Positions 1-64,000 are shown, numbered from the stretch's first letter. The stretch: 64,000 nucleotides of DNA from Candidatus Poribacteria bacterium (GCA_963663765.2 CAXXUA010000005.1:128001-192000), one strand, 5' to 3'. Numbers and translations are program-made. The notes: generated by a model not told the origin, from the letters alone.

Positions 1-112
1 GGGAACCACTCCTACCCATGTGTCCCTTCAGTGTAGACTCTTATACATATATACCTATGTTGGGAGGTGATACGTAATCAACCATCTTCCACATTCTGAG
101 ACTAAATTGCTT

Positions 113-1336
113 TTAACTATCTTGATATACAGCTGCAGCAGCACTCACCGCAGTACCAGCATCAACACGGTATCCGAATTCAATGAGGAGTTTTTCAATA
201 GCATATAGAACCAGCAGCACGTTCTGTTCGTTCGCAGCATCACCCATGAGGCCAATACGCCATGCATTACCAGCAAATATACCTAATCCACCACCGATTT
301 CAATCCCATAATCTTGTATGAGACGTTTTCGGATAGTAACATCGTCAATACCATCAGGTATACGGAGTGTCGTTAACATCGGGGCGCGATGGTTTGCTGT
401 GGCAGCAGGTTGTAGACCGATTGCTTCTGCACCAACTATCAGCGCGTTGGCATTCCGTTCATGACGTGCATATCGTTCTGATAGTCCCTCTTCCACAACA
501 ACGCGTAGTGCTTCACGCAGTGCATAAATCATGGACATAGAGACGGTGTGGTGATACTTACGCGTGTCACCCATCCAGTATTCTTCAAGCAGTGTCACAT
601 CCATGTAGAAACTCTGAATCTTCGTTGAGCGACTATGAATCACTTCAACTGCACGATCACTAAAACTGATTGGAGAAAGACCTGGAGGACCAGCTAAACA
701 TTTCTGTGTGCAGCTGTAGGCGATGTCAATCCCGCGTGCATCCATATCAACAGCTTGTCCACCAAGGGACGTAACACAATCTGCTAGCAACAACGCCCCA
801 TTTTCATGAGCAATTTCTATTATCTGTTCTAAAGGCTGCAAAATACCAGTAGATGTTTCGCCATGCACTATCCCAATCAATTTTGGAATAACTTCGTCGC
901 ATGCTTCAGCAATCCGTTCCGGTTTTATAATATCTCCCCATTCAGCCTCAACAGAAATTACGTTTGCGCCACATCTTTCTGCAATATCTGCAATTCTACC
1001 TCCGAAGTAGCCATTTATACCAACAACTACCGCATCACCAGGTTCAATTACGTTTGTAAGTGCTGTTTCCATCCCCGCAGTACCTGTGCCAGAAACAGGA
1101 TAAGTAACCCTATTTTGCGTGCCATAAACTTGCCGTATCAATGAAACGGTATCATCCATCACAACAACAAAATCGGAATCTAAATACCCAAGCATAGGCG
1201 TTGTCATCGCTTTTAGCACACGCGGGTTTGCTATACTGGGACCAGGACCAAGTAGGATACGTGAAGGTACTCTTAATTCGTCATGCACTATTCTATAACT
1301 CCTTCCTTTTTTAAACACACTTACGAGTGCTACCAA
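113..1336 (-). CDS. Alanine-glyoxylate/serine-pyruvate aminotransferase family protein (class V PLP)
   Basis: LLGPGPS, GTGTAGME, VHGETSTG, DCVTSLGG and SCTQKCL (PLP Lys) motifs; true start may lie a few codons inside the ORF. Confidence 0.9.
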   Translation of the reverse strand: MVALVSVFKKGRSYRIVHDELRVPSRILLGPGPSIANPRVLKAMTTPMLGYLDSDFVVVMDDTVSLIRQVYGTQNRVTYPVSGTGTAGMETALTNVIEPGDAVVVGINGYFGGRIADIAERCGANVISVEAEWGDIIKPERIAEACDEVIPKLIGIVHGETSTGILQPLEQIIEIAHENGALLLADCVTSLGGQAVDMDARGIDIAYSCTQKCLAGPPGLSPISFSDRAVEVIHSRSTKIQSFYMDVTLLEEYWMGDTRKYHHTVSMSMIYALREALRVVVEEGLSERYARHERNANALIVGAEAIGLQPAATANHRAPMLTTLRIPDGIDDVTIRKRLIQDYGIEIGGGLGIFAGNAWRIGLMGDAANEQNVLLVLYAIEKLLIEFGYRVDAGTAVSAAAAVYQDS

Positions 1337-1416
1337 AAGATTGACAGTAATTCCGGTGTGTAAAATTGATTAAAGTAAATTTTGCAAGGTAAAACGACTA
1401 TTGTAATAAAACAGAA

Positions 1417-1442
1417 TAGGGACAGGTAAAATACCTGCCCCT
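1417..1442 (-). terminator. Probable intrinsic terminator of the TPR gene
   Basis: Hairpin TAGGGACAGGTA-AAA-TACCTGCCCCTA followed on the minus strand by TTCTGTTTT. Confidence 0.55.
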
Positions 1443-1471
1443 ATGAAATACAGGCAACGTCTACCAGATGA

Positions 1472-4400
1472 TTAATTATCCTCCTCAGCATCATGTCGCA
1501 CATCCGGTATATTTTCAGCTGTCATGTAGTCTCTAATCTGGTTCCGCTTGCGGAGACAGTATTCAATCGCATCCTTGACCTGAGTGTCAGTTGGGTCTCT
1601 CAAAGCATATTTGTTTGGTAAGTACTTGAAGTAATACAATGCGTCAGGATAATAAACTGCTTCTTTATTTGCGAGCATTGTATACGCATCCCCTAACCTG
1701 CCGTAAGAGAGGTCACCATACTTAGTGTCAGGATAATCCTTAGCGACCGCTTTGAAGAGTTTAATTACTGCTTCAAGGTCGGACTTTTTGCCGGATCGCT
1801 GTGCCACCCCGAGTGTTTTACGTGCATGCTCATATTCATTGTGCGCAAGGTAACTCAAGGTGTCATTACGGAACGTTTGTGCTTTGGCTTTGGATTCAGC
1901 ACTCAGTCCGGGTGAAGCTATTGCCCGTTCATAATTCTCAATCGCTAATCGGAATAGACGAATTTGATCTGTCTGTTCAAGATTAGGATCTAGAGCGGAG
2001 TTATAGTGGTTATTCCCGATGTTGATGAACGCATCACCCGCGAATTTGCTGTCTTTAAACTCCTTTACAAGAATCTCATTTGTCTCAAAAAGTTTGTCAA
2101 GAAACGCTTTTTCAGCTTCTGCATCACCATCTTCTTTTGCAGTTTCAGACAGATACTGATAACATGTCGCAATAGCATACAAGGATTCGGGAGACTTTTC
2201 ATGAGCTTTGTTAACTCGCCTAACCTTGTCATATTCTATGATTGCCTTGTCATATTGTTCGGTTGTATAGAATGCTTCTCCTGACTGATATTGCCAGAGT
2301 GCTGCATCCTTAGCATTTGGGAAGCGTTTGACAAGATCATTGAACACTTTTGATGAATTTGCAAAGTACGCGATAGCTTGGGGAGACATCTCTTCGTCTA
2401 AACCGACTTGCATCCGTCCTAAGTCATAGTTCGCATTGGCTAAGTAAGTCAAAGCAGTTTCAACATTACTCGTCAAGTCATCAGAAGCGGGGAATACCTT
2501 AGTATCCGCATATTGCACATAAGTGGTTAATGGGTCAACGCATTGTAACAATTCTGCACGACGTTTGAGTCCAATACCGACGGAATAATAGATCTGTCCC
2601 GCTTGGAAAAGCGAACTTTGCGCATACGGTAATACAGTCTCTTTATCCGCTTTTTCTATAGGTGCAGCAAGTTTAGTGACCTCTATGAAGGAAGCACCTG
2701 CCAACCCACTCATATCAACATAAGGCTGCAGTTCAGTTCCCGGTTCGCCAGAAAAGAGCGAACGCGCTTTATTGGAATAAAGTGATCCAAGCTTGTACTG
2801 TGCAGAAACTTTTCCTGAGACTGTCGCATACGGATTATCCTTCAATTTTTTCAAAGAGACTTCCGCCTCTGCAATTGCCTCATCTATACGTCCCAATTTG
2901 ATAAATAGATCTGACTGACGCAGACTCGCATCGCCTACCATTGAAGCAACACCGGCATTCTCCTCAGAACTATAGTCTGTAATTAAGTTCTGGAATACTT
3001 CCAACGCCTTGTCAGGTTGATTAACTTTTTCCTGATAAATCAGTCCCATTCTATACAAGGATTGTGCTTTGACCAAGTTATCTGCCAATTGCGTAGCGTT
3101 CTGGTAATTTTTCAGAGCTTCCTCATACAACTTAAGGTGCTCATCTTGAGCATAAGCCATCGCGAAGTAGGAACGACCTTTCAGGTCTTCTTCTTCGGTA
3201 TTTGCAATAATATATTGATACTCTTTTACTGCAGCTTGATAATTACCTTCACCCGTGTGTAATTCAGCGAGTCTGGAGTGTGATTGAGAAATTAGATTGA
3301 TACGTATATTGTCTTGCGTCTGACCTTCAAGTGCAGTAACTCGCGTGAACGCATCAATTGCACCTTTATTGTCTTTCAACCCCAACTTTGACAAACCGAG
3401 TGTATAACCTGCACTGATGCGATTGTCAACGTTTTCTGTCATTTCCCAGACCTTATCTGCTGCACTTGCGGCATTCATATAGGCGTTCTTCGCACCATCA
3501 ACATCGGTATCTTCACTTTTTCTTGCAATTTGGTAATAGCAAACCGCTGCTTGATATTGAGCATTCGGTGCAATGTCACTGTCAGGGTAACTTTCAACAA
3601 ACTTCAGATATGCCGAAAGTGCCTCCTGATAACGTTCCTTACCATAGTACTCATGCCCAATTTTCAATTGTGATCGCATACGGGTATCATCGGTAGCACC
3701 AGGGTTATCAATGATTCGCTGTAGATTCGCGATCTTACTGTCAATATCATCAGGGTTCGTGTTTTCCAGGGCAGTAACTTTTACAAGATCAATACGTCCG
3801 AGTGTTCTTAGAATAGCACTCTCATCGCTACTGGCAAATTTCTCGTTTGCTTGATCTGCTACCTGCAGTATGAGTGGCCATTTGGACGTATCTCCATGTT
3901 TTTGGGCAGCATCCTGATAGACTAATACCAAACCGAAAAATGCTTCAATTGCGTTTGGACTGTCACCATAATCTGATATCACTTTATTGAAGGCAGCTGA
4001 AGCTTGTTCAACAAGTTCAGGCTTATCAGACGATGCGTAGTAATAGCAAAGTCCTACGAAGTAAAGCGCGTCATCAGCATATTCACCTACTGGATTACTG
4101 TCAACAACTGCTTGATACTGCTTAGCTGCTTCTTCATACCGTTCATCGCTACGAAGTAAGTCGGCAAGTTTTATCTCAGCTAATGAGAGATTATTTTTAT
4201 CAGTAAGTTTCGGTAGTATTGAATCGTAATAGGTGATAGCTTGGGATTTATCTCCCTGTTTCACATAACTATTAGCAATCAATAGGAGTGCACGTTGAAA
4301 ATAATCGCTGGTTTCGGTAATCATTGCATACCGTTCCCGTGCTGTATCCCAGTCACCAAGCATTTCATGTGAAAGTGCTTCATTCATGATACATGCCTCA

Positions 4401-6184
4401 ACTTGGTTTATACGCTCAGGGAGAAAGTCTTGATAACGTCCTTCATTGACACCAGGCAGAAACGCATCATCAGAGAACATCTGTATCGCATCTTGATATG
4501 CTGTAATAGATTTCTGTAGATATTCTGTATTGAAACTATCCGAAGGATCTCCATCTTGATAGCCTTCAGGTTTGGCAGCTTCAAAAAATGAGCGACCTTC
4601 GTAGAATTTACCCATCAATTTTACAAGATGGAACTTCGGTAGGGGTCGGTAATCCCATAACTTAGCATATTCTTCTGCGGCTTCAATATATTGGTGAAAC
4701 TCTGTGCGTTTCATATCGGCGAAACGTAGTTGTACCTCTGCTGCAAGAATGTCATATTCGTTATGGTTTTTGTTCTTTTCAATAAACTCATGGGCAACTC
4801 TCTCAAGTTCTTCCTTACGATCCAAATCATTCAAAGTCCAAATTGCCCCATACAACGCATGGGGTGCAACTGGATTTTCGGGGAACTCATCAACAGTTTT
4901 CTGATACCATTGTAAGGCAAGTTCAAGTGTAGCAGTCCCCTCTTCAGTCTGACCTGAAACATTCTGATTGCTACCTAACTTATAATATGCCTCTCCAATT
5001 TGATACGCGCTATAAGGGGTAAAATCAAGTGATGCGCCTTCAGAACTTAGAAGTTGGCTCTCTTCGTGATCAATTACCGCTTTATATGCAACAATCGCTT
5101 CATCCCAGTTTTCCAATCGAAAATTACTATCAGCTATACCCAGCTTTGCATCACCTTTGAACGTACTTTCGGGATATTCATCAATCAGTTTTGTATAGGC
5201 GATAATAGCATTCTCATAATCGGCTTGATCGTAGTAAGTCTGACCAATAGCAGATTGAATCTCTGATTTGAGAGCTAAGTCTGCTGTATTCTGTAAAGAC
5301 AACTCATAATTTACACGTGCGTTATCATAGTCTTTTTGCTTTGCATAAATACTACCTTGGTCAAAATAGGCTGCGGTCACAAGATTGTGTGAAGGAAATT
5401 GCGTAATAAAGTTTGTATAACGGCTTATCGCTTCATCGTGTCTATCAAGTTGGTTCAGACTGTAAGCTGCTTTATACATGGCCTCCCCATGCAGTTCAGC
5501 ATAATTCTTAAATTCCTCAGTAGCAAACTTGTCAAATTCCGGATATGCCTGTTCAAAGTTTTCTTCATCAAGGAACGACTGAGCAATAAGCATCTGCGCG
5601 TCGTCTTTAAAGTCTGAATTCGGGTAATTAGCGAGAACATTATTGAAGGCTGTCCGACATTCCTGAAAGTTTTCCAACTTATAATTTAGTTGTCCGATAG
5701 AATAATATGCTTTCTCTACTTGTATACTGGTTGGAAAGTTTGCAATTAGTTCTTCAAACTTTGCTTCTGCTTCTGCATATTTCTCTTGTAGATTAAGCAC
5801 ATGTCCCCACAGAAATGTTAAACCTTCTTGATGTGCGGATATTGTTGCATCTGGCGCGACCTTTTCAATATATTCAATCGCTGTATTATAGTGGTTGGCA
5901 TCACCCGATTTTTCTGCTAAATAACTATAGGATACCGCAATCTTAAAGTTAGCCAATGTCGTGAAATCTTTATCAATCACTTCAGTTTTAACACCGCGTT
6001 TCTTTGATTCTTCAAGTGCCTCAGTATATTTAGCGATCGCACCTTCATAATCTTTCTGATTATACATGGCTTCGGCAGATTTAAAGAGTTCCTCAACTTT
6101 TTTAGAACTCCCCATCAAAAAAGGTGAAAGCAGAGCTACGACCAAGGCGAGACCACCAATTACACCCAAAATTCTTGGATTCAT
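1472..6184 (-). CDS. Very large tetratricopeptide-repeat (BamD/CpoB-like TPR) protein with N-terminal membrane anchor, about 1570 aa
   Basis: Many TPR motifs (e.g. YYSIGQLNYKLENFQECRTAFNNVLANYPNS); ATG at 6184 has an AGGAG RBS; the 28-codon upstream extension runs into a MITE. Confidence 0.85.
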   Translation of the reverse strand: MNPRILGVIGGLALVVALLSPFLMGSSKKVEELFKSAEAMYNQKDYEGAIAKYTEALEESKKRGVKTEVIDKDFTTLANFKIAVSYSYLAEKSGDANHYNTAIEYIEKVAPDATISAHQEGLTFLWGHVLNLQEKYAEAEAKFEELIANFPTSIQVEKAYYSIGQLNYKLENFQECRTAFNNVLANYPNSDFKDDAQMLIAQSFLDEENFEQAYPEFDKFATEEFKNYAELHGEAMYKAAYSLNQLDRHDEAISRYTNFITQFPSHNLVTAAYFDQGSIYAKQKDYDNARVNYELSLQNTADLALKSEIQSAIGQTYYDQADYENAIIAYTKLIDEYPESTFKGDAKLGIADSNFRLENWDEAIVAYKAVIDHEESQLLSSEGASLDFTPYSAYQIGEAYYKLGSNQNVSGQTEEGTATLELALQWYQKTVDEFPENPVAPHALYGAIWTLNDLDRKEELERVAHEFIEKNKNHNEYDILAAEVQLRFADMKRTEFHQYIEAAEEYAKLWDYRPLPKFHLVKLMGKFYEGRSFFEAAKPEGYQDGDPSDSFNTEYLQKSITAYQDAIQMFSDDAFLPGVNEGRYQDFLPERINQVEACIMNEALSHEMLGDWDTARERYAMITETSDYFQRALLLIANSYVKQGDKSQAITYYDSILPKLTDKNNLSLAEIKLADLLRSDERYEEAAKQYQAVVDSNPVGEYADDALYFVGLCYYYASSDKPELVEQASAAFNKVISDYGDSPNAIEAFFGLVLVYQDAAQKHGDTSKWPLILQVADQANEKFASSDESAILRTLGRIDLVKVTALENTNPDDIDSKIANLQRIIDNPGATDDTRMRSQLKIGHEYYGKERYQEALSAYLKFVESYPDSDIAPNAQYQAAVCYYQIARKSEDTDVDGAKNAYMNAASAADKVWEMTENVDNRISAGYTLGLSKLGLKDNKGAIDAFTRVTALEGQTQDNIRINLISQSHSRLAELHTGEGNYQAAVKEYQYIIANTEEEDLKGRSYFAMAYAQDEHLKLYEEALKNYQNATQLADNLVKAQSLYRMGLIYQEKVNQPDKALEVFQNLITDYSSEENAGVASMVGDASLRQSDLFIKLGRIDEAIAEAEVSLKKLKDNPYATVSGKVSAQYKLGSLYSNKARSLFSGEPGTELQPYVDMSGLAGASFIEVTKLAAPIEKADKETVLPYAQSSLFQAGQIYYSVGIGLKRRAELLQCVDPLTTYVQYADTKVFPASDDLTSNVETALTYLANANYDLGRMQVGLDEEMSPQAIAYFANSSKVFNDLVKRFPNAKDAALWQYQSGEAFYTTEQYDKAIIEYDKVRRVNKAHEKSPESLYAIATCYQYLSETAKEDGDAEAEKAFLDKLFETNEILVKEFKDSKFAGDAFINIGNNHYNSALDPNLEQTDQIRLFRLAIENYERAIASPGLSAESKAKAQTFRNDTLSYLAHNEYEHARKTLGVAQRSGKKSDLEAVIKLFKAVAKDYPDTKYGDLSYGRLGDAYTMLANKEAVYYPDALYYFKYLPNKYALRDPTDTQVKDAIEYCLRKRNQIRDYMTAENIPDVRHDAEEDN

Positions 6185-6210
6185 CACATTCTCCTTTAAG
6201 TCTAATATTA

Positions 6211-6313
6211 TATGGTAGATTTTAGAATTAATTATACTATCAGAAATGGTGCAGTTAAAAATCCCCACCTACCGTGTTAAGAAAGTATATAAATTATTTT
6301 AAAATTAACCATA
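6211..6313. mobile_element. MITE-like element, family T (TATGGT...ACCATA ends), degenerate interior
   Basis: TATGGTAGATTTTAGAATTAATTATACT ... AGTATATAAATTATTTTAAAATTAACCATA inverted ends like other copies; REP remnant CCTACC inside. Confidence 0.65.
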
Positions 6314-6480
6314 ATAAGAAAACTACACGGGTGAACTTGAAATTCAGTTTCACCCTATCAATTTTGTCAAATACGGGTTGGATCACACTATCCACCCAGT
6401 CATACTTTAGAAATACCTTGATAATTAATAATTCAAGGTAGAATATAAGACATTATAATGTCCTTCGATTCACAAATTAT

Positions 6481-7383
6481 TCACAATTTACTTATATCAT
6501 AAGGTTCAGGAATAGTTAGTAATTCCGATGGTACATGCATTAAATGCCCAACAAATCCAGACAATTTACGGTACTTGAGTTGGTATTTCTCATATATTGG
6601 AGCATCATGCAAATCCAACGGGAGTGTCGCATAATCATTATCTTGCAAAAGCGGTTGGCTACCCTGGATATCAGGTTGAGAAACAACAATCAAATCTGTA
6701 TCCGTAGCATCTCCAGGAATAGCATCATCTTTGCTTACATGCATTACGATGATGTAATCTTCAGTATTGTTTGCCTTCGGTTCAGAGAGTTTCCAATAGT
6801 CTACTTTCTCAACATTTGCTGCTGATGTAGGCGAATTCACAGCACTTGAAGACTTCCGCTTAGTTCTACGTTCGCTGTAACTTCCCTGTTCTAACTCCGA
6901 ACTCGTATCAAGTTTTCCAGAGTCTATCTCATCAAGAAACACGATTGGTGGAGAAGTTGGGGTTTGGTTTAACAAGTGTGTCACGACAAATCCTGTTACT
7001 ATTAACAAGATGAGGGCACATAACGGTAAACCGTTCTTTCTAAGTAGACTTTCACTACTAAAACTCTGGCGAACCTGTGTGGTAAACATCCAGATGATTT
7101 GCGCAACCATTGTTCTTATGCGTTGATCAAAATGTGTTGGTCCCCTATTTTCAATACAACGATGCAATTCCACCTCAAATTGATGAAAATAATTTTCTGA
7201 TGCTACAGGTTCAACATAGAAATCAACGACAAGATCACGTGTCTTTTTAAATGCAACGACCTCGTGTCGACAAATAGAGCACAATCGTAGGTGCTTTTCT
7301 ATGTTTGCAGCATCACGAGATGATAATGCACCATCTATATAGTCAGATATAAAACGTTGTATGTTATTACATATAAGTTTCAT
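6481..7383 (-). CDS. Zinc-finger (ZAS) anti-sigma factor, single transmembrane helix
   Basis: N-terminal zf-HC2 pattern (YIDGAL...HLRLCSIC), hydrophobic helix, directly downstream of an ECF sigma gene. Confidence 0.8.
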   Translation of the reverse strand: MKLICNNIQRFISDYIDGALSSRDAANIEKHLRLCSICRHEVVAFKKTRDLVVDFYVEPVASENYFHQFEVELHRCIENRGPTHFDQRIRTMVAQIIWMFTTQVRQSFSSESLLRKNGLPLCALILLIVTGFVVTHLLNQTPTSPPIVFLDEIDSGKLDTSSELEQGSYSERRTKRKSSSAVNSPTSAANVEKVDYWKLSEPKANNTEDYIIVMHVSKDDAIPGDATDTDLIVVSQPDIQGSQPLLQDNDYATLPLDLHDAPIYEKYQLKYRKLSGFVGHLMHVPSELLTIPEPYDISKL

Positions 7384-7478
7384 AATAATTGTCGGTTTTC
7401 AGCTAATTCGCTGTCTGTTGAAACCGCTCTTAAAGAAAAACTAACACTTCAATCTTGATTCAACAAAAAATAATTTTT

Positions 7479-8066
7479 TTACAAATTTTTAGTAGCATCA
7501 ACATAGGGTTTTAATAAATTTCTGAGTTGTTTCCGGGCATAGTGCAATCTTGAACGAACTGTACCTTCTGAACAGTTTAGGATTGATGCTATCTCGGCAT
7601 GTGTTAACCCTTCTAATTCATGTAGGATGACCACAATACGATGTTTGAGTGACAGGCTACTTACTGCTTTCGTCACCCAGTGTCGTAATTCAGCTTTCTC
7701 AGCTTGTATTTGCGGGTCGTTCTTTATGTCAAACTTATGCCGTACATCTGGATGAAATTCAGACTCTTCTGTCGTTGCAAGGGGTATTTCACGACGACGT
7801 TCCCTACGTTTAACAAAGTTGAGTGCTTCATTAACTGCTATACGATATATCCATGTTTCAAAAGCCGCCTCCTGCCGAAAACTATGAATTGACTGATGCA
7901 CCTTAATAAAGGTTTCTTGCATAACATCATTAGCATCCTCGTGGTTCTTCGTAATCTGCATCGCCAGACGATGCACCATACGTTTATACTTCGCAACCAA
8001 CGGTGCTAATGCCGTTTCATCTCCTTCACGGAGATGGTCTATGAGTAATGCTTCAGTCCTTTCCAC
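7479..8066 (-). CDS. ECF sigma-70 factor (RpoE/SigW-like)
   Basis: Region 2 (DANDVMQETFIKV, FETWIYRIAVN) and region 4 (EIASILNCSEGTVRSRLHYAR); GTG start with GAGGAG RBS. Confidence 0.92.
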   Translation of the reverse strand: MERTEALLIDHLREGDETALAPLVAKYKRMVHRLAMQITKNHEDANDVMQETFIKVHQSIHSFRQEAAFETWIYRIAVNEALNFVKRRERRREIPLATTEESEFHPDVRHKFDIKNDPQIQAEKAELRHWVTKAVSSLSLKHRIVVILHELEGLTHAEIASILNCSEGTVRSRLHYARKQLRNLLKPYVDATKNL

Positions 8067-8093
8067 GAAAATTTCTCCTCTCGGCTTCTATTA

Positions 8094-8121
8094 TTAGACA
8101 ACACATTTTTTGAAACTGTTC
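8094..8121 (-). promoter_or_regulatory. Putative ECF (sigmaE-type) autoregulatory promoter
   Basis: Minus strand GAACAG-N16-GTCTAA, 28 nt upstream of the sigma start; resembles GAACTT-N16-GTCTAA. Confidence 0.5.
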
Positions 8122-8131
8122 AATGTTTCTG

Positions 8132-8324
8132 ATGAAGATTAATTTATTAATTCAGTAATAAATATTTCTCACACGGTAGGCGTGCTTTGTAAGCGCGCTG
8201 CTCGAATTTTCATGTGTCAGCGCGCTTACAAAGCACCAAATCAACGGTATGAATGCCATTTAGGCATTCCCCGCCTACCACGGTGGGTTAGATAGAATTT
8301 CCTACTTTATTTATAAATTTTCAT
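8132..8324. mobile_element. MITE-like element, family A (ATGAAGATT ends), carrying an inverted GTAG-REP pair and one 36-bp micro-insert (8237-8272)
   Basis: Homologous to 19107-19375 and 19661-19816; GGTAGGCGTGCTTTGTAAGCGCGC ... GCGCGCTTACAAAGCAC[insert]GCCTACC. Confidence 0.8.
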
Positions 8325-8699
8325 AAAAACATTATAGCATAAATTCATATTTAAGTGACTTATTTATGGTGAAAATTGAAAATAAGTATACATTTCTACA
8401 ATTTACCATATTGGCTGTAAGTGATTTTGGTGCGCCTTGTTTGTATTAGAAAAAAGTTTGGAATTCATTTGTGTGTATGGGTAATATTATACCTTATGGT
8501 GGTGTGGGTTTGTTGTGTTTTTTGTATTGAGAACAGTATAAATCATGTAAAATCTATTGGGATTCTATTGTTGAAATGTCCTCCAACAAAGATGTTTCGT
8601 GTCATATTGAATGCCTATATTATCATTACCGTATAGGTATTACACTAAAAATAGGTTTTTTTATAGAAAATGCGATTCTAAACCGAATTGGGTTTCAAT

Positions 8700-8732
8700 A
8701 AAAAAGGACAGCATATCCAAGATACGCTGTCC
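8700..8732 (-). terminator. Intrinsic terminator of the Ig-like lipoprotein gene
   Basis: GGACAGC...GCTGTCC stem followed by a T run on the minus strand, about 22 nt after the stop. Confidence 0.7.
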
Positions 8733-8754
8733 AGTCAGCTAAATAAACAATAAT

Positions 8755-9417
8755 TTACTCTTTAGCTTTAGTGGTAAACGAGAAACTGACATCCCCTGAG
8801 TTTCCAGCAGCATCTGTGGCAGTACCTTCAACTGTATATTCAGTCTCGTTGCTAAGGTTTTGATTAGCACTTCCAGTGAGGGTTACTGTATCGTTATCAA
8901 TGGAAACTGTCCAACCAACATCGTCGCCATCATCTAATAACATGATTTCAGCACTTGCGATAGCTTCGTTGAACGTGATTGTTATAGTGTCTTCAAAGAC
9001 AACTGCTGGGTCAAGGTCTTCAGCACCATTTTCTGGATTACTCGCTGTGACTTCTGGTGCAGTTTCATCTGCTTCAACGACGGTGTATTCTATAGAAGCG
9101 CTGCCTTCGCCATCATCAGGACCGTTTTCCCATGTAATATTAATGGTAAGGGCACCAAGGTCAAAGGGGCCTTTTATTGTTCGACCTTCAACGGTACCAG
9201 CATCCGCAGTAATTGTTCCTGGGCTTCCAGTGAATTTCAATGTGATATCTTGGTTTGCTGCGAGTTCACCTCCGCTATCTGGTGTAGCACCATTAAACAT
9301 AGCTTCGGCTGCATCACCATCGCCATCATCATCATCATCGTCTCCACCACAACCAACCGCGTAAACAGCGAGCAGTGCCGCCATGACTATAGCCAAGGTT
9401 CTAAAAAAAAGTTTCAT
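8755..9417 (-). CDS. Acidic lipoprotein with Ig-like (Big_5/SbsA-type) domain pair
   Basis: Lipobox AVGC; DETAPEV...TITFNE...ATDAAGN...FSFTT; homologous to the repeat unit of 19949-22897. Confidence 0.8.
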   Translation of the reverse strand: MKLFFRTLAIVMAALLAVYAVGCGGDDDDDDGDGDAAEAMFNGATPDSGGELAANQDITLKFTGSPGTITADAGTVEGRTIKGPFDLGALTINITWENGPDDGEGSASIEYTVVEADETAPEVTASNPENGAEDLDPAVVFEDTITITFNEAIASAEIMLLDDGDDVGWTVSIDNDTVTLTGSANQNLSNETEYTVEGTATDAAGNSGDVSFSFTTKAKE

Positions 9418-9921
9418 GAGTAGGTAACTCCTTAATTAAGGTTTATCAGAATGTAACGTACCTTTGTATCAGGTACTTTCAATTAAATAATGTATTTAAA
9501 AATGGGGTTCCCGATTTGTAGTTTGTTTGTATCGACAATTGCCGTGGAAACCGACCATTATATCAATGTTTAGTCAAAAATTTCAGACTATTTCGTTTGC
9601 CTCCTTCTGCGAAATGCAGAAGTTAGACGGTGCTTTGAGGATAAAACTTTCTAATGAACTGTAACCTCTTAAATACCATTGAATAAGTAATTTCAGTTCC
9701 GAAAGTCAACGCCCAAACTCTGTACCTTTATAGTTTAGCAAATTTTGCAAAACCTGTAAAGATAAAAAAAGAAATTTTCACATAATATTATACAATATTT
9801 GATTGATTTTGTAAAGTGAAAATTAATTTTTTCATTTAGTTGCTTAAATATATCATAATTTCATAATTTTTACAAGAAAAATTCGTTAACATCTATCAGA
9901 TTATTTTAAATCTGCCGACAA

Positions 9922-10920
9922 TTATGTTTCTTCATTTGCAAACAGATCCATTTGTTTTGCAGTATTTCCCCCATTTTGTGCTTGAAGTCGTTCAGGATCC
10001 GCTAACATTTCAACAACATCACCAAGTAGATTAGGGGAGAATGGAATCGCTCCTTTCCGAATGAGTTGACGTGTGCCATCACTCTTGTGATTACCAGCAG
10101 ACCAATGACATGCGAAAACGGGTCGGTCTTGAAGCTGCGCGTATCGGGCTGCATGCATTGCACCCCCATCTATGGAAGTTTCAACCACTATGGTTGCAAA
10201 AGAGAGACCACTAATAATACGATTTCGCATCACAAGATTGGCTGGTGTTGGTGGTGTTGGGAAAGGATGTTCTGAAAAAAGACACCCTGTTTCATATATT
10301 TTTAGCGCAAGATCTCGGTTTTCACGCGGATAAATTGTTGATAAATCTGTTGATAAAACACCTATTGTTGTACCATTTAACCCTAATGCACCGAAGTGAG
10401 CTGTGGTATCTATACCCACAGCAAGACCACTCACAATTGTCCAACCTTTTTCAACTAAACGCATAGAAAGTTCAAGTGTTACATTAATACTGGCAGCAGC
10501 TGGAAGTTTGCTTCCCACAATCGCCACGCACTTGTCGCTTACTTTAGATAACTCTCCTGTTTTGCAAAGTACCATCGGGGCATCTTGCGAAGATTTTAGA
10601 AGCGTTGGATATTCCACATCATGAGGAAAAAGAACTTTTATTCCCTGTTCGGATAGTTCGTCTAACCTTTGTCGCAATTCCGGGAATCTGTTCCGCACAA
10701 CCAAAATACGTGACGCTAACATTGGGTTGAATTGCGGTAGCTGCGCTATCTCAACTAAATCTGCATCAAAAACGTGTTCTGCACTACCGAAACGTTCTAA
10801 CAAACGTCTAATCCGAACCGCACCTATACCTTCGACTGAAGCAAGCGCAAAAAGATAATCCCGGCTTTTCTTATCGACAGTTTCTCCAAAATGTGACATA
10901 AATTCTACAAATACTTTCAA
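9922..10920 (-). CDS. dprA: DNA-processing protein DprA
   Basis: VAIVGS, IVSGLAVGIDTTAH, RNRIISGLS, VVET..GGAM motifs; N-terminal HhH; alternative start at 10899. Confidence 0.9.
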   Translation of the reverse strand: MKVFVEFMSHFGETVDKKSRDYLFALASVEGIGAVRIRRLLERFGSAEHVFDADLVEIAQLPQFNPMLASRILVVRNRFPELRQRLDELSEQGIKVLFPHDVEYPTLLKSSQDAPMVLCKTGELSKVSDKCVAIVGSKLPAAASINVTLELSMRLVEKGWTIVSGLAVGIDTTAHFGALGLNGTTIGVLSTDLSTIYPRENRDLALKIYETGCLFSEHPFPTPPTPANLVMRNRIISGLSFATIVVETSIDGGAMHAARYAQLQDRPVFACHWSAGNHKSDGTRQLIRKGAIPFSPNLLGDVVEMLADPERLQAQNGGNTAKQMDLFANEET

Positions 10921-11244
10921 CTAATGAAAACTCTAAAAACACAATCCATAAACAACTTTCATTGCATTATTACACAGACTAATGTACATTTCAACAATTA
11001 TATCAATTGTTGACAGTTTTTTCAACCGAAAGTTTTATTAAGAGTCAAAACATGACTTTCTTTAAATTTGGAATTATGATACAATAAATTCTGCTGATAC
11101 ACTAATAAACTACCCATAAGTTTATTGGAAATAAATGTATTGTATTTTAATAGTTCATTGGTTTGTTAAATTTCCTTAGATTCATCTGAATGTTACCTAT
11201 AAATATTACCAACCTTATTCATGGTTAAGAAGAGATAATTTATA

Positions 11245-12660
11245 ATGAAAACTACATTTCTGATTTGTATCTTTACAGTTGCCATCATACTACCCATCAC
11301 GCAAACTTATGGTGCAGTAACATCTGTCGGTGAAATCAACGTTGTTGATGAATCAAAGGGCATTGTTCCTGCAAGTTCAACCATACCCTTAATTATTACA
11401 CTTATAATCGATAGGTCAAGGGCAGTACCTGGTGAGGAAATTAAAACAATTGAAATTCTTATGCCCCCAGGTTATGAACCGCTTATATCGGATTTTGAAT
11501 ATGTTTTACATGATGGAGAACAAGAATCCGCAACAGCAGTTGTTTCCAGTGGCAATGTTTTACGCATACAACTTTCCGAACTGATCCTTGACAAGAATGA
11601 GAATTTTTCTTATGAAATCATTTTTGACTGTAAAACTCCTAATAATTTTGGTGAAACCAAATTCCAAGTGAGACTCCGAAACCTCCAGGACGATCCAATT
11701 GGTGAATTCATAAAACCAGGGGAAGCGGATGGAAAACAGAATAACAACGATTTTACTTTGCAGGTGATCCCAAATGTACCCCCTACCGCCGTTTCAGGTT
11801 TCACTGCCGAAGCAGACAAGAATGGTGAAAACGATGTCACCCTACGTTGGCAAAAATCCTCTGACCCAGATGTCAGTGGATACCTTATCTATCGGGATAC
11901 GGAATTTCAAATTGATGTGATTGAACGTGAGGCAACCACATACCGTGATATAAATATTCTACCTGGAAACCACACTTATGAGATTGCCGCTTACAAGATC
12001 AAAACATTACAATCTGAAAGATCTCCAATACAGAACGTGACTGTTACAGAAGATACCGCTGCTCCGAAACCACCAACAGCCATCCGTATCAGTACCTCTG
12101 GTGATGGTGTGGAAGTGTTATGGAAACCAAGCATTAGTCGGGATGTCGTAAAATACCATATCCTGTTTGGATCAGTGGATACTGTAATACTCAAAACCTT
12201 ACCCGAACGCGAAAATTTAACGCCACACCCTGACGATGTTGCAGAAGGTTTTACACATAGATATATTCATAGTCAGGTTTTGTCAACGGGGAGTTTCACC
12301 TATGCAGTCATCGCAATAGATGAAGCTGGAAACGAATCCGAGCAGATACAGAAAAGATACCGTATCTTTGATAAACCATATCCCAATCCGTTTACACCTC
12401 TCTCACCAGACCCAGATTTTAACACAGTTGTTTTCTCAAAACGTAACATTGATGACGTAGAAGAGGAAGGTGAATTCAATCTGATGCTCTACAATTTGAA
12501 TGGTGTCCTCGTCAAAACCATAACTGCCGAAATTAGTGAAATTGAACTTAAATGGGATGGTAAAAACGAAAACGGAGAAATCGTTGAAAGCGGTATTTAT
12601 ATATATCAATTGCAGGTTGGTGACAACTACAAGACAGGCACAATTATTGTAGCAAAATAG
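11245..12660 (+). CDS. Secreted protein with fibronectin type III domains and C-terminal FlgD-Ig-like domain
   Basis: Signal peptide; VTLRWQKSSDPDVSGYLIYR; YAVIAIDEAGNES; YPNPFTP...WDGKNENG..VESGIYIYQL. Confidence 0.8.
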   Translation: MKTTFLICIFTVAIILPITQTYGAVTSVGEINVVDESKGIVPASSTIPLIITLIIDRSRAVPGEEIKTIEILMPPGYEPLISDFEYVLHDGEQESATAVVSSGNVLRIQLSELILDKNENFSYEIIFDCKTPNNFGETKFQVRLRNLQDDPIGEFIKPGEADGKQNNNDFTLQVIPNVPPTAVSGFTAEADKNGENDVTLRWQKSSDPDVSGYLIYRDTEFQIDVIEREATTYRDINILPGNHTYEIAAYKIKTLQSERSPIQNVTVTEDTAAPKPPTAIRISTSGDGVEVLWKPSISRDVVKYHILFGSVDTVILKTLPERENLTPHPDDVAEGFTHRYIHSQVLSTGSFTYAVIAIDEAGNESEQIQKRYRIFDKPYPNPFTPLSPDPDFNTVVFSKRNIDDVEEEGEFNLMLYNLNGVLVKTITAEISEIELKWDGKNENGEIVESGIYIYQLQVGDNYKTGTIIVAK

Positions 12661-12795
12661 AATGGTATTAAACTTGTTCAGTATCATACCATCTATTTTT
12701 TGTCTTTTAATGTTGCATCCAGCTTAAGCCTGTTTTTACACAAGACTAAACATATTAGAAGATTTCAAATTAGGTTAATTTGGAATTAGAAATAT

Positions 12796-12825
12796 TTGAC
12801 ATATTGTCAGATACACAGTTATACT
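12796..12825 (+). promoter_or_regulatory. Putative sigma70 promoter
   Basis: TTGACA-N18-TATACT about 50 nt upstream of the 12877 start (AAGGAG RBS). Confidence 0.5.
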
Positions 12826-12876
12826 ATCATAAACAAGACTCTACTCAGAGATATTTAAGTTGTAAAGGAGTTTTTA

Positions 12877-13899
12877 ATGTACAAAAATAAGTCGTCACTT
12901 TATATGTATAGAATCATTAGACACGCACTCATTTTAGTTTTCATAATTGCTTTTCCTGCAATGGCAGGATGGGTGGTCATGCAAAATAAGGATCCTGAAT
13001 TTAGGGATTATATGGCAATCGCATTTACGAATAATAAAAACGGATGGGTTGCAGGATCGGCATTAGCTGAAGATTTTGAAAATCCAGGATTTATTGGTTA
13101 TACCAAGAACGGCGGAACAACATGGCAGAAATCTGATATAAAACTCGCAGCGGACCTGACCGGAATTTACTTCTTAGATGAGAAAAATGGATGGGTCATT
13201 GGGGCAAAAGGACTAATCGCTAATACCTCCAACGGAAAAGACTGGGAAATACAAATTAGTAAGATTGATGCTACACTAAAGAGTGTCTATTTCGTTGATA
13301 AGGATGTTGGGTATGCTGCAGGAGAAAATGATACGATTCTATCTACAACAAATGGTGGACGACGATGGGTAATCCTTGGAGGTGGACAAGTCGGAGCTAT
13401 CGGTGATAACGATGCAAGTATGTTCAATGCCGTTCAGTTTATTAGCAAAGAAACCGGATGGATCGCGGGTGTTCGAGTTTTTCCATCAACAAAAACACAG
13501 AAAAGTATTATCCAGAAAACAATGGATAGTGGACGGACTTGGGTAGTACAAGAAACAGGCACTGAGGATATTTTAGAGGATATCTTCTTCATTGATGACA
13601 CAACAGGATGGGCTGTCGGTGAAAACGGTTTGATACTACAAACCCAAAATGGTGGTGACCTATGGACACCGCAAACAAGTGGAACCGAAGAAAAACTCAG
13701 TAGTGTCAGGTTCGCAGACAAAAACATGGGATGGGCAGTCGGAGGTGATTACGGAGTCGGAGTCGTACTCAGCACAACTGATGGCGGAGAAACATGGGAA
13801 GTAGAAGAATCCAAGGAAAAAATGGTAAAAGTGTTTGTACTTGACAAGAAAAACGTTTGGTTAGCAGGTACAAGTGGCATCATCTTAAAGACAGAATAA
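12877..13899 (+). CDS. YCF48-related BNR-repeat beta-propeller protein, secreted
   Basis: Repeated F.D...GW.VG..G.IL.T.NGG..W units; signal peptide. Confidence 0.85.
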   Translation: MYKNKSSLYMYRIIRHALILVFIIAFPAMAGWVVMQNKDPEFRDYMAIAFTNNKNGWVAGSALAEDFENPGFIGYTKNGGTTWQKSDIKLAADLTGIYFLDEKNGWVIGAKGLIANTSNGKDWEIQISKIDATLKSVYFVDKDVGYAAGENDTILSTTNGGRRWVILGGGQVGAIGDNDASMFNAVQFISKETGWIAGVRVFPSTKTQKSIIQKTMDSGRTWVVQETGTEDILEDIFFIDDTTGWAVGENGLILQTQNGGDLWTPQTSGTEEKLSSVRFADKNMGWAVGGDYGVGVVLSTTDGGETWEVEESKEKMVKVFVLDKKNVWLAGTSGIILKTE

Positions 13900-13986
13900 C
13901 GAACAAAAATCAATAGAATATTCTGGATCAGGAATAGATGTATACAACCTGAAGCACCATTCATTAGGGCAACTCGCGAAAAAAAC

Positions 13987-15186
13987 TTGCGACTGATAGA
14001 CAGGAGGAACATTTTGACTAGTCCTACATTCGCCAAGCGCATGAGCCGCTTGGGAACCGAATCCGCTTTTGAGGTATTAGCAAAAGCAAAAAGCTTAGAA
14101 GCACAAGGCAAAAATATTATTCACTTAGAGATAGGTCAGCCAGACTTTTCGACTCCCATGAATGTGTGTGAAGCCGCATTCAAGGCAATGAAAGACGGTC
14201 ATACTGGATACTGCCCATCAGCAGGATTACCTGAATTTAGAGAAGTTGTCGCACAGCATATCACTGATACGCGCGGTGTTGAAATTCATCCCGATGAAGT
14301 CACAGTCACACCCGGGGCAAAACCTATTATCTTTTTCACTATTCTTGCATTAGTTGATGAAGGTGATGAGGTGATTTATCCCGAACCCGGATTCCCCGTC
14401 TATGAATCTGTAATAGATTTTATAGGGGGAAAAGCTGTACCACTTCCGCTTCTTGAAGAAGTAGATTTTCGTTTTCGCATAGATGACCTAATTGCATCTA
14501 TCACGGAAAAGACGAAACTACTGATCCTTAATTCTCCACAGAACCCAACAGGTGGCACCCTCACAACAGCAGACCTACATGCCATAGCAGACCAAGCACA
14601 AAAGCATAACTTCTATATCCTTGCAGACGAAATCTATTCGCGCCTGCTCTATGAAGGCACACATCAAAGTATTCTTAATCTCCCTGGCATGAAAGAAAAA
14701 ACTATACTGATTGACGGTCATTCAAAAACCTATGCTATGACAGGCTGGAGGCTTGGATACGGTATCGCACCACGCGAAATCGCTGACAAAATTACCCGGT
14801 TAACAATAAACTCCAATTCATGCACTGCTACCTTCACACAAATTGCTGGGATTGAAGCACTGACTGGACCGCAAACCTTTGTCACACAGATGGTGAACGA
14901 ATTCAAGAAACGTCGTGATGTCATTGTAGATGGATTAAATGCAATTGGTGGTATAACTTGTATCAAGCCGTTGGGATCGTTCTACGTTTTCCCGAATGTC
15001 ACACAACTGCCGCTTCCTTGTGAAGAATTGGCTGATTATCTGATGGACGAAGTGGGCGTTGCACTACTGCCAGGTACTGCTTTCGGTAAATACGGAGACG
15101 GGTATCTTCGACTTTCTTACGCCAATTCCTTGGATAACATCAATGATGCACTCAGTCGCATACAATCTGCTATTTCAAAGTTGTAG
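13987..15186 (+). CDS. Class I/II PLP aminotransferase (aspartate aminotransferase-like)
   Basis: LEIGQPDF, NSPQNPTG, DEIY, SKTYAMTGWRLG; true start probably 14013 or 14041. Confidence 0.92.
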   Translation: MRLIDRRNILTSPTFAKRMSRLGTESAFEVLAKAKSLEAQGKNIIHLEIGQPDFSTPMNVCEAAFKAMKDGHTGYCPSAGLPEFREVVAQHITDTRGVEIHPDEVTVTPGAKPIIFFTILALVDEGDEVIYPEPGFPVYESVIDFIGGKAVPLPLLEEVDFRFRIDDLIASITEKTKLLILNSPQNPTGGTLTTADLHAIADQAQKHNFYILADEIYSRLLYEGTHQSILNLPGMKEKTILIDGHSKTYAMTGWRLGYGIAPREIADKITRLTINSNSCTATFTQIAGIEALTGPQTFVTQMVNEFKKRRDVIVDGLNAIGGITCIKPLGSFYVFPNVTQLPLPCEELADYLMDEVGVALLPGTAFGKYGDGYLRLSYANSLDNINDALSRIQSAISKL

Positions 15187-15206
15187 ACCTTGGTAAGGAC
15201 AAAAGT

Positions 15207-16124
15207 ATGACTGGCAAGGCAACTGCACGTATTCCAGCAAGTACCACAAACCTGGGACCAGGATTTGATGTACTGGGACTTGCTTTGCAACTATACAGTA
15301 CAATAACCTTAGACATCACAGGCAACAGTTCTGAAGTTGTTGTAAGTGGTATAGATGAGGACAAAATACCGAGCAGTACTGATCACATCGCATTTCAAGC
15401 AGTAGAATTGATCTATCAAAGAAGCGGAATCCCTATACCCAATGGTTTAAAACTAACCATAGCAAACGGTATACCTGCTATTCGGGGTTTAGGTGGCAGC
15501 GGCACTGCAATCCTTGGAGGATTACTAACGGCAAATGTGATTTGTGGAAATAAGTTTACGCCTTCAGAAATCCTCAACTTTGCATCAGTTATAGAAGGAC
15601 ATCCAGATAATGTTGCAGCCTCTTTATATGGGGGGTTAGTAATTTCGGTACAAGAAAAAGAACACATCCATACAATCCAATTAAAATGTGATCCTAATCT
15701 TAATGTTGTCCTTGCAATTCCCGATTTTACATTGTCAACAAAAAAAGCTCGGAACGTTTTGCCAAAAACCGTTGATTTTGCTGATGCCATCTACAACATC
15801 AGTCGAAGTTCTCTACTTGTCGCAAGCATAGCAACAGGAAAATTGGATATGCTCTCAGTGGCAATGAATGATAAAATACATCAACCTTATCGTAGTTCCC
15901 TAATTCCCGGTTTTGATGATGTCGTTGAAGCTGCAACATCAGCAGGTGCATTAAGTATCGCATTAAGTGGGGCAGGTCCCACCATCGCAGCATACTGTAC
16001 GCAGAACATGGACAAAGTTGGAAGCAAGATGCGGACAGTATTGCAAAAGCATAATATCTCTTGTGAAATTAAAGTACTCGCAGCCGACCTTGAAGGCGCA
16101 AAAGTACAAGTTCATAATGGTTAA
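15207..16124 (+). CDS. thrB: Homoserine kinase
   Basis: PASTTNLGPGFDVLGLAL, IP..RGLGGSG, EGHPDNVA, HQPYR, LSGAGPT. Confidence 0.93.
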   Translation: MTGKATARIPASTTNLGPGFDVLGLALQLYSTITLDITGNSSEVVVSGIDEDKIPSSTDHIAFQAVELIYQRSGIPIPNGLKLTIANGIPAIRGLGGSGTAILGGLLTANVICGNKFTPSEILNFASVIEGHPDNVAASLYGGLVISVQEKEHIHTIQLKCDPNLNVVLAIPDFTLSTKKARNVLPKTVDFADAIYNISRSSLLVASIATGKLDMLSVAMNDKIHQPYRSSLIPGFDDVVEAATSAGALSIALSGAGPTIAAYCTQNMDKVGSKMRTVLQKHNISCEIKVLAADLEGAKVQVHNG

Positions 16125-16190
16125 CATCTATTGTTTTGATTAAATCCTATAGCAACTATTGTCAGAAATATGTGACGTTAGGAAAAATAA

Positions 16191-18920
16191 ATGGCAAATT
16201 ATTACGCAGAAAGCATCTCATTTCTGCTGAACCAATTTAATACAGACTTGGAAGCCGGTTTAAGCCATGCAGAAGTAGAGAAGTTGAGGGAACGTTTTGG
16301 TGAAAACAAACCGAATTTCAAAATGGATAATGTACATATAGTACCATTTCTTCAGCAAATGCTAAACTGGAGATTATTCCTATTATTAATCACCACAGTG
16401 GTCAGTGTAATCTTCTTTGATAACAGGTTGCTCACCTTGCTAATTGGCACAATTTTGATTCTAACCTTTTGTTGGGGAATTATAGTCACAATCAATTTCA
16501 AACGTAAACGTAGACACTACAAAACGCTATTCAACCACACTGTTTCCGTAATACGCCAAGGTAAACAAGAAAAGTGCCTACCTTCCGACATCGTACCTGG
16601 AGACTTGCTGCTACTTAGACAAGGTAACTACATCCCCGCAGATGCACGTATCGTTCAAGCAGATGGACTAACTGTCAATGAATCTGCCCTATTCGGAAGT
16701 AGCGGTTCAGCAACAAAAACCGTAAAACAGATTAGTGAAAACGGACTATCACCTGAAAAACAGACAAACATGGTCTTTGGTGGTACTTATGTTGATGCTG
16801 GAATAGGACATGCTGTTGTGGTCAGAATAGGAAACGAACTGGAGATGTACCAGAACCCTAACAACACACGACAGATGCCTAATGAGATGACAATCGCAGA
16901 AAATCAGATAAACTTCTTCAGAGATATTCTGAAAGTTACTGGTATTGTTTTAGGGGGAATCGCCGTTTCTATTTATTGGTGGCAAAACTCACAGCAGAAC
17001 GTTTCACCGAATTGGGAAGAATTCATCCAAGTCGGTTTAATCTTTGCAATCGCTGCTACGCCTTATAACCTTTCCTTGCTTCTACACATCATCCTTGAAA
17101 ATAGAACCATAAATCTAATAAAAAAAGGTATTGTACTTCGGAATAGGCATTTCTTTGAAAAACTGAACCGACTCACTGCTTTCTGCACAGATGAAAAAGG
17201 TATCGCAAGTACAACTTCGCTTACTATTTCCAACATCTTCGTTGATGAACAGATTATCAATCGATCCGTATGGGAAAAATGGGTGAAATCTCTGGAATCT
17301 CAATCACAAGAAGAAATAAGTAAGCGAGTCAACAATATCCCACCAGGATTCCACATTCCACAGGGGGCGCCCGGATTAGTCTTGACAGCAGGATTAGGAA
17401 CTTCAGGTGAACGCTATTATGATAGAACTGATATTGATCACGCACATCAGCATGTAATACAAAATACTATGGAACAACTTGGATACAAACTAACCGACTT
17501 GACTCTAAATATGAAACTCATAGCTGAATACCCATGGACACCAAACTTTGGCTATGAACTTCATGTATTTGAATCGGGCGAAAACGAATATCTAAACATT
17601 CTATTCGGTGATGCGCACAACGTGCTTGAAGCTTGTGATTCTATACTCATAAATGGTGAAGTAACAGAACTTCGCTATGATCAGTATGAACTCTGTCATG
17701 AAACTCTCAACTATATGCAAAATGCAAGGGATACGGTTTACGGTGTAGCATCCATAGATTCTAACATGCCTTTTACACCTCACGACGTGTATGGTCCCTC
17801 TACTTTTCTGGGGTTCATCAGTTTTTCTGTCACTGATATCAAAGAGACAAAAGAGGTCGTAAAATCATTTCTTGATACTGGTATAAAGGTAATTCTATTA
17901 AGTGAAAGTGATGAGTTAACGACGACAGACTTAGCAAAAGAACTCGGTCTCATCCACACACGAAACGCTGTCGGTACAAGACAAGAACTCATGCAACTTA
18001 ATACCCAAGAATTCGACCAAGAAGTACCAAATTGGAATGCGTACTCACAACCCACCCAGGAACAGCGCAGAAATATCGTACTCAGTCTAAAACGACACAA
18101 CCACTCGATCGGTTATTTAGGGCAAAGTTCCATCGACCAACGCGCAATGACTACTGCTGACTTGGTTTTTGCTGATACAAGATATGCAACCCATTTTGCA
18201 CAAGACCATGCGGATTGTTTGATTATTGACAAAGGTTTTAAAGCAGTTAAAGATTGCTTACTCTATGCACGCGAAGCATATCTAAATCTTGCTGGCTCAA
18301 TACGATGGTGCCTCTCTTGCACACTAGCACAGTTATTGACTGTCCTCTTTGGACTAATCTTGCAAGTAGGGTTCAACTTTGAAATGCCACTTACACTCAC
18401 TCAAGTAATCTGGGTACAGTTTCTGACAACGATGATCCCAGCAATAGGTTTAGGTTACGAACAGATTTTTCTTAATGAGACACAACACCACCCGAGCAGA
18501 AGAACAAACCTGTTACCAAAAACGGCTGTGATGGACATTATCTGTAGAAGCCTTGGTATAAGTCTAATGACAATAATTCACTTTCTTGTATTAACATCTA
18601 CTGCTACTGAATCCAACCTTGAACAAGCACGTACCGCAGCCTGCACTACATTGATCTGTACACAGGTGCTTTCATATTTCCAATGTGCACGCTATCCGTG
18701 GGAGTCGTTATTTAAAAGGATGTTCGCAAACTTCCGTCTACTCTTAGCTCTTATATTCGCTATCGGTCTACACGTAGCAGCAATGTACTTTGAACCAATT
18801 CAGACTATTTTAGATATAGTTCCACTTCAGAACGATTGGATCATTACAGCCTTATGTAGTGTAATTTTGTTGTTGTTACCATTGAATTTGGCAATAAACC
18901 CACGAAAAGAAAGTAATTGA
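16191..18920 (+). CDS. P-type (IIA-like) cation-transporting ATPase homologue with degenerate catalytic motifs
   Basis: Cation_ATPase_N (GLS..E..LRERFGEN), IVPGDLLLL..G..IPADAR and C-terminal TM domain present; DKTGT read as DEKGI, TGES as FGSS, GDGxND as GQSSID. Confidence 0.8.
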   Translation: MANYYAESISFLLNQFNTDLEAGLSHAEVEKLRERFGENKPNFKMDNVHIVPFLQQMLNWRLFLLLITTVVSVIFFDNRLLTLLIGTILILTFCWGIIVTINFKRKRRHYKTLFNHTVSVIRQGKQEKCLPSDIVPGDLLLLRQGNYIPADARIVQADGLTVNESALFGSSGSATKTVKQISENGLSPEKQTNMVFGGTYVDAGIGHAVVVRIGNELEMYQNPNNTRQMPNEMTIAENQINFFRDILKVTGIVLGGIAVSIYWWQNSQQNVSPNWEEFIQVGLIFAIAATPYNLSLLLHIILENRTINLIKKGIVLRNRHFFEKLNRLTAFCTDEKGIASTTSLTISNIFVDEQIINRSVWEKWVKSLESQSQEEISKRVNNIPPGFHIPQGAPGLVLTAGLGTSGERYYDRTDIDHAHQHVIQNTMEQLGYKLTDLTLNMKLIAEYPWTPNFGYELHVFESGENEYLNILFGDAHNVLEACDSILINGEVTELRYDQYELCHETLNYMQNARDTVYGVASIDSNMPFTPHDVYGPSTFLGFISFSVTDIKETKEVVKSFLDTGIKVILLSESDELTTTDLAKELGLIHTRNAVGTRQELMQLNTQEFDQEVPNWNAYSQPTQEQRRNIVLSLKRHNHSIGYLGQSSIDQRAMTTADLVFADTRYATHFAQDHADCLIIDKGFKAVKDCLLYAREAYLNLAGSIRWCLSCTLAQLLTVLFGLILQVGFNFEMPLTLTQVIWVQFLTTMIPAIGLGYEQIFLNETQHHPSRRTNLLPKTAVMDIICRSLGISLMTIIHFLVLTSTATESNLEQARTAACTTLICTQVLSYFQCARYPWESLFKRMFANFRLLLALIFAIGLHVAAMYFEPIQTILDIVPLQNDWIITALCSVILLLLPLNLAINPRKESN

Positions 18921-19090
18921 ACCCCGTAAACACAACTGAAATTCAGACCAATAATTCCAATAATTTTCAAATACACTACTGTGAAGTCCCTGTAATAATT
19001 CCAATTCTAATATGGTGAATCTTATAGCAGATTTTAAAATACTTGGACATTGCTACCGGTCCGGTTGGAAGACAGTTCCTACCGCATTTC

Positions 19091-19419
19091 CTGTAGCACA
19101 AACTTTATTAAGATTAATTTATTAAACGGGTAATCATTTATTTTTCACTCGGTAGGCGGGGAATGCCTAAAGAAGCATGCGCGTATGGCATGCTCCATGA
19201 TTCATACCCGGGGAATGCCTAAATGGCATTCATACCGTTGATTTCTTGATTTCTTGATTACTTGATTTGGTGCTTTGTAAGCGCGCTGATATGTCAAAAC
19301 CCAACAGCGCGCTTACAAAGCACGCCTACCGTGGCTGGATTAGGAGAATTACCTAATTTATTTATTAATCTTCATTTAGTTTATGTCGTATTTGCGCAAA
19401 CTGAAAGTTTACGCTACAG
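19091..19419. repeat. Nested composite: inverted REP pair (CTGTAGC.CAAACTTT.AGTTT / AAACTGAAAGTTTACGCTACAG) interrupted by a family A MITE (19107-19375), which holds a compound micro-insert (19158-19269)
   Basis: Direct comparison with the empty family A copy at 19661-19816 and with the intact right REP arm. Confidence 0.75.
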
Positions 19420-19660
19420 AGGTGTAAGGATAATTACAAATATTATTAAATAAATGGCATTTCTACCCACGGTAGATGCGGTTTCCATACCAATGCATAA
19501 TCTCAAACCGTTGATTTTTAGGAATACCTATTTAATTTTAACGAGTACACTTGTCATAACTTTTAATAAATTCTAATCTAAATAATCAATGGCACTTCAC
19601 TTCGTGTCTTAGTTCTTACTCGCTATGAGTTAATAAGCAATTTCCTGTAACGTAAACTTT

Positions 19661-19816
19661 ATGAAGATTAATTTATTAATTGGGTAATAAATATTTCTCA
19701 TACGGTAGGCGTGCTTTGTAAGCGCGCTCTTGGGACTTGATGTACCAGCGCGCTTACAAAGCACGCCTACCAGGGTAGGTTAGATAAAATATCCTAATTA
19801 ATTTTATAATCTTCAT
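19661..19816. mobile_element. MITE-like element, family A, uninterrupted 156-bp copy
   Basis: ATGAAGATTAATTTATTAATTGGG / CCTAATTAATTTTATAATCTTCAT inverted ends; inserted in the same AAACTTT^(T)CAGTTTGCG REP site as the 19107 copy. Confidence 0.8.
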
Positions 19817-19948
19817 TCAGTTTGCGGTCCTCGGATGCACAAAAAAATATAATGTGATACAAAGTGCGGTTATGTGAACAGAATTCAAAACATTAAGGAT
19901 TTCATATCACTTACACCGAGTTAACGTTAACGTACAAAGGAGTATATA

Positions 19949-22897
19949 ATGAAAACAATTTTGTTTATTGTATCCATCGCAGTACTAATCGGTTTAGCTG
20001 CTGGATGCGATGAAATGCAAGATCAAGTTATGAAACCTATAACGATGCCTGACGACGAAGTTATTACAGAAGATGACATGGTAACATCCATGGGTACAAT
20101 GAAGGATCCCTCTACAGAAACTGATGATACAGAAGAGGATACCCCTGTCGAAACGCAAACACCCGATGCATTATTCGTAAGTGCGACACCCGCAAGCGGA
20201 GAAATTTCGGTAAACGGGAGTATCACCATTGAATTTGACAACGACCCGGGGGACGTATCAGCGAGTGAAGGGACAGTCACAGGCTCCGGTAATACACGGA
20301 CTATTAGTGGTCCTTTTACTGTTGGTTCGCTTGCCCTCACGATTACATGGCCAAACGGGGATGGCAGCCACACACTGAACTATAACGTCGTTGCCGATGA
20401 TACAACCCCGCCAATGGTTACAACAAGTAGCACTACTAACGGTGCTGTAGACATTGACCCTGCTACAGTCTTTCAAAATGGAATCACTGTCACTTTCAAC
20501 GAAACAATTATCAGCGGAACACTCAGATTGTTGAAAAACGGAGAAAATGTCGGGTGGACATTAAGTATTCAAAATAATACAATCACACTCACACCAAACA
20601 CTGGTCAAGAACTCAGCCACGATACAATGTATCAGATCGTCGGCACTGTAAAAGACGCAGCCAATAACGAAACTGATGTGAGTATCTCCTTCACAACCAA
20701 ATCAGAACCTGCACCACCTCCTCCGCAAACGCTTGTCGCAGCGTTTGTAAGTGCGTCACCCGCAAGCGGAGATACTTCGGAATACGGGGGTATCACCATT
20801 GAATTTGACAACGACCCGGGCGATGTAACAACGAGTGAAGGGACAGTCACAGGCTCCGGAAATTCACGGACTATTAGTGGTCCTTTTACTGTTGGTTCGC
20901 TTACCATCACGATTACATGGCCAAATGGGAATGGCAGCCACACACTGAACTATAACGTCGTTGCCGATGATACAACCTCGCCAATGCTTACAACCAGTAG
21001 CACTACTAACGGTGCTGTAGACATTGACCCTGCTACAGTGTTTGAAAATGGATTCACTGTCACTTTCAACGAAACGATTATCAGCGGAACACTCAGATTG
21101 TTGAAAAACGGAGAAAATGTCGGGTGGACTTCAAGTATTCAAAATAATACAATCACACTCACACCAAACGCTGATCAAAAACTCAGCCACGATACAATGT
21201 ATCAGATCGTTGGCACTGTAAAAGACGCAGCCGATAATGAAACCGATGTGAGCATCTCCTTCACAACCAAATCAGCACCTGCACCACCCCCTCCGCAAAC
21301 ACCTGTCGCTGCGTTTGTAAGTGCGACACCCGCAAGTGGGAATATTTCGGAAAACGGGAGTATCACCATCAATTTTGACAACGACCCAGGTGCCGTAACA
21401 GCGGGTAGTGGGACAGTCACAGGCTCCGGAAATTCACGGACTATTAGTGGTCCTTTTACTGTTGGATCGCTTGCCCTCACGATTACATGGCCAAATGGGA
21501 ATGGCAGCCACACACTGAACTATAACGTCGTTGCCGATGATACAACCTCGCCAATGCTTACAACCAGTAGCACTACTAACGGTGCTGTAGACATTGACCC
21601 TGCTACAGTGTTTGAAAATGGATTCACTGTCACTTTCAACGAAACGATTATCAGCGGAACACTCAGATTGTTGAAAAACGGAGAAAATGTCGGGTGGACT
21701 TCAAGTATTCAAAATAATACAATCACACTCACACCAAACGCTGGTCAAGAACTCAACCACGATACAATGTATCAGATCGTGGGCACTGTAAAAGACGCAG
21801 CCGATAATGAAACCGATGTGAGCATCTCCTTCACAACTAAATCAGCACCTGCACCACCCCCTCCGCAAACACCTGTCGCTGCGTTTGTAAGTGCAACACC
21901 CGCAAGTGGGAATATTTCGGAAAACGGGAGTATCACCATCAATTTTGACAACGACCCAGGTGCCGTAACAGCGAGTAGTGGGACAGTCACAGGCTCCGGA
22001 AATTCACGGACTATTAGTGGTCCTTTTACTGTTGGTTCGCTTGCCCTCACCATTACATGGCCAAATGGGAATGGCAGCCACACGTTGAACTATAACGTCG
22101 TTGCCGATGATACAACCTCGCCAATGGTTACAACAAGTAGCACTACTAACGGTGCTGTAGACATTGACCCTGCTACACTGTTTGAAAATGGATTTACTGT
22201 CACTTTCAACGAAACGATTATCAGCGGAACACTGAGATTGTTGAAAAACGGAGAAAATGTCGGGTGGACTTCAAGTATTCAAAATAATACAATCACACTC
22301 ACACCAAACGCTGGTCAAGAACTCAGCCACGATACAATGTATCAGATCGTCGGCACTGTAAAAGACGCAGCCGATAACGAAACTGATGTGAGCATCTCCT
22401 TCACAACCAAATCAGAACCTGCACCAGTTGTGACACTGGATCCAGGTGAGGGCTTAAGTAACGGTGCCGAAGCACCCGATTTTGAATTGTTGGATGGTGA
22501 TGGAAATACGTACAGTCTTTCGGAGTATAGTGGGATAGTCGTGATTGTATTCTATCGGGGTGGTTGGTGACCGTATTGTCGTGAGCAACTCAGTGAGTTG
22601 CAAGAATACGCCAGTCAAATTTCAGAGGCAGGTGCATCGCTCATTGCAATCAGTTCCGATAGCCAAAGTGCTACCAAAGAGACAGTTCAAAATCTCAGCC
22701 TCTCGTTCACGGTACTATCTGATAGCAGCATAACGGCAATTTCTGCATACAACGTCGTTGATCAAGGCAACACTAGAATTGCCAGACCCGCAACCTATAT
22801 TATCAAATCAGACGGTACGGTCGGATGGAAATCTCTTGGTTCTACTTCGACAAGGGTTTCAACCGCTGACACTCTAACTGCATTGGGTGAACTCTAA
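19949..22897 (+). CDS. Probable selenoprotein: lipoprotein with four Ig-like repeats fused to an AhpC/TSA peroxiredoxin-like domain (UxxC), 982 aa
   Basis: Lipobox AAGC; TGA at 22568-22570 sits in FYRGGW-U-PYC, in frame with the 22598-22897 ORF (AISSDS, ARPATYII); SECIS-like hairpin follows. Confidence 0.85.
20170..22425 (+). repeat. Four tandem 570-bp (190-aa) intragenic repeats
   Basis: Near-identical units with 570-bp period (GTAAGTGCG.CACCCGCAAG recurs near 20177, 20747, 21317, 21887). Confidence 0.95.
22585..22601 (+). promoter_or_regulatory. Putative bacterial SECIS element
   Basis: GCAACTC-AGT-GAGTTGC perfect 7-bp stem; loop contains G and begins 21 nt after the UGA. Confidence 0.7.
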
Positions 22898-22952
22898 AGA
22901 GTGCGTGATGATACGTCTGGTATTCATCAATATGATATCTTGGGTACGATCT

Positions 22953-23071
22953 CTTGTGGGCGGGTTTTCAATCCCGATTTAACAATTTGAATCCTGCGAA
23001 ATCGGTGTTTGTAACACCGATTTCGCAGGATTTATGCTGTTTTTTCGGGGTTACAAGACCTCTCCCACAAG
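22953..23071. repeat. Nested inverted repeats: REP-like outer arms around a perfect 19-bp-arm palindrome (22991-23031)
   Basis: CTTGTGGGCGGGTTT...GACCTCTCCCACAAG outside; ATCCTGCGAAATCGGTGTT-TGT-AACACCGATTTCGCAGGAT inside. Confidence 0.8.
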
Positions 23072-23275
23072 ATGATATATCCTAAAGTTACCAACTATAG
23101 GATTGAGATTTCGTCAGCTCATAGAGGGCATCCTTGCAAAAAATGTTATGCAGTAAGGAAACCTATCCAAATTTTCAAGAAGGAAGAGATCCATCTCAAT
23201 AATTCTGACGATATAATGAAGGTAAAACTCACAATAGACATTCTTTTTTTTAGGTGTATAACCAAATACGACCTT

Positions 23276-23431
23276 ATACCAATTCAAATAAATCTTGTCT
23301 CATTAAGGAATTCTACTGTTTACTAGCAGGGGGTTACTCTCTTCGGTAGGAGCGACCTCCCGGTCGCGACCGGGAGGTCGCTCCTACCAGATTTCCGCTG
23401 CTAATGAGACATTATCACATGAAAATGGTAT
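23276..23431. mobile_element. MITE-like element with ATACC...TGTCTCATTA inverted ends around a perfect 44-bp REP palindrome (23345-23388)
   Basis: GGTAGGAGCGACCTCCCGGTCG|CGACCGGGAGGTCGCTCCTACC; outer TGTCTCATTA / TAATGAGACA. Confidence 0.65.
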
Positions 23432-23552
23432 TACTTGTCATTAGACTATCTGACACCTATTGAATTCTAACAAGAACATCTGTCTTAACTTTTAATAAAT
23501 TCTGGTCTAAATAATCAATAGTAATTCAGACCTTTTTCTTAACAGAAATTCA

Positions 23553-23561
23553 TGGTATAAT
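23553..23561 (+). promoter_or_regulatory. Extended -10 element upstream of the uppS-like gene
   Basis: TGnTATAAT. Confidence 0.4.
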
Positions 23562-23677
23562 AGAAATATAGCATTGTTGTTTTACACCTAATATAAATAC
23601 TTTCATTCAGTACCCCTGAATGTTGATACCACACTTTCGCATATTGATCATTTGTAACATCTTATAGAGAGAATCTC

Positions 23678-24481
23678 ATGAACCTATTCAAATCCCTAAA
23701 GCACCAAGTTGAAAAAAAGTTCTACAAGGTGTATCAAAAACAACTGGAAGCAGAAGCAGATACATGGAATATCCCGCGTCATATAGGGGTAATCCTTGAT
23801 GGAAACCGGCGATATGCAAAAGCAAGTGGGTTAGACAATATAATAAAAGGCCACTATGAAGGTGCAGATAAACTTGAGGAAGTGCTTCATTGGTGTGATG
23901 AACTGGGTGTTGAAATTTTCTCTATTTGGATTTTTTCTCTTGACAACTTCAACCGCGCTGACGATGAAGTGGAAGGAATTTTGGGATTAATTGAACGAAA
24001 AATGCGTGATTTAGTAACGACTGAAGGATTACATACAAATCAAATTAAAGTCAGAGCCATGGGACAGATTGAACAACTACCCAAAAGCCTTCAAGAAGCT
24101 ATCCGACAAGCAGAAGAAGCGACCAAAAACTATGACAAATTTATCCTGAACGTTGCTGTTGCCTATGGAGGCCGCGAAGAGATAATTGAAGCGTTCCGTG
24201 GACATCTAAATGCAGAAATTCACAAAGGGAAAAATGCTGAACAAATTGCAGACGATTTGAGTGTTGACAAAATCGCACCATACTTATACACTTCAAACCT
24301 GCCTGACCCAGAACTAATTATCCGAACCAGTGGAGAAGTTAGATTGTCTGGATTCTTGTTATGGCAAAGCGTCTACTCAGAATTCTATTTTTGTGATACA
24401 TACTGGCCATCATTTAGAAAGATTGATTTTCTCCGTGCCATACGCGACTATAGCCACAGAAAACGAAGATTTGGCAAATAA
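23678..24481 (+). CDS. uppS: cis-prenyltransferase (polyprenyl diphosphate synthase)
   Basis: PRHIGVILDGNRR, FSLDNFNR, YGGREEI, IRTSGEVRLSGFLLWQ. Confidence 0.9.
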   Translation: MNLFKSLKHQVEKKFYKVYQKQLEAEADTWNIPRHIGVILDGNRRYAKASGLDNIIKGHYEGADKLEEVLHWCDELGVEIFSIWIFSLDNFNRADDEVEGILGLIERKMRDLVTTEGLHTNQIKVRAMGQIEQLPKSLQEAIRQAEEATKNYDKFILNVAVAYGGREEIIEAFRGHLNAEIHKGKNAEQIADDLSVDKIAPYLYTSNLPDPELIIRTSGEVRLSGFLLWQSVYSEFYFCDTYWPSFRKIDFLRAIRDYSHRKRRFGK

Positions 24482-24487
24482 CAACGG

Positions 24488-25654
24488 ATGCAGCTTATGA
24501 CAAATATTATATTATCTAAAGTACAGTTGAAAATACCTATTTTACTCTTATCACTACTTCTATTATTAGGAACAAACTACACGTATGCCCAGTCCCGCAC
24601 ACTCATTGCAGAAAAGACCAAAGCATCCACCGTCCTAATAGAAATTGAAGATGCAAAAGGGAAATCTTCACAAGGCAGTGGTTTTTTTATAGACAACGGA
24701 CTCGTAGCAACTAATTATCATGTTGTCAACGGGGCAAATGTTGGAACTGCAAAATTAGTCCTATCTAAAACCAACAAACAACTGAAAAAATATTCAATTG
24801 AAGGTGTTGTTGCAACTGATAAAGAAAAAGACCTTGCAATTGTAAAAGTCACTGGACTTTATGCACTTCCTCTTCCTTTGGGAAACAGTGATACTGTAAA
24901 AGACGGGCAAATTGTTTATGCTGTCGGTAATCCGCGTGGGTTCGAAGGCACATTCTCTTCTGGTGAAATTAGTAATATCCTTCCTAACGGAACGCGGAGA
25001 ATCAAAGGTAAAGTACTCCAAATTACTGCAGCCATTTCTCAAGGCAGTAGTGGTGGTGCAGTGGTAAATCAATGGGGACAAGTCATCGGTATAGTATCTG
25101 AAACACGTGAAGATGGACAAAACCTAAATTTCGCTATTCCTGTAAATGCTTTGAAGTCACTTATTAGAGAAATTGGTCCTGTTAGACCCTTTCCATCCAA
25201 ACCTACTTCACACAGAAATAAGAAACAACTTCCGTACCCCCTTCTTCTAATCGTAATGAGTGCAGCAGTCTTTGGTATAATATGGTTTTTACCCACTGTA
25301 ATAATAGAGAAGTGGTCAACTGCAGCATGGATCGCTTTACTCATCGGTAATATCAAAACTTGGCTTACGGCTATCCTAAGATCTGATTCATTACCAGACG
25401 GTATCAAATCTTTTCTCACGTCGGCACCTCCTCAGAACATTTACCATGCTTTAGACTGTTCAGATTGCATTGTTGGACTAATATTTTATGTAATTAAATT
25501 GCCGACATATCTTGTTTTTCTTGCTTTTCTTCTTGGAATTACCAATAAAGTCATACCAAAATTTGAACTGAATGGCTTTTTCAATACTTTCTTTGTCGCA
25601 CTATTGATTGTTATAACTGAAATAGTGCTACAGATGCTCTTGATAGGAGTATAA
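24488..25654 (+). CDS. Trypsin-like serine protease fused to a C-terminal multi-TM (holin-superfamily-IV-like) domain
   Basis: GSGFF, ATNYHVV, DLAIVK, ISQGSSGG triad motifs; about four hydrophobic helices at the C-terminus. Confidence 0.75.
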   Translation: MQLMTNIILSKVQLKIPILLLSLLLLLGTNYTYAQSRTLIAEKTKASTVLIEIEDAKGKSSQGSGFFIDNGLVATNYHVVNGANVGTAKLVLSKTNKQLKKYSIEGVVATDKEKDLAIVKVTGLYALPLPLGNSDTVKDGQIVYAVGNPRGFEGTFSSGEISNILPNGTRRIKGKVLQITAAISQGSSGGAVVNQWGQVIGIVSETREDGQNLNFAIPVNALKSLIREIGPVRPFPSKPTSHRNKKQLPYPLLLIVMSAAVFGIIWFLPTVIIEKWSTAAWIALLIGNIKTWLTAILRSDSLPDGIKSFLTSAPPQNIYHALDCSDCIVGLIFYVIKLPTYLVFLAFLLGITNKVIPKFELNGFFNTFFVALLIVITEIVLQMLLIGV

Positions 25655-25674
25655 CTGATATAACGGAGAAAAAT

Positions 25675-26442
25675 ATGCGTTTTGGAATATGTACCGGTTT
25701 AGACAATGTTGACTTACTTTCAGAATCAGGATATGACTATATTGAATTAGGTGTACGCGCCGCACTTATGCCAGAGTCTGCGGAAACTGAGTTTCAGAAA
25801 ATTAAAGAGCGAATAGAACATGCCTCTATAAAACCTGAAGCTTTTGCAGGTTTTATCCCAAGAGACCTACGTGTAGTTGGTGAAACAGTGGATTTTCCGC
25901 GTCTGTCTCGTTATGTAGAAACTGCATGCCGCAGAGCCAGTGAGATCGGGGGTGAAATCATTGTTTACGGTAGCAGCGGTTCCCGGAACATTGAAGATGG
26001 TTATCCCGAAGAATTGGCACTATCGCAAATTGCAGATTTTCTTGATATGGCTGCAGACCACGCAGAAACACACGGTATCACAATCGTTGTTGAACCGATA
26101 TGTAAGCGCGAGGGAAACATCATACGTACCGTTGCTGATGGACTCGCAATGGCAAAACGTGTCAACCGAAAAGGTATAAAAGCATTAGCTGACCTATATC
26201 ACGTCTGGCAAGAAGACGAACCGATGCAAAACATCGTTGATGCCGCAGATTTGTTAACACATGTCCATATTGCTGAACCTGTAAAACGTGCCTATCCCGG
26301 TAATGATGACTTTGATTTTACTGATTTCTTTGCTGCACTCCAAAGAGCAAACTATGATGGACGAATCTCTTGTGAGTGCAAATTTGACAACTTTAAAAAA
26401 GATATAAAAACAGCATTGAAAACGCTGAAAAACTATGTTTAG
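25675..26442 (+). CDS. Sugar phosphate isomerase/epimerase (xylose isomerase-like TIM barrel)
   Basis: GYDYIEL, VVEP, ADLYH, HVHIAE, ISCEC metal-binding pattern. Confidence 0.85.
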   Translation: MRFGICTGLDNVDLLSESGYDYIELGVRAALMPESAETEFQKIKERIEHASIKPEAFAGFIPRDLRVVGETVDFPRLSRYVETACRRASEIGGEIIVYGSSGSRNIEDGYPEELALSQIADFLDMAADHAETHGITIVVEPICKREGNIIRTVADGLAMAKRVNRKGIKALADLYHVWQEDEPMQNIVDAADLLTHVHIAEPVKRAYPGNDDFDFTDFFAALQRANYDGRISCECKFDNFKKDIKTALKTLKNYV

Positions 26443-26531
26443 AACAGCACATTTTTGAACACAATTCCTACTATTTTACATCTGAAAGGAAGTAGATATG
26501 CAAACAGAAAACCAAAGACAAAAATTGGGAG

Positions 26532-27488
26532 GTGGCGTTTATTCTTACTCATGAACAAGGTAGAATCATCCGAGCACGAACCGGATTCTATGACGTGCAA
26601 CATGGTGAACTCGTCTTGCGATGTACATTACGTGGCACCCTAAAACGAAAACAACGTTCCGAAGCTGGACGTAGACTTTATGCTGACCCTGTCGCAGTTG
26701 GTGATCAAGTGATCTTTTCACAACTTGATCAAGAAGAAGGTGTAATAGAGGAAATACTCTCCAGGCAAACAAAGTTTTCACGCCAATACGCGGGGAAACA
26801 TGAAAATATTGAGCAAATTATAGTTGCAAACGCACATCAAGTTGTTATCGTTGTTTCAACCCAAATGCCTCCACTAAACTATCGGGCTTTGGATCGTTTT
26901 CTCATTTTAGCTGAAGCGGGAGAAATGGCAGCAGTTGTCTGCATCAACAAGATAGACTTGGTGGATTCAGAACAATTTGAACAACTTACCACTACCTTCA
27001 AAGTCTATGAGGAACTCGGTTATCAAGTTATATTTACTAGCATCCAAATTCCTCAGAGTCTGGAGTCCCTTAAGAACGCTCTCAAAGATAAATTCAGTGT
27101 AATTGTTGGTGCATCAGGTGTTGGGAAATCAAGCCTTCTGAATGCAATTCAACCGAACTTGAAATTGCGAACTGCAGAAGTTGGTCACAAAACCCAAAAA
27201 GGCAGGCACACAACAACCCTCGTGGAATTGTTCAACTTGAAAATTGGTGGTGAAGTTGCAGATACTCCGGGCATTCGAGAAGTTGGATTGTGGGGAGTGG
27301 ATACTGAAACTCTGGAGTTCTATTTTCCAGAGATGGAACCATTTCTCGGAACATGTAAATACAACGACTGCGCTCACGTCAAAGAAACTGACTGCGCGAT
27401 CCAGTCTGCTGTTGAATCTGGACACATACACCCAGAACGGTATCACAGTTATGTTGTTCTAAAAACCGGAGATACTACAGAAACCTAA
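26532..27488 (+). CDS. rsgA: Ribosome small subunit-dependent GTPase A
   Basis: Circularly permuted GTPase: NKID, GASGVGKSS, GRHTT, DTPG; C-terminal CKYNDCAH...C zinc motif. Confidence 0.95.
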   Translation: MAFILTHEQGRIIRARTGFYDVQHGELVLRCTLRGTLKRKQRSEAGRRLYADPVAVGDQVIFSQLDQEEGVIEEILSRQTKFSRQYAGKHENIEQIIVANAHQVVIVVSTQMPPLNYRALDRFLILAEAGEMAAVVCINKIDLVDSEQFEQLTTTFKVYEELGYQVIFTSIQIPQSLESLKNALKDKFSVIVGASGVGKSSLLNAIQPNLKLRTAEVGHKTQKGRHTTTLVELFNLKIGGEVADTPGIREVGLWGVDTETLEFYFPEMEPFLGTCKYNDCAHVKETDCAIQSAVESGHIHPERYHSYVVLKTGDTTET

Positions 27489-27624
27489 ACTTCACGAATC
27501 CAAAAATCAATAAATATACAACAACCCATCTGCAGTGTTATCCCAAATTAACGTGATTTGTATATTTTTTAGTGCCGAGGACAGGGGCGGGCACAGAGCC
27601 CCGCGCTTACGAGTTAGGTTAATT

Positions 27625-27916
27625 TGGTATTATTTAGTTTTAAGAGTTTTCTGTTATTTAGATTTACTGAAAGTTAATACACGGGTTCGGTTTCCTAACC
27701 GAACTTTATACATCAATTTTAGATTATTGAAACATGAACATCGCTCTTCAGTCCCGCCAAATGCCATACGGGGAATGCCTTAATGGCATTCATACCGTTG
27801 ATTTGGCGCATTTGGCGTTGATTTGGTAGGGACTATAGAACTAGACAAGATGGTATCACATAAAATTAACGACATAACAAAATATTATCAAAATTATTGA
27901 AAACTAAATAACCCTG
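27625..27916. mobile_element. MITE family G (CAGGGTTATTTAGTTTT ends) with doubly nested micro-inserts
   Basis: Co-linear with 36564-36819 plus an extra 36-bp insert at 27770-27805. Confidence 0.85.
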
Positions 27917-28016
27917 ACCCATCTGTGCAATTCTTGACAAATTAGACACAACAACTAAAAAATAGATGGAGCAATAAATCCCTCATAATCAAAACGGTAA
28001 GCAATCATATACATTG

Positions 28017-29858
28017 CTATTTCAATATGATCATCCGTTTGGTCTGTTGGAAAGTTGGAGTTGTCAGTTGATAGAAATAGACACCACTTGAAACCGCCTC
28101 TCCAAACGCATTCTGTCCATCCCAAAAAACAGCGTTCCCACGACTCTGATAGAAACCTGCCGATTGATGACCAAGCGAAAATTCTCTGACAGTTTTCCCT
28201 GTGGCGTCATAAATAGATAGAGACACAACGCCAGCTTCTGCAAGATGAAATGGAAGCCATGTTTCAGGATTAAACGGGTTTGGGTAATTCTGCAGAAGTT
28301 GACTCTGCTTCGGGGTACCGATATTACCAAGTTTCACATTCATAACAGCGTTTTCAAGATGCGTTGCATTCACAGTGAAACTGTACTTTTCAGACACGAT
28401 ATTTCCGTTCGTATCAACAACGGTTATTTCAAGCTTGTCACCGACTTCTACAACACTGCGATAACTGAGGTCTGCTGTGGCTGCAGCAAAGTAATTACTG
28501 CGCACAAGAGAGGTCATGACAGTGTCTGTCCGCAGGTTTCGGACCTTAACGGTGAAACCGTTGGCAATCTGTATTCCATCTAAGTTTCCGCTGACAACAA
28601 ATGCCCACACACTTGGTGATACAACTTTAGCTATAGTAGGCGCTGCTGCGATCTCACTTCCGTCTATCCACCGAGATCCAACAAAGGCAAAATTCCGAGG
28701 TTGTGGAACATTGACGATATAACCTTGTCCACCTTCAATTTGAAAACCATCATCTGGAGCACTTGGAGTCCAACCGATAAAACGCTGGTTTTTTGCATCA
28801 AGTCTGATAATCGTTGTTGCGCCTGTTAAAGCTACAAGACTCTTGGCACTCATCTGCGTTGGCGGTGCTAATGGCACAGAAAACATATTTAAACCTTTAG
28901 AAAAGGTTACATTAAATGCATGTCCAAAAAGATCACTCTCAGCCTTCGTTACGGGATTAGCGACAAACCCATGTCTACGTCCATCGGACGAGTCATAATA
29001 TCCAATGATACTCCCATCCTGATTGATATTTCGTACCACAGTGCTAACACTCCCTGGTAATCGCAATTCTTGGGGGGTGCCACCTGGCAAAAGAATATAG
29101 GAACGCGGGATGTCATTTACTGCTTTTGCTCTGAAGATGACAACACCTACATCATTGATGGCATTGACGAATAGGAATTCCAGATTCGGTAATTCTGGCA
29201 CATCCACAGTGATAAAACTACCGTCTGGATTACGCATGAAACCGTGAGCTATGCCATCGGTACCTACGTAGCTGCCGACGATTACACCTTCAGCGTTGAC
29301 AAAATCAGCATAAGTTGTTACTGCTCCAGGAAACATGACGGGTAGATCGCCTGAGAAGCCTCGGATGTTACCTTCCGCATCAAAGATGTTACCGCTCAGT
29401 GCTCCTGTTTCATCGCTAATACCGTAGATGTTGGTTTGTACTGCGCCGGGAAAATCGTATTGGGTGAGTACTTCATCTTCCATGATTAAGCCGTGATACA
29501 GTCCATCTTGTCCTATGTAATGCCCCACAGCTATTCCGTTATTGGCAAGTCCATAGAAATAGGTATTTACGGATCCTGGGAAGTCATAAGTTTTAAATAC
29601 GCCGTCTATCAATGTAAAGCCGATGGTTTTCGTGCCATCAGAACTCCGGGTGTTGCCTGCATAACCTCCGAAGTCGTTACTTGCTGTTAACTCCAAAAAA
29701 TCAACACTGGGAACATCAATCGACTCATAGATATAGTAGGGTGAGGATATTTCAGAAACAGAGACAGGAACTGGTACAGGTTGTGCGTTGATTTGCCAAA
29801 CAGGACAACTGATTAGACACAAAAACAAGAGAAGTTTTGTTATTATATGGTGATTCAT
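28017..29858 (-). CDS. Secreted repeat (beta-propeller-like) protein with C-terminal FlgD-Ig/sorting-like domain; one N-terminal module
   Basis: Signal peptide; repeats D.PG...T...IN..G.IVG.Y.D..G..HGF; LLQNYPNPFNPETW tail; paralogue of the next two genes. Confidence 0.8.
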   Translation of the reverse strand: MNHHIITKLLLFLCLISCPVWQINAQPVPVPVSVSEISSPYYIYESIDVPSVDFLELTASNDFGGYAGNTRSSDGTKTIGFTLIDGVFKTYDFPGSVNTYFYGLANNGIAVGHYIGQDGLYHGLIMEDEVLTQYDFPGAVQTNIYGISDETGALSGNIFDAEGNIRGFSGDLPVMFPGAVTTYADFVNAEGVIVGSYVGTDGIAHGFMRNPDGSFITVDVPELPNLEFLFVNAINDVGVVIFRAKAVNDIPRSYILLPGGTPQELRLPGSVSTVVRNINQDGSIIGYYDSSDGRRHGFVANPVTKAESDLFGHAFNVTFSKGLNMFSVPLAPPTQMSAKSLVALTGATTIIRLDAKNQRFIGWTPSAPDDGFQIEGGQGYIVNVPQPRNFAFVGSRWIDGSEIAAAPTIAKVVSPSVWAFVVSGNLDGIQIANGFTVKVRNLRTDTVMTSLVRSNYFAAATADLSYRSVVEVGDKLEITVVDTNGNIVSEKYSFTVNATHLENAVMNVKLGNIGTPKQSQLLQNYPNPFNPETWLPFHLAEAGVVSLSIYDATGKTVREFSLGHQSAGFYQSRGNAVFWDGQNAFGEAVSSGVYFYQLTTPTFQQTKRMIILK

Positions 29859-29889
29859 AACTATCCTTATTATGCGATTATTATTGCAC

Positions 29890-30047
29890 CAGGACTTACG
29901 CAGTTTTCATGATTTAATCCTGAATCATGACAGAAATGATGTAATTTTCATCATTTATTAGGTTTCCAGCGCGCTTACAAAGCACCAAATCAACGGTATG
30001 AATGCCATTAAGGCATTCCCCGCCTACCGTTTTGGGCGTAAGTCCAG
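29890..30047. mobile_element. MITE family C (CAGGACTTACGCA ends) with 36-bp micro-insert (29986-30021)
   Basis: Inverted copy of 38178-38298 and 53675-53883. Confidence 0.85.
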
Positions 30048-30061
30048 TTACACGTTTTAAT

Positions 30062-30238
30062 TAAGGTTTGATTTTGAAATGAATTATACATTTCTTCAGT
30101 TTGCGAGGTAGGAACTATGTTGTTTCGCCTTTTACATTCGGTAGGAGCAACCTCCCGGTCGAGATTTATTCTAAACGGTCGTGACAAGGAGGTCGTTCCT
30201 ACCTGTTAAATGTGTTATTAATTCCAATATCTACCTTA
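30062..30238. mobile_element. MITE family T carrying a GTAGGAGC REP pair
   Basis: TAAGGT...AATTATACATTT / AAATGTGTTATTAATTCC...ACCTTA ends; GGTAGGAGCAACCTCCCGGTCG inside. Confidence 0.65.
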
Positions 30239-30399
30239 GATTGAACTGAGTGTCACAGTTAAACCGTACGCATATCTGTGACACCTATTATACCAAATAA
30301 ACGGAATTTATCTTTTTCCAACGGTAGGTGCGGTTTCCTAACCGCACACTTAGCAAGACGAATCACGCTAATTGGGTATTAGTTGTGTTCAGATTGACA

Positions 30400-33048
30400 C
30401 TACTTCAAGATGACAAGTCGTCGGGTTTGCTGGAAAGATGGTGTCTCTAACTTGTAAAAATAGACTCCACTTGCGACACTTTCACCTAAAGCATTTTTGC
30501 CATCCCAATAAGCAGCACGTTCCCGACTATTATAAAAGCCTGCGGATTGATTACCAAGTGACAGTTTACGTATCACCTTACCTGTTGAATCATAAATGGA
30601 AACCGATATAGAACTGTCTTGTGCAAGTTGATATGGAATCCACGTCTCTGGATTAAACGGATTCGGATAGTTTTGTAATAGTTTGTTCTGTAGCGGTTTA
30701 CCGATGCTATCAAACTTGACAGATAATAGTGCGTTAGTCAAGTTCTCAGGCGTCACCTTAATTTTGAGAGTTTGTGATTCAACATTCCCATCCGGTCCGA
30801 TGACGCGTGCTTCAATTACATCTCCGACTTTGACAACACTTCGTCGGGCTAAGTCAGCAGTTGCAGCAGCGAAGTAATTACCATGCACCGATGTAGTTAT
30901 GATAGTATTTGTTCTCAGGTTACGGACGATGACTTTGTACCCGTCAAACGTTGGATTACCATTCAAGTGACCACTTACCACGAATGCCCATGTTTCCTGT
31001 TTCTGGGATATGGCAGGTGCAGCAGCAGCTTCCTCCGTTTGATTTGTCCAACGTGATCCTACGAATGCAAAATTCCGGGGTTGTGGGACATTGACGATAT
31101 AGCCTTTTCCACCTTCAACTGAGAATCCATCATTAGGTGCACTTGGTGTCCAACCAATAAACTGTTGATTCTTAGCATCAAGTGCTATGACAACTGTCGC
31201 ACCAGAAATCCCTGCAAGTGATTTTGCAGTCATCGGTTTTGGTGATGCTAAAGGCAAAGAAAGCATGTTCAACCCCTTCGTTAACGTAACGTTGAAGATG
31301 TTGCTAAAAAGATCGCTCTCTTCCTTCGTGCCGAGTCTGGCGATAAACCCGTGTCTGCGTCCATCCGTTGAGTCATAATGTCCAACGACAGAACCGTCCT
31401 GATTGATATTCCAACCCTCTGTGCTAACAGCACCCGGAAACTGCAATTCTTTTAGGTTGAGGGGGCTGCCGATGTATGTGCGCGGGACATCTCCCACCGC
31501 TTTCGCTCTGCCAACGACACTTCTTGACTCGTTGAGACCATGAAGAAAAAAGTACTCAAGATTTAGTGCGTTTGGAAGGTCAATAGCTAGAAATCTACCT
31601 ATAGAACTACGCATGTATGCATGATATATGCCTTCAGCATCCACGTAACTACCAACGATATGACCTGTCCAACTCACAAAATCGGCATAAGTTTCCGGTG
31701 CTCCAGGCACCTCAACTATTATGTCCCCTGAGAAGCCGCGGCGAATACCAGAAGCATCTATAAAAGTACCCGTCAGTGCCCCCGTTGCATCACTATACCC
31801 GTATATCTCCGTTTCGACAGCACCGGGAAAATCGTATTGACGCAACTCATCATTTTCTAAGACGACACCATGGAATAAGCCGTCGCTATCTTCGTAGTGG
31901 CCTGCAGCTTCTCCATTATTTCCGAACGCATAAAAATAAGTGTTCTTTGAACCCGGGAATTCGTAGGTCGTAAAAACACCTTTTATGAGCGTAAAGCCGA
32001 CTATTTTTTCGCCATCAGGACTTCGCGTGTTTCCTGCGTAATCACCAAAATCGCTGCTTGCTGTCACCCCAAGAAATTCTACACCTGGAACATCAATCGT
32101 CTCAAATGTAAAGTTTAGGTCAGGAGGAGGTCTCACAGCAGTCGGTTGTAAAGGTCTGGCAATAAATCCGTGTGTACGTCCATCGGCTGAGGTATAGTGT
32201 CCTACGACAGAACTATCCTGATTGATATTCCACCCTTCCGTACTAACGCTATCCGGAACCTTAAATTCTTGTAGAGCGACGGGGTTACCGACAAAGGTTA
32301 GCGGGACACCGTCGACTGCTTTCGCTCTGCCGACGGCAACCAGAGCATCGTTGATACCGTGCAGAAAGAAGTATTCCATATTTGGTATTACTGGAATACC
32401 CAGAGTTGCAAAACTACCTCCGGGTCCACGCAAGTATGCATGGTATGTACCTTCAGCATCCACGTAACTCCCCACGATATTATCCAATCCGCTAACAAAA
32501 TCGGCATAAGTTTCCGTTGCCCCCGGAAACTCAACGATTGTATCTCCTGAGAATCCACGACGAACACCAGACACATCCGTAAAATTACCTGTCAATGCCT
32601 CGCTTGAATCACTAAAGCCGTAGATCTCCGTTTGAACAGAGTTCGGGAAATCGTATTGACGCAGTTCGTCATCTTCCAAAATGACACCGTGGAAAAGACC
32701 ATCGCTATCCTCGTAGTGTCCCGCAGCGAGTCCATTATTACCGAGTGCGTAGAAATAAGTGTTCTGTGAGTCGGGAAAGTCATAAGTTGTAAAAACACCA
32801 TCAATGAGCGTAAAAGCGACGTACTTTTCACCATCAACACTCTTTGTGTAACCTGCGTAATCCTCATAGTCACTGCTTGCAGTCAATGCTAAGAATTCTA
32901 CACCTGGAACATCAATCGTCTCAAAAGTATAGTTAGCATTTGCGGGTGCGATAACTTGTGCGTCGATGCTTTGTAGGAAATAGGAATTAAGGCACATAGA
33001 CATCGTAAACATGAAAAACAAAAAACTGGTCTTATTTTGTGCATGCAA
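30400..33048 (-). CDS. Secreted repeat protein with two N-terminal modules and C-terminal FlgD-Ig/sorting-like domain
   Basis: Duplicated ~275-aa module starting (Y/F)TFETIDVPGVEFL; same C-terminal tail as neighbours. Confidence 0.8.
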   Translation of the reverse strand: MHAQNKTSFLFFMFTMSMCLNSYFLQSIDAQVIAPANANYTFETIDVPGVEFLALTASSDYEDYAGYTKSVDGEKYVAFTLIDGVFTTYDFPDSQNTYFYALGNNGLAAGHYEDSDGLFHGVILEDDELRQYDFPNSVQTEIYGFSDSSEALTGNFTDVSGVRRGFSGDTIVEFPGATETYADFVSGLDNIVGSYVDAEGTYHAYLRGPGGSFATLGIPVIPNMEYFFLHGINDALVAVGRAKAVDGVPLTFVGNPVALQEFKVPDSVSTEGWNINQDSSVVGHYTSADGRTHGFIARPLQPTAVRPPPDLNFTFETIDVPGVEFLGVTASSDFGDYAGNTRSPDGEKIVGFTLIKGVFTTYEFPGSKNTYFYAFGNNGEAAGHYEDSDGLFHGVVLENDELRQYDFPGAVETEIYGYSDATGALTGTFIDASGIRRGFSGDIIVEVPGAPETYADFVSWTGHIVGSYVDAEGIYHAYMRSSIGRFLAIDLPNALNLEYFFLHGLNESRSVVGRAKAVGDVPRTYIGSPLNLKELQFPGAVSTEGWNINQDGSVVGHYDSTDGRRHGFIARLGTKEESDLFSNIFNVTLTKGLNMLSLPLASPKPMTAKSLAGISGATVVIALDAKNQQFIGWTPSAPNDGFSVEGGKGYIVNVPQPRNFAFVGSRWTNQTEEAAAAPAISQKQETWAFVVSGHLNGNPTFDGYKVIVRNLRTNTIITTSVHGNYFAAATADLARRSVVKVGDVIEARVIGPDGNVESQTLKIKVTPENLTNALLSVKFDSIGKPLQNKLLQNYPNPFNPETWIPYQLAQDSSISVSIYDSTGKVIRKLSLGNQSAGFYNSRERAAYWDGKNALGESVASGVYFYKLETPSFQQTRRLVILK

Positions 33049-33247
33049 AATGATACCTCACTTCTTAAAGTTTTCTTAACAATAGGAATAATATTATAAA
33101 TGCCCACCCTATGCAATGATTCTTGTAGATGAAGAATTGCAAATGTGCATCCCACCATACTGTAAAAAACGAGGACTGACATAATCTGTTATATTCAGTT
33201 ATCCATAAAGTATGCCACATTTTTCTTAGAAAGCCAAGGACAATCTC

Positions 33248-33484
33248 CAGGGTTATTTAGTTTTAAGAATTATCAGTTGATGGGTGTTACTTTGAGTTTA
33301 TATCGTAGGTCCAATCAACGGTATGAATGCCTTATTGGCATTCCCGAGGTAGAGCGTATGCGAAACCCGACATGTATTGATTTTGTCTATCATGTCGTGT
33401 TTCACTCACGCTCTACCCGACCTACGAAATTAATTCCCGAATGTTATAAATATCTGCCAAAATATCTAAAACTAAATAACCCTG
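33248..33484. mobile_element. MITE family G shell with a different REP-pair cargo; 8-bp target duplication ACAATCTC
   Basis: CAGGGTTATTTAGTTTT / AAAACTAAATAACCCTG perfect ends; ACAATCTC on both flanks; micro-insert at about 33312-33346. Confidence 0.85.
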
Positions 33485-33621
33485 ACAATCTCAGTAACCG
33501 ATTTCATTTTTTCTTGATTTCTTTTCATTGGATATTTGTACTCTAAAAGAAAAACAGATTGTCACATGTTGCAAGGGAAGGTAATTCAACAGGTTTGGGA
33601 ATATACTTCTTTTTTAGGTTT

Positions 33622-33662
33622 AAAAAAGTGTCACAGTTACGCCGATAGCATAACTGTGACGC
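33622..33662 (-). terminator. Intrinsic terminator after the 33687 stop
   Basis: GTCACAGTTA...TAACTGTGAC stem plus T6 on the minus strand; related hairpin at about 30250-30285. Confidence 0.65.
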
Positions 33663-33686
33663 CAATAAGTTCGATACGGATTGACA

Positions 33687-36383
33687 CTACTTCAAGATGA
33701 CGAGTCGTCGTGTCTTGTGGAAAGATGGAGTCTCTAACTTGTAAAAATAGACACCACTTGCGACTCTTTCACCTGAAGCATTCTTGCCATCCCAATAAAC
33801 AGCGTTCCCACGACTTTGATAGAAACCTGCCGATTGGTGACCAAGCGAAAATTCTCTGACAGATTTCCCCGCAGCGTCATAAATGGATAGAGACACTACA
33901 CCCGCTTTTGCAAGATGATACGGGATCCATGTTTCAGGATTAAACGGGTTCGGATAATTTTGCAGAAGTTGACTCTGCTTCGGAGTACCGATACTATCAA
34001 GTTTCACATTCATAACAGCGCTTTCAAGATGCGTTGCATTTACAGTGTAACTATATTTTTCTGAAACTATATTTCCATTCATATCTGAGACGGTTATTTC
34101 AAGCTTGTCACCGACTTCAACAACACTACGATAACTGAGATCTGCTGTGGCAGCAGCGAAGTAATTACTCCGTACCTGAGATGTCATGACAGTGTCTGTC
34201 CGCAGGTTTCTGACCTTGACGGTGTAACCAATAGCAGACTGGATACCATCTAAGTTACCACTAACAACGAATGCCCACGCATTTCGTAAAGTATTCTTGG
34301 CTATTGAAGGTGCTGCTGCGACCTGCGGTCGATCTATCCATCGTGATCCAACGAATGCAAAATTCCGATCTTCGGGAACGTTGACGATGTAACCTTGACC
34401 GCCCTCAATTTTAAAACCCGCATCGGGGGCACTTGGAGTCCAACCAACAAAACGCTGGTTTGCAGCATCAAGTCTGATAATCGTTGTTGCACCTGTTAAT
34501 GCTACAAGGCTCTTGGCACTCATCGGTGTTGGTGGTGCCAATGGCACAGACATCATGTTCAAACCTTTCGTCAGTGAAACATTAAAAACATTACCAAAGA
34601 AATCACTCACTGCCTCGGTCGCAGGTCTTGCGATAAACCCGTGTCTACGACCATCCGCTGATATATAATTCCCAACGATAGATCCATCCTGATTGATATT
34701 CCAACCTTCCGTGCTAACACTACCCGGGAATTGTAATTCTTGTAACCCATGCTGGACTGTGCCAACATAAGTACGCGTAATCTCATCTACCTTTTTGGCT
34801 CGACCAACGAGAGTTCCAACATCATTGATACCGTGAATAAAATAGAATTCAAACTTTGCTGCTTGTGGAAGGTCAATAGACAAAAACCTACCTTCAGCTG
34901 TCCGCGTGTATGGATGGTATATACCGTCAGCATCAATGTAGCTGCCCACCATACGACCACTTGCGTTTACAAAATCAGCGTACGTTTCCGGTGCATCTGT
35001 AAACTCAACGATTGTGTCCCCTGAGAATCCACGACGAATGCCAGAAGCATCTATATAATTACCCGTGAGTGCACCTGTCGTATCACTAATACCATAGATT
35101 TCTGTTTGGACGGCACCCGGAAAATCGTATTCGCGCAATTCACCATTTTCCAATACGACACCATGATACAGACCTTCACTATCTTCATAGTGTCCTGCAG
35201 CTTGCCCGTTATTACCGAGCGCATAGAAATACGTATTCTTAGAACCAGGAAAATCATAAGTCTTAAAAACCCCATCAATGAGCGTAAAACCTACAATTTT
35301 CTCACCTTCAGCACTCCATGTGTTACCCGCATAGTCCTCAAAGTCACTACTTGCGGTCAACTCTAAAGTCTCTACACCTGGAACATTGATACTCTCAAAA
35401 GTATACCTGGGAATAGCAGGTACGACAACGGGTTCTTCTATGTCTGTTACGGGTCTTGCAATGAAACCGTGTCTACTTCCGTCCGCTGTGTCATAGTGGC
35501 CGACAATAGAGCCATCCTGATTGATATTATACCCCTCCGTGCTAACGCTGCCCGGTACCTCGAATTCCTTTAAACCGTCCCTGAACGTTCCAACAAAAGT
35601 TTGTGGTACATCATCTATAGGTTTTGCTCGTGCAACAACGATATTTTCATCGTTGATACCATGCACAAAAAAGTATTCCAGTTGCGCTGCTCTTGGAAGG
35701 TCAATAGATACAAACCTACCAGTCGGGGTACGGACATAAGGATGAAATATACCGTCAGCATCAACATAACTACCCACCATACCACCACTTGAATTCACAA
35801 AATCGGCATAAGTTTCAATTGCTCCAGGATACTCAACAATAGTATCCCCTGAGAATCCACGACGAATACCAGAAGCATCTATATAATTACCCGTTAACGC
35901 ACCTGTCGCATCACTAATACCGAAGATTTCTGTTTGGACAGCACCCGGAAAATCGTATTGACGCAACTCACCATTTTCTAAGACGACACCATGGAACAGT
36001 CCTTCGCTATCTTCATAGTGTCCAGCAGCATTCCCGTTGTTTCCGACCGCATAGAAATATGTATTCTTCGCTCCTTGGAAATCATACGTCGTAAAAACCC
36101 CATCAATCAGCGTAAAAGCGACTTCTTTTTCACTATCAGCATTTCGCGTGTAACCCGCGTAATCCTCAAAATCACTACTCGCAGTCACCGCTAAAAAATC
36201 TACACCTGGAACATCAATTGTCTCAAAATTATAGTCCTCATCGACAGATATGAGAACAGGTACTGGAACGTCTTGTGCATCAACATTCGCTATGAACAAG
36301 GAAGTATTGCACATAAACAATGTAAACACACAAAACATAATATTTTTTCTAAACCTAATTTGCATAACTGATATATCCTCCAT
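33687..36383 (-). CDS. Secreted repeat protein with two N-terminal modules and C-terminal FlgD-Ig/sorting-like domain
   Basis: Same architecture as 30400-33048; start could be the second Met (MQIRF). Confidence 0.8.
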   Translation of the reverse strand: MEDISVMQIRFRKNIMFCVFTLFMCNTSLFIANVDAQDVPVPVLISVDEDYNFETIDVPGVDFLAVTASSDFEDYAGYTRNADSEKEVAFTLIDGVFTTYDFQGAKNTYFYAVGNNGNAAGHYEDSEGLFHGVVLENGELRQYDFPGAVQTEIFGISDATGALTGNYIDASGIRRGFSGDTIVEYPGAIETYADFVNSSGGMVGSYVDADGIFHPYVRTPTGRFVSIDLPRAAQLEYFFVHGINDENIVVARAKPIDDVPQTFVGTFRDGLKEFEVPGSVSTEGYNINQDGSIVGHYDTADGSRHGFIARPVTDIEEPVVVPAIPRYTFESINVPGVETLELTASSDFEDYAGNTWSAEGEKIVGFTLIDGVFKTYDFPGSKNTYFYALGNNGQAAGHYEDSEGLYHGVVLENGELREYDFPGAVQTEIYGISDTTGALTGNYIDASGIRRGFSGDTIVEFTDAPETYADFVNASGRMVGSYIDADGIYHPYTRTAEGRFLSIDLPQAAKFEFYFIHGINDVGTLVGRAKKVDEITRTYVGTVQHGLQELQFPGSVSTEGWNINQDGSIVGNYISADGRRHGFIARPATEAVSDFFGNVFNVSLTKGLNMMSVPLAPPTPMSAKSLVALTGATTIIRLDAANQRFVGWTPSAPDAGFKIEGGQGYIVNVPEDRNFAFVGSRWIDRPQVAAAPSIAKNTLRNAWAFVVSGNLDGIQSAIGYTVKVRNLRTDTVMTSQVRSNYFAAATADLSYRSVVEVGDKLEITVSDMNGNIVSEKYSYTVNATHLESAVMNVKLDSIGTPKQSQLLQNYPNPFNPETWIPYHLAKAGVVSLSIYDAAGKSVREFSLGHQSAGFYQSRGNAVYWDGKNASGERVASGVYFYKLETPSFHKTRRLVILK

Positions 36384-36563
36384 GGAAAATAGTAAAAGAT
36401 ATTACTATTTTCCAAATACCCATCCGTATAGTGATGTTTTCGTCTAACAATATCGTAAAATCAAAGACTGAATATTCTGGTACATTCTTACGTTCTTACA
36501 TTCTTACCTGTATATTGAAAGTATACAGCATTCGTTAAATTATGCAAGATAAATCTTTTCTTT

Positions 36564-36819
36564 CAGGGATATTCAGTTCTAAGAGTTTTCTGTTATTGAG
36601 ATTTACTGAAAGTTAATACCCAGATTCGGTTTCCTAACCGAACTTTATACATCAATTTTAGATTGTTGAAACATGAACATCGCTCTTTAGTCCCGACAAA
36701 TGCCATACGCGCATTTGGCGTTGATTTAGTAGGAACTAAAAACATGGACAAGATGGTATCACATAAATTTAATGACATAGCAAAATATTATCAATAATAT
36801 TGAAAACTGAATAACCCTA
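36564..36819. mobile_element. MITE family G, 9-bp target duplication CTTTTCTTT
   Basis: CTTTTCTTT at 36555-36563 and 36820-36828; interior co-linear with 27625-27916; contains a 34-bp micro-insert at 36695-36728. Confidence 0.85.
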
Positions 36820-36838
36820 CTTTTCTTTGTCCTTGAAT

Positions 36839-37054
36839 TATAGTGAATTGTGAAAATAATTATACATTGTAGTTAACTGCTTTGGTAGACATGCTACTTA
36901 TTTCCCCTCTTGTATTCAGTAGGAGCGATCCGCCGAATGCCCTACGCACATTCGGCGTTGATTCCTGGGAATGCCATTGGGCAAATGCGTTTATGGTATT
37001 CACCGAGTCGCTCCTATCTGTACAAGTGCGTAATTAATTCCATAATTGACCATA
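36839..37054. mobile_element. MITE family T with REP pair and two hairpin micro-inserts
   Basis: TATAGTGAATTGTGAAAATAATTATAC / GTAATTAATTCCATAATTGACCATA; GTAGGAGCGA...TCGCTCCTAT encloses CGCCGAATG...CATTCGGCGTTGATT. Confidence 0.7.
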
Positions 37055-37116
37055 ATATTAATTCCAAATGCTAATACATTCTAACCTTACCAAAAAGAAT
37101 GTATTTGTGGGAATTA

Positions 37117-38154
37117 CTACAGTTTCTCTCGGAGTAAATCCATTAGCCCATCTGGTGGGTCAAACGGAAGATCAATAATCTCGTTAGTTATGCCACTATA
37201 GTAAATGCCTAATAGCAAGTTAAACTCAGCAAGCGATTGTTTGAGATGTGTTGGATGTTCGTTTTTCTCATCATCAAGCCAGTCAAAGGCTGCTTCTGTA
37301 AGGTTACCTTGTGCTTGAATATCCTGCTCACCATAGTTGAGTGGACCACCCTCGTAACCTCCTTCATGCGTCGAACGTTCCCAACTGCTGAATCGCCAGT
37401 GTACAAAACCTTTGGTGCCGACAACAAAAACACGTTTATGTGTTACTGTGCCGCCACCCTCTGAGGCTAACGTCCCCATACCTGTGCCAAACGCAAGTGA
37501 AACGTGCAAACCATTATCGTATATTGCCTGACCCGCAGCGTGCATCGGAGATGGCTGTGCTGAATCTAATTGTTGTTTCCCCGCAATTTGGCCTAACACA
37601 CGCGTTGGACGCGAGTTATCAATGTAAGACGAAACTAATTGCAATACATGCGGTGCTTGGTCAACTGGTGTGCTCCGAGCACTGGCATCAATTAACTTGA
37701 TTTCACCAATTTTACCTTCTGCTACATCCCGCTTCAATTCAAGGTTTTTCGGGTGAAAATTTAGTTGTGTATTGACAATAAACCTTGTTTTTGTCTCTTC
37801 TGCTAATCCAGCGATCTGTTTCCAGTCTTCGCTTTCAACAGCAATCGGTTTCTCTACAATTGCCATCGGTACGCCATGATCAGAGGCTTGCTTCATCAAT
37901 GGATATCGGATACGTTGATTGGTACCACGTAACACTGGGGCAGTAACAATGTGGAGAAGATCCGGCTTCTCTTTCTCAAGCATCTCATCTAAATCTGTAT
38001 ACCGTGAAGATACATCAAATTGTTCACCGAAACTATTGAGTAGGTCTTCGTTCATATCACAGATCGCTCCGATTTTACCGCCTTTGACAAAGCGGTACGC
38101 GCTTGCATGCGCGCGGGCACGACCACCACAACCTAAAAATGCACTCTTATACAT
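37117..38154 (-). CDS. Gfo/Idh/MocA family oxidoreductase, paralogue 1
   Basis: Rossmann LGCGGRA, VEKPIA motif. Confidence 0.88.
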   Translation of the reverse strand: MYKSAFLGCGGRARAHASAYRFVKGGKIGAICDMNEDLLNSFGEQFDVSSRYTDLDEMLEKEKPDLLHIVTAPVLRGTNQRIRYPLMKQASDHGVPMAIVEKPIAVESEDWKQIAGLAEETKTRFIVNTQLNFHPKNLELKRDVAEGKIGEIKLIDASARSTPVDQAPHVLQLVSSYIDNSRPTRVLGQIAGKQQLDSAQPSPMHAAGQAIYDNGLHVSLAFGTGMGTLASEGGGTVTHKRVFVVGTKGFVHWRFSSWERSTHEGGYEGGPLNYGEQDIQAQGNLTEAAFDWLDDEKNEHPTHLKQSLAEFNLLLGIYYSGITNEIIDLPFDPPDGLMDLLREKL

Positions 38155-38177
38155 AAAATTATCTCCTTATTTTTTAT

Positions 38178-38298
38178 CAGGACTTACGCACACAACGTTA
38201 GGCGAGCTTTGTAAGCGCGCTGGAAACCTAAATAATGCTGAAATTACTTCATTTTCAGCACAATTCTTGATTAAATCATGAAAACTGTGTAAGTCCTG
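38178..38298. mobile_element. MITE family C, uninterrupted 121-bp copy
   Basis: CAGGACTTACGCA / TGTGTAAGTCCTG ends; REP arm TAGGC^GAGCTTTGTAAGCGCGC lacks the insert. Confidence 0.85.
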
Positions 38299-38419
38299 AT
38301 TTAATATTATCATTACATTACTATTATTCGTAAGTTTACAATTCATACTTATTTAGCAGAATTGAAAATATATTTGCGGCTACCGTTAAACTTTCTATAT
38401 GACAAATTAAAGACTGAAT

Positions 38420-39457
38420 TTATAACTTTTCCTTAAGTAAATTAATTAACCCATCGGGTGGATCAAACGGAAGATCGATAATTTCATTCGTAATACCACT
38501 ATAGTAGATACCCAAAAGAAGGTTGAACTCTGCAAGCGATTGTTTGAGATGTGTCGGATGTACTTTGCTTTCATCGTCGAGCCAATCAAAAACTGCCTCC
38601 GTAAGGTTTCCTTGTCCCTGAACATCCTGATCACCATAACTCAGATGACCGCTTTCGTATCCGCCTTCAAACGTAGAACGTTCCCAGATGCTAAAACCCC
38701 AATGTACAAAACCTTTCGTACCAACAACAAAGACACGTTTATGTCTAAATCTCGCAGGGCTTTCTGAGACTTTCGCCCCCATACCTGGTCCAAAAGCAAA
38801 GGAAACATGAAGTCCATTATCATATATTACCTGAGCTGCAGCATGCATCGGTGATGGTTCTGCTGAATCCAAATTTTCTCTACCAGAGATTTGCCCGAGA
38901 ACTTTCACCGGTCGCGAGTTATCAATGTAAGAGGATACCAGTTGAATTACGTGTGGTCCTTGGTTAACCGGTGTACTGCGTGCGCTTGCATCAATGAACT
39001 TCAGATCACCAATCTTACCTTCAGCGACATCTTGTTTGAGTTCAAGGTTTTTTGGATGGAAGTTCAGTTGTGTGTTCACAACAAATTTTGTTTTGGTTTC
39101 ATCTGCTAACCCAGCAATCTGTTTCCAGTCATCGCTATCAACAGCAATGGGTTTCTCTACAATTACTGCTGGTACGCCGTGATCCGATGCCCGTTTCATT
39201 AACGGATATCGAATGTGCTGATTCGTCCCGCGTAATAATGGTGCAGTGACAATATGGAGAAGATCCGGTTTTTCCTTCTCAAGCATCTCGTCTAAATCTG
39301 TATATCGAGAAGAAATCTCAAATCTATCACCAAAGTTATTGAGACGTTCTTCATTCATATCGCAGATCGCTGCAAGCTTACCACCTTTTACAAAACGATA
39401 AGCACTCGCATGACCTTTGGCCCGTCCTCCGCACCCTAAAATCGCACTTTTATACAT
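38420..39457 (-). CDS. Gfo/Idh/MocA family oxidoreductase, paralogue 2
   Basis: Same 345-aa length and motifs as neighbours. Confidence 0.88.
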   Translation of the reverse strand: MYKSAILGCGGRAKGHASAYRFVKGGKLAAICDMNEERLNNFGDRFEISSRYTDLDEMLEKEKPDLLHIVTAPLLRGTNQHIRYPLMKRASDHGVPAVIVEKPIAVDSDDWKQIAGLADETKTKFVVNTQLNFHPKNLELKQDVAEGKIGDLKFIDASARSTPVNQGPHVIQLVSSYIDNSRPVKVLGQISGRENLDSAEPSPMHAAAQVIYDNGLHVSFAFGPGMGAKVSESPARFRHKRVFVVGTKGFVHWGFSIWERSTFEGGYESGHLSYGDQDVQGQGNLTEAVFDWLDDESKVHPTHLKQSLAEFNLLLGIYYSGITNEIIDLPFDPPDGLINLLKEKL

Positions 39458-39588
39458 AGAATTGGCTCCTGATACATTTAAGTACTATCCACGCAAATCT
39501 TCCACAAACCACATATAACAATTAGCAGTAGTGGCAAACATATTCGCAGCTTCCGCTAAAAATTACATCAGACGCATCTAAAGTCGGT

Positions 39589-40626
39589 TTATAAGTTCTC
39601 TCTTAGTGAATCCATTAGTCCATTTGGTGGATCAAACGGAAGGTCAATAATTTGATTAGTTACACCGCTGTAGTACATACCTAAGAGAAGGTTGAACTCT
39701 GCAAGTGACTGTTTGAGATGTGTCGGATGAACATTATTCTCATCATCAAGCCAATCAAAGACAGCTTCAGTGAGGTTGCCTTGTGCTTGAACATCTTGTT
39801 CCCCATAGTTGAGTGGACCACCTTCATAACCGCCCTTTTGTGTAGAACGTTCCCAACTGCTAAAACGCCAATGCACGAAGCCTTCTGTTCCAATGACAAA
39901 AACGCGTTTATGGCAATAAATACCTTGATTGTCGGATGCCATCGTACCCATGCCCTGACCAAATGCCAGAGAGACATGAAGTCCATTTTCATAAATAACT
40001 TGTGCCGCCGCATGCATAGGAGAAGGTTGGGCAGAGTCCAAATGCTCCCTTCCTGAAACCTGTCCTAATACACTCACAGGTCTGGAATTATCAATATAGG
40101 AAGAAACTAACTGCAGAACATGTGGTCCCTGATCCACTGGTGTGCTCCGAGCACTGGCATCAATGAACTTAATCTCACCTATTTTGCCTTCCGAAACATC
40201 TCTCTTTAGCTCAAGATTCTGCGGATGAAAATTCAACTGTGTGTTAACAACAAACTTCGTTTTGGTTTCTTCTGCTAACCCTGCAATCTGCTTCCAGTCT
40301 TCACTTTCAACGGCAATCGGCTTTTCCACAATTGCAGCAGGCACACCGTGGTCTGATGCTCGTTTCATCAATGAGTACCGAATTCGTTCATTAGACCCGC
40401 GTAACACAGGGGCAGTCACAATATGGAGAAGATCAGGCTTCTCCTTCTCAAGCATCTCGTCTAAATCTGTATACCGAGAAGACACCTCAAATCTATCACC
40501 AAAATTATTGAGACGTTCTTCGTTCATATCACAGATCGCTGCGAGCTTACCACCTTTAACAAAGCGATAGGCACTGGCATGCCCACCTGCGCGACCACCG
40601 CACCCTAACATCGCACTTTTATACAT
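39589..40626 (-). CDS. Gfo/Idh/MocA family oxidoreductase, paralogue 3
   Basis: Same 345-aa length and motifs as neighbours. Confidence 0.88.
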   Translation of the reverse strand: MYKSAMLGCGGRAGGHASAYRFVKGGKLAAICDMNEERLNNFGDRFEVSSRYTDLDEMLEKEKPDLLHIVTAPVLRGSNERIRYSLMKRASDHGVPAAIVEKPIAVESEDWKQIAGLAEETKTKFVVNTQLNFHPQNLELKRDVSEGKIGEIKFIDASARSTPVDQGPHVLQLVSSYIDNSRPVSVLGQVSGREHLDSAQPSPMHAAAQVIYENGLHVSLAFGQGMGTMASDNQGIYCHKRVFVIGTEGFVHWRFSSWERSTQKGGYEGGPLNYGEQDVQAQGNLTEAVFDWLDDENNVHPTHLKQSLAEFNLLLGMYYSGVTNQIIDLPFDPPNGLMDSLRENL

Positions 40627-40654
40627 AAAATATCTCCAAAATTAGAAAAGTATT

Positions 40655-40793
40655 TATGGTAGATTATGGAATTAATTACACACTCGCGTTGGTAGGAGCG
40701 ACCTCCCGGTCGCGACCGTTCCTCACATTGGTAGGAGCGACCGGGAGGTCGCTCCTACCTGTGCGAGTATAATTATTTTCATATCACACCATA
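40655..40793. mobile_element. MITE family T with GGTAGGAGCGACC REP pair
   Basis: TATGGTAGATTATGGAATTAATTACACACTCGC / GCGAGTATAATTATTTTCATATCACACCATA. Confidence 0.8.
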
Positions 40794-40803
40794 GTTTGCT
40801 ATA

Positions 40804-40832
40804 AGATTAACAGAAAGATGTGTTTTTGTCAA
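40804..40832 (-). promoter_or_regulatory. Putative sigma70 promoter for the oxidoreductase cluster
   Basis: TTGACA-N17-TAATCT on the minus strand, with TG before the -10. Confidence 0.5.
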
Positions 40833-40992
40833 ATTTTATTAATTCTTTAACTTCATTAATAAAATTTGCATTGATAATTTTCACGAAAACATGTTAACAT
40901 ATTGACTAACAAGCAATTTCTGTATGTTAAACATTCTTGAAAAAGTGTACCTGTTTCTTACCACTTTCCGCTTACATTTTCGGTATAATCCT

Positions 40993-43900
40993 ATGAAAAA
41001 AGTTTTGTCAGACTACATAAAATCAAAAGAAGATTTCGACAGATTCTGCAATCTATTTCTGAAAAAGGAAGTTTCCCCCTTCGTAAAAGTTTACGACGCG
41101 CCGGGACGCGATGGTGGAATTGACGCGGACCACACGGGTGTCTATAATAGAAAGGATGGCGTTTGGATATTCCAGTACAAATTCTATGATCCAACAATGG
41201 ATAGGGGGCGTGCCCGCAGCCAACTTATTTCTAAAATGAAAGGTGGCAAACGTGAAAAAGGTGAACTTGATAAGGCGGATGCGTTGCAGTGTGACCACTA
41301 TGTCCTCATGACCAACACTTTGCTTACTGCAGGAAACAAGCGTAAAATTGAGGACATTAAAAATGAGAGAGGATACACCTTTTCGTTAACCTGTTGGGAT
41401 GCTGAAGACCTCATCACGATGACCGATGAGTTTCCATACCTCTTAAATTCATTCAGAGATCCCCATCTACCAGTGTTTCTTTCTTGGCAGGATATGTTCA
41501 AAAATCAAATTGCAGGTAAACATCAACTGTTAAGATACGACTATGATACCTTCGGACGTGAGGATGAGATTAATCAATTTCAAACCTTTGTTCAAGATCC
41601 AGAGAAAAGACTATTCATGGTATACGGTAGCGGCGGCATTGGAAAAACCAAGCTCGCTATTGAGTTAGCAAAGGTAATTGAACGCAAACACACGGATTAT
41701 GAACCACTCTTTGTTCAGATGGCAGGTGACAGTTTTGAAAAGGCACTTGCAGATATTCCTCCCAATCGTAACTACATCTTTTTTGTAGATGACGCACATG
41801 ACTTTCTTGATAACCTCGGCGGTATCAGGATAGTATTGAATAGTCCCAAATACAGTAAATCCAAAGCGATCCTCATAACGCGAAAACCATTCAAAGCATT
41901 TTTAGAGAATAGTTTTCTAACCGCCTTACCGGATAACGCGGCTGATGAACTTGAAATTCAAAAACTTCCTCTGGAGAAAACGAAGGAATTTATCCGAACG
42001 TATACAGATATAACCGAAGGAACTCGTTTAGCAGGATTAGCACAGATTGGACGAGATACACCGCTACTTGCTGTTATGGTGATATATCTTTTCAAGAAAG
42101 GAGTCCATCTGAGTAATTTAATAACGCATGAGAAACGGATTGAACGCACCTTTGATGCCTATCTAAAGGACATCTTTAGCCAGCATCTACCAGAACCCAA
42201 CGAGCAGCACCGAAAATTGTTGAATTGGCTCAGTGGAATTGGGTCGATCGAAGCGGAAGATAGGCAAATATGCGAAAAATTGGCTGAAATCTTAAAAGTA
42301 GAACCCTATGAAATAGAGCAGTACCGCGATAATCTGATAAAATACGGTTTGCTTGTCCAATTTGGGCGAAAACAACGTGTTTTCCCTGATGCCCTCAGTG
42401 ACTATATTTTATGGAAGGCATGTTTCTTGTCAAGTGGTCACCACTCCTCCTTTCACAAAGATTTATTGAAGGAATTTTTACCACTTCTTCCTATTAAGGT
42501 AGTCATTAATCTCGCTCGTGTAGAAAACATTACTGGTGAAAAAAGTCTTCTTGATGAACACGTTGTGTTTCTTAAAGCTCAAGCAATGGATGGCAATAAT
42601 GCTGTTCGAGAGGAAATCTTGGAACAGATGGTAGGTATTAGTTATTTTCGACCAGATGACGCAACCGATATTTTCAATATTATCTTGGATAACCCTAAAG
42701 AAGACTACGTAAAAGATTATATAGGATGGACATCTACACGTACCCATCAAGACGTAGTAAAGAAGGTTGCTAAAGAAGCACAGAAGACAGTCAACACACT
42801 TTCTGGATTTATGAAGACGCTGAAAATTGTTCGGAAACTTCTGCTGATGGAAGGTTTGGAACTTCCTTACCAAGACTCACCACAAGAATTGCTAAAAAGG
42901 ATGGCAAGTTTTCACACAAGCAAACCCAGTGTATTTCAAATGAAAGCACTTGATGTGTTTGAAAAATGGAAAAAGAAAGATAAACCGGATTTAAGTTTGG
43001 CATTACTCAACGCTCTTGACACGCTTCTCGTGCTGGATTTCAGTGAAACCGTCAGTGATGGGAGTTCTTTGAAATTTGGTTGGCACCATTTAAAATATAC
43101 ACCTGAATTAATCCACCTCAGAGCGAAGGCAATTGACTTAATTGAGTATTCCCTGAGAAAGTCACAACATAGTATCGTCCGAACAGAGGCGGTAGGTTCA
43201 ATTAATCGAGCGATTAATCCTTTGGAGAGTCCATTTCGGCAGGGAATTGCAGAAGAGGAGCAGGTTCTATTACAAAAAGAACAGGATCGACTATTCAACA
43301 TATTGGCTGACCAAATCTCAACAGAAACCGATTTCACTGTTCTAAATGCAATAGATCAGTGTCTCCAAGGGTATGCAGAAAATAAGTATTTAGAAGGTTT
43401 TCCAAAAGAGAAGGCAGCAGAATTACTTGCAGAATTCCAAAAACATGAAAATTACGAAAGATACCTATTCTACCGTCAATTCACTGGAAAATTTCGTGAT
43501 CGGGACCTGAGTGAAAGTTCTGAACAAACACAGGTGTTCTTAAAAAAATATCTCAAGAAATACACACCCACGGAACTCTCAAAATTAATGCAGGAATGTA
43601 TAGTAGGTGCTGAAAAAGGGAAAGAATATCGTAGCACTAGAGACAAACTTTGGGCAGAAAAAGGGTGGAATCCGGGAACAGCGACATCACTACTTCGGTC
43701 AATCGGTGAACTTGACTCTTCTTACGGATCCGATTTATTGGATCAAATTGTTGCGTGGCAAACAGAGGAATCGCATTGTGCATCTGGATTGCTCAGTGGC
43801 ATTCGTTGTTCTGACAAAAGTAAAGCACGCGAAGTAACTCAATGCCTTTTGAATCAGGACACTATCTTTGCTAAACGCATCGTTGCAAGAAGTTATTTGT

Positions 43901-44919
43901 GGAAAAGCAAAACGGACCAGTTCTTTGAAAAAGCGGATCTTTCAATTTTAGAGCAATTGTCTAAAACTACGGACCCGCAATTACGTCTGTATATAGCCGA
44001 AAGTCTTCCGAATTTCTATATTGTGGATTTGAACACTTTCCTTGAAATATTGGTAAAACTATCAACTGATGATTCAACTAAGGTTTCGAGGCAAGTTATC
44101 CATACCCTAACCAGCAAAGAACTTAGATTCTCACCACAAAACCACTTGGAAAAATACAAGCAGGTGATGCTCAATTGTGTTCGTTTGGAACGTCTTGATT
44201 ATGAATCTGAGCAAGCACTTAGTGTTATCTTCAAACATGATCCGATCTGGGTAATTAAGTTTTTTGAGAAACGAATTGCTTATCAAGAAAGTGAGTCAAA
44301 CCGTTACAATTCATTTTCGGATCGTCCACCAGAGTTGTTTAAGTTTGATGTGGTCCCACATCGTCCGCATTATCTGTTTGAGGGTGTGGATTGGAATGAT
44401 GGAAACGCATTGGCAGCTTTGAGGCGCGTGAGAGATTGGGTTCTTACGTCCTCAAACCTCCTGAGATTTGAAGCACCCATCTTGCTTACATCTATGGTCG
44501 GTGGAAACGATCCGCGTAGTGATGAAATTAAAATTAATGCGGCAATGCAGAAACTCTTTGAAGAATGGATAGACTCAGAAGATTTAGAACTGATGAGAGA
44601 GGCTGCTTATCTAATGAGGGGATTCGACGCAGATGCCGTCTTTTATTCCCTTGCGGAATCGCTTGTGATAAAAAGCAATGGTGACAAACAGGTAGAAACT
44701 GGAATCACCGCTGCATTATATTCGGGAGTGTACTCAAAAAACATTGGGGAACCAGCACCACAACTTGAAAAACGTATCAAAGATCTTAAAGGACTGCAAG
44801 ATAGAACTCAGTCACGTCTTGTTAAACGATTTACTGAAGATCTGATAAATATGACAGAAAAGGATATTGAAAAACATTCACTTGAAGATGATGAATTTCT
44901 TGAAGGGGAAGGATGGTAA
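40993..44919 (+). CDS. Restriction-endonuclease-like domain + STAND-type P-loop NTPase + helical repeat protein (Avs-like candidate)
   Basis: N-terminal GRDGGIDA...WIFQYKF (PD-(D/E/Q)xK-like); Walker A GSGGIGKT; Walker B FFVDDAHD; long helical C-terminus; ORF is open from 40924. Confidence 0.75.
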   Translation: MKKVLSDYIKSKEDFDRFCNLFLKKEVSPFVKVYDAPGRDGGIDADHTGVYNRKDGVWIFQYKFYDPTMDRGRARSQLISKMKGGKREKGELDKADALQCDHYVLMTNTLLTAGNKRKIEDIKNERGYTFSLTCWDAEDLITMTDEFPYLLNSFRDPHLPVFLSWQDMFKNQIAGKHQLLRYDYDTFGREDEINQFQTFVQDPEKRLFMVYGSGGIGKTKLAIELAKVIERKHTDYEPLFVQMAGDSFEKALADIPPNRNYIFFVDDAHDFLDNLGGIRIVLNSPKYSKSKAILITRKPFKAFLENSFLTALPDNAADELEIQKLPLEKTKEFIRTYTDITEGTRLAGLAQIGRDTPLLAVMVIYLFKKGVHLSNLITHEKRIERTFDAYLKDIFSQHLPEPNEQHRKLLNWLSGIGSIEAEDRQICEKLAEILKVEPYEIEQYRDNLIKYGLLVQFGRKQRVFPDALSDYILWKACFLSSGHHSSFHKDLLKEFLPLLPIKVVINLARVENITGEKSLLDEHVVFLKAQAMDGNNAVREEILEQMVGISYFRPDDATDIFNIILDNPKEDYVKDYIGWTSTRTHQDVVKKVAKEAQKTVNTLSGFMKTLKIVRKLLLMEGLELPYQDSPQELLKRMASFHTSKPSVFQMKALDVFEKWKKKDKPDLSLALLNALDTLLVLDFSETVSDGSSLKFGWHHLKYTPELIHLRAKAIDLIEYSLRKSQHSIVRTEAVGSINRAINPLESPFRQGIAEEEQVLLQKEQDRLFNILADQISTETDFTVLNAIDQCLQGYAENKYLEGFPKEKAAELLAEFQKHENYERYLFYRQFTGKFRDRDLSESSEQTQVFLKKYLKKYTPTELSKLMQECIVGAEKGKEYRSTRDKLWAEKGWNPGTATSLLRSIGELDSSYGSDLLDQIVAWQTEESHCASGLLSGIRCSDKSKAREVTQCLLNQDTIFAKRIVARSYLWKSKTDQFFEKADLSILEQLSKTTDPQLRLYIAESLPNFYIVDLNTFLEILVKLSTDDSTKVSRQVIHTLTSKELRFSPQNHLEKYKQVMLNCVRLERLDYESEQALSVIFKHDPIWVIKFFEKRIAYQESESNRYNSFSDRPPELFKFDVVPHRPHYLFEGVDWNDGNALAALRRVRDWVLTSSNLLRFEAPILLTSMVGGNDPRSDEIKINAAMQKLFEEWIDSEDLELMREAAYLMRGFDADAVFYSLAESLVIKSNGDKQVETGITAALYSGVYSKNIGEPAPQLEKRIKDLKGLQDRTQSRLVKRFTEDLINMTEKDIEKHSLEDDEFLEGEGW

Positions 44920-45746
44920 AACTGACGAACGAAAACAGCCTTCTTCAGGAAATAAAAGACTTTTCTGATAATGGAAAATTTCGGGACTCTACAGCTTTAA
45001 CTTCTCAAACTAATGGATCAAAGTTAACGGCACAAAGTGCTGAAACTAAAATAAAGAAATTTATTCCGACAACGAGACAACGACTTAGTACTGCGAAATT
45101 TTATCTTGATGCGATGAAAAACATGAATTATGTTCCCTATCTTGGAAGTCAATCCTACTTCTCCGAAGAGCAAGGATCATTAATTGATTTTTCAGATAGC
45201 AACCTTCATGTTCAAATCAATTTGTTGAATCCTGAACCTTTTCCATTGATAGTTTTTTTGGTCTTGCAAGGTTTCTTTTCTAATCTCGTTAGTATAGAGG
45301 ACTGTATTGGAAAAATCATAAACATCGCTTACGACTTAATCCCATCGGATGAGAAGCCTTCTGACATAGTCAAAGCATTGGACAGTAAAATACCGAACGG
45401 GAATTTGATCAACCACTTATACAACTTTCGCGCGATAGGTCAAGATAGAAAGCCCGACAAGAAAGGCTCTCCATTCAATATCACCAGGGAAATCAGAAAC
45501 GAGTTAGTGCATGGCGACATAAAAGAAGTAGTAATTTTCCCAGAACTGACCCTCTTAGGTTTTTCATCGGACACCAATTTGTATTTCAACGACTTGTTCT
45601 TTCCAGAAAACACTCCACCCAAACACAATGATACCGAAATGATCGCTTTCTGTCAAAATGCTTATGACGAAACAGTCAACTTTGTTGATGAATGCTATAA
45701 GTTTATCCATGCTGATCTTCAACATAACGGTGTACTCCCGATTTAA
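44913..45746 (+). CDS. HEPN-domain protein (Cthe_2314-like), putative RNase
   Basis: RNELVH (Rx4H) motif; FFSNLVSIEDCIGKIINIAYDL helix; start overlaps the upstream stop (ATGGTAA). Confidence 0.6.
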   Translation: MVKLTNENSLLQEIKDFSDNGKFRDSTALTSQTNGSKLTAQSAETKIKKFIPTTRQRLSTAKFYLDAMKNMNYVPYLGSQSYFSEEQGSLIDFSDSNLHVQINLLNPEPFPLIVFLVLQGFFSNLVSIEDCIGKIINIAYDLIPSDEKPSDIVKALDSKIPNGNLINHLYNFRAIGQDRKPDKKGSPFNITREIRNELVHGDIKEVVIFPELTLLGFSSDTNLYFNDLFFPENTPPKHNDTEMIAFCQNAYDETVNFVDECYKFIHADLQHNGVLPI

Positions 45747-45753
45747 TATTTAC

Positions 45754-45891
45754 TATGGTGAATTATTGAAATAATTATACACCCTACTTGTAGGAACGAT
45801 TTCCGAATCGCGATCAAAGCCACTCGTAATCGGGAATCGGAGTTCCCTCCTACAAATCCGTAATGTGTAATTAATTCTAAATTTCACCGTA
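45754..45891. mobile_element. MITE family T with GTAGGAGGGAACTCCGATTCCCGA-type REP pair
   Basis: TATGGTGAATTATTGAAATAATTATACA / TGTGTAATTAATTCTAAATTTCACCGTA; cargo is an inverted relative of 50886-51022. Confidence 0.8.
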
Positions 45892-46000
45892 ATTACTACC
45901 GAAAAGACAACAAACTCCACTCGTAGATCACTTTGATAAAGATCAGCATGCAACCAAAACTAATACTTTGAGATAATAAAACTATTACGTTGTTCCCGTG

Positions 46001-47194
46001 CTATGGCGCGACAACTTTGTAGTGCTCAACCTGTCCATTTTCAATTACCTGAATCGCAAGGCTTTTGACTGGATGACGGTTCTCATCATAATGCGATATG
46101 CTTGTAGCACCTTTGTAATCGCTAACTGCCGCATAAGCATCGCGAACAGCAACAGGTTCAAGCATTCCCGCTGTCTCAATTGCGCGTGCTAACAGACGCA
46201 TCGCATCATAGCCAGATGCAGCAATACCATCAGGCGCACTTCCATACAACATCATATAACCATTAACAAACGTCTGCACTTCTGTATCCTGTGTGGCAAC
46301 TGAGAAATTCGTAGGATAATAACTATCATCTAACACACTACTATCGGCTAAGACACTAAGGAATCGTTCTCTGTCGTCCCAAGCACTTCCACCGAGGAAG
46401 GTCGATTCTATACCCACTTGCCGTGCTTCGTGAATCAGTCTTGGCACTTCAGGTTGAGAACCGGGACAGAAAATAACATCAGGTGTAACACCTTGAATAT
46501 CTGTGAGTAGAGTTGTGAAACTTGTTTCACCCGATGCATAAGACCCACTCTGAACAATTTGACCCCCGAGTTCTTCAAAAGCTAACTCAAAAGCTTGAAC
46601 AAGATCTAAAGAATAACTATCCCCTTCCTCAAAATTTGTCGCTGCGGTTTTAGCACCAAGTTCCTCTGGATTCATCGCAAAACTTGCCATCACACGACCT
46701 TGAAACGGATTTGGTACCGTAATCAGAAAGACATAATCTCCAACTTCTGGCACGTTTGAACCACTTGAACCGGGAAGCATGAGCCGCTGTGCCTGTTGTG
46801 CAATCGGTCCCACCTCAATAGCCATTGTTGAACGTACAGGTCCAAGTATCGCAAAAACGTCCTCTGTCTCAATTAACTCCCTTGCAGCAACGATGCTATC
46901 TTCAGCTGTTGGTTCTTCATTAGCCGTAGGTTGATTATTCCTGCTGATAAACTCTACCTGCATACCCAACACTCCACCCATATCATTAATTTGCTTCCTT
47001 GCAGTTTCTGCACCTTGGCTAAATGTCGTGTAACTGTGCATTGGTTGTATGGCACCTATTTTCAACGTCGTTTCCGATGGAGATGGGGTGTCAGGTGGAA
47101 TCATCTGATCAATTCGTTCACAGCCAATTAGGGTAAAACAAGCAAAACCGATAACCGCAAATAGAAAAACAAAAGTCAAATTGAATTTTTTCAT
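46001..47194 (-). CDS. ABC transporter substrate-binding lipoprotein (LivJ/LivK-like)
   Basis: Lipobox LIGC; INDMGGVLG, AILGP, DVIF, AASGYDAM; no permease genes adjacent. Confidence 0.88.
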   Translation of the reverse strand: MKKFNLTFVFLFAVIGFACFTLIGCERIDQMIPPDTPSPSETTLKIGAIQPMHSYTTFSQGAETARKQINDMGGVLGMQVEFISRNNQPTANEEPTAEDSIVAARELIETEDVFAILGPVRSTMAIEVGPIAQQAQRLMLPGSSGSNVPEVGDYVFLITVPNPFQGRVMASFAMNPEELGAKTAATNFEEGDSYSLDLVQAFELAFEELGGQIVQSGSYASGETSFTTLLTDIQGVTPDVIFCPGSQPEVPRLIHEARQVGIESTFLGGSAWDDRERFLSVLADSSVLDDSYYPTNFSVATQDTEVQTFVNGYMMLYGSAPDGIAASGYDAMRLLARAIETAGMLEPVAVRDAYAAVSDYKGATSISHYDENRHPVKSLAIQVIENGQVEHYKVVAP

Positions 47195-47279
47195 TACTTG
47201 TAACTTTCCTTCCGTTTAAATCGCTTGAAAAATAATGTTGTTTTTGGTAACGTCTTGATAAAACTTATTAACTTGTGAA

Positions 47280-47308
47280 ACAATAACAGATTCCTTTGAT
47301 TTTGTCAA
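47280..47308 (-). promoter_or_regulatory. Putative sigma70 promoter
   Basis: TTGACA-N17-TATTGT on the minus strand. Confidence 0.4.
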
Positions 47309-47444
47309 GTTTTCTAACAATCCAGTCAATTGTTGTTACCAGAAATAGTCTATCATGTTCAATAATCAGGGTCTATAAAAAAACAGGTCATAGACAGAAG
47401 ACTCATCCCACTTGTTCATTTTATTTCGACAAAGGAGTTTAAGC

Positions 47445-48503
47445 ATGGAACTCGGTTTTTTCACAATGCCTTTGCATCCTCCCGGCAGTGACACAACAAA
47501 AACGTTAGACGATGACCTTGAACAGATGGTTACTTTAGACAGATTAGGTTATAAGGAAGCATATATCGGGGAACATTTTACGTTTACCTGGGAAAATATA
47601 CCATCTCCCGATCTTTTTATCGCCAGAGCACTTGGAATGACAGAGAACATAATATTTGGTACGGGTATCACATGTATGCCGATACACAATCCAGCAGTTG
47701 TTGCGCATCGAATAGCACAGTTAGACCATCTTGCACACGGACGTTTTCATTGGGGTGTCGGTTCAAGTTCCACACCAAGCGATGCAGAAATGTTTTTGGC
47801 TGCTGCTGACAGACGGAAAGCAACCCGGGAAGGCATTGATGCCGTTCTCAAAATCTGGACTGACCCTGAACCGGGTCACTACAAAGGGGATTCGTGGGAA
47901 TTCAAAATCCCCGAAGGACATCCAGACATCGTGAGTATCCACATGAAACCTTATCAGAAACCGCATCCTCCGATTGCATTAGCAGGTTCATCAACGATGT
48001 CGGATACACTCATTTTTGCTGGAGAACGCGGCTGGATTCCGATGAGCATCAATCTTGCACCAGTTCATGTAATAAAGACGCATTGGGATGCCGTTGAAGA
48101 AGGTGCAGTAAAAACAGGTCTTTCTCCATCACGATCTACATGGCGAATCGCCCGCGAGGTATACGTCGCCGATACCGATGAACAAGCACGAAAGGAGGCT
48201 ATTGAAGGCACACTCGGACGAGATTTTCGGGAATACTGGTTTCGACTCTTCGGATGGGAAAAATTCAAAATGGGGTCAGATTGCCCTGATGTAGAGGCAT
48301 GTTTGGAAAACTTATTGGATACATTGTGGATTGTTGGAAGTCCTAACACAGTTGTTGACCGTTTACGCCAACTCTACAAGGATGTTGGTGGGTTTGGTGT
48401 TTTGCTTACGATGGGACACGAGTGGGAACCAAAAGAACAGTGGGTACATTCAATGGAACTCCTAAAGAACGAAGTAATGCCGCAATTGCAGGATTTGACG
48501 TAA
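47445..48503 (+). CDS. LLM-class flavin-dependent monooxygenase (luciferase-like)
   Basis: LGFFTMPLHPP, YIGEHF, LDHLAHGRF..GVG, KPYQKPHPPI; ATG at 47445 with AAGGAG RBS. Confidence 0.9.
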   Translation: MELGFFTMPLHPPGSDTTKTLDDDLEQMVTLDRLGYKEAYIGEHFTFTWENIPSPDLFIARALGMTENIIFGTGITCMPIHNPAVVAHRIAQLDHLAHGRFHWGVGSSSTPSDAEMFLAAADRRKATREGIDAVLKIWTDPEPGHYKGDSWEFKIPEGHPDIVSIHMKPYQKPHPPIALAGSSTMSDTLIFAGERGWIPMSINLAPVHVIKTHWDAVEEGAVKTGLSPSRSTWRIAREVYVADTDEQARKEAIEGTLGRDFREYWFRLFGWEKFKMGSDCPDVEACLENLLDTLWIVGSPNTVVDRLRQLYKDVGGFGVLLTMGHEWEPKEQWVHSMELLKNEVMPQLQDLT

Positions 48504-48652
48504 TCTGTTGCCATTACTGCTATCGATTGAAGAATAATTACATAAAGTGATCATGAAACTATTGGGAAAACTAAAAGAATTGTAGGAATAGTAGATGACG
48601 CGCTCAGGTAGTGAACTGCTTAAAGCATCCATCTGCTTAATCCTTAGTCCAA

Positions 48653-50842
48653 CTAATCATGTGCCCGCGGCGTGAGAACTAATGTCCTACGATTCTCTTC
48701 AATTAAATATCGGTTGACAACATCGGCAACATCAGTCAAAGAGACATCAGCAAATGCTTTCGCAAGTTGCGACATGGTTTCACCATATTGATATTCTAAC
48801 ATTCCCCATGTTACACCAAGTTGGAGGAGCATGTGAGTCTCTGTTATATTTTCAGGTTTTTGCTGCATTAGTGTTGTTAAGTCCGGCGGTGCGCTGAGTT
48901 CTTTGGAGAGTGTCTGAGCAATCATAGGAACTTGTATGTTTTCATCAGATTGCTTCAACGGCTTCATCAGATGCTGAATCCGCCTTTTAACCATTTCTAT
49001 ATCTGCCCCTGGTTTGAGCGAAGCACTTATATAAAAGTATACTTGTTCAGGTGTGATGAGGTCAACACCACAGAAAACGTGCCCTGTTAATTCTTTCAAT
49101 TGGACATCCTGCATGAATGTTATCCGTAAGAGCACACTCGCTACGTAAAGTGCGGGGTAGTCTTCGTTTTCAGGACGAGGAATCTCGTAAGTTTCCATGT
49201 AATGCGTTACGTTGACATCCCAAGTCGCGTTTTGGTCTTTTGCTATATCTGGAGATGCTGTCGGTTTAGGAAATGTCTTCGCTGTTAAGTTGATAGATCC
49301 AAGATGTTTTTCCATTACATCTTTCAACGTTTCGGAGTCAACGCCGCCAACGACACACAAAAGGACGCGATCTGCTTGCACTAAATGCAGGTCACGATAT
49401 TCCTGTAATTCACCTAACTTTGCTGATTGCACATCACCACGCATTGATATATCGGTTTCACCATGCCGAAAAACCTGGTTCCACGCTGCGTGTGCTAACT
49501 TATGCGTTGTTAAGTTCTTTTCAATATAATCAAACCCGGCTAAGACGTTCGGGAGTGCTTCAGTGAGACTGTCTGCTGAGAACGGAAGTCCAGAAAGCCA
49601 TTTCGCATGAAGATCCAAGCCTTGAGTCCATGTATCCGTACTTCCCCTGAACTCCAAGCGTATATTGTCAGTCATTATCTCACCACTACTTGTCTTGTAG
49701 TCAAGGGGGCCGGTAGTGCGTGCTGATAGGTGCATTATTAGACTACTCCACTGTGTTTTTGCGTTTCCATCATTAACGAGTCCAAGAGGTAAATAACTAA
49801 AAATACCGACATCCTTGGAGTTTTCAACATGGAGATTAACAACTCGGATACCGTTGCTTAAAGTAAATCGTGTTACTATAGGGGGATCGTCAGAAGCTGT
49901 AATTATTGGGAAATCTTCGGAGGCATTAGGTGGAGAGACTTCCTCAGAAACCCGTGATCCAGTGCTGCTACTTTTGCCGAGAGCAGCCCGTCCAGCTTGA
50001 CTTCGCACATCCGGTTTTGTGTCAGATTCAAGTATGGTAAGTGCCTCTATAATTTCAATAGTGGGTTCGGATTGTGCCTCAAAACTATACGGTTTCTGAA
50101 ATCTGGTAAGATATTGATTACTCACACCGAACAGCAATATAATCAAAACCGTGGCTGTACTGAAAGCAACCCATGGGAGAAAAGGTTTTCCAGATGAAGA
50201 CGGAACCGGGTTTGTGTCAGCAACTTGCTGTATGATGTTCTCAAATATGCTATTAGGCAATTGCAAACCGCTAAGCGTATCGTTAATCAAGAGTTCTTCT
50301 GATGCTTTTAGACGTTCTCGTGCTCGCTTGAGTCGACTCGTAATAGTGTTCACTGACACACCCAAGAATTTGCCAATTTCTTTTGCCGTCATTTCACCGA
50401 GATAGTAGAGCGTCACCACAGTGCGTTCACTCTCTGGTAGTTTTTTCAGAAGTCGCTTAACGATTTCTTGACGATATTCAGTCGCTTCTGTCTCACGTTG
50501 TTCTAATACATAACGTTCATAAGTTAACTTATCTAACGTTTTCATAGATGAGTCTCCCAACGCTTGCGACTCTGGTTTTCGATTTCGTATCCAATCAATG
50601 CAAAGCCGATTAGCGATGACATATAGCCATCCAGCAAATTGATTGTGATCCTTGAGTATTGAAAGTTTCTTATATGCCTGAAGGAAGGTGTCTTGTGTAA
50701 TTTCTTCAGCATAATGAAAATCGCCGATCTTTCGCCATGCAAGGGCGTGAACACTCTTTTGGTATTTTTGAACTAAGGTGCCGAACGCCTCATCATCACC
50801 AGACAAGATGTTATGAATCAATTGAACGTCATCTTTTTCCAT
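48653..50842 (-). CDS. ECF sigma factor fused through a TM helix to a catalytically degenerate M16 (insulinase) peptidase-like domain
   Basis: Sigma regions 2 and 4 in the first ~185 aa; TM PWVAFSTATVLIILLFGV; C-terminal ~410 aa paralogous to 51034-52338 with SLIMH in place of HLIEH. Confidence 0.85.
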   Translation of the reverse strand: MEKDDVQLIHNILSGDDEAFGTLVQKYQKSVHALAWRKIGDFHYAEEITQDTFLQAYKKLSILKDHNQFAGWLYVIANRLCIDWIRNRKPESQALGDSSMKTLDKLTYERYVLEQRETEATEYRQEIVKRLLKKLPESERTVVTLYYLGEMTAKEIGKFLGVSVNTITSRLKRARERLKASEELLINDTLSGLQLPNSIFENIIQQVADTNPVPSSSGKPFLPWVAFSTATVLIILLFGVSNQYLTRFQKPYSFEAQSEPTIEIIEALTILESDTKPDVRSQAGRAALGKSSSTGSRVSEEVSPPNASEDFPIITASDDPPIVTRFTLSNGIRVVNLHVENSKDVGIFSYLPLGLVNDGNAKTQWSSLIMHLSARTTGPLDYKTSSGEIMTDNIRLEFRGSTDTWTQGLDLHAKWLSGLPFSADSLTEALPNVLAGFDYIEKNLTTHKLAHAAWNQVFRHGETDISMRGDVQSAKLGELQEYRDLHLVQADRVLLCVVGGVDSETLKDVMEKHLGSINLTAKTFPKPTASPDIAKDQNATWDVNVTHYMETYEIPRPENEDYPALYVASVLLRITFMQDVQLKELTGHVFCGVDLITPEQVYFYISASLKPGADIEMVKRRIQHLMKPLKQSDENIQVPMIAQTLSKELSAPPDLTTLMQQKPENITETHMLLQLGVTWGMLEYQYGETMSQLAKAFADVSLTDVADVVNRYLIEENRRTLVLTPRAHD

Positions 50843-50885
50843 CAGAATCCTCCGTAATGAGACGCACAGACGACTGGATTTCTGT

Positions 50886-51022
50886 TATAGTAGATTTTAG
50901 AATTATTTTTACACTTTCAGGTGTAGGAGGGAACTCCGATTCCCGACTATCAAGGCGTTCAGTCGCGATTCGGAGATCGCTCCTATAGAACAAGTGTAAA
51001 CTTAATTGTATATTTCACTATA
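50886..51022. mobile_element. MITE family T with REP pair
   Basis: TATAGTAGATTTTAGAATT / AATTGTATATTTCACTATA ends; GTAGGAGGGAACTCCGATTCCCGA...TCGCTCCTAT. Confidence 0.75.
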
Positions 51023-51033
51023 ATACCTTTATA

Positions 51034-52338
51034 TCACTTTGACGCGTGCGGCGTGAGAACTAATGTCATCCGCTCCTCTTCGGTTAGATACCTATTGACA
51101 ACATCTGCGACATTCGCTGCAGAGACATCTGCAAAAGCACTCGCAAGCTGCGACAAGGTTTCACCATATTGGTATTCCACCATGCCCCAACTTACTCCAA
51201 GTTGAAGGAGCATGTGAGTCTCTGTGATATTCGCAGGTTTATATTGCTTTAACAGCATTATATCAGGCGGCGCGCTGAGTTCTGTAGAAAGGGACTGGGC
51301 AAACATAGCAACTTGCGTGTTGTTTTCTGGTTGCTTTAATGGGTTCATCAACTCTTGAATCCGCTGCTTAACCTTCAATATGTCTGTATTTGGTTTAAGT
51401 GAAGCACTGACGTATAGATATGTCTGTTCGGGAGTGATGAGGTCAACCCCACAAACAACATAACCTGTTAATTCTTTCAATTGGGCATCCTGCATGAATA
51501 CTAACCGTAAGAGCACACTCGCTACGTAAAGTGCGGGGTAGTCTTCGTTTTCAGGACTAGGAATCTCGAAAGTTTCCATGTAATGCGTTACGTTGACATC
51601 CCAAGTCACGTTTTGGTCTTTTGCTATATCTGGAGATGCTGTCGGTTTAGGAAATGTCTTCGCTGTTAAGTTGATAGATCCAAGATGTTTTTCCATTGCA
51701 TCTTTCAACGTTTCGGAGTCAACGCCGCCAACGACACACAAAAGGACGCGATCTGCTTGCACTAAATGTAAGTCGCGATATTCCTGTAATTCACCTAACT
51801 TTGCTGATTGCACATCACCACGCATTGATATATCGGTTTCACCATGCCGAAAAACCTGGTTCCACGCTGCGAAAGCCCATTTATGTGTTGCCAAATTTGC
51901 TTCAGTAAATTTAATTTCGGATAGTGCTCGCGGCAGTTCCTCTGCTAAACTTTTCTCTGTAAACGGTAATCCAGAAAGCCACTTTGCATGTAGTTCTAAT
52001 CCCTGCTTCCAATTCTCAGTATTACCCAGAAACTCCAATCGCATATTGTCAGCCATTGTCTCTGCACTACTTGTCTTATAATTTATGGGGCTGGTAGTTC
52101 GAATTGTAAGGTGCTCAATTAAATGACTCCACTGTGTCTTCGCTTTTCCATCAGCTACGAGTCCAAGAGGTAAATAACTGAAAATACCGACATCCGTGGA
52201 TTCTTCAACGTAGAGATTGACAACGCGGATGCCATTACTTAACGTAAAACGAGTTACTTTTGGTGGTGCGGAAAGTGCCAGAGAAAAATTGCCAAGAACG
52301 AGTAATACTACGAATGCATGTTTAATTCTGTTAATCAT
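51034..52338 (-). CDS. Secreted M16 (insulinase-family) peptidase-like protein
   Basis: Signal peptide; FTLSNGIRVV; inverted zinc motif HLIEH (HxxEH); EDYPALYV. Confidence 0.75.
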   Translation of the reverse strand: MINRIKHAFVVLLVLGNFSLALSAPPKVTRFTLSNGIRVVNLYVEESTDVGIFSYLPLGLVADGKAKTQWSHLIEHLTIRTTSPINYKTSSAETMADNMRLEFLGNTENWKQGLELHAKWLSGLPFTEKSLAEELPRALSEIKFTEANLATHKWAFAAWNQVFRHGETDISMRGDVQSAKLGELQEYRDLHLVQADRVLLCVVGGVDSETLKDAMEKHLGSINLTAKTFPKPTASPDIAKDQNVTWDVNVTHYMETFEIPSPENEDYPALYVASVLLRLVFMQDAQLKELTGYVVCGVDLITPEQTYLYVSASLKPNTDILKVKQRIQELMNPLKQPENNTQVAMFAQSLSTELSAPPDIMLLKQYKPANITETHMLLQLGVSWGMVEYQYGETLSQLASAFADVSAANVADVVNRYLTEEERMTLVLTPHASK

Positions 52339-52500
52339 CTTTTGCCTCCAAATGTTAGATCTTCAGATATTGAACGAAAATCGTTAGAACGATACGATTG
52401 TTTTTACCATTTGATTATCTAAAGACGTAATTTTGGGGCAGAAAACGTGCATAATTTGAAAAAAAAATGAATTTCATCTATTTTTTTCGTCATTATCCTA

Positions 52501-52683
52501 ACCCAAGTTGCTACAGTATATCTCATAAATCATATATCTAATCTATTTCAAAATATCACACCTTCAACGTAGGGACGAGGTCACCTCGTCCCTATATATA
52601 GATAGGGTCCTTTTAAACGGGCGGGGAGACCCCGCCCTACAAGTGATTTATGAGTTAGTCTCTACATAGGTAGCAACTTGGGT
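52501..52683. mobile_element. MITE-like element with perfect 14-bp ends ACCCAAGTTGCTAC carrying GTAGGG REP hairpins
   Basis: ACCCAAGTTGCTAC / GTAGCAACTTGGGT; interior GTAGGGACGAGGTCACCTCGTCCCTA and GGGCGGGGAGACCCCGCCCTAC. Confidence 0.75.
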
Positions 52684-52708
52684 GACTTAATAATCGATCT
52701 CGCGTTAA

Positions 52709-53485
52709 TCACTTACCCATTGCTTTGAGTGCCTTCAAGCACCTTTCCACTGCCTCCAACGGCGGGAAGGCATCACTTTCATATTCTACGATATACCATT
52801 CTGTGCCACCAGTCGTTTCACAGACATCAAAAATCTCTGCCCACGGCACACTATCCTCACCAATAATTGGACGAAAACCCTTATGCCGATCCTCGTCACC
52901 CTCTGATAGGGTATAAGGTTTGAGATGCACCGTATCAGCCCGTCCGGGGTATCGCTTCAAAATGTCAACCAGATCAGCACCACCAGAAAGCGCATTCCCC
53001 ATGTCCAGCTGCATCACAACCCCATCGTTTGTATTTCCGAAGAAAGTATCCCACTGAATTTCACCATCCATCGGTGAGAATTCCGCGTGGTGATTGTGGT
53101 AACCTGTCACCATCCCATGCGGTTCCAGTTTATCCGCAACTTCATTGAAAAAATCTGCCAACTTCAACCAATCCGATCGAGATTGGCGAAGTTGTCCGGG
53201 GATACCCGGGACAATCACATAACGATTTTCAAGTACTTTATTGAATTCTATCGTCTCATCAAGTTTATCCTCTTGCACAAGTGTGAACGGCGTATGCCAT
53301 CCACAACACACCAACTCAAATTCCTCAAGGTAACCCTTCAACTCCTCTGCGGGATGTTGTGGTGCACCAGCAAATTCTACACCTTCGTACCCCATCTCTG
53401 CAACTGCTTTGATTGTGCCGCGCGCATCCTCTGCCAACTCATGCCGCACAGAAAACAACTCTAAACCAATTGGTACTCTTGCCAT
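52709..53485 (-). CDS. Sugar phosphate isomerase/epimerase (TIM barrel)
   Basis: MGYEGVEFAG, GYHNHHAEF, QLDMGN, VHLKP, YIVEYE. Confidence 0.88.
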   Translation of the reverse strand: MARVPIGLELFSVRHELAEDARGTIKAVAEMGYEGVEFAGAPQHPAEELKGYLEEFELVCCGWHTPFTLVQEDKLDETIEFNKVLENRYVIVPGIPGQLRQSRSDWLKLADFFNEVADKLEPHGMVTGYHNHHAEFSPMDGEIQWDTFFGNTNDGVVMQLDMGNALSGGADLVDILKRYPGRADTVHLKPYTLSEGDEDRHKGFRPIIGEDSVPWAEIFDVCETTGGTEWYIVEYESDAFPPLEAVERCLKALKAMGK

Positions 53486-53532
53486 AATTTTCCTTCCATA
53501 ATATGTATTCTATTATCTTTTCAACAAACAAT

Positions 53533-53561
53533 ATCCTAACATTTCAACAATCTCTTGTCAA
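53533..53561 (-). promoter_or_regulatory. Putative sigma70 promoter
   Basis: TTGACA-N17-TAGGAT with TG extension. Confidence 0.45.
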
Positions 53562-53674
53562 GGATAAGACGTGTAAACGATAAAGGTATTCAATTGTCCG
53601 AATGGGCTATTGAATACCGCTGACGCTCTGCAACATCACTATTGACATCCATACAAAATTAAGGTATTCTATAC

Positions 53675-53883
53675 CCGGACTTACATAAAAACGGTAGGTG
53701 GAGAATGCCAAAAGGCATTCATACCCGGGGAATGCCAAAAGGCAGTTATACCGTTGATTTCTTGATTTCTTGATTTCTTGATTTGGTGCTTTGTAAGCGT
53801 GCTGGAAACCTATAAAAATGCTGATAATTACATCACTTTTCATCATAATTCTTGATTAAATCAAGAAAACTGCGCAAGTCCTG
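53675..53883. mobile_element. MITE family C with compound micro-insert (53700-53785); 5-bp flanking duplication TATAC
   Basis: Co-linear with 38178-38298 apart from the insert; TATAC at 53670-53674 and 53884-53888. Confidence 0.8.
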
Positions 53884-53920
53884 TATACATTCTCACAATT
53901 AGTAGGTAGAACACTTCATT

Positions 53921-54172
53921 ATGACTAATGCAGAAGTTCTTATACAACAAGGCATAAATTAAGGAATTGAACAAAGTAAAATGGATGGTTTACAACAGGG
54001 GGAAATACAAACTTAACGCAAGATCCTATTGAAACTACTTGGCATGCGTATCGGCGATGTACCCGAAACGATTAGTCGTAAAGTCTCAGGGCTGCGAAGT
54101 TGTTATCGTCTTGACGCTCTTTTAGATTAGGTTACAACTGCACAAACACTTGATGATATTGTATTGGAGTAG
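53921..54172 (+). pseudogene. Decayed C-terminal fragment resembling Rpn/YhgA-like (DUF4351-type) proteins
   Basis: Hand translation MTNAEVLIQQGIN*GIEQSKMDGLQQGEIQT*RKILLKLLGMRIGDVPETI...LDALLD*VTTAQTLDDI; three in-frame stops. Confidence 0.6.
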
Positions 54173-54216
54173 TAGTTTCGGTGAACTAAATTCGCAATAC
54201 TAAAGGAGAAAAGATA

Positions 54217-54744
54217 GTGAAACGATGGCATTATATTCTTACATTTTTCTGTGTTTGCTTCACATACTTGGGATGTCAGTCTAAAGCATTTCAGATGTTG
54301 ATTGAACCGCAGGAATGGGAAAACCTTGCAACTGCAGAAGGGGTAACCTGTAATGTTCCTGAAATGATAGATGGCGATCTGAAAACCGTTGGTTATGCAA
54401 ATAGTAGATGGTTACATGTAACACTACCTGTGAGAAAGACGATCCACCGTATTGTCATTCGTGGCACAAACATTACGGATGCCGTTGTGTACAAACAGTT
54501 AGAAGGGGACGGTCGTTGGCAAGGGTTTATGGAATTGAAAAATAACCGAGGTCCTGATATTGAGATGAAAATGAGCACAGTCACACAAGCATTACGGATA
54601 TATGTTAGTGGTACTACCGATGACAAACGCAAAGCCCCACAGTTCTCTTTTCAGCAGGGAAGCGGCTTGTCACGTAAAGAGTTAGGAAGACCTTTCGCAA
54701 AAGAATTAGAAGTCTACGGTTTCAAATCAAAGGATAAAAAATGA
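54217..54744 (+). CDS. Hypothetical lipoprotein, possibly discoidin/galactose-binding-like fold
   Basis: AAGGAG RBS, lipobox YLGC, MIDGD..T and ELEVYG motifs. Confidence 0.6.
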   Translation: MKRWHYILTFFCVCFTYLGCQSKAFQMLIEPQEWENLATAEGVTCNVPEMIDGDLKTVGYANSRWLHVTLPVRKTIHRIVIRGTNITDAVVYKQLEGDGRWQGFMELKNNRGPDIEMKMSTVTQALRIYVSGTTDDKRKAPQFSFQQGSGLSRKELGRPFAKELEVYGFKSKDKK

Positions 54745-55805
54745 AACGATTGATGGTTGATAATTTATATAGTTGGTCTGTATTCAGTGAGATACGACAA
54801 ATAGATTTTAACGGACACTTATGGGTTCGGGAGGAAGGCAACATTGCCATTGACCCTGTTGCTATGAGTGACTCTGACCGCGAGCATTTTGAACAACTTG
54901 GTGGTGCTAAGTGGATTGTGATTACCAATCGTGACCATGAACGTGAAGCTGCTGCCTTTCAGGAATGGACAGATGCAGAAGTGATCGTGCATGAAGCAGA
55001 TGCAGACTTGGTAGACATCAAACCTTCACGTACCGTTTCTGATGGTGAAACTATTGTCCCCGGCCTGAAAGCAGTTCATCTCCAACATGGAAAAAGTCCT
55101 GGTGAAATTGCACTCTATTTTTCTCATAAAAGCACTATCCTTTTCGGTGATATAGTTGCTGGTGAACCGATGGGACGTTTGTCGCTACTTGCAGATGACA
55201 AATTGGAAGACGCACCACAAGCAGCCATGCAGCTCCGAAAGGTCTTAACATTACGATTCAACACGGTTCTCGTAGGAGACGGACACTCCATCTTTAGAGA
55301 TGGTCGACAGGAACTGGTTGATTGCTTGCAAGCACGAAACGACATATACATCAACCGCATCAACATTGACGATATGGAATGGGCACACAGAAATGCAGTA
55401 GGTCCTTACTGTTTTGACTATAAAGACATTGACCCATTGATTGGTGCGAAAAATATAGGATACTGTGTTTACCGTTTGCCTTCGGGTAATGCGACTTTTC
55501 CGATGCACTTGCACCACTTTGGTGAGGAGATGTGTTACGTGATGGAAGGCACATGCACACTAAAAACACCGCGCGGAGATATTGAAGTAAGGGAAGGTGA
55601 TTTCATTGCATTTCCGCCCGGACCTGTCGGTACGCACAAGTTTGTAAACGAAGGTGAACAACCAGCTACTCTGCTGATACTCGGTACAATCACTCCTCAC
55701 GATGTCAGTGAATATCCTGATTCTAACAAGGTATTGCCTTATGTGCTTCAAAAAATCTACCGCAAAGACCCAAGTCTTGAATATTTTGACGGTGAGGAGT
55801 TATAG
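54741..55805 (+). CDS. Metallo-beta-lactamase-fold / cupin fusion protein
   Basis: ITNRDHER, KSPGE, LFGD, VGDGH in the N-half; FPMHLHHFGEE..YV..G, HKFVN, EYPDSNK cupin in the C-half; ATGA overlap with upstream gene. Confidence 0.75.
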   Translation: MKRLMVDNLYSWSVFSEIRQIDFNGHLWVREEGNIAIDPVAMSDSDREHFEQLGGAKWIVITNRDHEREAAAFQEWTDAEVIVHEADADLVDIKPSRTVSDGETIVPGLKAVHLQHGKSPGEIALYFSHKSTILFGDIVAGEPMGRLSLLADDKLEDAPQAAMQLRKVLTLRFNTVLVGDGHSIFRDGRQELVDCLQARNDIYINRINIDDMEWAHRNAVGPYCFDYKDIDPLIGAKNIGYCVYRLPSGNATFPMHLHHFGEEMCYVMEGTCTLKTPRGDIEVREGDFIAFPPGPVGTHKFVNEGEQPATLLILGTITPHDVSEYPDSNKVLPYVLQKIYRKDPSLEYFDGEEL

Positions 55806-55820
55806 TTAGTTAGTTCCTCC

Positions 55821-57173
55821 TTATATTCTACGCATCTGTTGGTTTGCTTTTGCACGCGCATCTGTAAGTTCGGGATTGACAATTGCATGCAGTGACATTT
55901 CTAACCGCTTCCGTATTTCAGTACGTTCAGGTCTTGAGGCTAAATCCTCGTTTTCTAACGGGTCAACATCCACATTGAAGAGTTGCGGTTGATTACCTAC
56001 ATAGTAGCATAGTTTGTAATCTCCCTGTTTGAGCATAAAGCCAGCATTCATCATCCCCATGTGGTGATATTCTGAAAAGACTGTGCGTGTAGTTTCGTCT
56101 GCTTGATGCTTTGCAATATCCAATAGACTCTCCCCCGGTAAATCAGACGGTATTTCTGTTCCTGCTATCTCTAACAAAGTCGGCAAGACATCTACTAATG
56201 AGACGTTCTGCTTTACCCGTTTAGTTTCACCAGAAGGTAGACGAACCATTAACGGCACTTTTACTGCATTTTCGTAAAAGCACTGTTTTTGCCAAATGCC
56301 GTGTCTGCCTGCCATCTCCCCGTGATCACTTGCATAAATAACCACTGTGTTATCACGTAATGGTGTCGTGTCAATTGCTTGTAAGATGCGACCAATCTGT
56401 GCGTCAAGTGATGAGACGAGTGCGTAGTAGCAAGCTAAAGCACAACGCACGGTTTCTTCAGGTGGTGAAATGTCGTTCCGCCATGCCCAACGGTGATGCT
56501 GTATTACGGGATGTTGAGATTCCAACGGTTCGTTCCATGTGTCTGGCAAATCAAGTGTGTCTGGGTTGTACCAAGAGTAGAACTCAGGTGGTGCGATCAG
56601 TGGAAAGTGCGGATGCATGTATCCACAATATAGCAGGAAAGGTTTGATGTCTTTTGTAGAAGCCTTTCCGATGAGGTAGTCCACTGCTAAGTCTGCGACC
56701 TTTTGGTCATATCTTGTGTGTTCGTGATCACCCGTACCGCATTCTGCGACGTGTGAGTTGGAACCGCGCCGTGCGTCGGCTGTACGTCTTGGTGGATTTC
56801 CTTTTGTGTTACGCCACCGAGGTAGATCGTCTAACAAACGATCAGTAAAACCAAGAAGTCTATCTGTACCATTGAAGTGGGTGCGTCCACACAGGACGGT
56901 TTCATAACCCTCCTCAGTAAGATAATCACCCCATGTTCTGTGTTGCCTATCCAGAATTGCACCTAAATCCCACGCGTCAATCTGATGCGGATAGCGTCCA
57001 GTCAGCATCGACAAACGGGAGGGGGTGCATATTGGACTGTTGCAATAGGCGTTATCAAAGGTACAACTCTGCTGAGCAAGCCGGTCGAGATTAGGTGTTC
57101 GGACAACTGGATGTCCACTGTTTCCCATCACAGTTCCAGTATGCTCATCAGAGAAGAGAAATACGATGTTCAT
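55821..57173 (-). CDS. Cys-type sulfatase (choline-sulfatase-like)
   Basis: NIVFLFSDEH, CTPSRLSMLTGRY (CxPxR), SDHGEM. Confidence 0.92.
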   Translation of the reverse strand: MNIVFLFSDEHTGTVMGNSGHPVVRTPNLDRLAQQSCTFDNAYCNSPICTPSRLSMLTGRYPHQIDAWDLGAILDRQHRTWGDYLTEEGYETVLCGRTHFNGTDRLLGFTDRLLDDLPRWRNTKGNPPRRTADARRGSNSHVAECGTGDHEHTRYDQKVADLAVDYLIGKASTKDIKPFLLYCGYMHPHFPLIAPPEFYSWYNPDTLDLPDTWNEPLESQHPVIQHHRWAWRNDISPPEETVRCALACYYALVSSLDAQIGRILQAIDTTPLRDNTVVIYASDHGEMAGRHGIWQKQCFYENAVKVPLMVRLPSGETKRVKQNVSLVDVLPTLLEIAGTEIPSDLPGESLLDIAKHQADETTRTVFSEYHHMGMMNAGFMLKQGDYKLCYYVGNQPQLFNVDVDPLENEDLASRPERTEIRKRLEMSLHAIVNPELTDARAKANQQMRRI

Positions 57174-57205
57174 CAATTTTCCAAGAATGATATTATGAAT
57201 GATGT

Positions 57206-58246
57206 TTAATCATCATCGTGATCATCATCATCGTCGTCATCATCGTCATCGTCATCATCGTCATCATCATCGTCATCGTCGTCATCATCATCATCGTCAT
57301 CGTCGTCATCATCGTCATCATCGTCGTCATCATCGTCATCGTCGTCATCATCGTCATTATCGTCGTCATCATCGTCATCATCGTCATCATCGTCGTCGTC
57401 ATCGTCGTCATCGTCATCATCATCATAACGAAGGTTAGGAAAATCTGCTGGGTCTTGTTGATTTATCCAATCTTTGATAAGTTGAATTTGTGCAGTAGTC
57501 AACGGAGGACCATCTGGTGGCATTCTTCCTGACACGATTTCTTCAATAATATCACTCTCGTTTGCATTGCCAGGGACAAATACAGATTCATTGTCGTCAT
57601 CACCTTCAAGAAAGGATTGATATGTGCTGAAATCCATGTTGTCAGGACCGCCAGCAACATGACAGCCAGCATAGGCACATCTTGATTTCAAAATAGGTAA
57701 AACATTCTGGTTAAAGGATGTTTCTGGCTCTGATGTATTTCCAGTTGGTGGTTGCATTGGTTGTTGTGATGGCTGCCCAGGCGTCGTTGCGGTTGTCTGT
57801 TTATTTATCCAATCTCGGAATAGTTGGATTTGTGCATTAGTCAATGGATTACCGCCGATTGGCATTCTACCAGAAACAATTTCATCTATAATGGTACTGC
57901 TTGTATCATCTCCAGGAACGTAGACAGAACCGTTATCTCCACCAGCAATGAAACTTTGGTAATTGCTGAAATCTAAGTTCAGAGGTCCTCCAGCAACATG
58001 GCAGCCTGTAAATGCACAACTTGCTGTTAGTATTGGTAAAAGGTTTTGATCAAATTCCGCTTTGCTTTCTGCATTTTCAACACTGACCATATTTTGATTT
58101 TCTGTATCAGAACCTGGATCAGATTCAGAAGAAGAATCGGTAGGTTCAACGACATTAGTAATCTGTATGTCACATCCAAACAAGCAAAACATTAAACCTA
58201 AAGTAAGCTGAAAAACCAGTTGTAAACGCGTTAACATAAATGACAC
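57206..58246 (-). CDS. Lipoprotein with two Planctomycete-type cytochrome c domains and a poly-Asp tail
   Basis: Lipobox LFGC; CAFTGCH and CAYAGCH; GRMP...I.L..DWI..; 72-residue tail. Confidence 0.8.
   Translation of the reverse strand: MSFMLTRLQLVFQLTLGLMFCLFGCDIQITNVVEPTDSSSESDPGSDTENQNMVSVENAESKAEFDQNLLPILTASCAFTGCHVAGGPLNLDFSNYQSFIAGGDNGSVYVPGDDTSSTIIDEIVSGRMPIGGNPLTNAQIQLFRDWINKQTTATTPGQPSQQPMQPPTGNTSEPETSFNQNVLPILKSRCAYAGCHVAGGPDNMDFSTYQSFLEGDDDNESVFVPGNANESDIIEEIVSGRMPPDGPPLTTAQIQLIKDWINQQDPADFPNLRYDDDDDDDDDDDDDDDDDDDDDDNDDDDDDDDDDDDDDDDDDDDDDDDDDDDDDDDDDDDDDDDDDDDDHDDD
57209..57424 (-). repeat. GAT/GAC triplet tract encoding 70 Asp in 72 codons
   Basis: Plus strand is irregular (ATC/GTC)n; one Asn and one His codon interrupt it. 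Confidence 0.95.
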
Positions 58247-58338
58247 CTCTCTGTTGTTGAGTAGTTAATTACAATATTTAATTGTTTCTATTACTTTTTG
58301 TATAATTATATTTTTATACTACAGTAGTCTGAGTTTTT

Positions 58339-58555
58339 TGTAGTAGATTATGGAATTAATTACACACTTGTATTTGGTAGGAGCGACCTTCTGGTCGCAA
58401 TTGTTTTGATACCTGGTCTCCATACGGTAGCGACCAAGAGGTTGTTCCTACCACTACCAACGCAGGGAATGGTCGCGTTCAGTAATCAACGGTATGAATG
58501 CCTTTTGACATTTCCCGTCTATAAAGCGCGCCAACCGTCGGGTGCGTAAGTCCTG
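58339..58555. repeat. Composite of MITE/REP remnants: family T left end, REP pair, degenerate micro-insert, family C right end
   Basis: GTAGATTATGGAATTAATTACACAC; GGTAGGAGCGACC...CCTACC; AATCAACGGTATGAATGCC; TGCGTAAGTCCTG. Confidence 0.7.
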
Positions 58556-58572
58556 TTTTATTACAAATGGTA

Positions 58573-59931
58573 CTGACATTTATCACAAGGTTGTTTATAC
58601 TGCTAACAATCAATGTTTAGAAGGGATTGTGTTATGAAAATGCGATTTGATTTTATAGATTTTTCTTGACTTTTAGCACATGAGATATCATCCTAATTTA
58701 AAAAACTTATGACATATTCATAAAATAGGAGGCTATCTCATGCAAAATCATATTATCTCTTCTGTAAAGTTTTTTCAAACACTTCTCTACTCTAATTTTC
58801 GAAAAATGACATCGGAACTTGAAGAAACCTTGCTTTTACTTTCAACCGGTCATCTATTTGGACTTTACAATTTGAATCAAATAGCAGACGCATTGTCTGA
58901 ACCGAAAGCGAAACTCTATCGGTGTCTAAAAAGTTTCAGCCTTTATCAGTGGCGGTGTTTATTAGTGCGTATCGGGTGTTCCATTGCAATCCAAGAGATA
59001 CGTGATACCGAATCTAAAAGTGCTTCTACACAATCCCGTCGTCGCATTACAATCAGTGTAGATGATACAAATGAGCAGAGATATGGCAAACTGTTGTCAT
59101 ACTGCTTCAGTTGGTGGTCAAAAAAAGATAATAGAGCGGTGCGATGCCGAAATATATTAGGGATCACCATCAAGATTGGAGATATGATCATACCGCTCAA
59201 CCTTCGTATTGTCAGCAAACAAGGGCGTGGCAACACAGATAAACCGAGCCTTTTTGTGGCTATGCTCAAAGAAGTTCTAAGTTTCTTTGATGCTGAAGGT
59301 ATTGATCTGAGAAAATATCCTATCACTTTTGATTCGTGGTATGGCAGTAAAATACTTACCGACATTCTGTCTGAAATGGGATTTGATAGCATACTCATTC
59401 ACGGGAAAAACAACTATGTGATGGACATTGATAACAAGTCCAAAAAACTTTCGGAACACAAAAAGGAAGTAGAACTGAACACGGAAAAATGGGGGTGTGA
59501 CAAACCTCACTATCGCACCCAAGCGATAAGCCGAACATTCGGTCCTCTTGTGATACTCTTTTTTTCAGATATGGGCAAAATCCGAACAATGCTGGTATTC
59601 GGTAAATCCTTACGATCTTGTGAGATACTCAGGATTTGGTCACAACACCACGGTATAGAACAATTTTGGCGATGCCTAAAATCAGATTTGAAACTTTCAA
59701 AAATGAGTTTACGGAAACAGCAAGGAGCGTATGCTACTTTAGGTATAAAAGTGATGAGTTATCTCCTATTACAAGATTTGAGCCGTTTGCAACACAAAAC
59801 ATTTCATCAAATACAACTTGAACTTACAGGAAAAAGAAAGATACTGCTAAAACTAAAAAAGCATTTTCATGAATGAATACCAACTAAACACTGATAAACA
59901 TTGAAATCTCAAGAACTTTGAGAAATATCAG
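58573..59931 (+). mobile_element. Complete 1359-bp insertion sequence (DDE; IS701/ISH3/IS4-like)
   Basis: Imperfect terminal inverted repeats CTGACATTTATCACA / TTTGAGAAATATCAG; TGGTA duplicated at 58568-58572 and 59932-59936. Confidence 0.85.
58740..59876 (+). CDS. DDE transposase
   Basis: ISVDDT, ITFDSWY, HGIEQFWRCLKS catalytic-triad contexts; AGGAGG RBS. Confidence 0.88.
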   Translation: MQNHIISSVKFFQTLLYSNFRKMTSELEETLLLLSTGHLFGLYNLNQIADALSEPKAKLYRCLKSFSLYQWRCLLVRIGCSIAIQEIRDTESKSASTQSRRRITISVDDTNEQRYGKLLSYCFSWWSKKDNRAVRCRNILGITIKIGDMIIPLNLRIVSKQGRGNTDKPSLFVAMLKEVLSFFDAEGIDLRKYPITFDSWYGSKILTDILSEMGFDSILIHGKNNYVMDIDNKSKKLSEHKKEVELNTEKWGCDKPHYRTQAISRTFGPLVILFFSDMGKIRTMLVFGKSLRSCEILRIWSQHHGIEQFWRCLKSDLKLSKMSLRKQQGAYATLGIKVMSYLLLQDLSRLQHKTFHQIQLELTGKRKILLKLKKHFHE

Positions 59932-59936
59932 TGGTA

Positions 59937-60350
59937 TTAGTTATCCATTGCTCCTGCGTTTATCCAGTCAATAATAAGCTGAATTTGGTCTGCATCCAGA
60001 TAGGGACCGTCAGGGGGCATTTTTTGTTTGACGACTTCCTCAACGAGTTCGCTTTCCTTTGCATTTCCTGCATGAATTAGCGGACCGTGTTCACCACCTT
60101 TTTGCAAAGTATCATAGGTTCTTAGGTCAACATCGTCTGGTCCATCAGCAACATGACATCCTACAAGTGCGCATTGTTTCGTGAGAATAGGAGAAATATC
60201 TGTATTAAAAGAAGGAACAGGTCTGTTTCCAATATCTGGTCTATCAAATGCAAGACCTAATTCAGTGGCATATTCATCAAAAGTTTTGCCACACCCAACG
60301 ATATATACTGTAATTCCAATTAGTAATAGAAAAATAATTGTTTTTGACAT
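59937..60350 (-). CDS. Small lipoprotein, Planctomycete-type monoheme cytochrome c
   Basis: Lipobox IVGC; CALVGCH; KMPP; IIDWINAGA; GAGG RBS. Confidence 0.8.
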   Translation of the reverse strand: MSKTIIFLLLIGITVYIVGCGKTFDEYATELGLAFDRPDIGNRPVPSFNTDISPILTKQCALVGCHVADGPDDVDLRTYDTLQKGGEHGPLIHAGNAKESELVEEVVKQKMPPDGPYLDADQIQLIIDWINAGAMDN

Positions 60351-60442
60351 AATGATTACCTCATTTCAAATAATTAATGTTATTAGTTGTTGGTTTACCA
60401 CTGATGCCAAAAATTGCTTTTATTTATACATTGACATTAGTG

Positions 60443-60458
60443 TGCAATTTTTGTGCCA
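60443..60458 (-). promoter_or_regulatory. Probable sigma54 (-24/-12) promoter
   Basis: Minus strand TGGCAC-AAAAA-TTGCA, exact GG-N10-GC spacing. Confidence 0.75.
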
Positions 60459-60508
60459 TCTCATTAGGTCAGCCAACATCTAAATCTTGGTAGAAATATT
60501 GGATTAAT

Positions 60509-60546
60509 TGTTCAATAAATGGACAGTACTGTTCAAAATATGAACA
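60509..60546. promoter_or_regulatory. Tandem palindromic activator sites (TGT-N11-ACA)
   Basis: TGTTCAATAAATGGACA (60509-60525) and TGTTCAAAATATGAACA (60530-60546), 21 bp apart. Confidence 0.65.
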
Positions 60547-60591
60547 GTGGGATAGAAAGTAGATGAATTAGAAACTTCCAATTTGGAATTT

Positions 60592-61161
60592 CTATAACTC
60601 CAACAAAATCAATGGTGGAACTGTTATTTTTTGATAAGTTTCTTCGGTAATTTGTTCGGAGAAAAATGGGTTGAAAAAAGTGTCTACGGTATCTAAGAAA
60701 CTGGGTAGATTTATACCCATATATTGTCCATTAACGTCATCACATTCAGTAACAACTTGTCGTAATTTTGCGCGACCTGCAGTTGAGAGAGTTCGTAATG
60801 GACGCAGCATTCGCATGTGGTATTTAATTAGCGATGCAGATACTTGAATTAATCCTTGCAAGAATAAGCGATATGTATCTTCTGCTTGATGCCATAAGCC
60901 TTCCCATGCTTCATGTGCTTCCCACCAATATGCGAAGTTATGGAGATCAACGCCGTATAAATACGATTCGTTTTGCTTCCACTGTTGTGGAGTGAGATGT
61001 GCATGCTCACAATCATCTTCCACACCGTAACTATGCCCGAGCGGGTCACGTATTGGATGTGGTGTTACCCCGGGAATGTGGCGGTATGGTGGAAATGGTA
61101 TATTTGGACAGTATCGTTTCCAGTTGGGGTTGAAGGGTTGTGGTTGTTTGATTGTCTCCAT
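60592..61161 (-). CDS. DUF309 domain protein
   Basis: GVDLHNFAYWWEAHEAWEGLW...LQGLIQ. Confidence 0.85.
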   Translation of the reverse strand: METIKQPQPFNPNWKRYCPNIPFPPYRHIPGVTPHPIRDPLGHSYGVEDDCEHAHLTPQQWKQNESYLYGVDLHNFAYWWEAHEAWEGLWHQAEDTYRLFLQGLIQVSASLIKYHMRMLRPLRTLSTAGRAKLRQVVTECDDVNGQYMGINLPSFLDTVDTFFNPFFSEQITEETYQKITVPPLILLEL

Positions 61162-61176
61162 TTATTTTTTCGTGTT

Positions 61177-62535
61177 TTACCTACCGACACCAATGTAATG
61201 GAATCCGGCTGTCCGTGCTTCTCTTGGCGTAAAGAGGTTGCGTCCATCTACAAGAATTGGTGTTTTCATGTGTTTTGCGAGTTTTCGTAATTCCAGTCTA
61301 TGATATTGCTTCCATTCCGTTACCAGTATGAGTGCATCTGCATTGTAAGAGAGTTTATATTCATCCTCAATGAAGGCTACAGAGATGTCTTGTAGTGCTT
61401 GTTTTGCGTTTGGTATAGCGATTGGGTCGTGTGCGCGGACATTTGCGCCTTCTGTGACAAGGTTCCGTATTATATCAAGTGATGGTGCTTCCCGTATGTC
61501 GTCAGTATTTGGCTTGAATGCGAGTCCAAGGATACCGATTGTTTTTCCTTTTAGTGTTTTTAAGTTTGTTTGTAATTTGTTGACGATTCGTGTGCGTTGT
61601 TGAAAGTTGACGGTGCGTGCGGCTTGGGTGATCGGCATTTCGTATCCGGTATTTGCTGCGACCCCTAACAATGCGGCAGTATCCTTTGGATAGCAGCTGC
61701 CGCCCCATCCGAGTCCGGCGCGTAGGAATCGGTGTCCGATACGGGAGTCGAGTCCAATTCCGCGTGCGACTTCAGTTACGTCTGCTCCCACTTCTTCGGA
61801 GAGTCCTGCGATTTCGTTGATAAAACTGATTTTGAGTGCGAGGAAAGTGTTTGCTGCATATTTTATCATCTCAGCGCTGTTCGGGTCAGTCGTCATCATT
61901 GGTGGCAGGTGATATGCTGCTGGTCGTGGTAATGCGGAAGGCGGGTCGAATGTTTGTTCCAATATGGGTTTATACAGTCTTCGCAAGGCATCAATTGCGT
62001 CATCACTGTTTGTACCGACAACGATACGGTCAGGATAGAATGCGCCTTGTAGAGCAAGTCCTTCCTGTAGGAATTCTGGGTTTGAAGCGATGGAAACTTT
62101 ACCTTGGACCTTTCTTTCAGCAAACACATTTTCAACGACCTGTGCGACACGTCTGTTTGTGCCGATTGGTACGGTTGATTTTACGACGAGTGTGTAGTGA
62201 TTATTTGGATTGCAGACTTGAGCGACTTCTCTTGCGGCTTGTTCGACGTGACGTGTATCCGCTTCGCCATTTTTTTTCGGTGGCGTGCCGACAGCAATCA
62301 TGATCAGTTCTGCATCTGGTACGACCTCAGCGACATTGGGTGTGAAACGAATTGTATGTTGAACTTCGTCAAGGAGTGTCTGAATTCCGGGTTCATGGAT
62401 AGGGCTTTTTCCATCATGTAATTGGTTCAGTTTGTTTTTGTCCTTGTCCACTGCTGTGACATCGTGGTTGAGATAGGAGAGGACGACTGCTGTTGTTAAG
62501 CCAACGTATCCTGTTCCGATTATTGTAATTTTCAT
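61177..62535 (-). CDS. ugd: UDP-glucose 6-dehydrogenase
   Basis: IGTGYVGL, KSTVP, NPEFL, GWGGSCYPKD, AFKPNTDDIRE. Confidence 0.93.
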   Translation of the reverse strand: MKITIIGTGYVGLTTAVVLSYLNHDVTAVDKDKNKLNQLHDGKSPIHEPGIQTLLDEVQHTIRFTPNVAEVVPDAELIMIAVGTPPKKNGEADTRHVEQAAREVAQVCNPNNHYTLVVKSTVPIGTNRRVAQVVENVFAERKVQGKVSIASNPEFLQEGLALQGAFYPDRIVVGTNSDDAIDALRRLYKPILEQTFDPPSALPRPAAYHLPPMMTTDPNSAEMIKYAANTFLALKISFINEIAGLSEEVGADVTEVARGIGLDSRIGHRFLRAGLGWGGSCYPKDTAALLGVAANTGYEMPITQAARTVNFQQRTRIVNKLQTNLKTLKGKTIGILGLAFKPNTDDIREAPSLDIIRNLVTEGANVRAHDPIAIPNAKQALQDISVAFIEDEYKLSYNADALILVTEWKQYHRLELRKLAKHMKTPILVDGRNLFTPREARTAGFHYIGVGR

Positions 62536-62565
62536 TTTTTTCCTTACAATTAGCTGTATTGAAAA

Positions 62566-63933
62566 TTATTTTGCTAAGTTTCTTGCTTTTTTGTATTTTT
62601 GTTTTGCGAATTGTCCCCATTCTTTTATTTTTTGGTTTCTATAGACTTGGTCATTCCACTTTGTTTCTGCGATATTCATTGCTTCGGTTTCGGTTAATGG
62701 CATTTGCACGAGTGCTGCTATTGCTGCGTTGCGTTTTTCTACGTCCTTACATTTTCCGATTGCTTTCCATGCGTCAACAAGGTCTTTATGTGAGTCGATG
62801 ATCAGTGTTCCAAAAAGGTCATTGACGATATCCCATCGTGTGCTTCCTGTCTTTGAATCGTATGGAAATGGAGGGTTTTTTAGCGTAAAGGGATTGGTAA
62901 CGACGCAACGATCTCCGAGTTTTTCATAGAGTGCGGGGAGTACGCTTCCGCGATTGAGTCCGCCTTTCCATTTTGGACCTTCCTTATCTGTGTCGCGTAG
63001 CATCCATAGTTTTTGTGCTTGCTCGGATAGTACAAATTGTAAGAACATTTTTGCGATTTCTAAGTTTGGTGCGCCTTTTAAGATTGCGATGGAGTCGGGA
63101 TTTACCACGGTGCCGTCTTCTGGCAATATATATTTTATTTTGTCTTCACCGACAACAACGATTTGGCTATATGCGTAGAAGTCAATTGCCAACCCGTATA
63201 TGACATCGCCATTGACAACATCTCTTGGAATTTCGTTTGAACCTGCGGTGAATTTTTTGACATTTCCGCCTAATTTTGTGAGTAAAGCGAACCCTTTTTC
63301 CCATCCGTGTGTTTGTAGTATGATTTCGTACATCATGTGTGCGCTTCCGCTTTCTCTTGGGTCTGCAGCCCCGATATTGTTTATTAGTTCGGTTTTGCCT
63401 AAATCTTCCCATTTTGTTGCATTTGGAAGTTTTAACAACTGGCGTAGTTGTTCGTTGTACATGATTCCGAAACTGGATAGTGCTGTGCCGTACCATCTGT
63501 GTTTAGCATCGTATACTGGTATGCCGTTATAGTTCTGTGGTATCTGTTCAAGTTGTTCTCCGGGAAGTTTGTATGAAACTAAGAGATTCATGTCTGCGAG
63601 TCGGAGGTAATTGTCTGTTCCACCGCCGAAGAAGATGTCAATTCCGATACCTTCTGGGACGCGTTTGAATTCAGATTCTATATGACGGTAATTGGAGGAC
63701 GTTCCGCCGAGGTCTCGCCAGTCGGTTTCTACTGTTTTTCCTGTTTTTTCTTTATACCATTTTTCGAAGTTTGTGCCGAATTCGGATTCAATGCTTTCTG
63801 GGTGCGGTGAAATAATAATGAGTTTTTCTTGCGCGAATACGTTTGTTGAGATTGCTATGATGTAGATTATGATTCCGATTGTAAATCTTGCAATTAGTCT
63901 CAGTGGTTGGTGTTTATGGGTTAATTTGGGCAT
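62566..63933 (-). CDS. ABC transporter extracellular solute-binding protein (Fe3+/sugar-phosphate-like)
   Basis: Signal peptide; DIFFGGG, ADPRESGS, AILKGAPN..AK.F..FVLS; AGGAG RBS. Confidence 0.85.
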   Translation of the reverse strand: MPKLTHKHQPLRLIARFTIGIIIYIIAISTNVFAQEKLIIISPHPESIESEFGTNFEKWYKEKTGKTVETDWRDLGGTSSNYRHIESEFKRVPEGIGIDIFFGGGTDNYLRLADMNLLVSYKLPGEQLEQIPQNYNGIPVYDAKHRWYGTALSSFGIMYNEQLRQLLKLPNATKWEDLGKTELINNIGAADPRESGSAHMMYEIILQTHGWEKGFALLTKLGGNVKKFTAGSNEIPRDVVNGDVIYGLAIDFYAYSQIVVVGEDKIKYILPEDGTVVNPDSIAILKGAPNLEIAKMFLQFVLSEQAQKLWMLRDTDKEGPKWKGGLNRGSVLPALYEKLGDRCVVTNPFTLKNPPFPYDSKTGSTRWDIVNDLFGTLIIDSHKDLVDAWKAIGKCKDVEKRNAAIAALVQMPLTETEAMNIAETKWNDQVYRNQKIKEWGQFAKQKYKKARNLAK

Positions 63934-64000
63934 GGTTTTGGTTCTCCTAACTGTATTTTCTATATAGCATTAGACTCTGAACATTAAAATGATGTCCGAT

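Follow-up and report, generated by a model that had tools for sequence, protein, structure and literature searches.

Small dispersed repeats (SDR1-8) were reportedly described in heterocystous cyanobacteria (Nostoc/Anabaena) by Elhai et al. in 2008, who are said to have proposed an RNA-mediated route for them. Rolling-circle HUH elements of the IS91/Helitron type carry a hairpin shortly before the 3' end, insert at a fixed dinucleotide, and have neither terminal inverted repeats (TIRs) nor target duplication. REP/BIME repeats and the RAYT (TnpA-REP) enzymes are treated in four sources (PMC3333891, PMC8266576, PMC3116915, PMC3733652), and the general features of the IS200/IS605 family in PMC8266576 and PMC6006769. 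The TnpA-REP of E. coli acts on single-stranded REP DNA, which it cuts 3' of a C (GGCC^T / TGCC^T) before strand transfer (PMC3333891), and some REPs sit inside small target palindromes (PMC3733652).

The present analysis concerns a unit, designated unit A, found in a window of 64,000 nucleotides (the whole stretch analysed) of a Candidatus Poribacteria bacterium and examined throughout the genome and its relatives. At 33-36 nt, it is among the smallest mobile-looking elements known. A first-pass annotation of the window had proposed a very small element class within REPs and related units, and the precise edges and fixed orientation of the copies support this proposal. The test of unit turnover against trees of the host repeats is new here.

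Architecture, copies and distribution of the units

Unit A consists of a head, GGGGAATGCC-N4/5-GGCATTCATACC, followed by G and the tail TTGATTT, which together form a 7-bp hairpin and a 14-nt unpaired tail. The core GGCATTCATACCGTTGATT, with up to three mismatches, is matched seven times in the window against 0.01 expected (mean from 100 shuffles), and the 6.35-Mb genome holds 351 exact copies and 521 with at most two mismatches. The hairpin fold has z values of -3.2 to -3.9 in five of the seven folds tested, and compensatory stem pairs are in excess, with 31 copies of G:C>A:T against 7.6 expected and 43 of C:G>T:A against 14.9. No TIRs were found in the unit, the ends of which read GGGG... 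and ...TTGATTTG, and comparison of unit sites with unit-free twins revealed no target duplication beyond a 1-nt ambiguity, so that the earlier reading on both counts was borne out at the sites. The head strand begins GGGG and is without the GTAG tag that the host repeats REP1, REP2 and REP4 carry; on the other strand, the foot of the hairpin has GTAT.

All seven places given earlier for unit A are real, one of them having been put about 10 nt too far right. At 8237-8272 (minus strand, loop TAAAT), a single copy flanked by GGTAGGC and GTGCTTTG occupies the right arm of a REP1 pair belonging to a MITE of about 190 nt; its fold is a hairpin of 7 bp followed by 14 unpaired nt of tail (z -3.5). Another single copy, at 29986-30021 (minus strand), occupies site 1 (GGTAGGC^GTGC) of a 120-nt MITE-2 copy (AGGACTTACGCA...TGCGTAAGTCCT), and that at 33311-33346 (minus strand, loop AATAA) lies in the left arm CGTAGGTC^GGGTAGAGCG of another MITE, of which the opposite arm CGCTCTACCCGACCTACG is intact (33409-33426). 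The misplaced copy, at 58482-58516 (minus strand), is degenerate, with stem mismatches, the tail TTGATTAC and a weak fold (z -0.4), and adjoins a DDE-transposase insertion. Two places are compound. At 19158-19269 (plus strand), in GGTAGGC^GTGC of a MITE, the loop of the outer A head holds the inverted hairpin AGCATGC-GCGTATG-GCATGCT, and the outer head is followed by C, a complete inner A head (19210-19236), G and four octamer tails (19238-19269). At 53700-53785 (plus strand), in site 1 of a MITE-2 copy, the order is head, C, head, G and four tails (TTGATTTC x3 and TTGATTTG); the nearest relative, G016, appears to lack this stretch, having 20 bp in place of about 519 bp.

The remaining copy, at 27770-27805 (plus strand), splits the loop of a sister unit, B, at CATAC^GC. 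Unit B has the stem CAAATGC/GCATTTG, the loop CATACGC and a tail in common with unit A; here it spans 27756-27825 (plus strand) in GTCCC^GTAGGGAC, a site of which 602 unit-free examples exist in the genome. A paralogous B without the A insert, at 36695-36728 (plus strand), provides the empty-loop counterpart CATAC^GCGC. Unit F, at 36932-36965 (plus strand) in the context GTAGGAGCGATCC, had been noted as a variant of B; its stem is CCGAATG/CATTCGG, the GTTGATT tail is kept and it folds well (z -3.9). Both B locations and the variant were thus confirmed. Families B, C and F differ in their stems and have loop type and tail in common. The empty homologous sites on which the edges had been based are equally real, and besides the two above include GGTAGGC^GTGCTTTGTAAGCGCGC at 19704-19727 (plus strand), a REP1 with the GTAG tag and an 8-bp hairpin in which GGTAGGC^GTGC covers 19704-19714, and a MITE-2 copy at 38180-38297 (plus strand) with both sites empty, TTAGGC^GAGC (38198-38207) and GTAAGC^GCGC.

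Unit A was present in all 24 other genus genomes first searched, at 2 to 335 copies each, and was found in none of 16 genomes of other families of the same order. In a species-wide scan, Poribacteria MAGs account for all 80 loci among the matches listed, including one under the bare title 'uncultured bacterium'. The carriers are sponge-symbiont Poribacteria. Even species that share only about 70% coding-DNA identity with this genome have the 19-nt core unchanged. The units avoid genes, since on contig C5 only 12 of 128 lie inside long open frames, though such frames cover 80% of the contig. The unit had been taken for a family not yet described, and the Rfam search of the window and searches of plasmids and phages gave no sequence match to it; by kind, however, it has a close parallel in the SDRs. 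Two other classifications were rejected: a CRISPR repeat, since tandem copies abut directly (TTGATTTG-GGGGAATG, 34 junctions) and the others are dispersed, and a MITE, since the unit is without TIRs or target-site duplication, although the host MITEs have TIRs.

Target sites and compound copies

Altogether, 81 distinct target contexts were collected, and the copies therefore do not all trace to one ancestral host element. Among the 81 contexts, 70 have C at -1, 52 have A at -4, and 63 and 57 have C/G at -2 and -3, respectively. Insertion at a C^G step, as first suggested, thus holds for the C, whereas just 50 contexts have G as the first flank base after the unit, and the consensus A-S-S-C^ fits better. 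The comparison of filled with empty sites gave for the genome 62 filled and 155 unit-free copies of CGGTAGGC^GTGCTTTG, 48 and 57 of the B-loop site, 26 and 594 of a further host site type, and 3 and 33 of CTCTACCC^GACCTACG. No reversed units were found at GGTAGGC^GTGC. Unit orientation shows a weak association with local GC skew (odds ratio 0.52, p 5e-4; the copies are non-independent and the replichores not known).

Nested copies, described earlier as units inside each other, are real, with unit A in the B loop 48-60 times (site census and host-tree set, respectively). They are not plain insertions, because of the junction letters and the near-lack of the required empty form: head-head junctions (CATACC-C-GGGG) number 108 with the C and one without it, tail-tail junctions (TTGATTT-C-TTGATT) 238 against none with G, and CATACCCTTGATT has only four copies against 512 of CATACCGTTGATT. 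In the two-head clusters, 68 of 88 carry two tails.

In three GTAG-tagged hosts, the bases left of the unit are also altered, indicating replacement and not plain insertion. REP4 occurs as GTAGG-AGC-GATCTCC in 104 unit-free copies and as GTAGG-C-unit-C-GATCTCC in 17, with no plain insertions, and the replacement by GTAGGC plus unit is also found in other species. At MITE-2 site 2, G at -3 goes with the filled state (34 of 35 such copies), whereas 3% of the copies that have A there carry a unit (r2 0.80). Loop subtype follows the host site, with AAAA in 38 of 40 at site 2, TAAAT in 49 of 68 at site 1 and TTAAT in 37 of 55 in B loops; this correlation counts against free transposition, because the latter would mix the subtypes.

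One rival explanation is patch copying between paralogues without a dedicated transposase, in which a filled repeat, or a single-stranded fragment of it, would template an empty copy during repair or lagging-strand synthesis, with switches at microhomology (GTA/GTAGG on the left, ACC in the heads) and transfer of the unit with 1-3 left-flank bases. The match of loop subtype to host site, the REP4 replacement and the tie between the site-2 G and the filled state, which is yet scattered on the host tree, are in its favour, as is the abundance of units in G024 and G001, where neither Y1_Tnp nor RVT_1 was found. However, linkage of occupancy to host SNPs is lost only a few bases away (site 2: r2 0.09 at -12 and 0.02 at +7; site 1: at most 0.04 at any position), a span far narrower than the tracts of usual homologous conversion; the 81 contexts are unrelated, many of them single-copy and without a filled paralogue; and orientation and the A-S-S-C motif are retained where contexts lack mutual homology. 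Such copying is a serious but rather doubtful explanation.

Turnover of units on host-repeat trees

Unit presence was mapped on trees inferred from the host-repeat sequences, and the number of changes was compared with that for shuffled labels. MITE-2 site 1 (83 filled of 245 copies) requires 66 changes (shuffled mean 68.1, minimum 59) and site 2 (41 filled) 33 changes (shuffled mean 37.9), whereas eight host SNP columns on the same tree need 5-30 against 33-65 when shuffled. On the B host tree, A in the B loop (60 of 112 filled) needs 31 changes (shuffled 34.5), and five host columns need 1-6. Occupancy is thus near-random on trees that resolve host SNPs well, and the unit is therefore gained or lost by itself. 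All four combinations of site-1 and site-2 occupancy are seen in MITE-2 (153/74/24/17).

These results contradict the view that the units are immobile by themselves and constitute optional modules of mosaic REP/MITE repeats (cf. BIMEs), which arose few times and were co-amplified with their hosts. What agrees with that view is the correlation of loop subtype with host, the CTGTAGGC...GATCTCCG family (15 copies), for which a unit-free counterpart sharing its left flank is lacking, and the two orthologous sites examined, those of 8237-8272 and 33311-33346, where the whole MITE including the unit is missing from both nearest species (G016 and G045). The comparison of orthologous loci hence revealed gain or loss of whole MITEs and never a unit-only difference. 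Against it stand the occupancy scattered like shuffled labels on two host trees, the four-gamete pattern at the two MITE-2 sites and the 81 contexts across species with the unit core unchanged, which leave co-amplification highly improbable. The units are probably independently mobile modules.

Candidate enzymes and comparison with described systems

Mobilisation by an HUH enzyme, as proposed in the first-pass annotation, was not borne out by gene content. No gene bounded by unit head or tail was found in the genome; after 675 heads, a tail begins at the next base in 505 cases and another unit in 141, and a long unique stretch never follows. Genome G000 has six Y1_Tnp matches, and no unit motifs were found at the loci L005-L009 carrying Y1_Tnp; the ends of three full IS200/IS605 copies are unrelated to the unit. 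Three genomes holding 191, 122 and 137 units, namely G024 (one contig), G001 and G010, gave no Y1_Tnp match, and their units are no more decayed, the ratio of exact copies to those with at most one mismatch being 0.51-0.69 in these three against 0.49-0.73 in Y1-bearing genomes. A RAYT homologue occurs in only 25 of 40 genus genomes, with no visible relation to unit count. RAYT-1 is flanked by GTAGGAG-type REP arrays. Contig C10 ends in another RAYT-like gene, before which lie eight REP1 copies in tandem and a unit-bearing REP1 pair; this gene is cut by the contig end and has an apparent frameshift, and the repeat flanking it is REP1, the main host REP, not the unit itself. The Y2 transposase search gave no match in G000 and none in the control genomes either.

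RNA-mediated copying, in which a hairpin RNA would be reverse-transcribed into nicked targets and the tail octamers would result from priming slippage, fits the tail microsatellites, which vary in unit and number (TTGATTTC octamers in this genome; GATTCT hexamers in other species), and the conservation of structure over sequence, and it is the route reportedly proposed for the SDRs. Nevertheless, RVT_1 was not found in G000, G024 or G001 and no Rfam family matched in the window, and this route is scarcely tenable. Somewhat less remote, though still unlikely, is a genus-conserved host factor, neither a Y1 HUH enzyme nor a reverse transcriptase, that would recognise the hairpin and GTTGATT tail and insert or excise the unit, or for which the unit would be retained as a putative binding site. 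The identity of the 19-nt core across species and the abundance of undecayed units in genomes without Y1 or RT matches would suit such a factor; on the other hand, no candidate gene was found and the argument is built on absences.

As the best explanation we tentatively put forward, with rather more doubt than conviction, that the units are ultra-small, non-coding, non-autonomous modules moved via an HUH-type single-strand step. Each module comprises the 7-bp hairpin and the single-stranded tail G-TTGATTT, at times expanded into octamer runs. It would be written into, and probably also removed from, fixed positions just 3' of A-S-S-C, always in the same orientation and with no duplication of the target; other units, MITEs and REP hairpins with the GTAG tag harbour most of these positions. 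The edges, the numerous unit-free counterparts, the structure conserved across families and a gain and loss independent of host-repeat lineage are demonstrated, whereas the manner of movement is inferred. As 33-36 nt is too short for a double-stranded circle or a TIR transposase, the module would most likely move in single-stranded form, being nicked and rejoined by chemistry like that of RAYT/IS200-type HUH enzymes, with a cut 3' of a C as made by E. coli TnpA-REP, and a filled repeat of the type to which the recipient belongs would usually serve as donor. Fixed orientation and lack of duplication are HUH-like traits. The absence of a unit-bounded gene, the unrelated IS ends and the undecayed units of Y1-less genomes speak against an HUH enzyme, and the single hairpin, the head strand without GTAG, the junction letters, the replacement in three GTAG hosts and the lack of a unit-only difference in the two nearest species against the explanation as a whole.

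Comparison with the IS200/IS605 family reveals hairpin dependence, absence of inverted repeats and target duplication, and insertion in one orientation 3' of a short motif as likenesses; the weak tie of orientation to GC skew (odds ratio 0.52) may or may not correspond to the bias of the family towards the lagging-strand template. Unlike its members, the unit forms a single hairpin, is not accompanied by a tnpA gene bearing its ends, has ends that differ from those of the resident IS200/IS605 copies and uses a degenerate target motif. With the REP/RAYT system it has in common that it is a small intergenic hairpin, that its hosts are genuine GTAG-tagged REPs, one family of which lies beside the incomplete RAYT-like gene of contig C10, and that E. 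coli TnpA-REP cuts 3' of C in S-S-C-like contexts, its strand transfer giving mosaic variability. In contrast to REPs, the unit lacks GTAG on its head strand, has a conserved non-palindromic tail, resides inside REP stems and loops and not beside REPs, and is abundant in genomes without a Y1 match, RAYT homologues being confined to 25 of the 40. The IS91/Helitron elements resemble it in the hairpin before the 3' end, in lacking TIRs and duplication and in insertion at a fixed dinucleotide, but the unit is two orders of magnitude smaller.

By kind, not by sequence, the cyanobacterial SDR elements are the closest known counterparts of the unit. Both are non-coding dispersed modules of tens of nucleotides within a single coherent clade; both form families related by secondary structure and not by sequence, with compensatory changes, insert precisely into small palindromes or other repeats with copies nested in copies, and are associated with short tandem repeats. 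The Poribacteria units differ in belonging to another phylum and in their apparently unrelated sequence, in their larger size (33-36 nt against a reported 21-27 nt), in carrying a distinct single-stranded tail whose expansions are octamers where the SDRs have heptamers, and in their hosts, which are GTAG-tagged REPs and MITEs in place of HIP1.

Unit A in the window and in the Poribacteria

Unit A is a module of 33-36 nt composed of a hairpin head, a G and the tail TTGATTT, and its core, GGCATTCATACCGTTGATT, is matched seven times in the window (0.01 expected), the tail pattern of its sister units being matched twice (0.12 expected). The unit coordinates proposed in the first-pass annotation hold on reading of the sites, except for the last copy, which lies at 58482-58516 and is degenerate. 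Good copies form a 7-bp stem with a 4-5-nt loop and an unpaired 14-nt tail; fold z-scores are -3.2 to -3.9 in five of the seven folds, -2.0 for sister unit B and -0.4 for the degenerate copy. Beside the latter, a DDE_Tnp_1 transposase ORF (58740-59876) lies within a segment of about 1.7 kb that is missing from the related genome G016, where 146 bp stand instead, and that looks like a recent IS insertion. Long ORFs flank, and do not contain, all seven unit sites. Three tandem 345-aa ORFs with repeat-bearing spacers between them were also observed at 37117-40626, the first matching the GFO_IDH_MocA oxidoreductase family.

The source genome (6.35 Mb, 41% GC, 15 contigs) carries 351 exact cores, 521 with up to two mismatches and 482 complete units. 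On contig C5, of which the window covers positions 128001-192000, 12 of 128 units fall within long open frames, which make up 80% of the contig. The core was found, with at most one mismatch, in all 24 other genomes of the genus first searched (2 to 335 copies), and no copy was found in 16 genomes representing three further families of the order. In a species-wide scan, all 80 loci among the matches listed belong to Poribacteria MAGs, of which one is titled simply 'uncultured bacterium', and comparison with Rfam, plasmids and phages gave no match. The units are real, structured and phylum-restricted micro-modules, which turn over independently in REPs, MITEs and each other.

The principal host, a genuine REP, has a GTAG tag and an 8-bp hairpin (1207 occurrences of the REP core) and is also built into a MITE of about 190 nt and into the 120-nt MITE-2 (289 copies). 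For each host site, the flanks of filled sites were joined and the resulting sequence counted in the genome. The site CGGTAGGC^GTGCTTTG (^, insertion point) is filled 62 times and unit-free 155 times; TGCCATAC^GCGCATTT, the loop of unit B, 48 and 57 times; CTGCAGGC^GTGCTTTG, 26 and 594 times; and CTCTACCC^GACCTACG, 3 and 33 times. Unit B has its own host site, GTCCC^GTAGGGAC, with 602 unit-free occurrences. A single genome offers hundreds of filled and empty twins, and much of the 'repeat jungle' between genes, which breaks Poribacteria assemblies, is made up of a small number of nested building blocks.

Target preference was examined in 81 distinct contexts of 12+12 nt, drawn from the source genome and from 75 contexts of other species. 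Position -1 is C in 70 of the 81, position -2 is C or G in 63, position -3 is C or G in 57 and position -4 is A in 52, while the first flanking base 3' of the unit is G in 50. Orientation is fixed, with no reversed unit at GGTAGGC^GTGC; at the palindromic loop of REP2, GACCC^ is presented by both unit orientations. With respect to GC skew the orientation bias is weak (odds ratio 0.52). Placement of units at palindrome centres was dropped as a general rule, flank complementarity being barely above that of re-paired controls (runs of at least 5 in 20% versus 11%).

Occupancy and the ancestry of the host repeats

The first-pass annotation had proposed a comparison of orthologous loci between strains. 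In the nearest genomes, G016 and G045 (about 85-90% identical to the source genome), the MITE of about 190 nt at 8128-8320 and that of about 140 nt at 33290-33430 are both absent at the orthologous sites. Gain or loss of whole MITEs was thus seen at the two aligned loci and a difference in the unit alone at neither. Since whole MITEs come and go, this comparison is uninformative on the unit, and paralogues within the source genome were therefore compared.

A tree was built from the host sequence only of 245 MITE-2 copies with a right part of normal length, 268 of the 289 copies having been parsed. Site 1, filled in 83 of the 245, requires 66 changes on this tree against a shuffled mean of 68.1 (minimum 59), and site 2, filled in 41, requires 33 against 37.9 (minimum 33). 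The tree is informative, because host SNP columns withheld from it one at a time (eight of 18 candidates) require far fewer changes than their shuffled counterparts (5-30 versus 33-65). The two sites combine freely (153, 74, 24 and 17 copies across the four combinations). Similarly, the presence of unit A within the B loop, seen in 60 of 112 B-bearing hosts, requires 31 changes against 34.5 shuffled, while five flanking SNP columns require only 1-6 changes on the same host tree. As occupancy is near-shuffled on both host trees, units have been gained and/or lost many times, host lineage notwithstanding; no other result of the analysis is as strong. Simple co-amplification with the host is ruled out by the same scatter; filled and empty states are measurably independent of the ancestry of the host repeats.

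Six public runs contain the window. Logan contigs of four of these runs end at repeats (for example at 27659/27847 and 29919-29987/30350) and none spans a unit; a metagenome scan with a unique 33-mer beside the site at 29986 gave no match. A very high-depth repeat was observed at 23274-23431, where contig joints step back by 156-157 nt in four of four runs, suggesting a tandem array whose copy number varies.

Junction rules and sister families

Plain insertion at C^G, as read in the first-pass annotation, is unable to explain the nested junctions, MITE-2 site 2, REP4 or the site-bound loop subtypes. Nested clusters follow the pattern [C head]n G [tail C]m-1 tail G, and 68 of 88 two-head clusters have two tails. 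Head-head junctions carry an extra C (108 versus 1) and tail-tail junctions have C in place of the G of plain insertion (238 versus 0); therefore, in nested copies a G is replaced by C-unit-C, the corresponding empty form being seen only four times. Several one-step models of nesting (shifted edges, 1-nt duplication, circular permutation, rolling circle) are all contradicted by the junction counts.

At MITE-2 site 2, filled copies read GTAGGC and empty ones GTAAGC: the unit is present in 34 of the 35 copies that have G and in 3% of those that have A (r2 0.80). For all remaining host SNPs, among them those located 12 nt upstream and 7 nt downstream, linkage does not exceed 0.09. In REP4, GTAGG-AGC-GATCTCC (104 unit-free copies) is replaced by GTAGG-C-unit-C-GATCTCC in 17 copies, and no plain insertion is seen; this type of GTAGG-C-unit replacement is also found in other species. 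Any enzyme put forward as the mover could be tested against junction rules of this sharpness. The loop subtype follows the host site: it is AAAA in 38 of 40 cases at MITE-2 site 2, TAAAT in 49 of 68 at site 1 and TTAAT in 37 of 55 in B loops. Together, these departures from plain insertion suggest that the donor is in most cases a filled copy belonging to the same type of host. Short-patch copying templated by paralogues is a serious rival to the single-strand mechanism considered below.

The sister families B (130 copies, stem CAAATGC/GCATTTG), C (14 copies, CAGAAGC/GCTTCTG) and F (12 copies, CGAATGC/GCATTCG) have a common loop type, CA(T/A)A(C/G)GC, and a common G-TTGATT tail, so that the superfamily is defined by shape. 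Within A, pairing-preserving double changes at two stem pairs number 31 versus 7.6 expected and 43 versus 14.9 expected; they represent a few subfamily events and not dozens, because the copies are related. In other Poribacteria species (loci L036, L041, L053 and L091) the tail reads TTGATTC(T/A), TTGATTCT, and continues into runs of the hexamer GATTCT, whereas the tail runs of the source genome are of the octamer TTGATTTC.

An inverted hairpin, AGCATGC-GCGTATG-GCATGCT, lies inside the loop of an A head at 19173-19203 and occurs 45 times genome-wide; the loop of this hairpin is reverse-complementary to the B/F loop CATACGC, and the copy of such a head at C2:135477 has about 150 nt extra at the hairpin position. 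In G045, locus L019 (G045:C21, about 77200-77425), syntenic to the window at 27.6 kb, holds the perfect palindrome GGGGAATGCT-CTAT-AGCATTCCCC without CATACC or tail, possibly similar to the complete hairpin from which the A head descends.

Candidate movers and known systems

The spread of REPs and of smaller SDR-type repeats (small dispersed repeats) has been an open question for decades. The dissemination of REPs is still described as poorly understood in a 2021 paper on TnpA-REP (PMC8266576), where the choice of cleavage site is considered dependent on the GTAG tag. E. coli TnpA-REP cleaves single-stranded REP DNA on the 3' side of C (GGCC^T, TGCC^T) and carries out strand transfer, an activity linked by the authors of that study to BIME mosaicism (PMC3333891). 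Chemistry of this type would fit both the A-S-S-C^ target (S, C or G) and the GTAG-anchored replacements.

A gene bounded by the unit head and tail, suggested as a check in the first-pass annotation, was not found among 675 heads examined by their next base (G, leading to a tail, 505; C, leading to another unit, 141; A 17; T 12). The source genome has three IS200/IS605 copies, with ends unrelated to the unit, and two RAYT-type genes. RAYT-1 (225 aa; C4:621400-622077, in locus L009, C4:620900-623500) lies within extended arrays of GTAGGAG-type REPs, whose copies differ by a 7-nt insert (GTAGGAG-CGATTCCC versus GTAGGAG-GGAACTC-CGATTCCC), possibly another micro-insertion. The second (HUH motif MPDHLH; C10:24400-25277, L010) is cut by the contig end, has an apparent 1-nt frameshift in an A-run and is preceded by eight tandem REP1 copies (period about 43 nt) and a unit-bearing REP1 pair. 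No Y1_Tnp hit was obtained in three genus genomes, G024 (191 units), G001 (122) and G010 (137), whose units are no more decayed than elsewhere; RAYT homologues occur in 25 of 40 genus genomes, and no relation between their presence and unit count is visible across the genus. The case for an HUH mover is weakened by these genomes, rich in undecayed units and yielding no Y1_Tnp hit, and by the patchiness of RAYTs. A search for Y2_Tnp gave no match, the control genomes being silent too. An RNA route, reportedly proposed for SDRs, is weakened, since searches of the source genome (G000), G024 and G001 gave no reverse transcriptase (RVT_1).

An HUH-type single-strand mechanism is, tentatively, the most likely candidate, and a host factor other than the known movers is a serious rival. 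It is possible, and on balance rather unlikely, that a novel host factor writes and removes a hairpin cassette of about 35 nt at fixed positions of genomic palindromes. Such a conserved factor would recognise the hairpin plus the GTTGATT tail and would leave the observed junctions, G becoming C-unit-C in nested copies and GTAGG-x becoming GTAGG-C-unit; it would work without a Y1 HUH transposase and without a reverse transcriptase, because units are abundant and undecayed where neither was found.

The unit does not qualify as an IS200/IS605 derivative, a REPIN, a MITE or a CRISPR repeat, and no earlier description closer than the REP/REPIN papers was found in a literature search that covered few subscription journals. 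The unit differs in taxon, and probably in sequence, from the cyanobacterial SDR families and would not be a member of any of them; as far as these are portrayed in papers citing the original work (Elhai et al. 2008), it is alike in kind, and adds a second, phylogenetically distant case of modules below 40 nt nesting in palindromes.
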